Part shown: positions 1-64,000 of the stretch, piece after piece | Position numbering within the stretch: the first letter of the stretch is position 1 | How the letters are laid out: each line of letters opens with the position of its first letter | DNA from: Mobula hypostoma | Taxonomy: Eukaryota | DNA length: 64,000 nt | Direction: 5' to 3' | Assembly (NCBI RefSeq): GCF_963921235.1 | Contig: NC_086108.1 | Location: 69,752,001 to 69,816,000, forward strand | Notes under the pieces: generated by a model | What the model was told of the DNA's origin: nothing | What the model saw: only the letters and a program-made list of their open reading frames with translations | Databases searched by the model: none | Position numbers and translations under genes: made by a program

Positions 1-565
1 TGGCAGTGTGGAGGATCAGAGGGACCTTGGGGTCCGAGTCCATAGGACACTCAAAGCTGCTGCGCAAGTTGACTGTGTGGTTAAGAAGGCATACAGTGTA
101 TTGGCCTTCATCAACCGTAGGATTGAGTTCAAGAGCCGAGAGGTAATGTTACAGCTATACAGCACCCTGGTCAGACCCAACTTGGAGTACTGTGCTCAGT
201 TCTGGTCACCTCACTACAGGAAGGATGTGGAAGCCATAAAAAGGGTGCAGAGGATATTTACAAGGATGTTGCCTGGATTGGGGAGCGTGCCTTATGAGAA
301 TAGGTTGGGTGAACTTGGCCTTTTCTCCTTGGAGTGATGGAGGATGAGAGGTAACCTAATAGTGCTGAGTGCGTGGAATGGGCTGCCAGCAACGGTGGTG
401 GAGGCGGATATAATAGGGTCTTTTAAGAGACTCCTGGATAGGTACATGGAGCTCAGAAAAATAGAGGGCTATGGGTAACTGCAGATAATTTCTAAAGTAA
501 GTACATGTTTGGCACAGCATTGTGGGCTGAAGGGCCTGTATTATGCTGTAGGTTTTCTATGTTCC
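1..565 (+). mobile_element. CR1-clade LINE, 3' fragment (RT C-terminus and 3' UTR)
   Basis: QLYSTLVRPNLEYCAQFWSPHYRKD motif; internal stop and deletion; ttctatgtt-type tail. Confidence 0.9.
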
Positions 566-1896
566 TAAAATCACTGCAGATACCTAGTGCATATAATGGA
601 CTGTCTTCGTACAATGCAATCAAAGATTGCATCCTCCAAATAATTGCAATTTCATGCTGGGCCCAGAGTTTTTGGAGTCCAGAATGTGCTGCCTGGTAGT
701 GTAGTGGAAGCAAATATTCTCATCACATTTGAAAAGGATCTTGGCAGGTACTTGGTTTCATCATGAAATGTTGACTGTACTCTTTTCCACTGATGCTGCC
801 TAGCCTGCTGAGCTCCTCCAGCATTCTGTGTGTGTTGCAAGTACCAAAGGTTAGGAAACTGATGTGAGTAAATGGTGCTGGTATACTGTATATTGGTGCA
901 ACATTCGGTATGGATATGGGCTGAAAGACCTGTTTCTGTGCTATAAAGCTGTTGTTATGTGGAACTTGTGTATTTTGGCTCTTCTATAGTAATAAGCATC
1001 ATCAGTGTTTAAGAAGGCAGCTCATCTCTGTTTCATCATGGCATTTAGAGTCCCAGGTGCATCAGGGATATGTGTCTCTTTTGCATCAGTGATACACGAA
1101 GCATGTGAACAAATAAAATTAAAAAAGTATGTGCTTCCTTGGTTGTAATGACCTGCAGGAAACCCAAAGGTGATGCAATTAAAAAAAAAACTATGGCTCC
1201 CCATGCAGCCTTCAAAGTTTTGGAAATTTCAGTTTGGAACCACTGAATTTGAAGGTTAAAAGATTCAAGGTACATTTGTAATCAAAGTATGTGTGCAGTA
1301 TACAACCCTGAGATTCGTCTTCGCAGACAGCCATGAAACAAAGAAAACCATGGAACTCATTCAAAGAAACAAAAACCTAATGTGCTTTTTTAAAAAAAAC
1401 AGATCATACAAATAACAAATAATGAGTGAAAAACAGAATATAAAACATGAAACAACAGAGGCATGGAAGCAGTCTACGAATATTCAGTTTAGTTTAGTTC
1501 AGTTCAGTTCAATTTAGCGCTGTGCCGTTCATTTGCTGCAGGCTGTAGAGCTAGCCGCCCTGGTCAAAATCATACAAAATAGCAATAAAAAAGAGTAACC
1601 AGAAACACACATAACATGAACTGCAGAGTACAATCCACCAACCGCATTTCGATTAAACCTTGCCCAAGATCCAAGACTCTGGCAATATTGAGTGAGACAG
1701 AGAGGGAGACCAGTCAAACGCAGGCAGATGGTGCTGAACACCTGCTCGTCTTCAGCTCTCATCCTCATAGACTTTAATCTTGCTCAATGCTTTATTCTGT
1801 GCGAAATGGGGTCGATCATGGTCTCAAACCCTGTCTCCAGGTTTCTTGGCCTCCTGGCTGCACACTCCACTCGAAGCCTCACCGAACTACCTAGGA

Positions 1897-3880
1897 CAGT
1901 GGTCCCCAAATCATGTGCTACCGGGCTGCGAGGAAACGATATGATTTCTGCACCTTTCCTCATTCCCTGTCACACACTGTTGAACTTGAACGCACGCAAA
2001 GTCATTCTGCACGCGTCATCCATGTCAGCGTGGGAAGAAGATCAACTCCTCAAGCTTGCAAATGATGGCGAGCTGAAAAGTATGTTTGACATAACATCTC
2101 TGCCGGCATTCTGGATCAAAGTCAAAACTAAGTATCCTGAGATAGCCGCAAAAGCACTGAAAACGTTGCTTCCATTTCCAACATATCTCTGTGAAGCGGG
2201 GTTTTCTGCAATGAATGCAACGAAAACTAAATTGTGGAATAGACTGGACATAAGGAACCCCCTTCGAGTATCGCTGTCTCCCATCACCCCTCGAGAGGAC
2301 CGTCTTGTTGCAGGGAAGCAAGCCCAGGGCTCCCACTGATTCAGTGATATTGGTGTGTTGCAATGATTTTTTTTAAATTGTTTATTTTATTTTTATTTAC
2401 AAACAAAAAAAACCAAAAAAAAACAGCACATCCACAAAAACCACAACCATAACAAAATGAAATTAAATATTGAGCAGCAAAAGGGAGAAAAATATAAAGG
2501 CAAAAGTAAGCATAACACAACAGAGGTGCACCACACCAGAAAACCTCAGTCCTCACCCCTTGAGAAAGTCCAATACAGGGCCCCATATCCTTTCAAAGAT
2601 ATCCCCTCTGTCCTCATTATATAGTCTCAGTCTCTCCAAATGTGAAGTATTTGCCAGTTCTCTTAGCCACAGATTATACGTAGGCACAGAGTCCATTTTC
2701 CACATTTGCAGGATTAACTTAGCAATCACCATTCCAAATAATACAGCCATATTTTCATTCATACTGGCTGAAGATAGGGAGCTTGCTGCTCCAAGGATGG
2801 CTATGAGGGGGCCTGGTTCCCACCGCTTCCCAAAAGCCTCAGAGAAACAGTGAAAAATACTTTTCCAGTATGCATAAAGCTTACAACATGACCAGAATGA
2901 ATGTGACAAGTTACTGTTCACAGATTTACATCTATTACAAACTGGTGAAACATCAGGGTAGAAACTGTGCAACTTTTCTTTGGAATAATGGAGTCTATGT
3001 ATTGTTTTAAACTGTGTAAGTCAGTGTCTGATGTTGACTGAACAATGATTTTATATGTTCATATGAGGAAAATATGTGCTGTGTGTTTAATATCCAAACA
3101 TTACTTAAAATGTTATGATGTTACTGACATAAGTGACTTATAATTGACTTATCCCTATATTCATGGGAGGAAAATATGCGCTGTGTGTTTGATATTAAAT
3201 TTGTCAGATAAACCCTTTTAGAAATGAAATTGAGTGTATTAGCCACTTATAAGTGACATAGTTGACTTATCACCTATATTCCGGTTGTGATTAACACCCC
3301 CCCCCCCCCAGGGTTGCCAACTGTCCTGTATTAGCCGGGACATCCCATATATTGGGCTAAATTGGTTTGTCCCACATGGGACCGCCCTTGTCCCGTATTT
3401 CCCCTGCTAAGGTAGAGCGTTCCTATGAAACCTTTCGTGCCGAAATAGCGAAAAGCAAAGAAGCAATTACCATTAATTTATATAGGAAAAATTTTTGAGT
3501 GCTCCCAGACCCAAAAAAACCTACCAATTCATACCAAATAACACACAAAACCTAAAATAACACTAACATATAGTAAAAGCCTATATAAAGTAGAAATAAT
3601 GTATGTACAGTGTAGTTTCACTGAACAGAATTGCCAAAAATGATTTGTAGAAAAAAATCGGCACATACATGCATGCGCAAACAGGTACCCGCGCAAGGCT
3701 TCATGGTCATGGTAGTCTTTCTCAGGGTAAACACAAGTGTTCCATATTTGACTGCTACTCTTGTCGGTTGGCAACCCTACCTCCCACACATCCCCCCCCC
3801 CCAGTTGGTCAGTCCGCAAGAATATTGTCAATATTAAACCGGTCCGTGGTGCAAAACTGTTGGGGACCCCTGAACCCCTG
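1897..3880 (+). mobile_element. hAT Charlie/Buster non-autonomous transposon with nested insertions
   Basis: TIRs cagtggtccccaa / ttggggacccctg; 8-bp TSD acctagga (1889-1896, 3881-3888); hAT dimerisation-domain remnant LPAFWIKVKTKYPEIA..ALKTLLPFPTYLCEAGFS. Confidence 0.9.
2371..3042 (-). mobile_element. L1/Tx1-clade LINE, 5'-truncated 3' end, inserted in Charlie
   Basis: ORF2 C-terminal CNRC..HSFWSC zinc knuckle; A-rich tail on the minus strand; TSD caatgatttt (2361-2370, 3043-3052). Confidence 0.85.
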
Positions 3881-4556
3881 ACCTAGGAGACAGCAAGGTG
3901 TCAGATTGTTCAATCGGCCTGAAAACACATGGTCAAAATGTATATCATGGGTTCCAGTCGCACGTAAAAGCTTAGTAGCAGAATCATATTTGAAAGAAGT
4001 AGTTAAGTGAGTAGTTTTGTGAACTGTCTGTAGGAGGTGCAGGCGAAAAGGGCGGAATGGCCTACTCCTGCACCTATTTTCTATGTTTCTATGTTGTCTT
4101 TGGTCACCTTGTTTGCTGGCACCATCTTCAGTAAATAAGTAAGAAAAATTTGAACAAAATTAACCTATGGGTGATATAGAAGATATAGCAAATAGATTTT
4201 GCACAAATAAACTTTAAAGTTATGAAGGGGAGGGTCACATTATAAGGTGTTTTAATGATTACATATGTTGTATAATTATTGTAAAATCTCTCTGCCAACA
4301 GCTGTCTTTGTAAGGTCATTGCTGAATATTTTTAAGATCGATTTGATTCAAGATCAATGGAAAAATGACTAGCAGAGATTCTTGGGGAAAAGAAATCCAT
4401 GCTTCAAAGGGCCAAAATTTCATGAGGTTTAAATTGCAAAGACAATGAATGATCTAGTATTTTGGAAAGAAGTTAATTAATAGTATTATAAGGCCTCCAT
4501 TTCTATTGGCTCCATTATTGTTTTATCAAAATTTCTAATCTTGTATATGTTTACAG

Positions 4557-4633
4557 CCCGTGATGCTGATGAGAGAGAGCAGTGGATTCATGCATTAGAA
4601 GAAACTATTCTACGTCATACTCTGCAGCTCAGG
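4557..4633 (+). CDS. OSBPL9: Oxysterol-binding protein-related protein 9, internal coding exon (C-terminal end of PH domain)
   Basis: tttacag|CC CGT...CTC AGG|gtgagt; 77 nt translating (A)[25 protein letters not shown], which matches the remembered human ORP9 sequence [26 protein letters not shown]; ends in phase 0. Confidence 0.95.
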
Positions 4634-6307
4634 GTGAGTTTTTATTGGATTTTGATGTAAAATACTACGTGTCTATGGGAATCAATTTCTACATCACTTC
4701 CAGTAGAAAAGTACTGAAGAAGTTAAGCTTTTAAAGCTCATAGACTAAAAATAACTGCTGTCGAATGCAGTTCCAGTGTAGTATTATGACTGATGTGCAT
4801 TCCAGAGGTTGACCCTATGATACTGAAGCAATATGACACTTGGATTGTTGCATAAGAAAATAAAAAGATTCATTGGTAATATTTTGGGGAAAGAGATTTT
4901 GATTTTTACTCAAGGTGGGCTGCTTAGACTGGAGGAGATGATGCTTTCCTCAAATTGTTAATTTGCAAATGAGAAGAAGTAAAGTTTACAAGCTTTCAAC
5001 AACCTTTTGGGTCAAAATTTAGTTCTGATGTGTTTGCCCAAATCTGTCATCTAATAGGCATATTGACCTGGATAACTGACAAGAAAGGAGTCGAGCTTGT
5101 CAGCTTGAAAACATAGATAAACAGTAAGATGTTGATCCTGCTGAATTTAACGAGAATGGTCTATTCACTCATTGATTAGGATATCAAATGCAATGCATTT
5201 GACTTGCTCATTTCTAATCTCTAAACTTCAAAGAGCAGACGGGTGTCAGAAGCAAGCTGATCAGCAAGAAGGACATTGCCAACACCTGTAAGGAACCAAT
5301 GTAGTTAGTAAGAGTATCTTTGAGTATCTAATATACAGGTTCACATTTTTGGTGCAGTTGCCTCACCCACAATATTGGTGAGGCCATTTGCATGTAAGTA
5401 CAGTCATCATAAGGAAGGCATATGTACTGTTGGAAATTGTTAGTCAACCAGTAAGTCTTTCTGGGACTGGACGCTCCAGCTAATACTTTCTTTAACCTTG
5501 TACTACTAAACTCATTTTTTGTACTGGAGAAAATCTACCATTCCTGCATCCTTGGCTTTTTCTGCTTGGCCCCAAATCCACTTATACACAATGGCCTACT
5601 ATCATTCAAAGAGATTATCTACTGTTTGCAGTTGAATTGTTTAATTTTCGGTTGGTTGTACATTTCTACAAATGTTTTAAAGTTGCCAAGAGTTGTAAGC
5701 CTGATGCTTTTGGGCATTTCTTAACTTTGAGATTAATGTAAAAATCACTTGCTATAAGAATTTAATGCATTCTTTATGGGAAAACAGCATATCTGGAAGA
5801 AAAAGCTGAGGTCTTAGAGCATAAGACTAGTTGCTTGAAGAGTGAGGAGGAATAGTGGGAGGTACCGGCCATGTTTTCTTGCGATGTTTAAAGAACATTT
5901 TCTTAAGGGAATGTATTGGACATGTGTATTTCAGAGGAGGAAAACTAGCGCAAAATAAGGATTAATTGTTGAAATTGAAACAGTATCTACTAAGTTTGCT
6001 GCAAAAGAATGCCCCTTGGAGAAAGGGGTTGAGCTAGAATGCCAGGGGATCATGAAGTGTTGTAGTTCCTATTGACAGGTCTGTTCATCCCCCATTATTT
6101 CCTCATCCCCTTCCCATGCTTTGCTGGTGTGGATTTCTTTCTTCTTCATTCCATCTCTTGTTATTTTCTCTTGCCTTCTTCAGGCTGGAGTCACTAAATA
6201 TGCTTTAGTGATGACCTACTTGAAGAATAACTACAAAGTTTAAGGCCTGTTTCTATGCATTACATTTATAAGAATCCAAGTGAGTATCTTGTGCAGATTT
6301 CCTAATA

Positions 6308-6461
6308 CAGGTTGACCTTCACTAATCCGGCACCATTGGGACCTGAGGAGTGCCGGATTAGTGAAAATGCCAAATTATAGAAGGATCACATTAAGCATAA
6401 TCAGTGCCGGATTATCGAAGGAACCGGATTACAGGTAGTTGGATTAGTGAAGGTCGACCTG
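6308..6461. mobile_element. Tigger/mariner-type MITE
   Basis: TIRs caggttgaccttcactaatcc / ggattagtgaaggtcgacctg; TA on both sides; internal repeats of ccggatta. Confidence 0.85.
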
Positions 6462-6835
6462 TACTATGTTAACTACTCACCAGCTTCACTTCCCCACCTG
6501 ACAATCTCGTGCATTAGGCAAGGGAGTGTACCTGAGTTCCATATATACAATGTGGTCAACCCAAGCTCACCCATGTCAAAATATAGGGAGCAATAAAGAG
6601 TGATGATGAAGAGACTGAAATACTCAACGTGGACTGATTGAACAATGTACTAGTGGAACTCAGCATGTCAAATAGCATCTGTGGAGGTAAAAGGAATTGT
6701 CAACATTTTGGGTTAAAGCCCTGAATGTGGTGTGACTTTTGGTGATCTTGTTGCAGGTGGTGCATGAATATTGAGCTTTATGTGCTGAGGTGTGACTTTA
6801 TATTGAAGAGGGTATCATAACCCTCATAACTTCAA

Positions 6836-8440
6836 GTGGTGCCATGGTAATGTAGTTGAGAGCGTGAAGCTATTCTGGCTTGGGGCTTTGGAATTCAGAG
6901 TTCAATCCCAGTGTCCTCTGTATGACCTCCCCATGGAATGTATAGGTTTTCTCCTGGTGCTCCGGTTCAGAACATAGAATAGTACAGCACAGTACAGGCC
7001 CTTCAGCCCACAATGTTGTGCCGACCCTCAAACCCTGCCTCCTATATAAGCCCCCACCTTAAATTCCTCCATATACCTGTCTAGCAGTCTCTTAAACTTC
7101 ACTGGTGTATCTGCCTCCACCACTGACTCAGGCAGTGCATTCCACGCACCAACCACTCTCTGAGTAACAAACCTTCCTCTAATATCCCCCTTGAACTTCC
7201 CACCCCTTACCTTAAAGCCATGTTCTCTTGTATTGAGCAGTGGAGCCCTGGGGAAGAGGTGCCGGCTATCCATTCTATCTATTCCTCTTATTATCTTGTA
7301 CACCTCTATTATGTCTTCTCTCATCCTCCTTCTCTCCAAAGAGCAAAGCCCTAGCTCCCTTAATCTCTGATCATAATGCATACTCTCTAAACCAGGCAGC
7401 ATCCTGGTAAATCTCCTCTGTACCCTTTCCAATGCTTCCACATCCTTCCTATAGTGAGGCGACCAGAACTGGACACAGTACTCCAAGTGTGGCCTAACCA
7501 GAGTTTTATAGAGCTGCATCATTACATCACAACTCTTAAACTATATCCCTCGACTTATGAAAGCTAACACCCCATAAGCTTTCTTAACTACCCTATCCAC
7601 CTAAGAGGCAACTTGCAGGGATCTGTGGGCATGTACCCCCAGATCCCTCTGCTCCTCCACACTACCAAGTATCCTGTCATTTACTTTGTACTCTGCCTTG
7701 GAGTTTGTCCTTCCAAAGTATACCACCTCACACTTCTCTGGGTTGAACTCCATCTGCCACTTCTCAGCCCACTTCTGCATCCTATCAATGTCTCTCTGCA
7801 ATTTTCGACAATCCTTTACACTATCTACAACACCACCAACCTTTGTGTTGTCTGCAAACTTGCTAACCCACCCTTCTACCCCCACATCCAGGTCATTAAT
7901 AAAAATCACGAAAAGTAGAGGTCCCAGAACAGATCCTTGTGGGACACCACTGGTCACAATCCTCCAATATGAATGTACTCCCTCCACCACCACCCTCTGC
8001 CTTCTGCAGGCAAGCCAATTCTGAATCCACCTGGCCAAGCTTCCCTGGATCCCATGCCTTCTGACTTTCTGAATAAGCCTACCGTGTGGAACCTTGTCAA
8101 ATGCCTTACTAAAATCCAGGTGGATCACATCCACTGTACTACCCTCATCTATATGCCTGGTCACCTCCTCAAAGAACTCTATCAGGCTTGTTAGACACGA
8201 TCTGCCCTTCACAAAGCCATGCTGACTGTCCCTGAGGAGACCACGATTCCCTAAATGCCCATAGATCCTCTCTCTAAGAATCTTTTCCTCCCACAGTCCA
8301 AAGACACACCAGTTAGTAGGTTAATTGGTCATTGTAAATTGTCCCATGATTATACTAGGGTTAAATTGGGGGTTGTTGGGGTTTGCTAGGCAGTGTGGCT
8401 CAAAAAGCCAGGAGGGCCTGTTACGTGCTGTATCTCAATT
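6836..8440 (+). mobile_element. V-domain (HE1-like) SINE split by a CR1 insertion
   Basis: tRNA-like head with gagttcaatccc B-box; V-domain-like ggttttctcctggtgctccggtt|ttcctcccacagtccaaagac continues across the insertion. Confidence 0.7.
6968..8287 (-). mobile_element. CR1 LINE ORF2 (RT) 3' portion
   Basis: LDFSKAFDKVPH, SGVPQGSVLGP, FADNTK and LVRPHLEYC motifs in ORFs 7601-8212 and 7028-7522. Confidence 0.95.
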
Positions 8441-9109
8441 TTTAAAAATTATTTAAAATAGATATAATAAAACAAAGTTTTTAACAAATTTACCAGTTTT
8501 AGAGTGGATCAAACCAAACTTGATCAGTAGATGTCACACATGAGTTTCAACTGCATGGGGTTGAGTTCTGCCTAGCAAAGAAGGTGAATGTATTTTATAA
8601 TCAACCTCAAGGGACATAATTTTCTGTACACTACAGGGGAAGTGGGAGTTGGGAAACTTTTTTGTTTCATTTGCCAAGTATTTTATTGAAAGTTGTGTGA
8701 TCTTGAGACAGATTATGTTATTCTTTCCTGTTCTTCGTCTGGATGACTAGGTGCAGAGGCATAAGTATAATGCACAAAGGAGGGTCCTGGGATTTTAAAC
8801 TTGTGGAGCATATATGGGATCAGTTTAACAATTATCCTTGCAATTTAGCAATTCATTGTCTGCTTTTATATAATTGTATAAAAGCAACTACTTGTAATGG
8901 CTTTGTAATGGCTATAGTATGTATGTTCTCACATTGCTCCTCAATTTTTTTTCTATTCCCTCGTTTCTCATGGAACTGAAATCCCTCATCCCTGGAATCA
9001 CTAATTCTATTTTTCTATATACTGTTTTCTGTGCCTTCCATACCTTTCTAAAAAGTAGAGTCCCAAATTGAACATTATATACCAATTTTAGCTAAAGGTT
9101 TTAAAAAAT

Positions 9110-12100
9110 TTATTCATTTACAGGGATATGGATGTGGGCGTCACCATCTAAGCCAAAATTTATTGCCTATCCCTAGGTGCCCTTGTGAAGGTGATGATGA
9201 GCTGTCTTATTGAACTGCTGCAATCCCCGAGGTGTAGGTACACCCACAGTGCTGTTAGGGAGACAACTGACCTCCAACCACCACAACCATCTTCCTTTGT
9301 GCCAAGTATGGTTCCAACCGGTGGAGGGTTTTCCCCCTAATTCCCATTGACTCCATTCTAGCTCGGGCAAAGCTGCCTTGATGTCGAGGGCTGTCACTCT
9401 CACCTCACCTCTAGTATTGAGCTCTTTGTTTGGACCAAGGAGGTGATGAGGTCAGGAGCTGAGTGTCCTTGACAGAACCCAGACTGGGCATCTGTAAGCA
9501 GGTTATTGCTGAGTAGGTGCTGCATGATAGTACTGTTAATGACCTCTTCATTACTTTGCTGATGATTGAGAGCAGGCTGAGAAGGCGGTAATTGGCTGGG
9601 TTGGACTTGTCCTGTTTCTTGTGTACAGGAGACACCTGGGCAATTTTCCACATTGCTGGGTAGATGCCGGTGTTGTAGCTGTAGTGCAGGGGTCCCCAAA
9701 CTTTTTTGCACTGCGGACTGGTTTATTATTGACAGTATTCTTGCGGATTGGCCGACCGGTGGGGGGAGGGGGGTAGGGTTGCCAACGGACAAAAGTAGCA
9801 GTCAAATATGTTGTGTTTACCCCAAGAAAGACTACCGTGACAATGAAGCCTTGCGCAGGCACCAGTGCGCATGTGTGACTTGCGCATGCGTGTACGTGCG
9901 CTGATTTTTTTCTACAAATCATTTTTGGTGATTCTGTTCGGGTGGGGAGGGTGTTGATCATGACCAGAATATAGGTGATAATTGGCTAATACACTCAATT
10001 TCGTTTCTAAAAAGGATTATCTAACGAATTTAATACTAAACACACAGCACATATTTTCCCCATATGAATATATAAAATCGTTGTAACACACTAATATCGC
10101 TGAATCAGTGGGAGCCCTGGGCTTGTTTCCCTGCAACAAGACGGTCCCATCGAGGTATAATGGGAGACAGCGATACTCGAAGGGGGTTCCTTATGTCCAG
10201 TTGATTCCGCAATTTAGTTTTCGTTGCATTCATTGCAGAGATATGTTAGAAATGGAAGCAACGTTTTCAGTGCTTTCGTGGCTATCTCAGGATACTTAGC
10301 CTTGACTTTGATCCGGAATGCTGGCAGAGATGTTATGTCAAACATACTTTTCAGCCTGCCGTCATTTGCAAGCTCGAGAAGTTGATCTTCTTCCCACGCT
10401 GACATGGATGACGCGCAGGTAATGACCTCGCGTGCGTTCAACAGTGGGTGTGACAGGGATTGAGGAAAGGTGCAGATGACTCATATCACCGAATCATATC
10501 GTTTCCTCGCGGCCTGGTAGCACATGCTCTGCAGCCCGGTAGTTGGGACCGCTGCTGTACTGGAACAGCTTGGCTAGTGACACAGTAGGTTCTGGAGCAC
10601 AAGTCTTCAGGACTATTGCAGGGATTTTGTCTGGGCCCATAACCTTTGTAATTTCCAGTGCTCTCAGCTGTTTCTTGATATCAAGTGGAGTGAATCGGAT
10701 TGACTGCATGCTGACATCTAGGATGCTGGGGACTTCTGGGGAGGTCGAGCCGGATCATCTACTTGGCACTTCTGACTGAAGATTGTTGTAAATGCCTCAG
10801 CCTTGTCGTTTGCACAGGTGTGCCGGGCTCCTCTATCACTGAGGTTGGGGATATTTGTGGAGCCGCCTCCTCGAGTAAGTAGTTTGATGGTCCACCATCG
10901 TGTGGCAGGACTACAGAGCTTAGATCTGATCCATTGGTTGTGAGACCATTTAGCTCTGTGTACTACTTGCTGCTTATGGTGTTTGGCATGAGAGTAGCCC
11001 TGTATTGTGGCTTCACCAGGGTGATGCCTCATATTGAGATATGCCTGGTGTTGTTCTCGGCATGCCTCCTGTACTCTTCATTGAACCAAGGTTGATCCCC
11101 TGGCCTGGTGGGAATGTTAGAGTGGGGGATATGCTGGGCCATGAGGTTACAGATTGTAGTTGAGTTCAATTCTGCTGCTGCTGATGGCCCACAGCACCTC
11201 GTAGATGCCCAGACTTCGAAGTCTATCCCATTTAGCACGGTGGTAGTGTCACACAATGCGATGGAGGGTTTCTTCAATGTGGAGACAGGATTTAGACTCC
11301 ACAAATACTGTGCGGTGGTCACTTCTACCAATGCTGTCATGGACAGATGCTTCTGTGGCAGGCAGATTGGTGAGATAAGGTCAAGCGTATTTTTCCCTTG
11401 TGTTGGTTCCCTCACCACTTGCTGTAGTCCCAGTCTAGAGCTTGGTCTGTGGTGGTACTGCTGAGACACTCTTGGTGATGGACAATGAAGTTCCCCCACC
11501 CAGAGTACGTTCTGTGCCCTTGCCACCCTCAATGCCTTCTCCAAGTGCTGCTCAACATGGAGAAGTACTCATTCATCAGCTGAGGGAGGATGGGACTTGG
11601 TAATCAGCAGGAGGTTTCCTGGCCCATGTTTAACCTAGTATTATGAGACCTCATGGGGTCCAGAGTTGATGTTCGGAGATGTCAGGGCAACTGCCTGTCT
11701 ACTGTCTACCACTGTGCCACCACCTCTGTTAGGTCTGTCCTGCTGGGGGACAGTGCATATCCAAGAATGGTGATGATGGAGTCCGGAATGTTAACGGTAA
11801 GGTATGATTCTGTCAGTACAACTACGTCAGGCTATTGCTTGACTTTGGCACAAGTCACCAGATGTTAGTAAGGAGGACTTTGCATGGTCAACAAGGCTGG
11901 TTTTGCCATTGTCACTTCCAGTGCCTAGGTCGATGCCAGGTGATCCGTCCGGGTTCATTCCTTACTATTTTCTTTTTAGCGGTTGTATACAACTTAATGG
12001 CTTGCTAGGCCATTTCAGAGGGCATTTAAGAGTCAACCACATTGCCATGGGTCTGAGTCACACATAGGCCAGACCAGGTAGGATTGCTCCACTAAAGGAC

Positions 12101-12260
12101 AGTAGTGAACCAGATGGTTTTTTATGACAATCAACATGATTTCATGGTCATCAGATATTTTTATTGAATTCAAATTCACCATCTGCCATGGTGGGATTTG
12201 AACTCAGCATATAATTGGGTCTCTGGATTACTGATCCAGTGTTAATTACCACTACACCAA
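9110..12260 (-). mobile_element. Degenerate CR1/jockey-group LINE (endonuclease and RT), interrupted by Charlie
   Basis: EPTQGKNTLDL, DQPWFNEE, GPDKIPAIVLKTCAPE and WKIAQVSPVHKKQDKSNPANYR motifs; many frameshifts. Confidence 0.8.
9687..10554 (-). mobile_element. hAT Charlie non-autonomous transposon, second copy
   Basis: Homologous to 1897-3880 in the opposite orientation; near-perfect 8-bp TSD ctgtagtg / ctgtactg. Confidence 0.9.
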
Positions 12261-12469
12261 ATTTTCCTTGAGATGGCCTCAGAGTTTGTACAGTATGTCC
12301 CAGTTTTTGTATTCTCTGACTGTATGAATAAAACATGGACTGGTTTTTATTTTCAGTCTAAACTGCCACCTTCAAAATTTTTGCACCAATATACAAGTCA
12401 CTTAGTTCTTGTACTGTTTTTGCTGCAAAGATATTATTACTTACCCCTCTTCATTTAAATGTATCTACC

Positions 12470-13297
12470 TATTGTTGGCAGAATTTCAGATGGTGACGAG
12501 ATGGCGTACAGGAGCAAGATGTATCAGCTGGTTGAGTGGTGTTTTGCAGCAACAATGTCAATAAGAACAAATAACTGATTGTGGAGTTGAGAAAGCATAA
12601 AGCAGGGGAACACATACCAGACTTCATTGAGGGAAAGAGTGAGCAATTTCAAGTTTCTAGGTGTCAATATCTCTGAGAAACTATCCTGGGCCCAACATAT
12701 TGAAGCAGATATAAAGAAGGCATGACAGCAGATGTATTTCATTAGGAGTTTGAGGAGATTTTGTATGTCACCAAAGACACTTGCAAATTTCTACAGATGT
12801 CCTGTGGAGAGCATTCTAACTGTCTGTTATGGGTGGGCTACTGCACAGGATCAGAATGAGCTGCAGAGACTTGTAAGATTAGTCAGGTCCATCATGTGTA
12901 CTAGCCTCCAGAATATCATGTGCACTAGTATCCAGAACATCTTCAAGGAGCGATGCCTCGAAAAGGCGGCATCCATCATTAAGTACTCCCATCACCCAAG
13001 ACATGCCCTGTTCTCATTGCTGGCATCGTCAGGAGGTACAGGAGCCTGAAGGCACACACTCAATGATTCAGAAACAGCTTCTTCCCTTCAGTCATTCAAT
13101 TTCTGAATGGACATTGAACCTGTGAACACCACTTCACTACTTTTTTATTTTTATTTTTGCACTACTTATTTAATTGAACTATTTAATATGTAAATACTTA
13201 TTGTAATTCATGTTTTTGTCTGTTATGTATTACATTGTACTGCTGCCGCAAAGACAACAAATTTTGCTGATGCCGGTGATACTAAACCAGATTCTGA
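12470..13297 (+). mobile_element. Rex1/Babar-type LINE 3' fragment
   Basis: MYFIRSLRRF..KTLANFYRC.VESILT and HHPRHALFSLL motifs; 3' tail ..taaaccagattctgat. Confidence 0.8.
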
Positions 13298-13535
13298 TGC
13301 ATATTCTTCTGTCAAACCACTTCAGGAGCTTGAAGCTTTTCATTGTCCTCATTGTGTCTGTTGCAGCCAAGTACTTAACATCCAGTTCAAATACCAGCTT
13401 GTGGTGAACATTTTTGTATGTCTACTCCATACAAAAAATCAACATTCACCATCACTCTGCTTTGTGTCCCTTGGGTAATTTGTAATTTATGTGCTGCCAC
13501 ATTTTTCATTGCTAAGCATGTTTGGTAGTCTATTC

Positions 13536-14038
13536 TGTTGGATGTGACTATTTAATTCTTAGATTAGACTTTCATTGACATTTCTTTGGCAGTTTAAAAA
13601 CAAATTATCTGCTTGTATCTTATATAATTGTGTAAAAGTGACTGATCATTCTGTTTCTTAATGTCTGGAGTATGTTCTGTATATGCAAGTTTAATATTTC
13701 TCTAGTGGTTATGCAAAGTATACTTGTAGTAAGCTCTGGAAACTTTTGTTCTGCGTCATTTGAATGATGACTTTCTAATTGGTTAACTCTTATCTATAAA
13801 GTTAAATGGAATTGTTCCTTATCTATGGGTGTAAAATAGCTAAACACAAAGCAGCATCATCTTATTCTTAGTTCTTGGTTCCTTTGTCCCTCTGTTAGCT
13901 TAGTAGACATCTATCACTGTCTGTTCTGTCCACTTCCTTTGTTCTATCAATGCTTAAGAAAACAATTGTGAAGTAGCAAGTTTTGTGCCTCTTTCTTGAC
14001 TTCTAAAAGAACCTTCGATTAAAACATCAGAATCAAAA
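13536..14038 (+). repeat. ERV 5' LTR
   Basis: Starts TGTTGGA; aligns by eye with 21264-21588 plus 22465-22630; followed by the PBS. Confidence 0.85.
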
Positions 14039-14040
14039 TG

Positions 14041-14060
14041 TGGCATAGTCGGGAGGATTC
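14041..14060 (+). promoter_or_regulatory. ERV primer-binding site (tRNA-Ser)
   Basis: tggcatagtcgggaggattc versus TGGCGTAGTCGGCAGGATTC, the complement of the vertebrate tRNA-Ser 3' end as remembered; 2 mismatches. Confidence 0.8.
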
Positions 14061-14314
14061 TGAAGTTTAGGACTCAGAACATTTGAAGACAAAGGGGCAG
14101 TTTTTGACACCCAAACAAAAGGGTAAGAACTTCCACTCTTCCTCTGTTGCCTGAGAGAAAAATGGGTTCTGCTTTCGGATATCAGATGGAAATTAGGATT
14201 GAGCACTGCTGCATTGCTATTTAAAAGGGAACAAGAAAATATCGGTTGCAAACTACTCAGCTGTAACTTATTCAGTTACGATCTACTTCAGTCGTACAAC
14301 TATCTATTTCGGTA

Positions 14315-15854
14315 CAGGTTTCCCCCGCCATCCGAAGGTAGAGCATTCCTATGAAACGGTTCGTAAGCCGAAATGTCGTAAAGTGAAAAAGCAATTACTA
14401 TTTACTTACATGGGAAAATTTTGTGAGAGTTCGCAGACCCAAAAATAACCTACCAAATCATGCCAAATAACACATAAGACCTAAAATAACAGTAACATAT
14501 AGTAAAAGCAGGAATGATACACAGCCTATATAAAGTAGAAATATATTTCCACAATCATTACTGAACTGTTCTCCGTAGCAAAAATCTCACGCAAGCGCCG
14601 TTGGCAGAAAATCTCACGCAAGCGCTGTTGGCAAGAACATTCTCTCCAATAACCTTTAAGCTATGAAGCTGCCAAATCATATCAAATAACACGTAAAAAT
14701 ACACAGCCAATATAAAGTAGAAATAATGTATGTACAGTGTAGTATCACTTACTGGAATTGGGAAGACAGCGCCGAGCACACTGATGATGGTGTGTTTGAC
14801 TGAGTCGTCGCAGGCTGGGTCGTGCAGTGGCCCCCACCCTCTGATACATTGCCGTGAAGCACGCAGGGATCCAGCGGTAGCTGGGAGGCATCCAGCACAT
14901 CTTTAAGAAAAAAGCCGAAACAAACATGCTAATTAATTAGGTGCTGCTGGGCATGTAATTGTTGGCCCAGATCAGTGCCAATTGCATCGCCTTTGATCTG
15001 GGCCGACAATTACGTGTTGGCGGCACCTAATTAATTAGCATGTTTATTTCGACTTTTTTCTTAAAGATGTTCTATGTGCCTCCCAGCTACCGTTGCATTC
15101 TCCGCGAATCGATATCTGTCCGTGGCCTGGTGTTTGGGGTGGTGGGACACTGGGGTGTCATCTTGTCGTCTGTTTCCATTAGAGCAGGCAGCTCATCTTC
15201 GATGCCCACCTCGATGTCGAAGGTCGAGGTTCGTCGTCTGCTGTGGCTGATGTGGAAGGCTTGCTTGACTGCTGAGCCTCGCGCATTTTTCTATCACACA
15301 GTTCTTTAATAAGGACTCAAACCATCCTGCAAATATCCCCTAAACCGACATACCCTTTCAAAATTAAAGTCGTACTTTATCGTTACTCATCAGTTTCGAT
15401 TGTTATCCTTTTTTCTTCCAATTGCATCAGCTCTTCATCTGTCAGTTCTTGGTTGTGGGATGCCAAACCTCTTCAACATCATGTTTGTCAGCTTCCACAA
15501 GCCAAACTCATTTTGTCCTTACTTCGTTCACCACGATCAAAACGCTTAATTATGTCTAGTTTTACACTAAGTGTAACACCCTTACGAGCTCTTTTAGGCT
15601 TTTCCGATACCATAGAACTCATCTTGCAAACGGCTGTTCACAGGCTCATGTTAAAGCAATGCTGTTTCGAATCCCGGGCAGAGCGGCTGCTTGGGGCGCG
15701 TGCTGCCTTTTATCGCGCGCTGATTTTTTATTGCACACTGCTTTTTTTCATAACAGTGAAAACACCTTCTGAAAGCGAAAACAGGGTACTAATGTAGGTC
15801 TTTCGTAACAGTGAGGTTTCGTACAGCGAACATTCGAAAAGCGGGGGACACCTG
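14315..15854 (-). mobile_element. Tigger/pogo-like internally deleted DNA transposon inserted in the ERV leader/gag
   Basis: TIRs caggtttcccccgc / gcgggggacacctg; TA TSD; N-terminal HTH remnant RARKGVTLSVKLDIIKRFDRGE joined to an acidic C-terminal remnant. Confidence 0.85.
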
Positions 15855-16559
15855 TACCTAGTAAAAATATTGGTTCTGTATTCTATTTGGTTGCTGGGTC
15901 AATCAATTTGGTTACAATTATTAAGATTTTGAGATTGCGGTCAAAGTGATGAAAAGTACATACAAATTAAGATCGATTCAAAACAATGGCCAAAGTTGTG
16001 GAACAGACTAAAAGCCCTTACCTGAATAAAATATCTGTTTGATATAGTTTACCAACAATATTATGTTTATTAACAATGATAGAGACAGTTTAAAGAGTCT
16101 AAAGAGCAAATAATTGCATTAAGCAAGCAAGCGAAAGAACAACACAGTAATTTATTTGAAGTGCATTATGCAGAGCTCGGATGCAAACTAAAACAAGCTG
16201 AGAAAGCTCAGCCATGACTTCAAGTGCATGACTCTGCAAGTGCGCTGCTAGTGATGTTATTGCTGGTAGTCCACTCTGGGAAACACCAACTTCTGAAGCT
16301 GTGTCGAGGAATTGCAGCCCACATCAAACAGCCCCCAGAGACAGCGACACTATCTAAGCACCGAGGAATTACTGCTGACAGTGGACAGTCTCCTGAGACA
16401 GTGATACCATCTGAACTCCAAAGAATTACAGAATGAACATGGCATGGATTCTACAGCACCCCTAGTGACTTGAGTAAGACCGATAGTGATAGAACAATAG
16501 GATGGACAGCTATGTCACAGCCTTCTCCAATAAAGATCAGGAGAGTGATGACACACAGG

Positions 16560-18900
16560 ACTGAAGCTTAAACCATTGTTAATCAATGTATTGATCCATC
16601 AACTGTTTTCAATGTCCTGAGGCCATCGCATCAGTTGATTACAATTATTGATGTGCCCAGTGGATTCTCGTCACTAGCACCTGAATGTCAACTGTGATTG
16701 ACTTTTACAGTTGATTGTCAACAATACCAGTGGGCAAGGTAACCACAAGGGCTCCACAACAGTCCCACTGTCTTATCGTTTGAGAGATTTGGCAGCCATT
16801 GATTTGACTATTATATAATACGTGGCTAATGTCCTGATTGCATCTGAAGCTGCAGACCAGCATGAACGAGATATGCTTTATTTGCTCTATTATCTATTCT
16901 CCAAAGATCCCAAAGCAAATCTACATGAGGCACAATTGCAACAAGAGGAAGTAATTTGCCTGGGTCAGAAAATTTCCCAAGGTAGGCAGGAAATCACTGA
17001 GAATCTTGCAAAAGCCTATAGGTCAGCAAAACCTCCTACAACAGTACAGCAAGTCCGATCACTTCTGGGTTTGTGTAGCTGCAACAGACCATGAGTTGAT
17101 CTGTATGCCCAACTGCTCAACAATCTATGAAGGCCAGTAAGTGCTCAGATGACCCTAGTAGTTTTAATGACGAACGAGTGGAAACGTTTCAAACTTTAAA
17201 GGTGATATTGTGCACTGCTTCTGCATGGGGAGTTCTTGATACAGTTAATTTACCTCAGCTGTCAATGAGAAACATGTGAAGGCAGTCTTACGTCAACAAC
17301 AGTTTCCTGTTGGTTATTACTCTGCCAAAGATTTGTACACTGGCTCCTCAATGATTGAGAGAGGAATTTGAATGATAGTTTCTGAAACTGAAATGCTGCC
17401 ATGAGGAAGCATGGCTCCTGGTGTCTCTGTTTGACAGGCAGAGTGGAAAGCTTTGATTGAAGCCTGTTAAGTTGGTAGAAGGAAGATCAGTTAATATAAA
17501 CTGATTCTCAATATGCTTTTGGAGTTTTTCATGATTTTAGAAACTTATGGAGGCAGAGGATTTCTTAAGGCTGTAGGAACTCCAATCAAGAATGGCCAAC
17601 TAGTATAAGAACTTACTGATGTCATACAGCTGCCCTCAGAAGTTGCTGTATTGAAATGTAAAAACCACTCCAAAATGACCACAATGGAAAGCTCTAGAAA
17701 TGCATTTGCAGATGAACTTGTAAAAAGGACAGCTTAGGAAGGAGTGAAAGTAGACCCAGGAAGGTGTACAGTGAATCTGACAACTGGAATTAAGGAAACA
17801 ATTTTGAATTCTGTATCACAGACGAACATACAGATATCTGAGAGTTGCAAGATCAGTGCTCCTGATAGGGAAAGTGGTTCTGGATGGAGAATGGTGGGAT
17901 GTTGTAGCCCCAGCTAAGTTGCTTCCTTATCAGGCACAGCAAATACACTCCTTAGGATCCATTAGAATGGAAAAGATGACCGACAGATTCTCCCAACGAT
18001 GTTGGAATCCAAAGCTAAGGGCACAGCTTTGACCAATGCTTGAAAGGTGCATGACATGCCAAAAAATAAATCCTGGAGCAATGGGGAAAAACTACCACAA
18101 TTAAGGGTTCTTGCCCTATCTGGTCTATTTTTACACTTACAAGTGGACTACATTTTACCAAAGTGTCAAGGATACTGAGATGTACTGGTAATAGTGGACA
18201 AGTTTTCAAGATGGGTGGAAGCTATTCCAGCAAGAAAAAGCCCCTACCACACATATAGCAGAAACTCTAAACAAAGATTATATTCGTAAATGAGGAATTG
18301 CCATGTCACGTCGGCTCTGACCAAGGAATACACTTCATTGGAGCTGTTTGTCAGGAATTATGTCAACTGATGAACATTGAATAGTCTCACTGTCCACATC
18401 ACCCACAGTCATCAGGACAAGTGGAACAAATGAATAAAACCAACAACAGCGATTGACTAAGTATCATGAGGAAGGTGTACCATGGCCTATGGCTCTTCCT
18501 ATGGTCTTAAGTAGCATCAGAGCAACCCCAAACAAGAAAACTAAGCAGAGTCCACTCGAGGTGGTAACAGGGTGTCCTGTGTCATTCCAGGAGCCCTCAA
18601 TCTCAGAGCGGCTGATATACTCATAGCAGACAATTTAGTTAACTGTTTTGTGAAATTAACCCAAACTGTCCAGTCTTCTCAACAGATTTCTGCTGTTTGG
18701 AGTGAAACAAACAGAAGGGACACACCCTGAATCCTGATGAGTGGGTCCTGATTAAGAAACCACTTTAGGAACCATTGGGAACTGGATGGAAACGTCCTTA
18801 TCAAGTGCTGTTAATTACTAACTCAGTGCAGATGGTAGAAGGTAAAAGTAAGTGGATACACACCAGCCGCTGCAAGAAAGCTAAAGTGGCACCCATTGAG
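16560..18900 (+). pseudogene. pol: ERV pol remnant (RT, RNase H, integrase)
   Basis: TIIDVPSGF (16641), QYQWAR*PQGLHNSPT (16722), YVANVLIAS (degenerate YVDD, about 16819), TDSQYAFGVFHDF (about 17500), LQVDYI (18137), VDKFSRWVEA, PQSSGQVEQMNK (18403), PYQVLL, WIHTSRCKK; many stops and frameshifts. Confidence 0.9.
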
Positions 18901-19019
18901 GACAAGTGCTGTGGTTGTTGTGCTTATAAAATCTAGGCCATAGTGCCTACACTGCTGGGCTACAGTGAGCAAATTACAAACCAGCCAGAAGACTACAACC
19001 AAGTTAACAACTACTAGAC

Positions 19020-20100
19020 ATAATGAAATTTATTCTAATATGATTTGTTGTTGTATTTTTGCTAATTTTCCCCACATAATGTGCCAGTAGAGATGACTCA
19101 TAATATGTACTTGCAGGTATCACATGAATTTGCTGATGTTGTTAACGACTTTAGCTGTTGGGTATGTCAATATATTTTGCACACTTCACCAATGCTAAGC
19201 ATTCCGGCAGATTTAGAACAAACATGCACCCTCTTTGTTAAATGTTCCAGCAATGGTGATGTTGACATTATGCCTATGATTCATTATTCTCAAGTAAGAC
19301 ACAAATATACAACGGTCATGCCCCCACATACAGTCTTGGATCATTTACAATATGTAAAAATAATCAGCATGATTTGGGGAATATCATATCTAATCCTATT
19401 CATGTCTTATCCTGGGATATATCCACATTGAATATTCATAACAATATAAATATTTTCATGTGTTTACTATAAAAGCTACCTTTTACTTGAGTTCAGAAGG
19501 TACCATTCCTGTAGGGCATAATTTATGCAATTACACTCTATATTGTCCTAAATAGAGTAATGACTCTGGAATTTTCATTGATGATCAGAAAATTATTACA
19601 ATTCAACAGCACTCCTGTCAAGTAATAATAAATGATCTAAGTTCATGGAACAATGTGTACTTTGTGTGGAAATGGAGCCTGCACCTCTCTTCCACATAAC
19701 TGGTTGGCATTTTGTTATTCAGGCTATGTTTTTCCTGACATGAGGTATACACACACTTTACCTCCCTAGTCTAGAAGTAAATGAGATACTTCAGAAAGAG
19801 ATGGTTTTGCATTGATTTTATTTACATGTTATGGTGTTGCAAGGAGTATAGGAGAGATTTAAAATGTTGTTGCAGCTTTAGAAAGAGCACACAATGACTC
19901 CTCTGAAGTCTTGGGAAAAGTAACAGAAATAGTCACTATGCATAAGATGGTTCTTCAAAATCGTATGGCATTAGATCTTCTCTTAGCAGTTCAAAGGGAA
20001 ACGTGCAGTGATAAGCAAGGAGTGTTGTATTTGCATACCTGACAAATAATTTGGCTGATAATATTCATAAAGAAGCAGCTAAAGTACATCAATATGATAT
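19020..20100 (+). pseudogene. env: ERV env remnant (gamma-type envelope)
   Basis: CWVC at 19156; immunosuppressive-domain LQNRMALDLLLA at 19953 followed by a frameshifted TC..VISKECCICIPD (CX6CC-like) motif. Confidence 0.85.
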
Positions 20101-20512
20101 TAACAAAATATTTCAAACTCGCATGTGTGCCTACAAATCTGCCTAACCATGACATAATCCTATAAATACCTTGGGAAAATATATACCTTCTGATATTTCA
20201 TAACTTAAGTCATGACATAATTTCAGTAATAAAATGAGGGAAAGCCACTAAACTTCATTCGTCCCTTTACTGAACTATTTCCAAAATCTATGGACTCTTC
20301 ATCTCATGTTCTCGATATTTATTGTTATTGTTATTTTGTTCTTTTGTATCGCACAGTTTGTTGTCTTTTGCACATTGGTTGTTTCTGTTCTGTTGGGGGT
20401 AGTCTTTCATTGATTCTGTTGTGTTTCTTGTATTTACTGTGAATGCCTGCAAGAAAATGATTCTCAGCGTTGTATATAGTAGTATGTATGTACTTGAAGT
20501 AGCTTTTGATTG

Positions 20513-21168
20513 CAGTGAATCCCGGTTAATTGGGCTATCACTTTATCGGGGAAGCTGCTTATTTGGGCCAGCTCTTAAAGCACAAAGACTAATCAAGAAA
20601 GTTGCCGGATTTCCTTCATTTATTTGGGACACTCTGCTGCTTAATTGAGACAGGAGACTGTTACCACTTTCGAACTAGTGTTAGACACTGCACCATTTTT
20701 ATATCCTGTCAGTTGAGTATGCTTATATCAAAAAGCAGTGATGTCTGTCACTGATAGTTGCCAAGAAATAAGCAGTAAGACAATTCAGAACCAGATTGCT
20801 CACTGCGGATTCAAACATTCAGACTTGGAGATGCCAGAAATTGCTGAGAGTGAAAATGAAAATTATTTCATTCCTTCAAATTGGGAACTATAAAGAATCT
20901 GAAGGTATGAACAATCATCTTAAATGTTACAATGAAAATATAGATTTGAAGGATGCAATCATTAATAGTATTGTTTGAAGACAGTCCATTATTTACATGA
21001 GGTGTCTGCACTGATTTTGTTTGAGGCAGTGTACGCTGAATTGCTCCTGTGGTTTATTTAATATACCTTTTTAACTATTTCCATTAAACTTTAACTAATT
21101 GCAGCAGCTTGTTTAATTGAGCCAAAGTGTACTGGTGCTTATGTGTCCCAATTAACTGGAATCCACTC
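20513..21168. mobile_element. Tigger-like MITE inside the ERV, preceded by a LINE 3' tail fragment (about 20285-20500)
   Basis: TIRs cagtgaatcccggttaattggg / cccaattaactggaatccactc followed by TA. Confidence 0.7.
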
Positions 21169-21263
21169 TATTTTATACTTAATGTCAATACCACAAGTTT
21201 TTCTGCCACTGAATTTTCAGATGTAATGATTCTAAATGTGTGATTCAGAATCAAAGGGGGTAT

Positions 21264-22630
21264 TGTTGGAGCTGATTGTTTCATTCTTGTTGTTTAATTG
21301 ATATTTTCTTTGCAGTTTAACAATTTAATATTGGCTAGTGTTTTATGTAATTACTTGTATACAAGTAACTGCTCGCTCTGCTTCCTTGTCGTATCCAAGT
21401 ACCTGTATGTGTTTAATATGCCTCTAGTGGTTAAACAAAGTGCAATTTTGGAAAGCTCTGTAGGCTTCTCTAGTGCATTGTTTGAATAATGACTTTCTCA
21501 TTGGTTAATTCTATCTATAAATTTGAATGGAATTTTTCCCTATCTGTGGGTATAAAATAGCAAAGCACAAAGCAGCACCATCTTCTCTTAAACATGAGGA
21601 AATCTACAGATGCTGGAATTTCAAGCAACACACGTAAAAGTTGCTGGTGAATGCAGGACAGGCCAGGCAGCATCTCTAGGAAGAGGTACAATCGACGTTT
21701 CGGGCCGAGACCCGTCGTCAGGACTAACTGAAAGAAGAGCTAGTAAGAGATTTGAGAGGGGAGGGGGAGATCCAAAATGATAGGATAAAACAGGAGGGGA
21801 AGGGATGGAGCCAAGAGCTGGACAGTTGATTGGCAAAAGGGATATGAGAGGATCATGGGACAGGAGGCCTAGGGAAAAAGAAGGAAAAGGGGGAGGGGGG
21901 AAGCCCAGAGGATGGGCAAGGGGTATAGTAAGAGGGACAGAGGTGAGAAAAAGGAGAGAGAGAAAAAGAAAGTGTGTATATAAATAAATAACGGATGGGG
22001 TACGAGGGGGAGGTGGGGCATTAGTGCAAGTTTGAGAAGTCAATGTTCATGCCATCAGGTTGGAGGCTACCCAGACGGAATATAAGGTGTTGTTTCTCCA
22101 ACCTGAGTGTGGCTTCATCTTTACAGTAGAGGAGGCCGTGGATAGACATATCAGAATGGGAATGGGACGTGGAATTAAAATGTGTGGCCACTGGGAGATC
22201 CTGCTTTCTCTGGCGGACAGAGCGTAGGTGTTCAGTTTCGCCAATCACCTGTCCAGCTGTTGGCTCCACCCCTCCCCCTCCTGTCTTCTCCTATCATTTC
22301 AGATCTCCCCCTCCCCCTCCCACTTTCAAATCTCTTACTAGCTCTTCTTTCAGTTAGTCCTGAAGAAGGGTCTTGGCCGGAAATGTCGACTGTACCTCTT
22401 CTTAAAGATGCTGCCTGGCCTGCTGCGTTCACCAGCAACTTTTATGTGTGTTGCCATCTTCTCTGAGTTCTTTTATCTCCCTCTTTGCTTAGTAGACATC
22501 TATCAATGTCTGTTCTGTCCCTGTTTTCTTTGTTCTATAAACCCTTAATAAAACAATCATGAAGCATTAAGTTTTGTGCCTTTTTCCTGACTTCTGAAAG
22601 AACCTTTGATTACAACGTAAGAATACAATA
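21264..22630 (+). repeat. ERV 3' LTR, interrupted by a Penelope-like element
   Basis: Preceded by PPT aaaggggg (21253-21260); starts TGTTGGA; TATAAAA at 21551; AATAAA at 22547; ends gaatacaata. Confidence 0.85.
21589..22453 (-). mobile_element. Penelope-like element fragment with inverted terminal repeat
   Basis: GIY-YIG C-terminal EHLRSV..VATHFN..RLGSLQPDGMN on the minus strand plus an inverted copy of the terminal repeat; TSD ccatcttctct (21578-21588, 22454-22464). Confidence 0.9.
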
Positions 22631-24464
22631 ACTCAGGCAATATCAACTGCATTTCCATCACCAAATAATTAGATGGTCCAGAATCTTCTCCTAGTCTGTT
22701 GGTCTACATGGTAAATCCAAACTCAGTTTATATGCATCTGTCACTGTCAACTTGATGGTAATAGCCAACACTGTTTTCAGGGGCAAGGTCTTGGGTGTGG
22801 AAATACTGTTGGACTATTGTAATGGACAACTCTCGAGGTTGTGGAGTCTATTATAACAGCTACTTGAAAAAGAATCCAAACTCAGTATCTTTCAGTATCT
22901 CAGTTTATATATTTCCTTGAGACCTAGAAGGAGGTAATTTGGACCATTGACTTTCCCAGCTCTCCAAGCATCAATTCCATGTTTCCCTGTGACCCCTCTC
23001 CAATGTCCATTAACCTCTAGTGAGTCTCCTGTCATCTACATACACCAGACATTTAACCAGCAGCTTTCCTAGCAAGAAACAGGAGCACCTAAGGAAACCC
23101 ACATTGAAAATGAACAAATTGCACAATGACCCCACCCCAAAAAAAATTATAATTGAATTTGAGTCACTGTAGCAGAGTGAAATTAAAGACTGTGTGAAAT
23201 CAAGCATACCTTTTTTCTAATTAGCATCTTAATTTATTCCTGTTGAATTTGTTGAAGATTTTGAAAGAGTTTATGCAGAACTGCATTTGTGAAATTTGTA
23301 GTCCGTTTAATTGTAGGAAGATTTAGAGATGAGGCAGAACCTGCTGTTCATTACTTTGTAATTTCTCAGCTTAGCTGTTGATGGGAATGCACTAACTTGG
23401 CTCTATCATGAATTCTGGGGTGTTCTTACAAGTGCACATGAAAGACCTTCCATGCACATCATCCTTTCAAGGTTTTACTCTACACAAACCAAGGTTGTGT
23501 TTTCTGTAACTTTCAAGGTTAAAATTCAAAGTAAATTTATTATCAAAGTATGTGTAGTATATATTACTATATATAACCCCAAGATTAGTTCCCTTGCAGG
23601 CATACTCAGTAAATCCACAAAACATAATAGAATCAGTGAAAGACTACACCCAAAAGGACAACCAACCAATGTGCAAAAGACACCAAACTTTGCAAATACA
23701 AAAGAAAAAATAAATCGATAAACAATAAATATTGAGAACATGAGATGAAGAGTCTTTGAAAGTGAGTCCATTGGTTGTGGGAACAGTTCAGTGAAAGGTT
23801 GGTTTGACTGAAGCCTTTAATGTATTAAGACAAACCACAGTGATAAACATGAATTATTTTTGATTTAGGAAGTATGGTCGAAAGACAAGAGCATGGCCTT
23901 GCAGAAAAAGATAATATTGTGTCACTTCTATAGTAGGTTGAAAGTTTTTTAACCAACTGCATTAGAACTAGGAGCAGGAGTAAGCTATCTGGCTAGTTAA
24001 GCCTGAAATGCCATTCAATAAGATCATGGTTGAACTGGCCATGAACTCGGCTCCACCTTCTCGTCTTTCCCCATACCCTTAATTCATGCATTATGCAAAA
24101 ATCTATTTAACTGTGCCTTAAATATTGATGTAGCTCATACTGCTGCCTTGGGCTACCTCAATAAATATATTTTTCCTAATCTCTGTCCTAAATTCTGCTC
24201 TATCTTGAAGCCATGTCCCCAATTAAAGGGAGGTAACCCCAGAATCAGTATTTGAAGTGAGGTTAGCTGTGATGTCATTGAGTGACAGAAGGCTCAAGCA
24301 GGCTAATTGCTTTGTTATGTTCCTCTGCTCTCCATTCCTGTGTTTTCTAGGGCAAATCAGGCCTATTATGGCTCTTTGACAAAGTACTAATGCTCAGATC
24401 CACACCTTGTTTTGTATTTATCCCCTCAAAGGTAATCAAATACCTGTTAAATTCTTATTTAATA

Positions 24465-25140
24465 TGATTTAGATTAGATTATGAGAACACTCAGTCCTCT
24501 GTGGTCATTTAGAAATGCATACATGCATTAAGAAATGATACATTATTTCTCCAGACTGATATCACAGAAAACAGGACAGACCAAAGACTAACACTGACAG
24601 AACCACATAATTATAACATATAGTTACAGCAGTGCAAAGCAATACCATAATTTGATAAAGAACAGACCATGGGCACAGTAAAAAAAAAGTCTCAAAGTCC
24701 CGAGTCGATCGACTCCCTAATCTCTGATAGCAGGCGGCAAAAGGGAGAAACTCCCTGCCATAAACTTCCAGGCACCGTCAACTTGGAAGCAGCCGATCCC
24801 AGCCGACCCTGAGTCCATCCGTCCGAAAACTCCGAGCTTCCGAGCAGCCTCTCCGTTACCACCTCCTGAACGCCATCCTCTGCCGAGCGCCTTCGACCTC
24901 TGCCCGGCTGCTGAAACACGCAAAGCCGAGGATTTCGGGGCCTTCAGCTCCGGAGATTCCGGTTTCCACACAGTAGCAGCGGCAGCAAAGCAGCATTTCA
25001 GAAGTTTTCCATATGTTCCGCTGTGCTGTCACGCCTGTCTCCATCAAATCAGGATTGTGCACGGTCCCCTACTTGACAGATAACAGATATTCATCACTGA
25101 AGTGGCCGCGCGTACTGCCATCGCTCCGCCATCTTCTCCC
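24465..25140 (-). mobile_element. Non-autonomous retroelement of about 670 bp with a (TAATC)n tail
   Basis: Homologous to 37259-37920 and 38311-38660; the minus strand starts GGAGAAGATGGCGG and ends ataatctaatcta. Confidence 0.75.
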
Positions 25141-27669
25141 CCCTCCCGGGAGGTTTTATAGTATTGGTCTTCATTTGACTTCAGTCTAGATCACATCAAT
25201 TCCTGAGTGAAAAGAAAATTGTCCTTACTCAAGGTCCTTTATCAATAGTACTGATTACTGTCAGAATCAGGTTGTTATCGGAAACGTAAAACTTATTTTG
25301 CAGCAACAGTACAGCGTAGAACAAAGAAATTATAAGTTACAAAAACAAATAAGTAGGCACAATGAGGTAGTGTTCATGGACCATTCAGAAATCTGATGGC
25401 AGAAGGAAAGAAGCATCCACAAATGTTAATTGTGGATATCCTCGCTGATTATAGTAATGTGAAGAGGGCCTTTCCCAGGTGATGAGAGCCTTCAATGATG
25501 GATGGCTCTATGTTGAAGCACTGTCTCTTGAAGATAATCCTTGATGGAGGGAGGGTTGTTCCTGTGATGGAATTGGTGGAGTCTGAAGGAAAGAAATTCA
25601 CCACTTATTCTAACTAAAGTATTATATTCATTCTTATGAAAGCAATGTTGTTCAAAACAATCATTTTTATATGCCATATATATTTATTCGTAGCATGTGA
25701 ATATCACTGACAAGCATTTATTGCCTATCCAGTGTCCTCTGAAGAGAGGGAAGGTAACTGTCCAGAGGAATTACATTGACCAGACCAGTTCAGATTGGCC
25801 GAGTTCCTTCCTTGAAGGACATAAGTTAGCCAATGACAATCAAAACATTTCACGGTTTTCATGTAAACAGAGTTTTCTGTTGAATATTGAAATGAGCAAA
25901 ATTGCTTCAATAACAACTGAAATTTATTTTTAGATGTACAGGGAATAGAGAGATGGTTTAGTGTAGAAGAGTGCTACAGAGGTTATAGTTCAGCCATGAT
26001 CTATTTGGCAGAGCAGGTACAAGGGCTGTTCAATTTTGTGTGCTCTTGAAACTGAGGAAAATGCCTTCATTGAAATCCTTCCAGCATCGTGGATAGAGAT
26101 GTCTTTTTAGGATAAGTTGGGAAACACTCCTATGCATAAGTTGTAGATTCACCATTAACAATTGCTTCCGAGTGAATTGAAAAAGGTGAATTTGTTAATT
26201 TTTACGTTATTTGTTGGATTAATACTGTATGTAGTAGGTAAATTGGTGGAGTATCTTTGTTTTGTGGATGTTGACTGCAAGCTCCATTCCCTTATGCTTA
26301 CTTGAATCAGTTGGTAAATAAATGCTGGAGTGTTATCAACTGCTACTTAAAGACTGAAATTAGACCAATCCAGATTCTTGACTGGAAGTGATGTAGGCTA
26401 AACATTTGTCCTGTAGATCATCTACACTCCCAACATAGCTCTTTGAAGAATAGATAGAGCAGTGTAGCAAAAGATAGGGAAAAATGTTAGGGCAATGATG
26501 CAGCCTTCCTTAATACTATTCTACATTGAGATTAGGCCTAGTGTGAATCAACTGTTTGAGATTATGGCTTAAAGTTTGCATATAATTTCTAAGAGCAGCT
26601 ACATTTGAGAAGATTGGTCTTTGATCCCTTTCAATTGATGGAGTCAAAAAGGCTTTTGTGAGGTTAAAAAAAAGCTATGGGGTGATTGATGCTATTTCCT
26701 GCACATCTGCTGAAGTTGAAGTTCATGTCCATTATGCCTTCCGATGGACAGATTCCACACTGATGGGGAAAATGTTCTTTAGCGATTGACAAGGCAGAGT
26801 CGAGCAGGACAGTGGTGCAGACAATGTGGAGATGCTCCTGTAGTTATCACAATGGAATTTATCTCCTAAAGATGGTCACAATCAAAGGTTCCCTGGGATG
26901 TCCTGTTCTTCCCAGATGTGGGAAATGATGTGAATTTGTGATCCCTATTCCCGACTGCTGGACGTTAATATTTCTTCAATGGTATCATCTACTCATTAGG
27001 TCTTGTTAACTTTCAGTTTGCATACAAAATTTTCACCTTGTTGGGGAGGAAGGTCAGACCTAATATCACCCAGCTAATTTATTATTAAAACAGAAGATTT
27101 TAGACAAATGTGTTCACACAAGATCATTGAGAGCCTTCCTGAACCGGAAGCCTGAGATGAACCATGAGTTCTGCAGTCTGCTGAAGATCAGATCAGAGGC
27201 ATTTAAGTTTGGTGACGAAGAAAGTTACAAGAGGTTCTAGGTACAATCTCTGGAAAGCCATCTCATGGTCAAGGTCCAATTTTGGACGAAATTTGAATTG
27301 ATGAAGGATGCTCGACAGTTGTGGCAGGGCTTGAATACTATCACCCCTTAAAATTAAATCAAGCAACAGCGATAACAACAGGGCTTCGCTTCCAGATGAG
27401 CTGAGTGCCTTCTATGCTTTGACCGTCAAAACATGGAGGAACCATCACAAACGCCCACAGCCCCTGATGGTCCTGTGATTTTGGTCTCTGAAGACGATGT
27501 GGGAGCAGCCTTCAGGTGGGTGAACCCACGAAAAGCATCCGGCCCAGGTGGAGTACCTGATCAAGTACTAAGAGACTTGTGAACTCAACTGACTGGAGTG
27601 TTCACTGAGACCCTTAACATTTTCCTTCAGCAGTCTGAGGTACTCACTTCTTCAAGCAGACTTCAATTA

Positions 27670-28623
27670 CCCTGGACAACATATTTTTTAAAAACGCAAA
27701 GAACAGGAATTCTGCAGATGCTGGAAGTTCAAGCAACACACATCAAAGTTGCTTCAGTTAGTCCTGACGAAGGGTCTCGGCCTGAAACTCGACTGTACCT
27801 CTTCCTAGAGATGCTGCGTGGCCTGCTGCATTCACCAGCAACTTTGATGTGTGTTGCTTAATATTTTTTAAACTGTTGCTTCCTCAGAATTTTTTTTTGT
27901 TTTTGATAGACTGCTTGAGGCTGATCTAGTAATTTCAGACTACTTGTATTACATAGGACTTTGGAGAATCAAGAAATTGACTTATATAATACATTTAGTT
28001 GCATTATGGTGCTGACACTTTGCAATAGTTCAACTAACTAAAAATGTTTGATGAATTTTGTTTGTACTCTGTGTCTGAGGCTTCTAGGTTAAGTGTGCAA
28101 CAATAATCAGCTAGTATCGATGGATTCCAGTTGCCCTGATACCATTTCTTTTTGACTCCAATGTTCTGGTGAAACCTTTCACCATGTTCGCCACTGACAG
28201 CGCCAAGGTTTGCAGGGAAGAAGTCTAAATGGGAATGCAGAAAATGAATCTTTAGTGACATGTTGCACTTCATGGTTTTGCATGTTTGAAGCATGTTGTC
28301 AACCAGCTGCTCTGTCGTTGCCAAGAAAATTTGCAACAAAATCCTTGAATGCCTTCCATGGAATTTTCTCCAGTCCCACTAGAATCTTTTTGAATTGCCT
28401 GTGATTGATGACCTGTTTGATTTGTGAACTAACAAAAATAACTTCCTTAATCTTGGCATCAGTTATTCTGACTTGAATTATGAATTGAGAAAAAAAAAAC
28501 AAATATAGTTGATTTTTAAAAAAATGGTGCGTGTTAGGAAAATTTCATGGTGATTTTCATCAGCCCAAAATCCATAAGGCACACCCAAAAGTATCTAGGA
28601 AGCAAAACCCTTGTCCAGAGTTG
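27670..28623 (-). mobile_element. DNA transposon remnant, possibly Sola-type
   Basis: MSLKIHFLHSHLDFFPANLGAVSGEHGERFHQ...WNPSILADYC; imperfect inverted ends ctggacaa..ttgcttcct / aggaagcaa..ttgtccag; superfamily assignment from memory only. Confidence 0.55.
27693..27860. mobile_element. Miniature Penelope terminal-repeat insertion
   Basis: Inverted pieces of the Penelope terminal repeat; TSD atattttttaaa (27681-27692, 27861-27872). Confidence 0.8.
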
Positions 28624-30249
28624 TACCTGCCTCACTCGGTAGCACTTACATCCACAAGGATTAGGTGTTTTGAGAGGCTGGTGTTGAAACATATCAATTC
28701 CTATCTTAGAAGTGACTTAGATCTGCTCCAATTTGCCTGTTGGAACAACAGGTCCACAGCTGATGTCACCTCATTGGCTCTTCACTCAGCCCTGGAACAT
28801 CTGGACGGCAAAGATGCATGCATCAGGATGCTTATTATCAACTACAGCTCAGCATTCATCCCCTCAAAACTAATCAATGATCTCCTAGACCTTGGTCTCA
28901 ATAACTCCTTGTGCAATCACAAATAACTGTTTATTAAGTATGCCCGCAAAAAAAAAGAATCTTAGGGTTGTATTTGGTGACGTACTTTTGTTAATAAATT
29001 TACTTTGAACTTTGACTAGCATTGTAAGCAGATTCACAAACAGCCTGAATGAAAGGGTCTGTTGCATTTAATATCCAAGCATCTTCCAAATAGAAAGCAA
29101 CACACATTAAAGTTGCTGGTCCCCCTCTTTTCCTTCGCTGCATCGATGACTGCATTGGCGCTGCTTCCTGCACGCATGCTGTGCTCGTTGACTTTATTAA
29201 CTTTGCCTCCAACTTTCACTCTGCCCTCAAGTTTACCTGGTCCATTTCTGACACCTCCCTCCCCTTTCTAGATCTTTCTGTCTCTATCTCTGGAGACAGC
29301 TTATCCACTGATGTCTACTATAAGCCTACTGACTCTCACAGCTATCTGGACTATTCCTCTTCTCACCCTGTCTCTTGCAAAAATGCCATCCCCTTCTCGC
29401 AATTCCTCCGTCTTCGCCATATCTGCTCTCAGGATGAGGCTTTTCATTCCAGGATGAGGGAAATGTCTTCCTTTTTTAAAGAAAGGGGCTTCCCTTCCTC
29501 CACCATCAACTCTGCTCTCAAACGCATCTCCCCCATTTCACGCACATCTGCTCTCATTCATCCTCCCGCCACCCCACTAGGAATAGGGTTCCCCTGGTCC
29601 TCACCTACCACCCCACCAGCCTCCGGGTCCAACATATTATTCTCCGTAACTTCCGCCACCTCCAACGGGATCCCACCACTAAGCACATCTTTCCCTCCCC
29701 CCCCTTTCCGCAGGGATCGCTCCCTACGCGACTCCCTTGTCCATTCGTCCCCCCCCATCCCTCCCCACTGATCTCCCTCCTGGCACTTATCCTTGTAAGC
29801 GGAACAAGTGCTACACATGCCCTTACATTTCCTCCCTTACCACCGTTCAGGGCCCCAGACAATTCTTCCAGGTGAGGCGACACTTCACCTGTGAGTCGGC
29901 TGGGGTGATACACTGCGTCCGGTGCTCCCGATGTGGCCTTCTGTATATTGGCGAGACGCGACGCAGACTGGGAGACCGCTTTGCTGAACACCTACGCTCT
30001 GTCCGCCAGAGAAAGCAGGATCTCCCAGTGGCCACACATTTTAATTCCACATCCTATTCCCATTCTGACATGTCTATCCACGGCCTCCTCTACTGTAAAG
30101 ATGAATCCACACTCAGGTTGGAGGAACAACACCTTATATTCCGTCTGGGTAGCCTCCAACCTGATGGCATGAACACTGACTTCTCTAACTTCTGCTAATG
30201 CCCCACCTCCCCTTCGTACCCCATCCGTTATTTATTTATATACACACAT

Positions 30250-30267
30250 TCTCTCTCTGTCTCTCTC

Positions 30268-30317
<50 letters not shown>

Positions 30318-30321
30318 TCTC
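30250..30321. repeat. (CT)n microsatellite within the Penelope repeat
   Basis: Imperfect CT dinucleotide run. Confidence 0.9.
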
Positions 30322-30547
30322 CTTTTCTCCCTCTGTTCCTCTGACTATACCCCTTGCCCATCCTCTGGGTTCCCCCCCACCTTGTCTTTCTCCCCGGACC
30401 TCCTGTCCCATGATCCTCTCATATCCCCTTTGTCAATCACCTGTCCAGCTCTCGGCTCCATCCCTCCCCCTCCTGTCTTCTCCTATCATTTTGTATCTCC
30501 CCCTCCCCCTCCCATTTTCAAATCTCTTACTAGCTCTTCCTTCAGTT

Positions 30548-30583
30548 AGTCCTGAAGAAGGGTCTCGGCCTGAAACGTCGACT
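30548..30583 (+). ncRNA. Minimal type I hammerhead ribozyme motif (Penelope-associated)
   Basis: AGTC-CTGAAGA-AGGGTCTCGGCCT-GAAA-CGTC-GACT: intact core, stem I AGTC/GACT, palindromic ACGT in place of stem III. Confidence 0.8.
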
Positions 30584-31299
30584 GCACCTCTTCCTAGAGA
30601 TGCTGCCTGGCCTGCTGCGTTCACCAGCAACTTTGATGTGTGTTGCTTGAATTTCCAGCATCTGCAGAATTCCTGTTGTTTGACTTCCAAATAGAAATAT
30701 TTGCTTAACTTCAGTAAATGCCTTTTGACCTGCTGGAGACAGCATTATTCTATTTCTCCAGGCATGTCCTATAAATTTATACTGACTGGATGTGCTAAAT
30801 GTTAGCTAAATATACCGTGACGATTCTATTACTATTTGCTATCCTGCTCCCTTGAGTCACTGCAGTTACGTGTGACTGCATAACTTAATTGTTTTGCATT
30901 TTAATGCGTAGTTGTATTCAGAATTAGTGATATCTAACAACGACTTAATTGCAGTTATCAACACTGGGTATTTGAACAAAAAGGTTAAATGATTTTCAAA
31001 GAGAACTCCGGCGTTAAAGTTACATTTCGACTCCTAAATCTTTACTGTGTACTTGATTCTACAAGGACCACGATAACAATTGAAAATTATAAGGTATGAG
31101 ATAATGCAAAATGCATTGCAAAATCCAGATAAAATACATCCAAACTCTGCAAGTGTGCCAAGGAATTTCGAAAGCTTTTTTAAAAATAAATTTGTCCTTT
31201 TATTTGTTGCAATAAAATTGGCAATTTTACACGTAGTGTGTTTGGTCGCAAGAATTTTTTTTAAAAATGTTCTCCTTCCTCAAATGTAAACAAATAATG

Positions 31300-31460
31300 A
31301 CATAGCCTAATGGTGGTGATCCTAGACCAATCAGTGCATAACTCTGTTATATGCAGGTGCTTAAGCCAATCGGGTCGCTGCTGCGAGCAGGTTCTGAAAT
31401 TCATAGATTAGCAATAGAGGAAGTGCTGTTTTGTGGAGCCTCTAAGAAGCCCGGCGTTCA
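31300..31460 (+). promoter_or_regulatory. Putative intronic alternative promoter
   Basis: CCAAT at 31327 and 31366, GGAAGT (ETS-type) at 31419, CpG retention in a repeat-free block, directly upstream of the candidate exon. Confidence 0.6.
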
Positions 31461-31579
31461 AAACTGTTCGCGATCAGAGCTCTCTGTTTAATCAGAGGAA
31501 ATAAAATTATTTATTTTGCATATGTTTTCTATGAAAATGAACAAATCTTCGTTAACTTTGGATTGAAGCAGATGAAAAT

Positions 31580-31603
31580 ATGGCAGTGAAAGGATTCACC
31601 GGT
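31580..31603 (+). CDS. OSBPL9: Putative coding part of an alternative first exon of OSBPL9 (MAVKGFTG)
   Basis: Strong Kozak aatATGg, 8 codons, then a consensus donor GTAAGT at 31604; phase 0, so it can join the 54050 exon in frame. Confidence 0.65.
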
Positions 31604-33104
31604 GTAAGTTGCATTAACATCCTCAGTTGGGTAGTAGGCCACGTTGCTTTCTGTTTTCGATCTAGTGTCCGTGGTCATTTTAAGTGTTTTAAATATTATT
31701 TTGGAACTTTAAAACAGCTCTAGTTTTGTTTAGGTTGTGGTTATTGTGGTGTTCATGCTGGATCGTGTATTGTTTTTACTTACGTATTTGACAAATTAAT
31801 GATGTAGAAATACTGACGTGGATATTGAAATCGCTGGATATTTTAAATCATTTTCTGTGCCTCATATTTAATTAGGACTTTCGTCACTGTATTTTAATAT
31901 CAAAAGGGAATGGTTTCTCTCGATTTGCCCCTCCCTTCCTCTATATTGGAAAAAGTCGACGTTTTTCGTATTTATGACACTGATTCTGAGTGCAACCTTT
32001 GCAAATCTGTAGATTTTAGGATTTCAGGATCTCTTTTTTTTAAAAAAAAGGGCCAGAGTTAATCCTCAAAATTATATTTAATTCACTCCAAAAAGCAGTG
32101 GCAGAAATAAATGCTTTCAAGACAGGTAGGCAATGTTAGACTTTGTTTAGATTTTTTTCCTCTTGGAACTATGCATTTGGGTAACATTTTTGAAGACATA
32201 ATTCAGTAAAACTTGTCATCTTCACTTGTATCATTCTCTAACATACATACATATATGTAAATCCTATTGATAATTATTTATATTTTCCTCCATTTGCTTC
32301 TAATCTTGTTCACTTGTTCTTGGTTATGGTTTAAAGACGTGGTTTATTTTCTGATATCTTCCTTGAGCATCTATTGTTGACGTGCAGATCTTGCCAGTAA
32401 GTATTGGTTGGGTATTACTGCTAAACTTGACCATAATCCCATAAAATCTATCTAGCTTGAATTATTGGATACCGTATAGGACCATGGGCATTATTGAGCA
32501 TTTTGGAATAACTTTTTAGCTTCTCCATCAGCACAGTAACTAATTTTTACCCTTTGGTTTAGAACATGCCTAATTTTCATACTCTTAATTTTGATCAGAA
32601 TAGTAAATGGCTAAATTTTATAAAGGCCAAGTGTTTGATTCTGGCAGAATGGTTAGCATGGTGATAAAGGCAAACAAATAACCGGATTCTTTTTCTTTGC
32701 CTTTTAAGCTATCCTAGAGTCCCTTAAATCCTTAAAATAAGAATATTAATTTAATAAACATTTAATTTTAATGCAGATTTAAATAAAATAAATTGACAAT
32801 GTTTCATGGGATTAACAAAACTGTAAAACAAGTCAAAGGCTAGATTTAGGTAACAGTATTTTAAAATTTTGCACAGATTGCTATTTTGCATGACTGTTCT
32901 GTGCTCCTCACCTTTGAAACTGATCCTCAAATCAGTTCCAAAGAGTAACTCTGAAGTATTTGGTGTTTTACTAGCTCATTTCTATGTGGGTTGTTAGAAA
33001 CAGAAGTAGTTCATTTAAAAAAAATAGTTTGTGACTGCTTTTTGTGGTTCAGCTGAGTTGGACTGCTTCCCCATTCACACTCCAGATTAGATACAGTATC
33101 AGAT

Positions 33105-33275
33105 GTTCTGTTGGTACCATTCACTTTTGAGCCAAAAGATTATGGTTCAAGTTCCATGCCAAATACTTGAGACAAGAAAAAAGATTTAGTTAGACACTCC
33201 AGAGTAATTTTGGTGAGTGCTGCCCTGTCAGGGGTGTGGTGTTTCAGATCCTAAATTTAACCAAGGATCAATCTG
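33105..33275 (+). mobile_element. Ancient Deu-domain SINE-like remnant
   Basis: Resembles the remembered SacSINE1/AmnSINE1 consensus (ggttcaagt.cca, gacactcca, gagtgctgc.ctgtc.g.ggtg..gt.tttc.gat); highly diverged. Confidence 0.5.
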
Positions 33276-36200
33276 AAGTGTGTAGGAGTGATCTTTAATT
33301 TTACTTTGCAAGGACACAATATTGTTCTGGCCAGTAGTTAATCCATAATGAAGGGACTGCACTATGAAACAATTTCAGTACCTCTACTGTGATATTTAGT
33401 ACATAAATAAATGCTTTTGTGTATAGTATAACCAGCAGGATTTTTATTTGAGGAAGTGCGATCAATGATTAATTTCATCATGCAATGATTATTGCTTTGG
33501 CAAGAGGACTCTAATCATAATTCCAGAATTTGGGAGAATGACTTTCAATTGTGAAATATCTTTTATGGTCTTAAATCTAATTGATTGTTCTGGAATTGGT
33601 CATAGTTATAAGCTTTTTGATCTAGGATGTCTGTTAGAATGTGTGAACTAATTTTCTAAAGTTGCAATGATGTTAGAACAAATGTTGGCATCTAGTGCAT
33701 TATTGTAATAAATACAAAATTAGGAAAGGATAGAGCAAATGGAATATCCCTCACTAATCCATTTGCTTACAAAATTTGGGTTATAAAGCAAGCATGTCAA
33801 TTTTTCTTTCACATATAGTGTCACATATAGGATTTTTGTGTGGGGTTCCAGTTCCTCAATTTATGCAATGGAAGGAGGTCTTTAAGTTGTAAGCTTTCCA
33901 CATAGATCCTTCAGTGTATATCTGAGCATATGTCCTAGACCTTGAAATCAGCCAGTTTGCAACATTCATTCAGGGATGGCTCCTTGTTTTGGAAGACCAG
34001 CAGGTTTAGGACTGACCAAGTCCAGCTTGTGCCATATTGACTTCTATAATAGTTGCTACAATCTGTGCTCTTCAGAACTGCTTTTAAAGTTCAAAGTAAA
34101 TTTATTATTAAAGTACATATATTTTACTATATGCAACCTGAGATTTGTTTTCTTGCGTGCATACTTATTAATTTCAAAAACCATAATAGAATTAATGAAA
34201 GATCGCACCCAACAGGACAAACAACCAATGTGCAAGTACAAAAGAAAAAAAGAAATAATAATTAATACATAAGCAATAAATATTGAGAAAGTGAGTCCAT
34301 AGCTTGTGGGAACAGTTCATTGATGGGGCAAATGAAGTTGAGTGAATTATCCCCACTGGTTCAAGAGCCTGATGGCTGAAAATAATAACTGTGCCTGAAC
34401 CTGGTGATGAGGGGCCTGAAGCTCCTGTACCTCCTTCCTTATGGCAGCACCGAAAAGAGAGCATGGTCCGTGATGCACAACTGTCAGGATGTACCCTGGC
34501 AAAAACCCATGCATCCCTCTCCAGATCATCTTGGGAAATGGAAGATGGTCTCATCTTCACCATATGGGACTTGAATGTAAAGTGTTGTGGCATTGTATCT
34601 CTGTGCATGAAGAATTTGACAGATATGGTCCTTTCACAACCAGCTAAATAAGATTTTGATGCTTTTCTAAAGTTTTGCTCATAAGACATTACAATAAATG
34701 ACTGACAGTAAAAGCATTGAACAATTTGTCAGGCTCTACCACAATGTATGTTTCACAGCAACAAGGCTAGATCAGTCCTTCAGGGTCAGAGAGTATATTG
34801 TGACACTTGCTGTTTCAAACACCAAGGTGTTCAGGGTCAGACACCCTGAGCCAATAGGCTGGTCCTGGACTTATTTCCATTTGGCATAGTTCGCATATTG
34901 TTGTTTGATTGTTTCTGGTTTTTGTATTGCTATATTTATGCTCTATTCTAGGTTGGTGCGGCTGTAACAAAACCCAATTTCCCTCGGGATCAATAAAGTA
35001 TATCTATCTATCTATCTAAGCTTAGGGTCCATGCATACATTGATCCAGACACTTACAAAAATAGCCTTCAGGATATGGATCTTGTTCAATACATGTCCTC
35101 CACTCCACTTTCTCTGGAGGTTTCTACATTATGTTTCTGTGCTTGCAGTCCTTTTTCATATTGCAGTGGGAAGAAAAATGTTTGGGATGAGGTATTGGCC
35201 ACCTCTACACCATGCTTGTCAATGCTATTTGCACTTCTCACCTAATGACCAGTTTCTTCTCCTCTCCCCCCCCCCCCCAACTCAATGCCAATTTTTGTGA
35301 GGGGGGAATTGTATTCTGTATAATTGGCTGAATTCTCCATCTGGCTCTTGCTGCATGCCTAGTTCCTTTGAATCATATCCTGAACAACCTCAAGGATTAG
35401 GATCTGATGATACAGGAAACAAAGGACTGGTCCAAGCTGACTGCCGACCCTGATGTGGTAGAAGGAATGCAAGAGGGAGGGAGAATTACTGATCTATTCA
35501 GGGAGAATGTAAAATGGTATTTAGATTATATGTTAGTGGGATCATCCAACAGCCATGTGGGTAGAACTTCAAGATAACTGAGAAGCAATCACTTTGCTAT
35601 TGGCCCCCCAGTTATCAATGGAAATTCAACGAACAGATGTGTGCATACATCACAGAAAGGTGCAGGAGCAGTAAGGGGGATTTTAATTTTAATTTTCCAA
35701 GTGTTAACTGGGATTGTCTTGATGCAAGGGCCCTGGATGGGGTAGAATTTGTTTAGTACATCCAAGAAAATTTTCAAAAGATGATGTTTAGGTAGTCCTA
35801 CTAGAGAGAGGCAATGCTTGATCTTGTCTTAAGAAATGAAGTTGTGCAGGTGATAGAAGTGCTGGCAGGGAGCACTTTGGGAACAGTAACTATAATTCTT
35901 AAAGTTTCAAGATAGTTATTGAAAGGGATATGGTTGATAAGTTACAATAAAAATAAATAATACAGAAAAAGGAATAGCAAGATAGTATTCATGGACCATT
36001 CAGAAATCTGATAGCGGTGGGGGGGGGAGGTGCGGGGAGAAGCTATTCCTGAAATGTTGAGTGTGGGTCTTCAGGCTCCTCTGCCTCCTCCCTGATGGTA
36101 ATAATGAAGAGGGCATGTCCTGGGTCCTTAATGATGGATGCCACTTTCTTGAGAAACTGCTTTTTGAAGACATCCTCAGTCATGGGAGGCTTATGTCCAT

Positions 36201-36374
36201 AATGGAACTGGCTGATCTACAATCCTCTTACAATCCATTGTAACCAATCAGAATGCTCTCCACTGTACATCATTTAAAGAGAGTCAGTGAAAGTTCAGGT
36301 TCAATATGTTCAGAGAAGATGTAAGGAAAAGATGGCAATATTAGGGATCCTTAAATGACAAAGGGACATTAAAA

Positions 36375-36508
36375 CAAAAACAACAGGAATTCTGCAGATG
36401 CTGGAAATTCAAGCAACATACATCAAAGTTGCTGGTGAACGCAGCAGGCCAAGCACCTCTTCCTATAGATGCTGCTTGGCCTGCTGCGTTCACCAGCAAC
36501 TTTGATGT
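36375..36508. mobile_element. Miniature fold-back Penelope terminal-repeat insertion inside a degenerate CR1 (about 35490-38090)
   Basis: catcaaagttgctggtgaacgcagcaggcc and its reverse complement; TSD aagggacattaaaa (36361-36374, 36509-36522). Confidence 0.85.
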
Positions 36509-37258
36509 AAGGGACATTAAAAGTTTGGTCGGGGTGAAACCAAAAGGTAGTAAATGGCAAATGTAGGTGATAGCAATTGAGTAAGATCCTTGAGAAATTG
36601 CAATGTGTAGGAAAGATTGAAAAAGAAATTTGGAAGGCAAAAAAGGACCATGAAATATCCTTGGCCTGTAAAAGTAAGGAGATTTCCAAAGCGTTCTATA
36701 GGATATCAAGAAGAAGAGGATAGTTGGGGAGACCAAAGGGGAATGTTAAATGGGCAATGTGATTGAGGCCCTACATGAGTACTTCCCATCTGTATCTACT
36801 GTCTACATTTCTCACTGCCTCATTAAAGCAGCCAACATAATCAAAGATCTCATCCATCCCAGACATTGGGCAAAAATATAGAAGCCCGAAAACATGTACT
36901 ACCATGCCAGAGGACACTTCGATTCCACTATTACAAGACTATTGATTGGTTTTCTTGTAAGATGTGATGAACCCTTGACCTCACAATCTACCTCATTATG
37001 GCTTTGCACCATATCGTCTGTCTGCATGCACTGCCCCTTCTCTGCAGCACTTCGTTCCGGGCTCTATTATTACTTTCCCTTTATTTCTTCAATGCAATAT
37101 TGTAATGAAATTATCTGTATGTTGGTACATGTGACAATATTAAACCACTCCAATCACTAAGGAGAACCATGTGGAAAATAGTGAATTCAGGGAAGGGCAT
37201 GTGGATAATCGGCAGCAAATTAGTATAAGGAGGTGTTTAATATCACAAGGCACAAAAG

Positions 37259-37920
37259 GATTAGATTAGATTATGAGGACATGCAGTCTTCGTTTATTGT
37301 CATTTAGAAATGCATGCATTAAAAAATGATACAGTGTTCCTCCAGTATGATATCACAAAAACACAGGACAGACCAAGACTAAAACTGACAAAAACCACAT
37401 AATTATAACATATAGTTACAACAGTGCAAAGCTATACCGTAATTTGATGAAGAGCAGACCATGGGCACGGTAAAAAAAAGTCTCAAAGTCCCGATAGCCC
37501 ATCATTCACGCAGATGGTAGAAGGGAGAAATTCTCCCTGCCATGAACCTCCAGCGCCGCAAACTTGCTGATGCAGCACCTTTGGAAGCACCGACCACAGC
37601 CGACTCCGAGTCAGTCCGAAAACTTCGAGACTCTGACCAGCCCTCCGACATTGAGCACCATCTCCACCGAGCGCTTCAACCCTGCCCCGGCCGCCGAGCA
37701 ACAAGCAAAGCCGAGGATTCGCGGCCTTCTCCGGAGATTCTGGATCACACAGTAGCAGCGGCAGCGAAGAAGGCATTTCAGAAGTTTCACCAGATGTTCC
37801 TCCGTGCTCTCACGTCTGTCTGCATCAAATCAGAATTGTGAACGGCACCCTACTTGACAGATAGCAGATATTCATCACGGGAGTGGCCACTGTGCACTGC
37901 GTTGCGCCACCATCTTCTCC
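37259..37920 (-). mobile_element. Non-autonomous retroelement of about 660 bp with a (TAATC)n tail, second copy
   Basis: End-to-end homology with 24465-25140. Confidence 0.75.
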
Positions 37921-38113
37921 AAATGATTGATAGATATTCAGCCCTAAGGCTTGACTGATATTTTTGCATCTTAATTAGCTGCAGGTGAGGAGCCAGAAGA
38001 TCGGAGGAAATCTAATTTATGTAGTTCCTTTGTTTAAGAAGGCCATGCTGGGTCATATATGCTCATAAGCCAAAGTGGAGTTATTCGAATGTAATGTCAA
38101 CTGTAAGGACATA

Positions 38114-40021
38114 CAGTTGCAAGAAAAAGTTTGTGAACCCTTTGCAATTACCTGATTTTCTGCATTAAATACTCAGATAAGGTGGTCTGATATACATCTA
38201 AGTCACAATAATAGATAAATGCAATCTACCTAAACTTATAACACACAAACCTTAGTACTTCTCGTCAGTACTAAGTACACCATCTAAACAATCAGTCTGG
38301 GTTCGAAAAAGATTAGATGAAATTAGATTAGATTATGAGGACACGCAGTCCTCTTTTGTTGTCATTTAGTAATGCATGCATTAAGAAATGATACAATTTG
38401 TTCCTCCAGAATAATATCACAGAAACACAAGACAAACCAAGACTAAAAAAACTGACAAAAACCACATAATTATAACAAATAGTTACAACAGTGCAAGCAA
38501 TACCATAATTTGATAGAAGAACAGACCATGGGCATGGTAAAAAAAAATCTCAGTTTCTCGCAAGTCCCATCATCTCACGCAGACGGTTGAAGGAAGAAAA
38601 CTCTTCCTGCCATGAGTTTCCAGCGCCGCAAACTTGCCGATGCAGCATCCTGGAAGCACCCTCTGTGTGTGAGAACCCCTGAGGTAATGCCTTCTACAGA
38701 AGCTATTTGGAGTCACATGTTCCAATCAATGAGATGAGATTGGAGGTGTGGCTTGGAGAGGTGTGCTGCACTATGAAAAAGACACATAAAGTCAGGTTAC
38801 TGACAGGGCCTGCCCTTCTCAAGTAAGGTCTGATTATGTGCACCATGCTTCGATCAAAACAACTTTCAGAGGACCTTAGAAGAAGAATTGTAGAGATGCA
38901 TGAAGCTGGAAAAGGCTACAAAAGCATTTTTATGGACCTGAGTTTTCATCAGTAAGAGAAATTGTCTGCAAATGGAGGACATTCAGCACTGTTGCAACTC
39001 TCCTTAAGTGGGCATCCTGCAAAGATCACACCAAGAGCACAACATGCAATGCTGAAGGAGGTGAAAATGAACCGAAGGGTAACAGCAAAAGATATGCAGA
39101 AATCTCTAGAATGTGTTGAAGGCTCTGTTCATGTGTCCACTATAAGAAAAACACTGAACAAGAATGGTGTTAATGGAATGATACCACTGAGGAGATCACT
39201 GCTCTCCAAAAAAAAACTTTGCTGCACATCTCCAGTTTGCAAAAGACTATCAGGGTGTTCCACAATGCTTCTGGGGCAATGTTCTGTGGATAGATGAGAC
39301 AAACGTTGAACTTTTTTGCAGAAATGCACTTCACTATGTTTGGAGCGAAAAGGACACTACCAAAACCTCATATTAACTGTGAAGCATAGTGAAGAGCATC
39401 ATGGTTTTGGGAACAATTGATTTCAAAATTGTTTCAAGACATTTTACAAGAGAATGTCAGGGTAGCAGTCCGTCATCTGAAGCTTAATAGAAGTTGGATG
39501 ATGCAACAAGACACCAATATGAAACACAAGAGTAAATCACAGCACAATGGTTTAAAAAGAAGAAAATTTGTGTTTTGGATTGGCTAAGTCAGAGTCCAGA
39601 CCCTACCTGAATTGAGATGCTGTGGCATGACCTGAAGAGAGCTGTTCATGCAAGATATCCCAGAAATACTGATGAACTGAAACAGTACTATATGGAGGAA
39701 TGTTCTCTAATTCCTCTTTGCTGTTGGGCAAGTCTGATCAGCAGTTACAGGAAACGTTTGGTGGAGGTTATTGCTGCTGAAGAGGGTTCTGCCAGTTATT
39801 AAATACAAAGGTTCACATTCTTTTTCCAGCCTGGACTGTAAATGATTGAACAATGTGTTCAATAAAGACATGAAAAGTACAATTGTTTGTTTGTTATTAG
39901 TTTAGGCCAATTGTGTTTGTCTTGTATTATGACTTAGATGAAGATCAGACCACATTTTATGAGTAATTAATGCAGAAAACCAGATAATTGCAAAGGGTTC
40001 ATAAACTTTTTCATGCAACTC
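38114..40021 (+). mobile_element. Tc1 DNA transposon with long TIRs and a disrupted transposase (38845-39802)
   Basis: TA|cagttgcaagaaaaagtttgtgaaccc ... gggttcataaactttttcatgcaact; MLRSKQLSEDLRRRIVEMHEAGKGYKSI, MQQDT..KH and SQSPD..IEMLWHDLK motifs; a truncated retroelement is inserted at 38311-38660. Confidence 0.9.
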
Positions 40022-41008
40022 TCGCTGTAAGTGTCTGATATGTAAGAATATATATAAGTTTCAACTTGTCTGTTGTAGTTTATCAACTTGTAGCTCTGCC
40101 ATTATTCAAGTTTGTGTTGGTATGAATTGTAAATAGTGGATTTTTATTCACTGAACCTCATTTGGTTTTTGAAAAATAAAAGTTAACCGCGAATAGGAGC
40201 AGACATAGTATTTAGTGCTTCCACTAAGCCACCATGGGTCTCATCATTTGAATAGCCTTGTGTAAAAATCATGTGAATCTTATGACAAGAATTACTTCTC
40301 ACATTCAAATTGTGCATGTGACCAAACTAGTAGATGATTTTGTTGATTTTATATATTCATGTGAATTTGTGTTGTGGCTGATATAAATATTTTACACAAC
40401 TGGAGAATATGTTAGCTTGCTTGTAAAGCATCTACAAACATGCCTGTTTGTGACAAATGTTATATAAATGCACATTGCACTTTTAATGTAAAAGTATGAT
40501 TTTTCATGTGATCAGTGCCAAGTATGCTTCTTATTGAGTTATAGAGGAGCATTCTTGGTATGCATTTTGAGTAAATAAGTAGGACCCCTGTCTTAAGATA
40601 ACTTGTTTTGTAAAAGTTAAACCTGTTTTAAGATCGATGAAATACTATTTTCGGATGTATTTGCCTGAATTATCCTTCCCAGTGCAATGACTAACATCAT
40701 GAATCAGGCTGTTGATGTTGATCTCACCACTCTTGTTTTAATTACATCTACAAGCTGATATCTGCACGTACTAAGATTGGGTATTTCTATTGCCTTTTCA
40801 ATCTGTTGACATCTGAAGCCGAAGTATGAATGGTAATATAACTGTAATTAAAGAGAAATTTAATAGATTTACTTTCCTTATCAGTTAACACATCTGTTGA
40901 TTTATCACATCATTTATATATTCAAACATGTTTTACTTTTATGCTAATGAGAACTGTTATTGGCTTATTTGCATTGGAGCAGATCTCTTGCACAAGTGCC
41001 AGCACTTA

Positions 41009-41578
41009 CACTTAGTGGTCACTTCATTAGGTACAGCTGTACACTTGCTTGTTAATGCAAATATCTAATCAGCAAATCATGTAGCAGCAACCCAGTACGT
41101 GAAAGCATGCAGACATGGTCAAGAGATCCGATTGTTATTTTGAACAAACATCAGAATGGGGAAGAAATGTGATCTAAGTGACTTTGGTCATGGAATGATT
41201 GTTGGTGCCGGATGGGGTGGTTTGAGTATCTCAGAAACTGCTGATATCCTGGGATTTTCATGCATAACAGTATCTAGAGTTTACAGAGGATGGTGTGAAA
41301 AGGGAAAAAAAACATCCAATGAGTAGATGTTTTGTGGACAAAAATAACTTGTTAGTGAGAGGGATCAAAGGAGAAAGGCCAGGCTTGTTCAAGCTGACAG
41401 GAATGTGACAGTAACTTAAATAAACACCTTTTGTAACAGTGATGTGCAGGAGAGCAACACTGAATGCACAACACATCAAGTCTTGAAGTGGATAGACTAC
41501 AGCAGCAGAAGACCATAAAGATATACTCAGTGCCACTTTATTAGGTACAGGTGGTATCTAATAAAGTGGCCATGAGCA
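41009..41578 (+). mobile_element. Non-autonomous Tc1/mariner derivative
   Basis: TIR cacttagtggtcacttcattaggtac / tatctaataaagtggcca; N-terminal MGKKCDLSDFGHGMIVGA..GLSISETADILGFS remnant. Confidence 0.85.
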
Positions 41579-42557
41579 TATATCAGAACTTGTCAGTATT
41601 TCTCACCAGAGATGTGATGTACTCTGCCAGCATGCGCTTCAACCGAAGAGAGCATCTTTCAGCTGATGCCAATGGGACAAGATGAACTTTCACACATTCC
41701 TGGTTTACATTAAAAGTATGTGAGAAATCAGCTGTCATGTAAATGTGTTTTTTTTAGACGTGTGTGCGTGTGCGTTTGAGGCTTTTTGACATTAACTTTA
41801 ACATGCTTTTGCTTCACTAGTTGGTGCAGACCTGATGGGCCAAAGGACCTCTTCCTGTGCAGTACATTTCTGTATGACAGGTCCTAGCTGATTTTTCATA
41901 TGTCAGGCATTCACACACATTCAGTGATATTAACAATTTTGACAACTTGTGAGTCTTGGGGTTGCAGCAGTACCAGTTGTCAAAGCCTTTCTGTGAGTAC
42001 TGTCACTTACTGACAGATCCTACACTCCTCTCTGCCATGATATTACAGAGCATGTGCCCATATTGTCGATTGTCTGAAAAAGAAAATTCTCTTGCGTACT
42101 ATGGCAATTTTGAGAAGAGCTTATCATTAATTAATGAATTAGTAGCAATAATTATGAACTATTTTTAAGGAAGAAGGATGGGTTCTGTTGCTTATTTATG
42201 TGTATTGAGTATTATTAATAAAACTATAATAGATAAATATAACAATAAAACTATAAAAGAGAAAACAGATTGAAATAAATGAAACATTTTAGAAAACCTG
42301 TTCAAAGATTAGCAATATTAATCTTTTAAAGATTTGGCAGATGAATATGTGGCTGAGGAATCGTTTAGGAGGCAGGGTTTTCGATTTCTGAATCATTCAG
42401 ATCTTTTCCAGGGAAGTTATAATCTGTACAAAAAGGGCAGGTTACACCAGAACCCAGGGGAGACTAATATCCTTGTAGGCAAGTTTGCTTGATCTGTCTG
42501 GGATGGTTTTGTCGTCGGGGGGAGGGGTAGGAAATAGAATGATAGGGCTAAGAATGG

Positions 42558-43536
42558 GCCACCTCCAACGGGATCCCACCACTAAGCACATCTTTCCCTC
42601 CCCCCCTCTCTCTGCATTCCGCAGGGATCGCTCCCTACACAACTCCCTTGTCCATTCGTCCCCCCCATCCCTCCCCACTGATCTCCCTCCTGGCACTTAT
42701 CCGTGTAAGCGGAACAAGTGCTACACATGCCCTTACACTTCCTCCCTTACCACCATTCAGGGCCCCAAACAGTCCTTCCAGGTGAGGCATCACTTCACCT
42801 GTGAGTCGACTGGGGTGATATACTGCGTCCGGTGCTCCCGATGTGGCCTTTTATATATTGGTGAGACCCGACGCAGACTGGGAGACCGCTTTGCTGAACA
42901 TCTACGCTCTGTCCGCCAGAGAAAGCAGGATCTCCCAGTGGCCACACATTTTAATTCCACATCCCATTCCCATTCTGACATGTCTATCCACGGCCTCCTC
43001 TACTGTAAAGATGAAGCCACACTCAGGTTGGAGGAACAACACCTTATATTCCGTCTGGGTAGCCTCCAACCTGATGGCATGAACATTGACTTCTCTAACT
43101 TCCGCTAGGCCCCACCTCCCCCTCGTACCCCAGCTGTTACTCATTTTTATGCACACATTCTTTCTCTCACTCTCCTTTTTCTCCCTCTGTCCCTCTGAAT
43201 ATACCTCTTGCCCATCCTCTGGGTCACCCCCCCCCCGGTCTTTCTTCCCGGACCTCCTGTCCCATGATCCTCTCGTATCCCCTTTTGCCTATCACCTGTC
43301 CAGCTCTCGGCTCTATCCCTCCCCCTCCTGTCTTCTCCTATCATTTTGCATCTCCCCCTCCCCCTCCAGCTTTCAAATCCCTTACTCACTCTTCCTTCAG
43401 TTAGTCCTGACGAAGGGTCTCGGCCTGAAACGTCGACTGCGCCTCTTCCTATAGATGCTGCCTGGCCTGCTGCGTTCATCAGCAACTTTGATGTGTGTTG
43501 CTTGAATTTCCAGCATCTGCAGAATTCCTGTTGTTT
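42558..43536 (+). mobile_element. Penelope-like element 3' portion (GIY-YIG and terminal repeat)
   Basis: VIYCVRCSRCGLLYIGETRRRLGDRFAEHLRSV; homologous to 29655-30683. Confidence 0.95.
43403..43438 (+). ncRNA. Minimal type I hammerhead ribozyme motif (Penelope-associated)
   Basis: AGTC-CTGACGA-AGGGTCTCGGCCT-GAAA-CGTC-GACT, intact core. Confidence 0.8.
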
Positions 43537-44297
43537 GGTATAAAAGTAGATGCAGTGTGTAGTTAGTGAGACTGCAAGGAAGGACAGGCAGATTATAGGA
43601 CAAAATTGCAGTCAGTGGAAGTGTAACACGGGGGCAAAATCAAGAAGGGGAATGAATGCAAGAATGAAGATGTTATATTTCGATGCACGCAGAATACAAA
43701 ATATTGTAGCACAATGAGAGATTGGCAAGTACAACTTTATGAGCATCACTGAGCCATGGTTGAAAGAAGATCATAGTTGGGAGCTTAATATCCAAGGATA
43801 CACCTTATATAGAAAGGAATCACAGGTAGGCCAAGGGATGAGTGCTCTGTTGGTTAAAAAATGAAATGAAATCCTTCAAAAGGAGCAACATAGGATTGGA
43901 AGATGTAGAATCCTTGAAGGTAGAGTTTAGAAACGGCAAGGGTAAAAAGACCTTGATGGGAGCCTTCAAATAGTAGCCAGGATATGGGACACAGATTACA
44001 ATGGGGGATAGAAAAGACATGTGAAAAGGGCAATGCCATGCAAGGATTTCAATTTGCAGGTGTGTAGATTGGGAAAATCAGGTTGAGGAATTCCAAAGAG
44101 TGGGAATTTGTAGATTGACTACAAGCTGGCTTTTCAGAGCAGCTAGGGGGAAAGCAGTTCCGGAATGGGTTTTGTGTAATGAACCAAATTTGATTAGGAA
44201 GCTTAAGGTAAAGGAACCCTAAGGAAGTAGTGATTGTAATATGATAGAATTCACCCAGCAGTTTGAGAGGAAGCAGCTAAAGTCAGATGTATCAATA

Positions 44298-45923
44298 CAG
44301 GTTTCCCCTGCCAACCGAAGGTAGAGCGTTCCTAAGAAACAGTTCGTAAGCCGGAATGTCATAAAGTGAAGAAGCAATTACCATTAATTTATATGGGAAA
44401 AATTTGTGAGCGTTCACAGACCCAAAAATAACCTACCAAATCATGCCAAATAACACATAAAACCTAAAATAACAGTAACATACAGTAAAAGCAGGAATGA
44501 TATGATAAATACACAGCCTATATAAAGTAGAAATACTTTTCCACAATCATTGCCGCACTGTTCTCCGTAGCGAAAATCTCACGCCAGCGCTCTCGGCAGA
44601 AACACTCTCTCCAGTAACCTTTAAGCTATGAAGCTGCCAAATCATACCAAATAACACGTAAAAATACACAGCCTATATAAAGTAGAAATAATGTCTGTAC
44701 TGTGTAGTATCACTTACGGAAATCGGGAAGACATCGAGTGCACTGATGGTGTGTTAGGCTGAGTCGTTGGAGGATGGGGTGGTGCAGTGGCCCCCACCCT
44801 CCAGCAGCGAACTGATATAAGCAGAGGTCCAGCGGCAGCCGGGATGCACCCAGCACATCTTTAAGAGAAAAGCCGAAACAAACAAGCTAGTTAGTTAGGT
44901 ACCGCCGGCATGTAAATGTCGGCCCAGATCAGAGGCGACACAATTGGCAATCGCCTCTGATCTGGGCCGACATTTACATGCCAGAGGGCACCTAATTAAT
45001 TGCTTGTTTATTTCGGCTTTTTTTCTTAAAGATGTGCTGGGTTCGTCCCGGCTACCGCTGCATTCTCTGCAGATCAGTATCTGTCCGCAGTCCGGGGGTT
45101 GGGGTGGTGGGACACTGGAGTGTCGTCTGTTTCCATCAAGGCAGGCAGGTAGGTCATCTTCTCCTATGACTGCCTGCCTTGATGTCGAAGGTCGAGGTTC
45201 GTCGTCTGCTGTGGCTGATGTGGAAGGCTTGCTTGACTGCTTAGCCTCGCGCATTTTTCTATCATACAGTTCTTTGTAAGCACTCAAACCATCTTGCAAA
45301 TATGCCCTAAACCGATGTACCCTTTCAAAATTAAACTCATACTTTATCATTGCAGCGAAAATCTCATGCAGTTGCTTCACATTCAGTTCCAGGACGACTT
45401 CACTTTCGGTCTGTTCGCTACTGCATTCAGTTTTTATTGTTATTCTTTCCTCTTCCATTAGCATCAGTTCTTCATCTATCAGTTCTTGGTCATGAGATGC
45501 CAAAACCTCTTCAACATCATCTTTGTCAACTTCCACAAGCCAAACTCACTTTGTCCTTACTTTGTTCACCACGATCGAAACGCTTAATTATGTCTAGTTT
45601 TACACAAAGTTTAACACCTTTACGAGCTCTTTCAGGCTTTTCCGATACCTTAGAACTCATCTTGCTAACAGCTGCTCACGGGCACGTGTTTAAGCAATGC
45701 CAGCTAGAATGCCGTTCTGAATCCGGGGGAGAGCGGCTGCTTGGGGCACGCACTGCCTTTTTTTTTCATGGGCTGCCTTTTATCGCACGCTGCCTTTTTC
45801 TCGCGTGCTGCTTTTTTTCGTAACAGTGAAAACACCTTCTGTAGCGAAAACAGGTAACTAATGTAGGTCTTTCGTAACAGTGAGGTTTCGCAAAGTGAAC
45901 GTTCGAAAAGCTGGGGACACTTG
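44298..45923 (-). mobile_element. Tigger/pogo-like internally deleted transposon, second copy
   Basis: Homologous to 14315-15854; TA TSD; ORF 44895-45536 EVDKDDVEEVLASHDQELIDEEL resembles a Tigger C-terminus. Confidence 0.85.
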
Positions 45924-47579
45924 TAGTACAGTGGAGTAAAGGAAATCACAGAGGTGTAAGAGAGGAGCTGGCCAAAGTTGATTGGTGTGGGCACTGGCAG
46001 GAATGATGGCAAAACAACAATGGCTGGAATATCTGAGGCAATTTGGAAGGTGCAGGGATAGATACATCCCTAAGATGAAGAAGTATTCTAAAGGGAGGAT
46101 GAGGCAACCGTGGCTGACAAGGGAAGTCAAAGAAAGCATAAAAACAAAAGAGAGGACATACTATATAGGAAACATTAGTGGGAATGTAGAGGATTGGGAA
46201 GCTTTTAAAAGCCAACGGAAGGCAACTAAAAAAGCAATAAGGAGAGAAAAGGTGAAATATGAAGGGAAGCTAGCCACCAATATAAAACAGGATACCAAAA
46301 GTTCTTTCAAATATATAAATAGCAAAAGAGAGATGAGAGAGTATATTGGACTGCTGGAAAATGTTGCTGGAGAGGTAGTAATGGTGGGGGGGGTGGGGGA
46401 AGAAATGGTAGAGGAACCTAATAAGTATTTTGCATCCATCTTCGTTATGGAAGACACGGGCAGTATGCCAGAAATTCGAGAGTGTCAAGGGGCAGAAATG
46501 AGTGTTGTTGCTATTACTAAAAGGAGGTGGTGCTTGGGAAGATGAAAGGTCTGAAGGTTGATAAATCATCTGGACCTGATGGACTACACCCTAGGGTTCT
46601 GAAAAAGGTAGCTGAAGAGATTGTGAAAGCATTAATAATAATCTTTCAAGAATCACCAAATTCTGGAATGGTTCTGGATGACTGGAAAATTGCAAATATC
46701 ACTCAGCCCTTTAAGAAGGGAGGGAGGCAGAAGAAAGAAAATTATAGTCCAGTTAGCCTGACTGCAGTGCTTGGGAAGGCCAAAGGTAGAATGATTTCCA
46801 TAAGTGGAAATCTGTTTGAATTCTTTCAGGAAATAACCCGCAGGGATAGACAAAGGAGAGTCAGTGGATGCTGTTCACTTGAATTTTCAGAAGGCCTTTG
46901 ATAACATGCCACACATGAGGCTGTTTAACAAGATAAGAACCCATGGTATTACAAGAACAGTGCTAGCATGGAAAGAAGATTGGCTGGCCGGCAGGAGACA
47001 AAGAGTGGGAGTAAAGGGAGCCTCTTCTGGTTGCCTGCCTGTGGCAAGTGGTGTTCCACAGGGGCTGCTTTTGGGACTGCTTCTTTTCATGTTATATGTG
47101 AATGATTTGGATGACGGAACTGATGGACTGTAGGTGGGGGGGTGGGGCATGTACTGTTGGGGAGGCAGGGAAGCAACAGATGGAGTTAGATTGGGAAAAG
47201 GGGAAAGAAGTGGGATATAGTGTTGGGAAATGTATGGCCATGCACTTTGGCAGATGGAATAAAGGTGTAACTATTTTCTAAATGGGAAAATACAAAAATC
47301 AGGTGCAAAGGGACACGGAAGTCCTCGTGCAGGATTCCTTGAAGGTTAACATGCAGGTTGCATCAGTGGTAAGGAAGGGAAATGCAATGTTAGCATTCAT
47401 TTTGAGAGGACAAGAGTATAAAAGGAAGGATGTTATGCTGAGCCTTTATTAGGCATTGGTCAGACCGCACTTTGTGTATTGTGAGCAGTTTGGGGCCCAT
47501 TATCTAAGAAAAGATGTGCTGACGAGGGCCCAAAGGAGGTACACTAGAATGATTCTGGGAATGAAAGGTTAATGTATAA

Positions 47580-47780
47580 GGGGTGGTGATGTAGTGTCAT
47601 CCATACCAGACTGTGAGGCGAGTGGTCCCGTGTTCGAATCTGGCTGGCTCCTTGCATGCTTTCCATCCATGCTGGGTTGAGTGTCGAGCTTGCAATTTAG
47701 CCTTGTAAAAAGCAGACAATTGCTAAAGTAACAGCAATTGTTGTCCAATGCACCACAAGGCGCAGAGAGGAACAAGCTAC
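47580..47780 (+). mobile_element. tRNA-derived SINE inserted in CR1
   Basis: A-box-like tggtgatgtagtg and B-box gtgttcgaatc; interrupts the CR1 reading frame. Confidence 0.65.
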
Positions 47781-48964
47781 CATGGAGTGTTTTATGACTT
47801 TGGGCCTGTACTTGCTGGAGTTTAGAAGATGATGGAGGATCTCATTGAAATCTGTCAAATATTGAAAGAATCTGGATTGAGTGGATATAGAGAGGATGTT
47901 TCTTATAGGACCAGAGGGCAAAGCCTCAGACTAGAGGGACATCCATTTACAACAGAGCTGAGAAGGAATTTCTTTAATTGGAGTGTAGTGCGTCTGTGGA
48001 ATTCATTGCCACAGACATCTGTGGAGGCCAGTTTATTGGGCATTTTTAAAGCGGAGGTTGATAGGTTCTTGATTAGTCAGGGTGTCAAAGGTTACGGGAC
48101 AGGAGAATATTGTTGAGAGAGATAATAAATCAGCCGTGATGAAATAGCGAAGAAGGTTCGATTGGCCAAATGGCCTAATTCTGCTCTTGTGTCTTATGGT
48201 CTTGTAGTCTTTCATTTCAACCCTTGTGCGAGTTCAGGTAATGTTGGCAAGTTGGCCAATTCTTTGTATATTTCACCACCACTACAAAATTAAGCAATAA
48301 TGATTAGCCTAGCTTATAATATACCCAGTGCTCTTGGAATGGAAAGATATTTACACGGACCAATACCTTTGTTGTTCTGCTATCTTTGTTTTCATCATTA
48401 ATATTCTATCTTTTAAGTATTTGCCATTGAGCAGAAATACTGTATTGTGTTAAATATTCTTTTTCTGGAAGACCAACAAAACTGAAAGGAGCAAACTCTA
48501 GCCTTGTTTCCTTAATGTATTCTCCAACCCTGAGTGGCTTTTCATGTTGAACAAAAATCTTTAAAACCTCAAAACTAGCAGCAGCTAAGTTAGGACTACT
48601 TGAAATAAATACCAAAATACTTGGCTGCATTTCTTTTTTGTTGCGGATATCTCAAGAAATGTTTTCTTTTTGCTCTTGCTTACTCTTATCACAAAGCGGT
48701 TTATGAAGTTTCATAATGCTGCTTTATTGAGGAAGTCATGCAGACCACTGTTCTGGAACACAAAACACATAATGCTTTAATCATCTTTTTTAATCATGCC
48801 AAATTTTCCATTTCACCACTTGAAAATCTTTGCTGCTTCTCCTATCTGAGTGTTTTTGTTTCTTTACTGGTGCATCTCACATTCTAAACAAGCTATAAAG
48901 GGTAAACACAACTTAAAAATAACTTGTGAATTAAAAACTTAAGTAACATAGTTTTGGAAAAAAC

Positions 48965-49570
48965 TTTTCTTGGGCTTCCAGCTGGGTACAAGTATCAATT
49001 TTAACTGTCATTTCAATGACAGACTTTGCCATCTTTATCAGGGATGATGCCTAGGCATGTCTAGTCCGACGGTGTTGATACCCCCGTCGTCGGTCCCTCC
49101 TGATTGGTTAGTCCTCATCCAATCAGGTTTCCACTGTCCCACCTTGTTTGCAATTGAATTCCAGTTCCTTATTAAAATTCTTTTCTTCTAGTTCACCAAG
49201 AAGTCCCAAAAATCAGTGGTAGTAGAACTTTGCATTTCCAATGGCCATAGGATTGACTTTAGCGCAAAACTACTGTGCAGTGCCAGTGGCTTTTGGGACC
49301 ACCTGGTAAAGGAAGCAATTGAAATAAAACCAATGGAAAAGAATTTTAACAAAGATGAAAGTCTCACTCTAAGTGAGAACTGGAATTGGATTGTAAACAA
49401 GGTGGGTCAGCGGAACCTGATTGGATGAGGACTCACCAGTCGGGAGGACAAACGATGGGAGTATAAATATCATGTGCCCAGGCATCATTCCTGATGCAGA
49501 TGGCAGAGTTTGTCAGCGAAATGTCAGTTAAAATCGATACCTGTACCCAGCTAGAAGCCCGAGAATATAC
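48965..49570 (+). mobile_element. Second Penelope-like family: endonuclease tail with inverted terminal repeats
   Basis: HRIDF..LVKEAIEIK..NFNKDE..LS.NW; 48965-49165 is the reverse complement of 49375-49565. Confidence 0.75.
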
Positions 49571-50149
49571 GCTAGGAAAGCATTAAATCCTTTTTTAACA
49601 TAGTTTTCCTGATATAGATATTTATTGCAAAAATAAGTATGCATGGTTTTAAACCAGATCAGATTTACTGTTATTATCACTGAATATATAGTGTTCGCTC
49701 ATGAGCGACAAAAGAAAAATGCCAATTAGCCCAACCATCTATTATTCAAATACTGATGTTCAATGTGTCTGCGAGGATTTCAGAATGTATTGTTCAATGT
49801 CATGTGATCTTGTAGCCATCAAACTGGCGTGAGATGTTTCCTGTGAAAAACATCTCACTGCTCTCGGGTTGTAAAAAGTCAATTACTGCTTCATTTGAAA
49901 GTAAGCATCATGCATTTTTTTTTCATTATGGAAGGGGTTTAAAGAATCAAGGAATGGCGCTGCATGCCATGTGCCAGCTTACACATGCCATCTTGGACAT
50001 GTGTGCCATAGGTTCGCTACTCCCGCTCTAGAGTCTGATTTATTTTGGGGGAAAAAATTAGAGCAAATTTGTGTTAATTGCCTGTTGCGTGATATTTAAA
50101 GTGCAATGTTAAAAAGCAATTATACTTCTCCTTGGTACTGATCTTATGG

Positions 50150-50550
50150 AAGTGAATGCTGGACCATTTCCCCAGCAATGGAAAAGAGACTAGAAGCAGC
50201 TGAATTATGGTTCTACAGGAGAATGTTTAAAAATATCATGGACCACACACATATCAAATGAAGAAGTTCTCAGAAGAGCCCAAGCAATTAGATCACTCAT
50301 ACCAACAATAAGAGAAAGACAACTCAGATTCCTAGGACACATCATGCGGAAAGATGAACTAGAAAAACTCGTACTCTTTGGAAAGATCGAGGGGAGCAAG
50401 CCTAGAGGAAGATCTGGGCTTATGTACATGAAAAGCCTAGCCAGGTGGCTACACATCGAGGAAATGGAAGTCATCCAAAGAACAAGGGATAGATCTGTAT
50501 GGAAAACCATGGTCACCAACATCCGCATCGGATATGGTACCCACACAGAC
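50150..50550 (+). mobile_element. RTE-clade LINE 3' fragment
   Basis: KRLEAAELWFYRRM..ISWTTHISNEEVL..RQLRFLGHIMR..GKIEGSKPRGR. Confidence 0.8.
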
Positions 50551-51203
50551 AGACTGATTTTAACATCTTTAATAAGTGGAAAAGTTGGGATTTTATTTGA
50601 TTTGGTGAAACTCAAAGTTATTTTGTGGTGGAACAGAAAAACTCCCAATAATAGAAGTACATGATGGCCACAGCAATCCTTCAGGTTTGCTCTAACATTC
50701 AAATGGTGCTGTATATCTTTTTCTGTGCACTTTCTGACTTTCCTATCCCTTGCTTAACTTCAAAATCTACCAATCTGAATCTTCTTATACTTGATGACTG
50801 AGCATCTCTGGGATAGAGAATTTCTAAGAGCTGCAATCGCAAGGTATTTACAAGCATTTCAGAAATGAGTACAAGCAACCCACACGTTATTGCAGTGGGT
50901 TGCAATCTTTGAAAAGGGCCAGCATCTCATTTTTCTGTAAAGCAAAGCCATGTCAACGGTGCATGTGTTAAGAAATAATTGAAAAAAAAACTTGACTTTT
51001 TCACAAATTCTGTATTTTGTTCTCTATTTCAAATTTGGGGTGTTGGTCTGTGAATTCTGTAAGGGCAACTTGAATGGCCATAGCCTGGGGGTTGCTTGTA
51101 GGCTGTGCTGAACAACAAAATAGTCTGTATCCCACAGTATTATTTTCATTAATTTAAATATCTTAACTGGTATTTCAAGTAAGCAAAGGTTGTAATTATT
51201 AAA

Positions 51204-53218
51204 GCAACATACATAAATGTTGCTGGTGAACGCAGCAGGCCAGGCAGCATCTCTAGGAAGAGGTACAGTCGACGTTTTGGGCCGAGATCATTCGTCAGGA
51301 CTAACTGAAAGAAGAGCTAGTAAGAGATTTGGAAGTGGGAGGGGGAAGGGAAATGATAGGAGAAGACAGGAGGGGGAGGGATGGAGCCAAGAGCTGGACA
51401 GTTGATTGGCAAAAGGATATGAGAGGATCATGGGACAGGAGCCCTTAGGGAGAAAGAAAAGGGGGGGGAACCCAGAGGATGGGCAAGGGGTATATTGAGA
51501 AGGACACAGGGAGAAAAAGGAGAGAGAGAAAAAGAATGTGTGTATATACATAAATAATGGATGGGGTACGAGGGGGAGGTGGGGGCGTTAGCGGAAGTTT
51601 GAGAAGTCAATGTTAATGCCATCAGGTTGGAGGCTACCCAGACGGAATACAAGGTGTTGTTCCTCCAACCTGAGTGTGGCTTCATCTTGACAGTAGAGGA
51701 GGCCAAGGATAGACATATCAGAATGGGAATGGGGCGTGGAATTAAAATGTGTGGCCACTGGGAGATCCTGCCTTCTCTGGCAGACAGAGCGTAGGTGTTC
51801 AGCGAAACCATCTCCCCAGTCTGCGTCGGATCTCGCCAATATATAGAAGGCCGCATCGGGAGCACCAGACGCAGTATATCACCCCAGCCGACTCACAGGT
51901 GAAGTGTCGCCTCACCTGAATGGTGGTGAGGGAGGAAGTGTAAGGGCATGTGTAGCATTTGTTCCACCAGGAGGGAGATTGGTGGGGAGGGATTGCGGGG
52001 ACAAATGGACAAGGGAGTCACGTAGGGAGCAATCCCTGCGGAAAGCAGAGAGAGGGGGTGAGGGAAAGATGTGCGTAGTGGTCGGATCCCGTTGGAGGTG
52101 GCGGAAGTTACGGAGAATTATATGTTGGACCCGGAGGCTGGTGGGGTGGCAGGTGAGGACAAGGTGAACCCTATTCCTAGTGGGCTGGCGGGAGGATGGA
52201 GTGAGAACAGATGTGCGTGAAATGGGGGAGATGCGTTTGAGAGTAGAATTGATGGTGAAGGAAGGGAAGCCCCTTTCTTTAAAAAAGGAGGACATCTCCT
52301 TCGTCCTGGAATGAAAAACCTCATCCTGAGAGCAGATGCAGCGGAGACAGAGGAATTGCGAGAAGGGGATGGCATTCTTGCAAGAGACAGGGTGAGAATA
52401 GGAATAGTCCAGATAGCTGTGAGAGTCAGTAGGCTTATAGTAGACATCAGTAGATAAGCTGTCTCCAGAGATAGAGACAGAAAGATCAAGAAAGGGGAGG
52501 GAAGTGTCAGAAATGGACCAGGTAAACTTGAGGGCAGGGTGAAAGTTGGAGGCAAAGTTAATGAAGTCAACGATTGTTTCACTGAACACCTATGCTCTGT
52601 CTGCCAGAGAAGGCAGGATCTCCCAGTGGCCACACATTTTAATTCCATGTCTATCCACGGCCTCCTCTACTGTAAAGATGAAGCCACACTCAGGTTGGAG
52701 GAACGGCACCTTATATTCCGTCTGGGTAGCCTCCAACCTGATGGCATGAACATTGACTTCTCTAACTTCCGCTAATGCCCCACCTCCCCCTCGTATCCCA
52801 TCCGTTATTTATTTATTTATTTATATACACGATTCTTTTTCTCTCTCTCCTTTTTCTCCCTCTGTCCTTCTCATTATACTCCTTGCTCATCCTCTGGGTT
52901 TCCCCCCTCCCCCTTTTCTTTCTTTTTCCCTAGGCCTCCTGTCCCATGATCCTCTCATATCCCTTTTGCCAATCAACTGTCCAACTCTTGGCTCCATCCC
53001 TCCCCTTCCTGTCGTCTTCTATCATTTCGGATCTCCCCCTCCCCCTCCCACTTCCAAATCTCTTACTAGCTCTTCTTTCAGTTAGTCCTGACGAAGGGTC
53101 TCGGCCCGAAATGTTGACTGTACCTTTTCCTAGAGATGCTACCTGGCCTGCTGCATTCACCAGCAACTTCTACGTGTGTTGCTTGAAATTCCAGCATCTG
53201 CAGATTTCCTAGTGTTTG
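51204..53218 (-). mobile_element. Penelope-like element with head-to-head inverted structure
   Basis: Minus-strand RT/GIY-YIG/terminal repeat (52570 to 51204) fused to a plus-strand GIY-YIG tail/terminal repeat (52571-53218); TSD tgtaattattaaa (51191-51203, 53219-53231). Confidence 0.95.
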
Positions 53219-54049
53219 TGTAATTATTAAATTTGTGTTTTGTTTTTAGCTGCTTTAGTTGCAAACCGAGTTGTTTGGTAATTTCTACAGTATCAAAACA
53301 TTTGGTAGCATGAAGTGAAACTGCATCAAATTTATCACTCAGATTGTCACGTGGATTAATTGTTGGTCTTGGAGATGCATCGCTGATGGATCAGAGAAGA
53401 AAAAGTAGACAATTTTAAGAATGTATTAGGGGAGGTTATAAAAATGCTGGCTGATAATAGCATTGCAGCTGGGTGAATTGGGTGCAATCCTGACCTTGGG
53501 CTGTCTGTGTTGAGTTTGCACGTTCTCTCTGAGGTCCCTTTGGGCACTCTGGGTTCCTTTTCATCCCTAATTTGTGCTTGTAAGTCAATTGGTGACTAGA
53601 TTATCCCTCTGTCTGGGTAATTGGCAAAACTAATCAAAGGCAAAGTGTGGGACTTGTGGGAAAATGAGAGAGTCTAAATATTAGGGTCACAAGAAAATAA
53701 CGGAAATAAGTTGATGGGATTGTGCTGCAGTGTGGATGGCTTGTGTGATAATGCGCAAGCAGCTAATAGCAGTTTGATAGATTTTATTAGGAGTTGGAAA
53801 GCTGGAAGGATTCTGGTTTTAAATCTTCAATAAAATTGGTTGATTATATTCATGTAAGATGAAAAAAGCAGGTGTTAAGCAGGAGTGTATCTATCTACTT
53901 CTGGTGTAATTTCCTGTTTTGAGTATCCACTTGAGCAATTTATGCAAAAGGATATGATATGGTAATGATACCTGAGGTCTTTAAAGTTCAAAAGTTTCTT
54001 CTAATAGCCAGAAGATGCCTTACAAATTACTGTAACCATTTTTTTGTAG

Positions 54050-54145
54050 GGTTCTGAAGCAGGATTTGTTCCAAGTGTACAAGATTTTGACAAGAAGCTT
54101 GCTGAAGCTGATGCCTACTTACAGATTTTAATTGATCAACTGAAG
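54050..54145 (+). CDS. OSBPL9: OSBPL9 next coding exon
   Basis: tttttgtag|GGT...AAG|gtaatt; 96 nt, [32 protein letters not shown], matching remembered human [32 protein letters not shown]; phase 0, compatible with the 4557-4633 exon. Confidence 0.95.
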
Positions 54146-55899
54146 GTAATTGAATTGATTCTATCCTATACTCGATGAAAAATTTTGCACATTTGCCTAG
54201 AAGACCAATGTGGTATCACATGCATGATTGGTAAGGATCAACTTCCAGTCAGAATTGGATATCTACCAAATTAGTTCCTTGTCAATTTGACCATAATTAG
54301 TCCCCATTGATTCTGCTAAAGTTGAAAACTATAAACCACCTCATCTCTGAATGCTTCATGAAGTAATTTGTATGTAATCAGCCATGATTTAGCTATGAAT
54401 TAGTTAGTAGCACTCTAACCTCATTGATAGAAGCATCTTGTTTCAGAGACCTAAACAGGTGAGGTTGGACAAATACCTGAGCAATATTGAGCTGCAAGAG
54501 GTGCAATCTGAAGTAGTTGTAAATAATTCCAAAATGTTGGTTTGAAGACTAGCAGGGTGGTTGTGCTGGTATATTTGTCTTTTAAGCAACATTACAAAGT
54601 ATAACGGATCTTTATTGAATCTTGCTATGTACAATTTAACTCATTTCCTAATTCAAAACAGTTCTGCATTTTAAAAATACTTCACTGGTTATAAAGCCTT
54701 TTGAAATATGGCGAGATCATATGAAGTAATTTCCTTTTCTTCTTTTACTTTTCCTTTGTTCCCCTGTCTTTTTCTCTTAATTTCTTCCATAGTTCATTGT
54801 TAGCAACCTCTTGTCTTTAAACCTAAATGCACTTTTTCTTGTGGTTCAGTTGCTGGAAGTGATTTGCCATTACCTAACTATGTGCTTTCTCAACATTAAC
54901 CCCCAATGACTGACACTTTCCCAAACACCTTTTTTGTGGGAAAAAAAGTCAGAAAAGCAGCCAGACTTTCCATTTGGATTGATATTTATCTCCTTAATAT
55001 GAACATGAAAGTAATATTTTAATGTGTTTTTAAGTAAATGTGGGAAATTCATCAAAAGGAATAGATGCATTTTGGTTATAAGAATGAAATTTTAAGAATG
55101 TTAAAGATATTGGGAACAGAGGAGATGGGTATGGGTAGATGTTCTGTGGTTTAGTCCGTAGAGTGAAGACCAAATGCATGATTTATTAAAGCTGGGTGAG
55201 AAAGTGTTTTATTAGAGTTTTACAACAAGGTAGGCCAAAGGTCCATTTCTGTGTCCAAGCTTCCCAATATACCTGTTTACATTAAACTCATTCACCAATA
55301 TTAGGTTTGTTGCTTCAGTGACTTGATGATAGAAGTGCTTGTCCAGCTGCTTCTTAAGTGTTATGAAAATATCTCCACCATCTCTTCAATGCTTTCTGCC
55401 TCTCACCGTAATACTTTCTTGGCTGAGATATCTCATCATAGGTTAAGTAATAAGCCCTTTTTTTTCACCATCTAACCCCTTCAAAATGTTATCTATGTAG
55501 TCTTAGAGTTGTATTGCATAGGAGCAAGCCCCTCAACCCGACTCGTGCATGCCAACTGTGATGCCTATTTATGCTAATCCTATTTGCTTGCTTGAAGCCT
55601 GCATCCCTCAACTTTGTATTCCAAGTAACTTCTAAATGTTGCAATTGTATCTGCCTCCACCACACCTTTGGGCAGCATGTAGCTCCCCTGCCTCCTCAAA
55701 CCCAGCCTGTGCAAAATGCATTACCTTGCAATTTTTAGAATTACCTTCCTTTTGTTATTTTGCTGCCCAAATTCCCAGCTGATCTGTATCACAGTGTACT
55801 AAAATAAAAACAGAAAATACTAGAAATACTCAGTGGGTTGGGAGGGAACTCCAGTGCCAATATCATTTGTATAACCTCTAGATATTTTTGTTATTCAAG

Positions 55900-58445
55900 G
55901 CATATTTTTGTTCTGTTTTAATTTGTTTTATACTTTTGCCCCAGAGCTGTTATTCAAACTTCTGACACTGCTTATGCCTATTGACCTGTATCTTTTTTTT
56001 TTAAAAGGACAGTGGTTAGTCCGTTGAATTTTGTGAGCTGGAATGTTAAGGGATTGAACCATCCTTTAAAAGAAGGAAGGTGTTTTCGCATCTGAAACAG
56101 TTTAATGCAGCAATTGCTTTTTTGCAAGAAACACACATTCGTAGTTCTGATAACTCTCAGCTCATGTCAAGATGGCCGGGGTAGCACTTCCATTCTACTT
56201 TTCAGGCTAAAGCCGGGGGGTGGGGGTCTCAATTCACATAAATCAAAATGTTCCCTTTGAACTCCATAACAAAGTATCAAATACAAATGGTCATTTTATC
56301 ATTGTCTCAGAGAAATTATGTAATACATTGGTAGTGTTGGCTAACTTATATGCTCCTAACTCGGATGGGGTGGAGTTTTTTGATCGTTTCTTCTCTCTGT
56401 TTCCTGAGTTGAGTTTATACTCATATTGGGTGGTGACTTTAACTGTTGGTTAGATCCAGTTTTGGATCGATCGTCTTCTATTCCCAGACTACCAAGCAAA
56501 TCTGCTTCATTAATTCAGTCCTTCCTTTCCAGTTATGGTATCTCCAATGTATGGTGTTTTCTGCTCCCAAATGAGAGAGATTATTCTTTTTTTTCACATG
56601 TTCATCACACTTTTACTGGAATTGATTACTTCTTAATTGATAATCAGCTGATCCCATCTGTCCGTTCTTGTGACTATCAGAGTATAATGATTTCAGATCA
56701 TGTCCCAAGCACCCTCTCTATGATTCTTCCTGGTTTTCCACAAATAAATAAGCATTGGCGTTTTAATTCGAACTTATTATTAGATAATGATTTTGTAAAA
56801 TTTATGGAGGACCAGATAATTTTTTCCCTAAATACTAACACATCATCTGAAACTTCAAGTCTGTTTGTTTGGGACACTATGAAAGCATACCTAAGGGGTC
56901 AAATAATTCCATATGCTGCAAACTTGAAAAGAGGGACCCATAAAGAGTGATTAGATCTGGTCAATCAAATCAAAGAAACAAACCAGCTATATACCCAAAC
57001 AAAAAATCCGGAGCTGTATAAGAAACGAGTGGAACTTCAAACTAAGTTTGACCTTATTTCCCCTCAACCAATTGAACACCAACTTTTGGAAAGTAAGAGC
57101 CGGTTTTATATTCATAGTGATAAATCTGGTAAATTTTTAGTTAACTGAGATGCTTCAAAGCTAAACAACACATTGCAAAAATTCGAATGGAAAGTGGGAA
57201 TATTATCTTGAATCATTGTGAAATCAATGACATTCAGGAATTTTTATTCCCCACTCTAAACATTCAGAAATGTAATATTTGGCCAAGAATTTCTTAAGTA
57301 GTCTAAATATTCCTATGCTTTCTCCTGATCTCAAAGCAAAACTGAATGAGCCAATATCACTAGAGGAAATATCCTCAGCCATTTCTATATAGCAGACTGG
57401 TAAATCTCCTGGACCTGATTGGTTCTCTGCAGAATTCTATAAATCATTTTCCTCATTGCTTTCACCTCAACTAACCTTGGTTTTATCTGACGTGCTTAAG
57501 CAAGGTAAATTGCCAGCACCATTTAATGAGGCATGTATCATTCTTTTAGCGAAAAGAGGTAAAGATCCAACAGAGTGTTCTTCACACAGGCTGATTTCTT
57601 TGCTAAATGATGATGTCAGAGCTTTGGCCCGTAGATTGGAGAACATTCTGCCCTTAATTATTTCTGAAGACCAAACTGGTTTTATTAAAAATCGTCTCCC
57701 TTTTTTCAATATATGGCGTCTGTTTAATATCTTATACTCATCTTCAGCTGGGATTCCTGAATGTGTCATTCCTTTAGATGCGGAGAAAGCGTTTGATCGT
57801 GTGGAGTGGAACTGTTGCAGTTTTAGAAAAATTTGATTTTGGACAAAGTTTTATTACGTAGATTAAATTGTTATACTCCCATCCCACTGCCTCTGTCTTG
57901 ACTAACTCTCAGCAATCTCAACCTTTTAATCTTAAACGTGGCACCCGGTAAGGGTGCCCTCTAAGTCCCTTACTTTTTGATCTGACCATAGAGCCATTGG
58001 CAATTGCGTTTCGTAGCTGCACTGATCTGATGGGGATTTGGAGGCGGGGTGTTGAGCACAAGGTCTCTCTTTATGCTGATAATCTTTTACTTTTTATATC
58101 AAATCTGACTACCTCCTTACCCCCAGTGTTTTCTCTCCTTAACAAACTTAACCAGTTTTCCGGTTACAAACTTGATGTGTTAACGTATTATAGCCTAGGT
58201 AGTAGGCAATATACCTTTTTTTTATAAATACAGCTCTGTGGAGATAAAAGTTCTGATTAACTTTTCTACATATTGTAAAGTTGGCTTGGAGTTGGGTAAT
58301 AGGAGAGTGGGGTGGTAACTAACTACATACGATTCTACCATGGGTGCTTTTTCTTTTACTGTTATGAACTGTACATTCGATACCTTTGTTTTGCACTGTA
58401 CAAACTTTACTTTTTTTTTTCTTCACTGTATAAACTAAGAAAATA
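55900..58445 (+). mobile_element. L1/Tx1-clade LINE ORF2 (endonuclease and RT), internally deleted
   Basis: SWNVKGLN, FLQETH, NLYAPN, GGDFN, IDYFL, SDH, LDAEKAFDRVEW and SLYADNLL motifs. Confidence 0.9.
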
Positions 58446-58459
58446 ATTTTTAGAAGTGT

Positions 58460-60000
58460 CTAGTGATACAATTTGGTAGGCCAAACCTGAAGGCAGAATA
58501 CATAGTTAATGGCAGAATTCTTAGCAGTGTGGAGGAACAAAGGTATCTTGGGGACCAAGTCCAAGTTGCTGAACAAGTTGATAGGATGGTTAAGAAGACA
58601 TATTGTTGGCCTTTGTCCTCTGGGGTTGAGCTCAAGAACCGTGAAGTAATGTAGCAAAATATTGTGTTCAGTTCTGGTTGTCTCATTATAGGAAGGATGT
58701 GGAAGCTTTACAGAGGGTGTAGAGGAGATTTACCAGGATGTTGTCTGGATTGGAAAGAATGTCTTATGAGGGAAGTTTGAGCAAGCTAGAGTTTTTTGAG
58801 CAGAGGAGGATAGAAAGTGACTTGACAGAGGTGTATAAGTTAAGAGGCATAGATAGAGTGGATAACATAGAAACATAGAAACATAGAAAATAGGTGCAGG
58901 AGTAGGCCATTTGGCCCTTCGAGCCTGCACCGCCATTTATTATGATCATGGCTGATCCTCCAACTCAGAACCCCGCCCCAGCCTTCCCTCCATACCCCCT
59001 GACCCCCATAGCCACAAGGGCCATATCTAACTCCCTCTTAAATATAGCCAATGAACTGGCCTCAGCTGTTTCCTGTGGCAGAGAATTCCACAGATTCACC
59101 ACTCTCTGTGTGAAGAAGTTTTTCCTAATCTCGGTCCTAAAAGGCTTCCCCTCTATCCTCAAACTATGGCCCCTCGTTCTGGACTTCCCCAACATCGGGA
59201 ACAATCTTCCTGCATCTAGCCTGTCCAGTCCCTTTAGGATCTTATATGTTTCAATCAGATCCCCCCTCAATCTTCTAAATTCCAACGAGTACAAGCCCAG
59301 TTCATCCAGTCTTTCTTCATATGAAAGTCCTGCCATCCCAGGAATCAATCTGGTGAACCTTCTTTGTACTCCCTCTATGGCAAGGATGTCTTTCCTCAGA
59401 TTAGGGGACCAAAACTGCACACAATACTCCAGGTGTGGTCTCACCAAGGCCTTGTACAACTGCAGTAGTACCTCCCTGCTCCTGTACTCGAATCCTCTCA
59501 CTATAAATGCCAGCATACCATTCGCCTTTTTCACCGCCTGCTGTACCTGCATGCCTGCTTTCAATGACTGGTGTATAATGACACCCAGGTCTCGTTGCAC
59601 CTCCCCTTTTCCTAATCGGCCACCATTCAGATAATAATCTGTTTTCCTATTTTTGCCACCAGAGTGGATAACTTCACATTTATCCACATTAAATTGCATC
59701 TGCCATGAATTTGCCCTTTTTCCCATGGAGGCAATGGCTTAAATCAGAGGACATCCTTTCAAAGTGAATGAGGAAAATTTAAGGGAGATATTAGAGGTAA
59801 TTTTTTTTTAACACAGTGGTAAGTTCCTGGAATGCACCATCAGGCGGGTGCTGGAGAATGATACATTAGGGGCACTTAAGAAACTCTTAGATAGGTACGT
59901 AGATGGAAGATAAATGGAGGGTTATAGGTTGTGATGATGGAAGGGTTAGATTGATTGAAGAGTAGGTTAAAAGGATGGCACAACATTGTGTACTGTTCTA
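58460..60000 (+). mobile_element. Old CR1 3' fragment interrupted by a younger antisense CR1
   Basis: AEYIVNGRILSSVEEQR..; resumes after 59726. Confidence 0.75.
58864..59722 (-). mobile_element. Young CR1 LINE 3' end
   Basis: Uninterrupted 253-aa ORF WQMQFNVDKC...LVRPHLEYC...FFTQRVVNLWNSLP; (TTCTATGT)n tail. Confidence 0.95.
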
Positions 60001-60968
60001 AGGCTGCAATGTGCCTAAGACAAAAGAGGAAGTGCTGTTCCTCAAGCTTTTATTGGGTCACATGGTGATAGTACAAGAGGCCACAGACCAATAGTTCAGA
60101 GTAGGATGGAGAATTAAAATGTCAGGAATCGAGAAGCTAAGGGTTGCCCAATCACCCAAACTGCATTTAATTTCTTCAAAGCAACAGTTACCACGTCATG
60201 AATTCCAGATGCAGTATACTGGATTAAAAGTAGTGGAAGTGAATGGCTACTTCACTTGGAAAGACTGTTTGGATCCCTGGGTCACAGGGAGAGAAGGGGT
60301 GAAAAGACCAGGTTGGATTCCCTGCTGTTACAAGCAAGAGTGCTGTGTAAGAAGGGAATGGTCAATGGGAATGGAAAGAGTGGGCCAGGTGGTCATGAAG
60401 AAAACTCTTTAATGCTGAATTTAGAAGAGAGGGGCGAAGATTAGAATCAGATTTATTATCACTGGCATGTGACGTGAAATTTGGTAACTTAGCAGCAGCA
60501 GTTCAATGCAATACATAATCCAGCAGAAAGAGAAAAAAAAATAATAATAAATAAACAAGTCAATCAATTATTTATATTGATTAAGATTTAAAAAACATGC
60601 AAAAACAGAAATACTGTATATTTTTTTAAAAAGTGAGGTAGCGTCCGAAGATTCAATGTCCATTTGGGAATCAGATGGCAGAGGGGAAGAAGCTGTTCCT
60701 GAATCACTGAGTGTGTGCCTTCAGGTTTTTATATCTCCTACCTGATAGTAATAGTGAGAAAAGGGCATGCCCTGGGTGTCTGATGGTGGAATCTCTTTGA
60801 ATGTAGTGGAAATTACAGAGAATTTTCAGTTGAATATGGAGGCTGGTGGGTGGAAGCTGAGGACCAGGGGACTTTATCCTTGTTCCATTCTGAATGAGAG
60901 GGAGTGAAAGTTGTGGCACAGGAGATGGATAAAATATGGTCAAATTCTTTTGTTACAATGGTAGAGGA

Positions 60969-62852
60969 AATGTTTTGATTTATTTAACAAACCCACAGCA
61001 TTTGTTATGTAAATTATCTTTTAGATTGGATGAATATGGGAAAGTATCAGGGTATAAAATAAGTTGGGATAAAAGTGAAATTTTACCTCTTACTAAAGGA
61101 GACTATAGCCAATGTCAATTAGTAACCCAATTTAGATGGCCGGTAAATGATATAAAGTATTTAGGTATAAGACTTGATAATGATGTAAAGAATTTATATA
61201 AATTTAATTATTTACCACTATTGAAAAAAATTCAAGAAGATCTTGACAAATGGATGATACTACCAGGAACATTAGTGGGTAGAGTCAGTGTTGTAAAAAT
61301 GAATATATATCCTAGATTACAGTATTTGTTTCAAACATTACCATACAAGTGCCACAGAAATTTTTTCAAGAGTTAAATAAATATGTGAGAAAATTTCTTT
61401 GGAAAGGTAAGATGTCAAGAATATCATTGGAAAAATTGACCTGGAAATTTGAGTTAGGAGGGTTACAACTTCCAAATTTTAAGAATTATTACAAAGCAAA
61501 TCAACTTAGATTTATTGCATCTTTCTTTGACGAACAAAAACCGGCATGGATTAAAATAGAATTAGATAAGATAGGAGAAAATACACCCAAAGATTTTATA
61601 TATAAATGGGAATCTAAATGGATATGGGAAAAGAAAGATTCTCCTATATTAAAACATTTCATTGATCTATGGAATAAGATAAATGTTGATAATGAAATAA
61701 AGAAATCTTTATTAGCAAGGAGACCTTTGATTCAAAACAGACTTATTCCTTTTGCAATGGATAATCAACTTTTATATAATTGGTACCAAAAAGGGATTAG
61801 ATCTATAGGAGACTGTTATGGACGAAGTATATTGATGTCATTTGAACAATTAATAAATAAATATAAAATATCAAATAACTCTTCCTTTTGTTACCTTCAG
61901 TTAAGGGCTTATTTAAAAGACAAACTGGGTCAAACAATGTTTTTGCCAAAACCCAATGAAATAGAAATTTTAATTCAGAAAGGAAAAATTAAAAAATATA
62001 TTTCTTTTATGTATAATTTGATTCAAAAACAATTAAACAAGGAATCCACAAGTCAAAACAAAAATGGGAAACAGATCTGAATATTAATATTGATGAAACA
62101 AATTGGTCAAGACTGTGTCTTGACAGTATGACAAATACAATAAATGTACGACTTAGATTAGTACAATATAATTTTTTACACCAATTATATATTACACTGC
62201 AAAAAATAAATAGATTAAATTCAAACTTATCTGATCAATGCTTTCGGTGTAATCAAGAAATTGGTACTTTCCTACATTCTATTTGGTCTTGTTCCAAAAT
62301 TCAACCTTTTTGGATAAATTTAAGAGTTTTATTGTAACAAATTACTGGAACTCAACTTCCACATAACCCTATATTATTTCTATTAGGTGATATTGAAGGG
62401 ATAAAACCGAAACTTAAACTGCATAAATAACAGAAAGAATTTATAAAAATTGCATTGGCAGTAGCCAAGAAGGCTATAGCAGTTACTTGGAAATTGGATT
62501 CATATTGAAGTATGGATCGTTGGAATAATGAAATTTCTAGTTGTATTTCACTCGAAAAAATTACTTATAATTTAAGAGATAAATATGATACATTTTTGAA
62601 TATTTGGCGCCCATATTTACAAAAGATAGGATGGCATATTTGCTCCGATGATAAAGATGTTGGTCCCTTGGGGAAAGTAATAAATAAATATACTAAATTT
62701 ATTTTGAATCCCATGGAGCATGTGGAAACTTTCCAATATCCAGGCAGTCTTTCTTTCTTTTTTTTCAGGTAGGGGTATATATCGGGGGGGAGGGTAGATA
62801 TTATCATTCTATGTAATCATTTCGAAAACTCAATAAAAATTATATAAAAAAA
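60969..62852 (+). mobile_element. L1/Tx1-clade LINE, 5'-truncated
   Basis: SGYKISWDKSE, IKYLGI, GGLQLPN and CFRC..HSIWSC motifs; AATAAA plus A-tail; TSD acaatggtagagga (60955-60968, 62853-62866). Confidence 0.92.
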
Positions 62853-62866
62853 ACAATGGTAGAGGA

Positions 62867-63990
62867 GGCAATGATAAACCCTTCACCACCTTCAAAGAAA
62901 CTAAATAGCCCTTTCAGGTGAGGCAGGATTTCACTTGTACCTCCAAGAACATCTATTACATTCCAGTCACTAAGTGGTCCCTGACAGTAGAATAGGCAAT
63001 ATTTTTGTGGTACACAGAGAGTTAGTGATGATATGTCATTTCAACTTCCTTTCTCATTCCCACTCTGACCTCTCTGCCCTCTGCCTTTTCCACTGTCATA
63101 GTGAGGCCAAACATCTACCAGAAGAACAGTGCCTACTTTTCCACTTGGGAACCTTTAACCCAATGTATGGATGGTGGATTTTTCCATTTTCAGGTAACCC
63201 ACTCCAGCCCTCCCCCCACCCCACTTCCCCACTTCCACCAGTCCACCCAGAGCTTTCTCACTTTGTTCACCTTTTCTTCCTTTTTCCTCACTCCAAACTC
63301 ATTACATAGATGTGTCACCCTCCCCACCTTCCCAATTCCATCTGGCCATCTCTCCCTTATCTGGTTCTACTTATCTCTTCCTAGCCTTTGTCCACCATTC
63401 TTTCCTCCCTCCTCCTCTCACTTGTCTCCGTTATTACAATCCAAATGACTATGATCTCATCTATTTTCACCTATCACATAGCAGCTCCTGTATCATCCTC
63501 CCTTCTACGTTCTCAGTCCTAATGTAGTCTCAACCTGAAATGTCAACCATCCCTTTGCCTTCATGAATGGATGCTGCTTGACCCACTGAGTTCTTCCAGT
63601 ACGCAAACACGAGGAAATCTGCAGATGCTGGAATTTCAAGCACACACATAAAGTTGCTGGTGAATGCAGCAGGCCAGGCAGCATCTCTAGGAAGAGGTAC
63701 AGTTGATGTTTCAGGCCGAGACCCTTCGTCAGTTCTTCCAGTAGTTTATTTCCCACTGGGGATGAAGGGTAGAGGCAATAGCCATGGCAGTCAAGGAAGC
63801 TTGCAAAGGATATGAGTAGATAGTCTAACTTTTGAGATGAAGACACAGAGATCAAGAAAAGGAAGTAAAGAGTCAGCTGACATGAAGGTGAGGGCAGCCT
63901 AGAATCCATCAGGTTAGTTAAGAGTTTATAAAGCAGAAGGTGAAAGTTATAATAAAGGTGATTCCCACATTAAGACTGCACAATTATCTG
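62867..63990. mobile_element. Old Penelope-like remnants with a younger 129-bp terminal-repeat insertion (63602-63730)
   Basis: CHFNFLSHSHSDLS..EEQCLLFHLGT; TSD agttcttccagta (63589-63601, 63731-63743). Confidence 0.7.
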
Positions 63991-64000
63991 AAATTCACCT

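Follow-up and report, generated by a model that had tools for sequence, protein, structure and literature searches.

The window analyzed here is a stretch of 64,000 nucleotides from the ray Mobula hypostoma, and it holds two consecutive exons of OSBPL9. The first (4557..4633, + strand; 25/25 aa) encodes the end of the PH domain, and the next (54050..54145, +) matches Mobula, Hemitrygon, and Hypanus at 32/32 aa; both have AG/GT borders. Between them is a 49-kb intron of a myliobatiform ray, and within this intron, in sense orientation, positions 13536-22630 hold a decayed class I provirus with the order LTR, PBS, pol, env, PPT, LTR. An earlier interpretation made from the letters alone (the “sequence-only reading”) had described a two-LTR endogenous retrovirus with env, placed in a probable cartilaginous-fish intron. 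The anatomy bears out the former, while the exons on both sides confirm the latter and support a cartilaginous fish as host.

The LTRs are about 500 bp long, and both open with TGTTGGA (at 13536 and 21264), as had been claimed. The 5' LTR (13536..14038, +) has a TG start, a reverse CCAAT at 13778, and TATAAA at 13795, and its polyA-signal position at 13956 reads AAGAAA. The 3' LTR lies in two parts (21264..21586 and 22455..22630, both +), the first with a reverse CCAAT at 21500 and TATAAA at 21516, the second with AATAAA at 22547. The TG starts are clear, whereas the ends are decayed, with a clean CA absent from both LTRs at the register used. Over 480-485 aligned columns the pair is 80% identical (the two halves have blastn E values of 1e-47 and 5e-39), with a K2P distance of 0.230 +/- 0.025 (0.233 in a second computation), which puts a figure on the strong divergence first judged by eye. 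The flanking target-site copies, ATTC on the left (13532..13535, +) and ACTC on the right (22631..22634, +), had been called a near-perfect 4-bp duplication. Three of the four positions do match, but this is weak taken alone: the probability that three of four agree by chance is 0.075, rising to about 0.21 when three registers are permitted. The PBS (14041..14058, +) is complementary at 16/18 positions to tRNA-Ser (AGA/TGA), and its TGG pairs with the CCA tail of the tRNA. This assignment is based on 112 loci, in which 16 of 19 ARAGORN calls match 13/15 body positions. At the other end, a polypurine tract (21253..21260, +) sits 3 nt upstream of the 3' LTR.

Directly after the PBS comes the first part of the leader (14059..14312, +). 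A single contig of X20, one of four runs compared with the window, joins it to the sequence from position 15854 on. A leader or gag remnant follows (15857..16577, +), with a 57-nt tandem duplication at 16305-16418. Searches of 15857-16577 revealed neither a capsid nor a zinc knuckle nor a protease, and comparison with 10 gag-bearing sequences gave no gag match at E<=0.05. The internal sequence totals 4.8 kb, and the roughly 1 kb left between PBS and RT could not accommodate gag and protease together with the RT start. This is largely why gag and protease are unrecognizable, as had been stated from the sequence, and deletion is the likely cause of their absence. From 16578 to 18909 the pol pieces are colinear. 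The RT remnant (16578..17329, +) has lost its start and has no aspartates at the YxDD position, and some 0.4-0.45 kb is missing after it. Next come remnants of RNase H (17375..17737, +; Pfam RNase_H E 0.0015, and tblastn) and of integrase (17886..18909, +), the latter with its zinc-binding part, core, and MLV-type C-terminal domain (Integrase_H2C2 E 4.9e-5, rve E 7e-4, MLVIN_C E 2.4e-6). All the Pfam matches in pol, including RVT_1, are below curated cut-offs. The ten pol pieces carry 9 stops and about nine frame changes, and the CpG o/e of the provirus is 0.16-0.21. Word-based protein searches with one RT piece and one env piece returned no matches, a weak test as the pieces are decayed.

The best of 530 phmmer matches is the pol of WEHV-1 (E 1.2e-23). 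Trees were built with 38 (or 37) of 54 reference sequences, most of which are not named viruses, and one outgroup is named K02A2.6-like, from a pseudoscorpion. A true gammaretrovirus, ZFERV, SSSV, snakehead virus, and the Pol-LE reference set of the bioRxiv study discussed below are outside these trees. IMG/VR supplied just three loci, with no MLV-like reference among them, and L003 was left out; decayed pol pieces can be drawn rootward in such a tree. The sequence-only reading had named a grouping of the RT with Gypsy/Ty3 as the result that would speak against it, and this placement is rejected (AU 0.021 and 9e-5). There is next to no chance that the element is a Gypsy/Ty3 retrotransposon with an acquired env-like gene. 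Eleven Gypsy-type pols do occur among 53 long matches, and “transposon opus” is the annotation of the nearest protein, but pooled identity is 24-28% to the Gypsy group vs 29-46% to class I. Moreover, the RT piece matches XMRV, foamy, and MLV-type RT in the PDB with no Ty3 at E<=1, and the MLVIN_C domain is present. Three non-class-I vertebrate groups are likewise rejected (AU <=0.014), as is an amniote gamma-like group (AU 0.003), made up of class I pols from amniotes and amphibians and used as a proxy for MLV-like viruses in a set with no MLV sequence. Within class I, a position sister to WEHV/WDSV is compatible with the data (AU 0.65 and 0.25). The epsilon-like affinity that had been proposed is thus compatible but not proven, as positions sister to a skate ERV or first-branching in class I also pass the AU tests. 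Grouping with a Heterodontus ERV is the best of 8 placements (SH-aLRT 98.7), over only 136 shared columns.

At least four later elements had been counted within the provirus, and four are confirmed. The first, a DNA transposon remnant that we take to be pogo/Tigger-like (14313..15856, - strand), has a TA duplication, terminal inverted repeats, a CENP-B_N match (E 0.022, below the curated cut-off), and a CpG o/e of 0.88. A second copy lies at 44296-45925 in the window (82%). Next is a short high-copy repeat (20246..20498, strand not given), with copies at 23558-23754 and 34108-34344. Beside it is an element with 21-nt terminal inverted repeats (20513..21168, strand not given), both of whose ends are bridged in run X14. 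The last is presumably a Penelope-like retroelement piece (21587..22454, -), which has inverted 219-bp arms and splits the 3' LTR. It has many copies in the window (79-93%), and a fuller one at 29683-30198 gives a GIY-YIG match (E 0.011, below the curated cut-off). The pogo-like insertion is absent in X14 and X20, which do share the internal deletions of this provirus, and it is the youngest dated insertion; the TIR element predates the split from organism E. The order of these two insertions is shown by the data.

The sequence-only reading had asked for the orthologous insertion in other batoids and sharks. The same 5' junction is bridged by single contigs in runs X9, X14, and X20, from three other organisms (3/4 runs compared), and these contigs are at the depth of single-copy pieces. 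In run X13 the flank is covered, with no record bridging the 5' junction. This comparison covered the 5' junction only. Four further runs with 6-11% of words, taken for RNA, and organism F (0.06) were left out and do not count as evidence. Many related copies are present in all four runs, and probable paralogues were left out of the divergence counts: 3/8 X13 records (77/528 positions differing) and 1/8 X20 records (27/204). By eye, the two flanks resembled the halves of a single very old LINE, a pattern that would prove there was just one insertion; searches by tblastn, blastn, tblastx, and Pfam turned up nothing of the kind. It is conceivable, though improbable, that the provirus is a recombinant whose 5' LTR and 3' LTR stem from separate insertions of one multi-copy family, so that their divergence would date the family rather than the insertion. 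The many related copies fit this, as do the large internal deletions and a target-site duplication that matches at only 3/4 (chance 0.075-0.21), but a divergence of 20% would leave just such a 3-of-4 match, and the organization is colinear. In addition, X14 contigs extend from the TIR element across the PPT into the 3' LTR, which puts any recombination before that split.

Between pol and the short high-copy repeat is a gamma-type env remnant (19023..20200, +). It has a hydrophobic leader, CWVC at 19156, a furin-like site with a stop codon, ISD at 19953, and a CX6CC whose CC, at 20023, is separated from the first C by a frameshift. The expected marks of a gamma-type envelope (CWxC, ISD, CX6CC) are thus all there, the last of them broken, and together with the AU tests against Gypsy they support the class I assignment with gamma-type env. 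Protein matches are weak (TLV_coat E 0.0065, below the curated cut-off; syncytin-2 E 0.0062). No membrane anchor was found after CX6CC, where hydropathy peaks at <=1.41 (19-mers), probably because this copy has lost it. Could env have been co-opted as a syncytin-like or restriction gene in these live-bearing rays, or the sense LTR as an alternative promoter or polyA site of OSBPL9, explaining the long survival? The sense orientation has been kept, although intronic ERVs show antisense bias according to the accessible part of one report (PMC1794541). Both LTRs have TATA boxes, the 3' LTR has AATAAA, and env keeps one open stretch of 121 aa. However, env has stops, frameshifts, and no intact frame or membrane anchor, and four transposons have inserted into the provirus, including one within the 3' LTR. 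Env in run X14 differs at 50/564 positions, like the remainder of the provirus (338/4023), and an Atlas search with the open stretch gave nothing at 0.9 or above. We consider co-option very unlikely. The AATAAA of the 3' LTR, in the OSBPL9 sense, may still have some effect on OSBPL9 transcripts.

The element is very probably an inert proviral fossil of a simple class I retrovirus, with a putatively epsilon-related pol and a gamma-type env, in sense in the OSBPL9 intron. In the model we propose, such a virus would have reached the germ line in an ancestral ray. Reverse transcription would have been primed with tRNA-Ser and followed by integration in sense into the OSBPL9 intron, probably with a 4-bp duplication. 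The env of this family would have carried the ISD and the CxxC/CX6CC pair, through which surface and transmembrane subunits are joined. Judging by gamma-type envs in general, reinfection was probably how the family spread. Before or after integration, but ahead of the separation of the organism E and G lineages, this copy would have lost most of gag, protease, the RT start, and part of the RT connection. After these deletions the provirus presumably decayed neutrally, with the TIR element inserting before the split from E and the pogo-like element after it. Today it would be spliced out with the intron and code for nothing. Functionally, then, it is ordinary, being dead and without an intact gene.

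Its age is another matter. Between the two LTRs, divergence is about 2.7 times as large as that to the most distant among the three junction-sharing organisms, and the insertion is thus much older than those splits. The old integration that had been claimed agrees with this K2P of 0.23, with the shared 5' junction, and with the nested insertions. By rate, the age would be roughly 50-230+ Myr, poorly constrained. A rate of 2.2e-10 per year, taken from the accessible part of PMC4422223, gives about 520 Myr, which we reject as implausible. The divergence of cartilaginous from bony fishes is younger, at about 450 Myr (PMC10787021), which means either that evolution in rays is quicker than supposed or that the LTR pair makes the insertion look too old. 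The epaulette-shark rate of 7e-10 is per generation, not per year, in the portion of the source available (PMC10587355). Published dates for cartilaginous-fish retroviruses, as far as the available text of PMC4422223 goes, come from assumed rates and young LTR pairs (0.024-0.033).

More tentatively, and with the odds against it, the insertion may be Jurassic to Early Cretaceous (>110 Myr), before the stingray radiation. It would then be common to more distant batoids at the OSBPL9 intron and belong to a class I lineage that branches deeply, is confined to chondrichthyans, and occurs in horn sharks too. If so, it would challenge or displace the placental ERV-L (104-110 Myr) as the oldest provirus with two LTRs to have been followed through orthology, and would provide a hard minimum age for the union of epsilon-related pol and gamma-type env, as well as an internal clock for ray neutral rates. 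The locus combines an LTR pair at 0.23 with a constant position inside a conserved gene, orthologues, and layered nested transposons. The provirus could thus act as a dating marker, and comparing this intron among batoids would yield a neutral rate as well as a minimum age that depends on no assumed rate.

The kind of provirus is already known, and its interest rests on its great age and on the same site being occupied in related rays. Epsilon-related class I ERVs with gamma-type env (the ERV-EA type) are described in fish and amphibians, including six cartilaginous fish, in the accessible part of one study (bioRxiv 10.1101/2021.11.23.469661). As presented there, they have a class I pol near the epsilonretroviruses, a position compatible with that of our provirus, and like our provirus they have no accessory genes and an ISD and CX6CC env in place of an epsilon env. 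The “uncharacterized lineage” of the sequence-only reading can thus hold at family level only. The portion of that text at hand reports orthologous cartilaginous-fish loci in one genus (Chiloscyllium, undated), vs several rays here, and names no Mobula, Pristis, or Heterodontus; the provirus is set apart from the type by text, not sequence, and may belong to one of its lineages. In the elephant shark, CmiERV lineages II/III are chondrichthyan ERVs with env, as here, and are epsilon-related. LTR divergence in the two complete CmiERVs is 0.033 and 0.024, lower than in the provirus by a factor of seven to ten, in a comparison by description, not sequence, from the available part of the source (PMC4422223). 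The skate ERV XP_055501356.1, also chondrichthyan and epsilon-related with env, has a pol 37% identical to ours. The closest sequence is from the horn shark Heterodontus (XP_067892312.1), at 46.7% over 120 aa of RT; it is only 247 aa long, and its host is of a different order. Pol is 38-39% identical (pooled) to the Epsilonretrovirus members WEHV-1 and WDSV. In contrast to WDSV, env here is gamma-type, with no match at E<=0.05 to the 1229-aa env of L002, which we take to be WDSV. The WDSV primer is tRNA-His, vs tRNA-Ser here, and the accessory genes of Epsilonretrovirus have no room in 4.8 kb of internal sequence. Finally, the placental ERV-L orthologue is a class III element of mammals that is firmly dated to at least 104-110 Myr, whereas the age here is rate-based. 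Within what the accessible text of PMC3758187 describes, it is likewise a two-LTR provirus traced by orthology and shared nested elements, and its LTR divergence is well above the between-species divergence, as in the OSBPL9 provirus.

The element at 13536-22630 is a real, old and dead class I provirus that no longer works. Its parts follow the order LTR, primer-binding site, pol, env, polypurine tract, LTR, as described in the sequence-only reading, and all lie on the forward strand. Both LTRs start with TGTTGGA, the 5' LTR from 13536 and the 3' LTR from 21264 to ~22630, the latter being split by an insertion at ~21587-22454. In each, a reverse CCAAT precedes a TATAAA at corresponding positions, and the AATAAA at 22547 in the 3' LTR is AAGAAA at the equivalent 5' LTR site. 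Alignment of the pair, previously judged strongly diverged by eye, gives 55 transitions and 39 transversions over 480 columns (K2P 0.230 ± 0.025), while a second alignment yields 0.233 over 485 columns, or 0.215 without 15 CpG-context columns. The primer-binding site (14041-14058) starts two bases past the 5' LTR. A search with a tRNA pattern designed on a prior tRNA-Ser guess returned 112 loci, in 18 of which ARAGORN made 19 tRNA calls (18 Ser and 1 Met). Because 16 of these calls match the primer-binding site at 13 of 15 body positions, the primer is identified as tRNA-Ser. The polypurine tract occupies 21253-21260. As for the near-perfect 4-bp target-site duplication claimed earlier, three of four letters do agree (ATTC on the left, ACTC on the right), but the chance of such a match is 0.075, or ~0.21 over three registers, so it lends weak support.

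The pol pieces are colinear from 16578 to 18909, with Pfam matches to RVT_1, RNase_H, Integrase_H2C2, rve and MLVIN_C (E 2e-6 to 0.03, every one below the cut-off). There are nine stops within the ten single-frame pieces and ~9 frame changes, the aspartates at the YxDD position of RT are lost, and ~0.4-0.45 kb of the RT connection region is absent. Without its four insertions the element measures ~5.8 kb, with 4.8 kb between the LTRs. The ~1 kb separating the primer-binding site from RT has no match to 10 gag-bearing sequences, and one loose alignment to Labeo pols extends into it. Together with an RT start ~230 codons into a reference pol, this implies the loss of most of gag, of the protease and of the first part of RT, in line with the earlier impression that gag and protease were largely unrecognisable. 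At 16305-16418, in the leader or gag remnant, there is a 57-nt tandem duplication (70% identical). In the env remnant (~19023-20200) a hydrophobic leader is followed by CWVC at 19156, by a furin-like site with a stop inside it and by ISD at 19953, with no membrane anchor downstream; the remnant matches TLV_coat (E 0.0065) and syncytin-2 (E 0.0062). The gamma-type landmarks first proposed are all present, CX6CC being broken by a frameshift.

A phmmer search of 1.84 billion proteins gave 530 matches at E<=0.001, led by the pol of walleye epidermal hyperplasia virus 1 (WEHV-1, E 1.2e-23) and then by a horn-shark (Heterodontus) ERV protein. Against the PDB, the RT piece found XMRV, foamy and MLV-type RTs among 9 sequences at E<=1, and no Ty3. 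With the ten pol pieces aligned to reference pols as separate rows, the Heterodontus protein shares 46% pooled identity over 136 columns, WEHV-1 and a WDSV-like contig share 38-39%, a skate ERV (XP_055501356.1) 37% and members of the Gypsy group 24-28%. In a tree of 38 references with the pieces constrained to one clade, the element pairs with the Heterodontus protein (SH-aLRT 98.7); the two sit within class I (100), where they split off ahead of the other members (95.1). These were fast searches whose references, many unnamed, did not include MLV, ZFERV, SSSV or snakehead virus. AU tests reject a Gypsy placement both without the Heterodontus protein (0.021) and with it (9e-5), which upholds the class I assignment and makes a Gypsy element with a captured env scarcely credible. 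Also rejected are the gamma-like amniote/amphibian group without that protein (0.003) and three non-class-I groups with it (<=0.014). The epsilon-like affinity suggested at first is compatible with these tests: a WEHV/WDSV placement is not rejected (0.65 without, 0.25 with the protein), but neither are the skate ERV (0.38 and 0.26) and, without the protein, first-branching (0.58), turtle-lizard (0.16) and teleost (0.06) placements. The horn-shark protein itself (P0002, XP_067892312.1) is annotated as a "transposon opus" pol, yet groups with class I, first-branching among those sampled. Pols P0060, P0071 and P0078 fall between Gypsy and class I, one of them a Labeo rohita sequence named Gypsy-like by its source.

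Four nested elements were recovered, bearing out the count of at least four later insertions. They comprise a pogo/Tigger-like element (14313-15856, with a TA duplication and CENP-B_N at E 0.022), a short repeat without family name (20246-20498), a terminal-inverted-repeat (TIR) element (20513-21168) and the Penelope-like piece inside the 3' LTR. CpG observed/expected is 0.88 in the pogo/Tigger-like element vs 0.16-0.21 in the provirus, as expected if the former is much younger. A second pogo/Tigger-like copy (44296-45925) is just 82% identical; the nested copy nevertheless postdates a split of ~8% divergence, and the other probably represents an older subfamily. Penelope-like copies in inverted-end arrangement are numerous (29094-30694, 42479-43536, 51199-53217, 63605-63732), and RT and GIY-YIG frames of 170-225 aa survive in some of them. 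Decayed frames, presumably transposase- or LINE-like, lie at 1692-2339, 7028-8320, 28034-28378, 38956-39297, 56408-62080 and 58965-59738. By eye, the provirus flanks (13290-13535 and 22631-22950) look on the minus strand like adjoining pieces of an ancient LINE reverse transcriptase, a reading that sequence searches did not confirm.

Parts of the internal region are present in 20 of the 24 runs listed, the share of its words being ~0.9 in organism A, ~0.5 in B (~98% identity, calculated from that share) and 0.06-0.15 in C-G. Contigs of runs X9, X13, X14 and X20 (organisms C, D, E and G) were compared over 13250-21586. Single contigs span the junction of flank and 5' LTR in three of the four (X9 13290-13789, X14 13271-13746, X20 13271-13785), with >200 letters on either side and the depth of single-copy pieces; in X13 the flank alone is seen. 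The pogo-like element is missing in X14 and in X20, where one contig runs from 14311 to 15854; an X9 contig ends at 14311, its other half not being among the matches listed. In X14 the TIR element is bridged at both ends. Contigs of X20 read through from leader to RT, and likewise across the connection loss, without extra sequence, so both deletions predate the split from organism G. Among the listed pieces, 147/2992 positions differ in C, 49/1136 in D, 338/4023 in E and 306/3859 in G (K ~0.051, ~0.045, ~0.090 and ~0.084), counts that omit 3/8 D records and 1/8 G records as probable paralogues. Divergence within the LTR pair (~0.23) is thus 2.6-2.8 times that separating the host from E and G, which bears out the old integration proposed earlier. 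Summed depth, which is not a copy number, is many times single-copy over pol and 60-280 times over the LTR end, which points to a multi-copy family; that the copy is a recombinant of two family members is quite improbable.

The provirus was suspected to lie in a cartilaginous-fish intron, and an exon scan places it, in sense orientation, between two consecutive forward-strand exons of OSBPL9 (4557-4633 and 54050-54145), the only ones found in the 64-kb window. The intron spans 49.4 kb, nearly all decayed repeats. The exon residues are identical (57/57) to those of Mobula hypostoma, M. birostris, Hemitrygon and Hypanus, and show 1-6 differences in the 13 other taxa compared, making the host most likely a myliobatiform ray.

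Dating by K/2r depends on the rate. The 2.2e-10 per year assumed in PMC4422223 gives an implausible ~520 Myr, the catshark rate assumed in PMC10699275 (0.5e-9) gives 230 Myr, and the mammalian 2.2e-9 gives ~50 Myr; the shark rate measured in PMC10587355 is expressed per generation. Recombination and unknown rates can also mislead LTR dating (PMC5962544). If E and G split in about the Late Cretaceous, where the pelagic stingray ancestor is dated (PMC7614867), the insertion would date from the Jurassic or before. That it is older than 110 Myr and common to batoids is conceivable but rather unlikely. In the literature consulted, the oldest orthologous provirus is a placental ERV-L, at 104-110 Myr (PMC3758187), which held that place in 2017 according to PMC5962544.

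The ancestral virus was a simple class I retrovirus, tRNA-Ser-primed, with a covalently linked gamma-type env, an env type that makes germ-line reinfection the likely way in which the family multiplied. The present copy lost its core genes early and, once fixed, decayed at background pace, env in X14 differing by 8.9% vs 8.4% overall; co-option of env or LTR is very improbable. ERVs of the elephant shark are already known to lie near epsilonretroviruses (PMC4422223), and a clade named Mu extends across jawed vertebrates (PMC6001957). As far as the accessible text of one preprint goes, class I ERVs related to epsilonretroviruses that carry a gamma-type env but no accessory genes occur in amphibians and fish, including six cartilaginous fish, with orthologous loci confined to Chiloscyllium (bioRxiv 10.1101/2021.11.23.469661); its supplements may contain a related lineage. 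The idea of an uncharacterised lineage among sparsely described chondrichthyan ERVs can thus hold at most for the family, not for the kind. A literature search, with most subscription papers, Repbase and Dfam beyond its reach, found no paper on myliobatiform-ray ERVs. The element falls outside the genus Epsilonretrovirus because its env type differs and accessory genes are absent; in its working it resembles the gamma-env ERVs of that preprint, and it adds an example to their already described kind.

Follow-up and report, generated by a model that had tools for sequence, protein, structure and literature searches.

Minimal hammerhead motifs in relics of a Penelope-like retroelement within a long OSBPL9 intron of the ray Mobula hypostoma

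The OSBPL9 locus

The window, meaning the whole stretch of 64,000 nucleotides analysed here, carries part of OSBPL9 on the plus strand, as the sequence-only reading of this DNA had proposed. Two exons located by tblastn are consecutive in ray ORP9 proteins, their adjacency being judged on the proteins of Mobula, Hemitrygon and Hypanus (myliobatiform rays), and no further OSBPL9 exon was found in the window by tblastn. The features of the host gene are as follows.

4557..4633, plus strand: OSBPL9 exon encoding the last part of the PH domain, with a phase-0 end and then a GT donor (tblastn of ray ORP9 proteins, residues 77–108; AG/GT ends)
4634..54049, plus strand: OSBPL9 intron of 49.4 kb, with seven of the eight hammerhead motifs inside (five sense, two antisense)
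31417..31603, plus strand: putative first exon, internal to the gene, of an ORP9S-like transcript without the PH domain, with a predicted start site (two contigs and sequence)
54050..54145, plus strand: OSBPL9 exon of 32 codons, phase 0

The internal first exon contains an ATG at 31580 that opens 8 codons running to a phase-0 GT donor at 31604, and CCAAT-like boxes lie near 31328 and 31369. Contig X2 record 13 (2689 nt) matches positions 31417–31604 with no mismatches and then departs from the stretch, and contig X6 record 29 also supports the exon; the contigs, possibly of RNA origin, come from four of the seven listed runs, all of which consist of contigs, and were aligned to positions 30330–36300 only. 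Judged from these contigs and the DNA, the exon would start and be joined to the downstream OSBPL9 exon as in an ORP9S-like transcript. The alternative N-terminus that it would encode is present in none of the 136 proteins compared.

Hammerhead motifs

All eight motifs claimed by the sequence-only reading were recovered, each at the same place and on the same strand. They derive from six insertion events, two pairs of motifs being the two arms of one inverted insertion each.

21690..21725, minus strand: minimal hammerhead with an intact core, lying antisense to OSBPL9; A9b is changed and stem I contains one G·U
22356..22391, plus strand: decayed hammerhead, with U at 15.2 and with G at 11.1, which breaks the pairing of G10.1
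27760..27794, plus strand: hammerhead without G16.2
30548..30583, plus strand: minimal hammerhead; core intact, N7 is A, G10.1·U11.1; predicted cut at 30579/30580
43403..43438, plus strand: minimal hammerhead with G10.1·U11.1, matching the copies' majority sequence throughout; predicted cut at 43434/43435
51267..51302, minus strand: decayed hammerhead, antisense; G12 is A, stem II broken
53084..53119, plus strand: hammerhead in which all core boxes, G10.1–C11.1 and stem I are intact; CpG decay has given U15.2 and U17
63701..63732, minus strand: decayed hammerhead, beginning at C3, in the next intron

The two predicted cuts, after GUC, agree with those given earlier, and the tblastn exons and contigs bear out that 30548 and 43403 lie in one OSBPL9 intron on either side of the internal first exon. 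A minimal-hammerhead descriptor (both core boxes, NUH, the 15.2–16.2 pair, stem I of at least 4 and stem II of at least 3) is matched at four sites in the window: 30548+, 43403+, 53084+ and 21690−. These are not chance matches, since 60 Markov-resampled windows gave a mean of 0.03 matches and a maximum of 1. A scan of the window against Rfam (E up to 10) returned 14 matches, all below gathering score and all to families other than hammerheads, an absence that is not evidence against minimal motifs. The earlier count of intact copies had been limited to 30548 and 43403, with 21690 nearly so; those cores are intact, but 53084 keeps every core box too. It has a perfect stem I and a perfect stem II with G10.1–C11.1, and because its sole changes are two CpG transitions (ACGUC to AUGUU) it is not clearly dead.

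The core boxes CUGANGA and GAAA, the NUH cut triplet and both stems are complete in the same four of the eight copies. Helix I has 5 pairs and is the open end of the motif, with 100% of its cells paired in the six full 36-nt copies aligned, and in the same alignment the 10.1/11.1 pair is G–C in two copies, G·U in two (30548 and 43403) and unpaired in two. An unpaired nucleotide stands between A9 and G10.1 (A in seven of eight copies, C in 21690). The 15.2–16.2 segment is palindromic, without a helix III hairpin, and reads ACGU in four of the eight copies and AUGU in two, and is broken in the other two. None of nine stem pairs changes on both sides, although six such close copies hold too little divergence to inform on covariation. 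U occupies position 11.1, giving G10.1·U11.1 in place of the conserved G–C, in four of eight copies (30548, 43403, 27760 and 63701). Copies 30548 and 43403 have 11 diagnostic columns in common, against 0–4 in other pairings, which indicates a subfamily, and CpG decay is not established as the source of their U11.1. As it is common to the 30548/43403/27760 subfamily, U11.1 may have been inherited within it rather than produced by decay.

Penelope-like element insertions

The eight motifs sit in six insertions of one family of Penelope-like retroelements (PLEs) with GIY-YIG and a Cys-rich linker. The family is represented in the window by the following insertions.

21590..22454: inverted PLE insertion; minus arm 21590–22235 (tailed, EN end and pLTR), plus arm 22236–22454 (untailed); 11-nt TSD
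27693..27860: short PLE insertion of the inverted kind, whose minus arm has the tail and whose plus arm has none; 12-nt TSD
29095..30682, plus strand: 5'-truncated PLE; RT C-terminal relic, Cys linker, GIY-YIG, pLTR and tail, with a short inverted arm at 29095–29120; 14-nt shared flank (TSD)
36375..36508: tail-only inverted PLE insertion, without hammerhead; 14-nt TSD
42558..43537, plus strand: 5'-truncated PLE; linker, GIY-YIG, pLTR and tail; no TSD found on inspection
51198..53218: inverted PLE insertion; minus arm 51198–52573 (untailed), plus arm 52582–53218 (tailed); 13-nt TSD
63604..63732, minus strand: pLTR end in the following intron, truncated on its 5' side so that it begins with C3 of the hammerhead; 13-nt TSD

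TSDs of 11–14 nt are thus present at six of the seven insertions examined, and each of the five inverted insertions has one tailed (long) and one untailed (short) arm, the optional tail of the family being about 35 nt. All 13 arms found terminate downstream of the cut site, either at +60 to +73 nt or at +102 to +103 nt, and none of the eight hammerhead-bearing arms ends at the cut site itself; loose contig ends at 30647 and at 30679–30682 coincide with the same two end points in other copies. Truncation at the 5' end, inverted arms, an optional tail of 30–40 nt and a TSD are described as PLE traits (PMC8557442, PMC3846280).

The PLE at 29095..30682 matches P0016 with 37–39% identity (tblastn, E 2.6e-53), and the alignment of its C-terminal part to this protein, which has RVT_1 and GIY-YIG, agrees with an RT followed by a C-terminal GIY-YIG; neither of the window's own two RT relics gave a Pfam hit. 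The PLE at 42558..43537 has a Pfam GIY-YIG match (E 9.7e-05) and 94% identity to a Mobula hypostoma predicted protein. The pattern VIY-CxxC-YIG is present in the window's GIY-YIG, and a pattern match to a CX2-5CxxC Zn-finger-like linker lies upstream of it in frame 42479–43105. Such a linker between RT and EN is reported for the Neptune and Nematis clades and as absent in Penelope and Poseidon (PMC8557442); by its Cys-rich linker, the family is classed here as an EN+ PLE of putative Neptune/Nematis type. No intact element ORF was found in the window. Family sequence is abundant in the contigs, with a summed depth (not a copy number) of 1.7e5–7.6e5 on the hammerhead bin and 0–0.8 in the next two unique bins.

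In the long arms the hammerhead lies about 330–350 nt downstream of the GIY-YIG stop, in the pLTR. The class proposed in the sequence-only reading, minimal type I hammerheads in the pLTR ends of Penelope-like elements, therefore holds on the descriptor, the GIY-YIG and the position in the element, and the motif is of the minimal type I hammerhead kind described in 2014. The pLTR at 30548 is unlikely to have supplied the internal promoter, since the first exon begins about 735 nt downstream in unique sequence.

Sequence decay

CpG sites are changed in 11 of 73 cases in the motifs and in 13 of 98 in the flanks (p=0.82), and non-CpG positions in 4 of 210 (1.9%) and 117 of 3227 (3.6%), respectively (p=0.25, with little power from 8 copies). 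By this comparison the motifs appear to decay no slower than their flanks, with no sign of selection after insertion; above-neutral conservation of the motif, a mark of domesticated intronic ribozymes of the RECK/CPEB3 type, is not seen in the ray motifs at this low power. The probability that all essential positions remain unchanged is 0.15–0.19 per copy, so that two intact copies of seven are expected by chance (probability of two or more about 0.28–0.42). The motif at 43403 has no changes at all from the majority sequence.

Folding and pairing

Nearest-neighbour energies leave out the tertiary stabilisation of the hammerhead core and hence understate the active fold. On these energies, the double hammerhead of 30548 and 43403 is modelled at −9.5 kcal/mol; taken separately the monomers come to −16.9, and an inactive duplex to −24.3. 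Loop closure adds a further 7–10 kcal/mol, which leaves the dimer some 14–17 kcal/mol uphill in the model. The heterodimer of 43403 and 53084 is modelled at −10.0 kcal/mol and is no worse. In a 296-nt context the probability of stems I and II is 0.01 or less in all four sense copies tested.

Sense–antisense duplexes within the same intron are predicted at −100 to −1600 kcal/mol. Positions 21625–21838 fold back on 22236–22454 (87% identical), and in the insertion at 51198..53218 a 615-nt fold-back pairs 51199–51812 with 52572–53187 (86% identical); longer-range inverted pairs reach 950 nt, and the fold-back closest to the 3' splice site stops about 860 nt short of it.

Two further candidates were set aside. 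An upstream hairpin capturing the core was rejected as a designed off-switch because shuffled pyrimidine-rich flanks capture the core equally in 4–37 of 100 trials. Contig X1 record 2 (depth 180), which ends at 30579, was not counted as a cleavage end, since this is a CpG variant site at which assembly branches are expected. No position at which many molecules start or stop was reported from the contigs, which by their nature do not reveal molecule ends.

Discussion

The motifs are very probably neutrally decaying 3' fragments of a high-copy PLE of Neptune/Nematis type, inserted repeatedly in the long ray OSBPL9 intron and without a host role. The element anatomy, the TSDs, the inverted arms, the hammerhead sequence and the pair of fixed 3' ends are matters of direct observation. 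By analogy with the Poseidon element of Anolis, reverse transcription would begin internally on the element RNA, at two points that follow the ribozyme by about 68 and 103 nt, and because this inferred start lies downstream every 3' fragment would inherit an uncut hammerhead; priming on both target strands would similarly give rise to the inverted pairs. The ribozyme's role would have been in the active element, where pLTRs are in tandem and the element protein probably assisted. Solo copies in host pre-mRNA are most likely misfolded or paired with antisense copies and spliced out uncut, and would play no part in the choice between ORP9L and ORP9S. Nothing found, in the models or otherwise, suggests that the motifs cut OSBPL9 RNA.

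It is improbable that the insertions instead affect the pre-mRNA through long sense–antisense duplexes, as editing substrates or by altered splicing or back-splicing, and not by catalysis. The two fold-backs, the longer-range pairs and the closeness of one fold-back to the 3' splice site are in keeping with such an effect, but inverted arms follow from the mechanics of PLE insertion and need no function.

We consider it very unlikely that an active element elsewhere provides an RT-EN protein that binds relic pLTR ends in host pre-mRNAs, folds one or joins two, and triggers cleavage. The Anolis PLE hammerhead is reported to need the element protein, a predicted dimer, for cleavage (PMC11167929), and the family is heavily represented in the contigs. 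Against this, the minimal active Anolis RNA reaches +172, about 55–60 nt past the reverse transcription start sites at +111 to +118 (PMC11167929), and since the relic arms stop at such start sites they would, by analogy, be without part of the binding region; the window has no intact ORF to supply the protein, and Anolis RNA-seq is reported to show no RNA ends at the site (PMC11167929). A similarly slight probability attaches to conditional cut sites formed by relic hammerheads in ray introns, at which two sense copies lying kilobases apart, joined most plausibly by a host chaperone or by an active PLE's dimeric protein, would cut nascent OSBPL9 RNA; if so, transposon activity would tune ORP9L versus ORP9S by way of dispersed, split ribozymes, and the same might hold for many genes of this genome.

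The sequence-only reading had further proposed that 30548 and 43403 cut only the long transcript, a transcript from the internal promoter having one intact copy. This is not supported, since 53084 passes the descriptor and the short transcript also holds two candidate hammerheads, 43403 and 53084. That the two copies, 12.9 kb apart, come together in the nascent long transcript and cut it as a double hammerhead, lowering ORP9L relative to ORP9S, is extremely unlikely: both cores are intact and in sense orientation, ACGU is self-complementary, the internal first exon sits between them, and there are precedents in the intronic CPEB3 ribozyme, which acts on host mRNA and whose cut site is 9931 nt away from the following exon (PMC10919898), and in the split Clec2 hammerhead, with helix I of 150–1500 nt (PMC6155905), but 53084 offers a partner in the short transcript that models equally well, the dimer is uphill in the model, antisense family copies compete for the same sequence, no selection is seen on the motifs, the 3' splice site would be reached about 3 min after 43403 is made at 3.8 kb/min (a rate from mammalian cells, PMC2995048), and introns cut by a slower hammerhead are still spliced (PMC2995048, reporting Dye et al. 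and Bentley's group). Were long-range or protein-assisted cleavage true, a host pre-mRNA would be the target of dispersed transposon relics working as a split ribozyme, and what PLE hammerheads do in vivo would become testable; the evidence points away from both.

Comparison with known systems

Amniote RECK, CTCL and DTNB hammerheads (PMC6155905) and CPEB3 (PMC10919898) resemble the ray motifs in lying on the sense strand of a long intron, some 10 kb away from the exon that follows. Theirs are conserved across species, whereas the ray motifs are high-copy, decay at the rate of their flanks and have no helix III; the mammalian CPEB3 ribozyme cleaves on its own with a half-life of 2–3 min (PMC10919898).

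Non-LTR retrozymes, reported in one chondrichthyan genome, are likewise type I hammerheads of PLE pLTR origin that need a partner, but they form short head-to-tail tandems of units of about 170–400 nt, which bring partners together (PMC7229834; bioRxiv 10.64898/2026.07.22.740005). No head-to-tail tandem of the ray family occurs in the window, where self-BLAST gives dispersed and inverted copies and same-strand copies are at least 2.8 kb apart.

The ray motifs also resemble the minimal hammerheads of metazoan PLE pLTRs, whose monomers are described as inactive and whose dimers and trimers cleave weakly (Cervera & de la Peña 2014, PMC4209133). As in the ray, these are type I, with a helix I of 4–5 bp, an extra nucleotide between 9 and 10.1 and a palindromic 15.2–16.2 without loop 3; they are mostly solo motifs from truncated elements, and opposite-strand pairs lie 100–700 bp apart, as do 21690 and 22356 at 630 nt. 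In contrast, the ray helix II is only 4 bp, as against 7–8 bp in the Schistosoma families, and half of the ray copies have G10.1·U11.1 where G–C is conserved (PMC4209133). Cartilaginous fish are not named in the text of PMC4209133 consulted here, and our searches of the literature on PLE, Poseidon, pLTR and shark hammerheads gave no account of this ray family, which the supplements of that paper and of the 2026 preprint may list.

PAc, a Poseidon element of Anolis carolinensis, does not cleave unless the element protein is present, and RNA-seq revealed no ends at its site (Frangieh et al. 2024, PMC11167929). Its hammerhead lies upstream of two fixed 3' end points 30–40 nt apart (the tail), and its copies carry the hammerhead uncut and are inserted mostly at AT-rich sites, all as in the ray. 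Unlike PAc, the ray family has the Cys-rich RT–EN linker of Neptune/Nematis type that Poseidon is without, and has no ATG at the start of stem II; dependence on protein is reported for PAc only. The ray motifs add a family to an RNA class known since 2014 and have modest value as a clean example of PLE copies that carry an uncut hammerhead and end at two fixed downstream points, as the 2024 in vitro work on Anolis predicts.

Hammerhead motifs and their repeat family

An active Penelope-like element (PLE) very probably left copies of its uncut RNA in the window, and its relics in the OSBPL9 pre-mRNA would be misfolded or antisense-paired and leave with the intron. All eight predicted motifs of the sequence-only reading, at 21690(-), 22356(+), 27760(+), 30548(+), 43403(+), 51267(-), 53084(+) and 63701(-), were present by sequence check, and their stems, core boxes and cut fit a minimal type I hammerhead: a 4–5 bp stem I, CUGANGA, one extra A and a stem II of 4 bp closed by a 4-nt loop, followed in the 3' half by GAAA, CG-UC and the predicted cut. 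A descriptor demanding both boxes, NUH, the 15.2-16.2 pair and both stems finds four sites in the window (30548+, 43403+, 53084+ and 21690-) vs a chance average of 0.03 over 60 resampled windows; the 14 weak matches of an Rfam search of the window included no hammerhead family. The cores of 30548 and 43403 are intact as had been read, but 53084, listed there as a changed copy, is also descriptor-positive; it retains all core boxes, the G10.1-C11.1 stem II and stem I, its changes being two CpG transitions that give a GUU triplet and one wobble in stem III.

Self-BLAST of the window assigns all eight motifs to six insertions of a single repeat family, with a tail-only insertion (36375-36508) and a half motif as extra members. 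The anticipated setting in Penelope terminal repeats (pLTRs) is borne out by the long arms, which code for the C-terminal portion of a Penelope-like ORF. This portion is 94% identical to a Mobula hypostoma predicted protein and 37–39% identical to a 927-aa protein carrying RVT_1 and GIY-YIG; Pfam matches GIY-YIG at 42479-43105 (E 9.7e-05) and neither of two RT relics inside the window, and pattern matching finds a CX2-5CxxC linker as well as a CxxC that separates GIY from YIG. In sequence the family appears to match the definition of the Neptune/Nematis type in the available text of PMC8557442. It is an additional member of the hammerhead class described in 2014; among the papers listed by a literature search none concerns this ray family, and hammerhead retrozymes have been reported from one chondrichthyan genome in a 2026 preprint (bioRxiv 10.64898/2026.07.22.740005).

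Copies 30548 and 43403 belong to one subfamily (93% identity; 11 columns in common vs 0–4 for other pairings) and share U11.1. In two sets of sequencing contigs, loose ends continue into related but different sequence, 64 before 30548 (X3) and 145 (X1) and 66 (X3) behind 30584. From these we infer sister subfamilies that probably have the hammerhead block in common and diverge at its edges, a pattern that suggests selection on the ribozyme during the active element's past, not in the host.

Other repeats in the window
765-838 (+), sister pLTR subfamily fragment with the 3' hammerhead half only, ~79% identical (self-BLAST)
7028-8320 (-), LINE-like relic (RVT_1 match 7604-8320, E 2.3e-27)
14313-15856 and 44296-45925, two copies of a ~1.6-kb repeat, 82% identical
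38110-40020, ~1.9-kb element with inverted ends 38115-38263 and 39872-40020, 83% identical
56408-56950 (+), 58965-59738 (-) and 61316-62080 (+), LINE-like relics recognised by eye
59984-60977 (-), older PLE relic (tblastn, 41–56% identity in pieces to protein P0001)
63514-63590 (+), hammerhead with its pLTR, both much decayed, from an older family of Penelope-like type (relics of an ORF at ~62880-63190)

The copy at 63604-63732 went into the 3' end of the pLTR at 63514-63590. The descriptor finds no hammerhead with the older relic at 59984-60977, and Pfam gives no match on the three LINE-like relics recognised by eye. MiRNA-like Rfam matches in the ~1.6-kb repeat were rejected as spurious products of its long internal palindrome (~14870-15095 and ~44830-45063). 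The decayed interior of the ~1.9-kb element seems to resemble a Tc1/mariner transposon.

The OSBPL9 intron and an internal first exon

With exon 54050-54145 as query, ORP9 (OSBPL9 product) proteins were recovered among the best 120 of 751 matches, and because exon 4557-4633 is followed directly by exon 54050-54145 in these proteins the intron is 4634-54049. Exon-junction residues agree with Mobula, Hemitrygon and Hypanus and disagree with skates, sawfish and sharks among the matches listed, which places the host among the myliobatiform rays. Seven motifs lie in this intron, five in sense and two in antisense orientation, and 63701 is in the one that follows; 30548 and 43403 do share intron 4634-54049, as predicted. 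Between them, next to the candidate promoter, a first exon is supported by contigs (presumed RNA) of two studies: the end of a 2689-nt contig matches 31417-31604 with 0 mismatches and departs from the stretch at a GT donor, and a second-study contig has the same pattern over 31426-31604.

31310-31603 (+), candidate promoter with two CCAAT-like boxes and a GGAAG motif, and first exon, for an internally initiated ORP9S-like transcript

The supported exon (~31417-31603) has an ATG at 31580, eight codons and a phase-0 donor; its encoded N-terminus occurs in none of 136 proteins compared. ORP9S is known in mammals as a PH-less promoter variant (PMC4177916, in excerpt).

Insertion anatomy

Target-site duplications of 11–14 nt accompany six of the seven insertions examined. 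Arm 3' ends lie 60–73 nt or 102–103 nt past the predicted cut in 13/13 arms found, and the same two end points recur in other copies as loose ends of contigs (30647 and 30679-30682); of the eight arms with a hammerhead, none stops at the cut site. All five inverted insertions have one long and one short arm, one with the optional 3' tail and one untailed:

21590-22454
27693-27860
29095-30682
36375-36508
51198-53218

Such pairs are expected if the two target strands were primed from different RT start sites. By analogy with Anolis, uncut RNA would have been reverse-transcribed from two start sites downstream of the hammerhead, a mechanism that would yield the 5'-truncated and inverted copies observed, with the motif in each.

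In the tail-only insertion, the plus arm (36453-36508, +) begins ~4–7 nt downstream of where the cut is predicted rather than at the cut itself, and its junction shows microhomology. Pre-mRNA fold-backs at 51199-53187 (~615 nt) and 21625-22454 (~220 nt), 86–87% identical, are possible editing substrates; the former stops ~860 nt short of the 3' splice site.

Fate of the motifs in the pre-mRNA

The energy models used here omit tertiary contacts and proteins, so that their values rank alternatives and are no proof of inactivity. Folded within 296 nt of context, stems I and II reach a probability of at most 0.01 in all four sense copies modelled, and same-intron antisense arms give duplexes of -100 to -1600 kcal/mol (-62 to -64 kcal/mol for the 36-nt motif alone with antisense). 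The hammerhead copies would, on these models, fold wrongly or pair with antisense arms, and be removed together with the intron. That the insertions supply regulatory double-stranded RNA is improbable. Protein-assisted cleavage of the relics is decidedly unlikely.

Least credible, at a very slim chance, is regulation by long-range pairing of 30548 and 43403, which would cut the long OSBPL9 transcript. PLE motifs of such type probably cleave as dimers according to part of a review (PMC6765202), and the intronic CPEB3 ribozyme, although ~10 kb away from the following exon, is able to influence its own mRNA (PMC10919898, in part). However, in the portions available of PMC4209133, the monomer of a Schistosoma minimal motif does not cleave, and its dimers and trimers do so at a low level. 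According to the available text of PMC11167929, the Anolis motif does not cleave without the element protein, is dispensable for insertion, and leaves no RNA-seq ends at the hammerhead site. Even after a cut, splicing continued in introns that a slower hammerhead cleaved, while a fast HDV ribozyme blocked it (PMC2995048, in part); transcription at 3.8 kb/min would reach the 3' splice site ~3 min after making 43403. Modelled as a double hammerhead, 30548+43403 comes to -9.5 kcal/mol, above both the separate monomers (-16.9) and an inactive duplex (-24.3); at 20 °C it lies ~10 kcal/mol above the monomers, and simple polymer estimates add 7–10 kcal/mol for closing the 12.9-kb loop. A short transcript starting from 31.4 kb would have 43403 and also descriptor-positive 53084, and the modelled heterodimer of these two (-10.0 kcal/mol) is no worse than 30548+43403. 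Given this equally good modelled partner, an on/off difference between the two transcripts does not follow from sequence. Copy 53084 also lies within a local fold-back that would sequester it.

Changes were counted against subfamily-aware majority bases, gapped cells excluded. CpG changes affect 11/73 motif cells vs 13/98 in the flanks (p=0.82), and non-CpG changes 4/210 vs 117/3227 (p=0.25), nominally lower in the motif at low power. A copy retains all essential positions with probability 0.15–0.19, which gives ~0.28–0.42 for at least two of seven full-length copies intact. Compensatory stem changes occur in 0/9 pairs over six copies, a divergence too low to inform.

Comparison with known elements

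The preferred reading, copying of uncut RNA, can be set beside known elements as far as the available texts describe them. PLE insertions generally have an optional 30–40 nt tail at one end (PMC8557442, PMC3846280), and the Anolis element uses two internal RT start sites with both target strands extended (PMC11167929). The window insertions and arm ends match these patterns, so that 21690/22356 and 51267/53084 are each one event. The Anolis minimal active RNA reaches ~55–60 nt past the RT start sites (PMC11167929), whereas the ray relics stop at such start sites.
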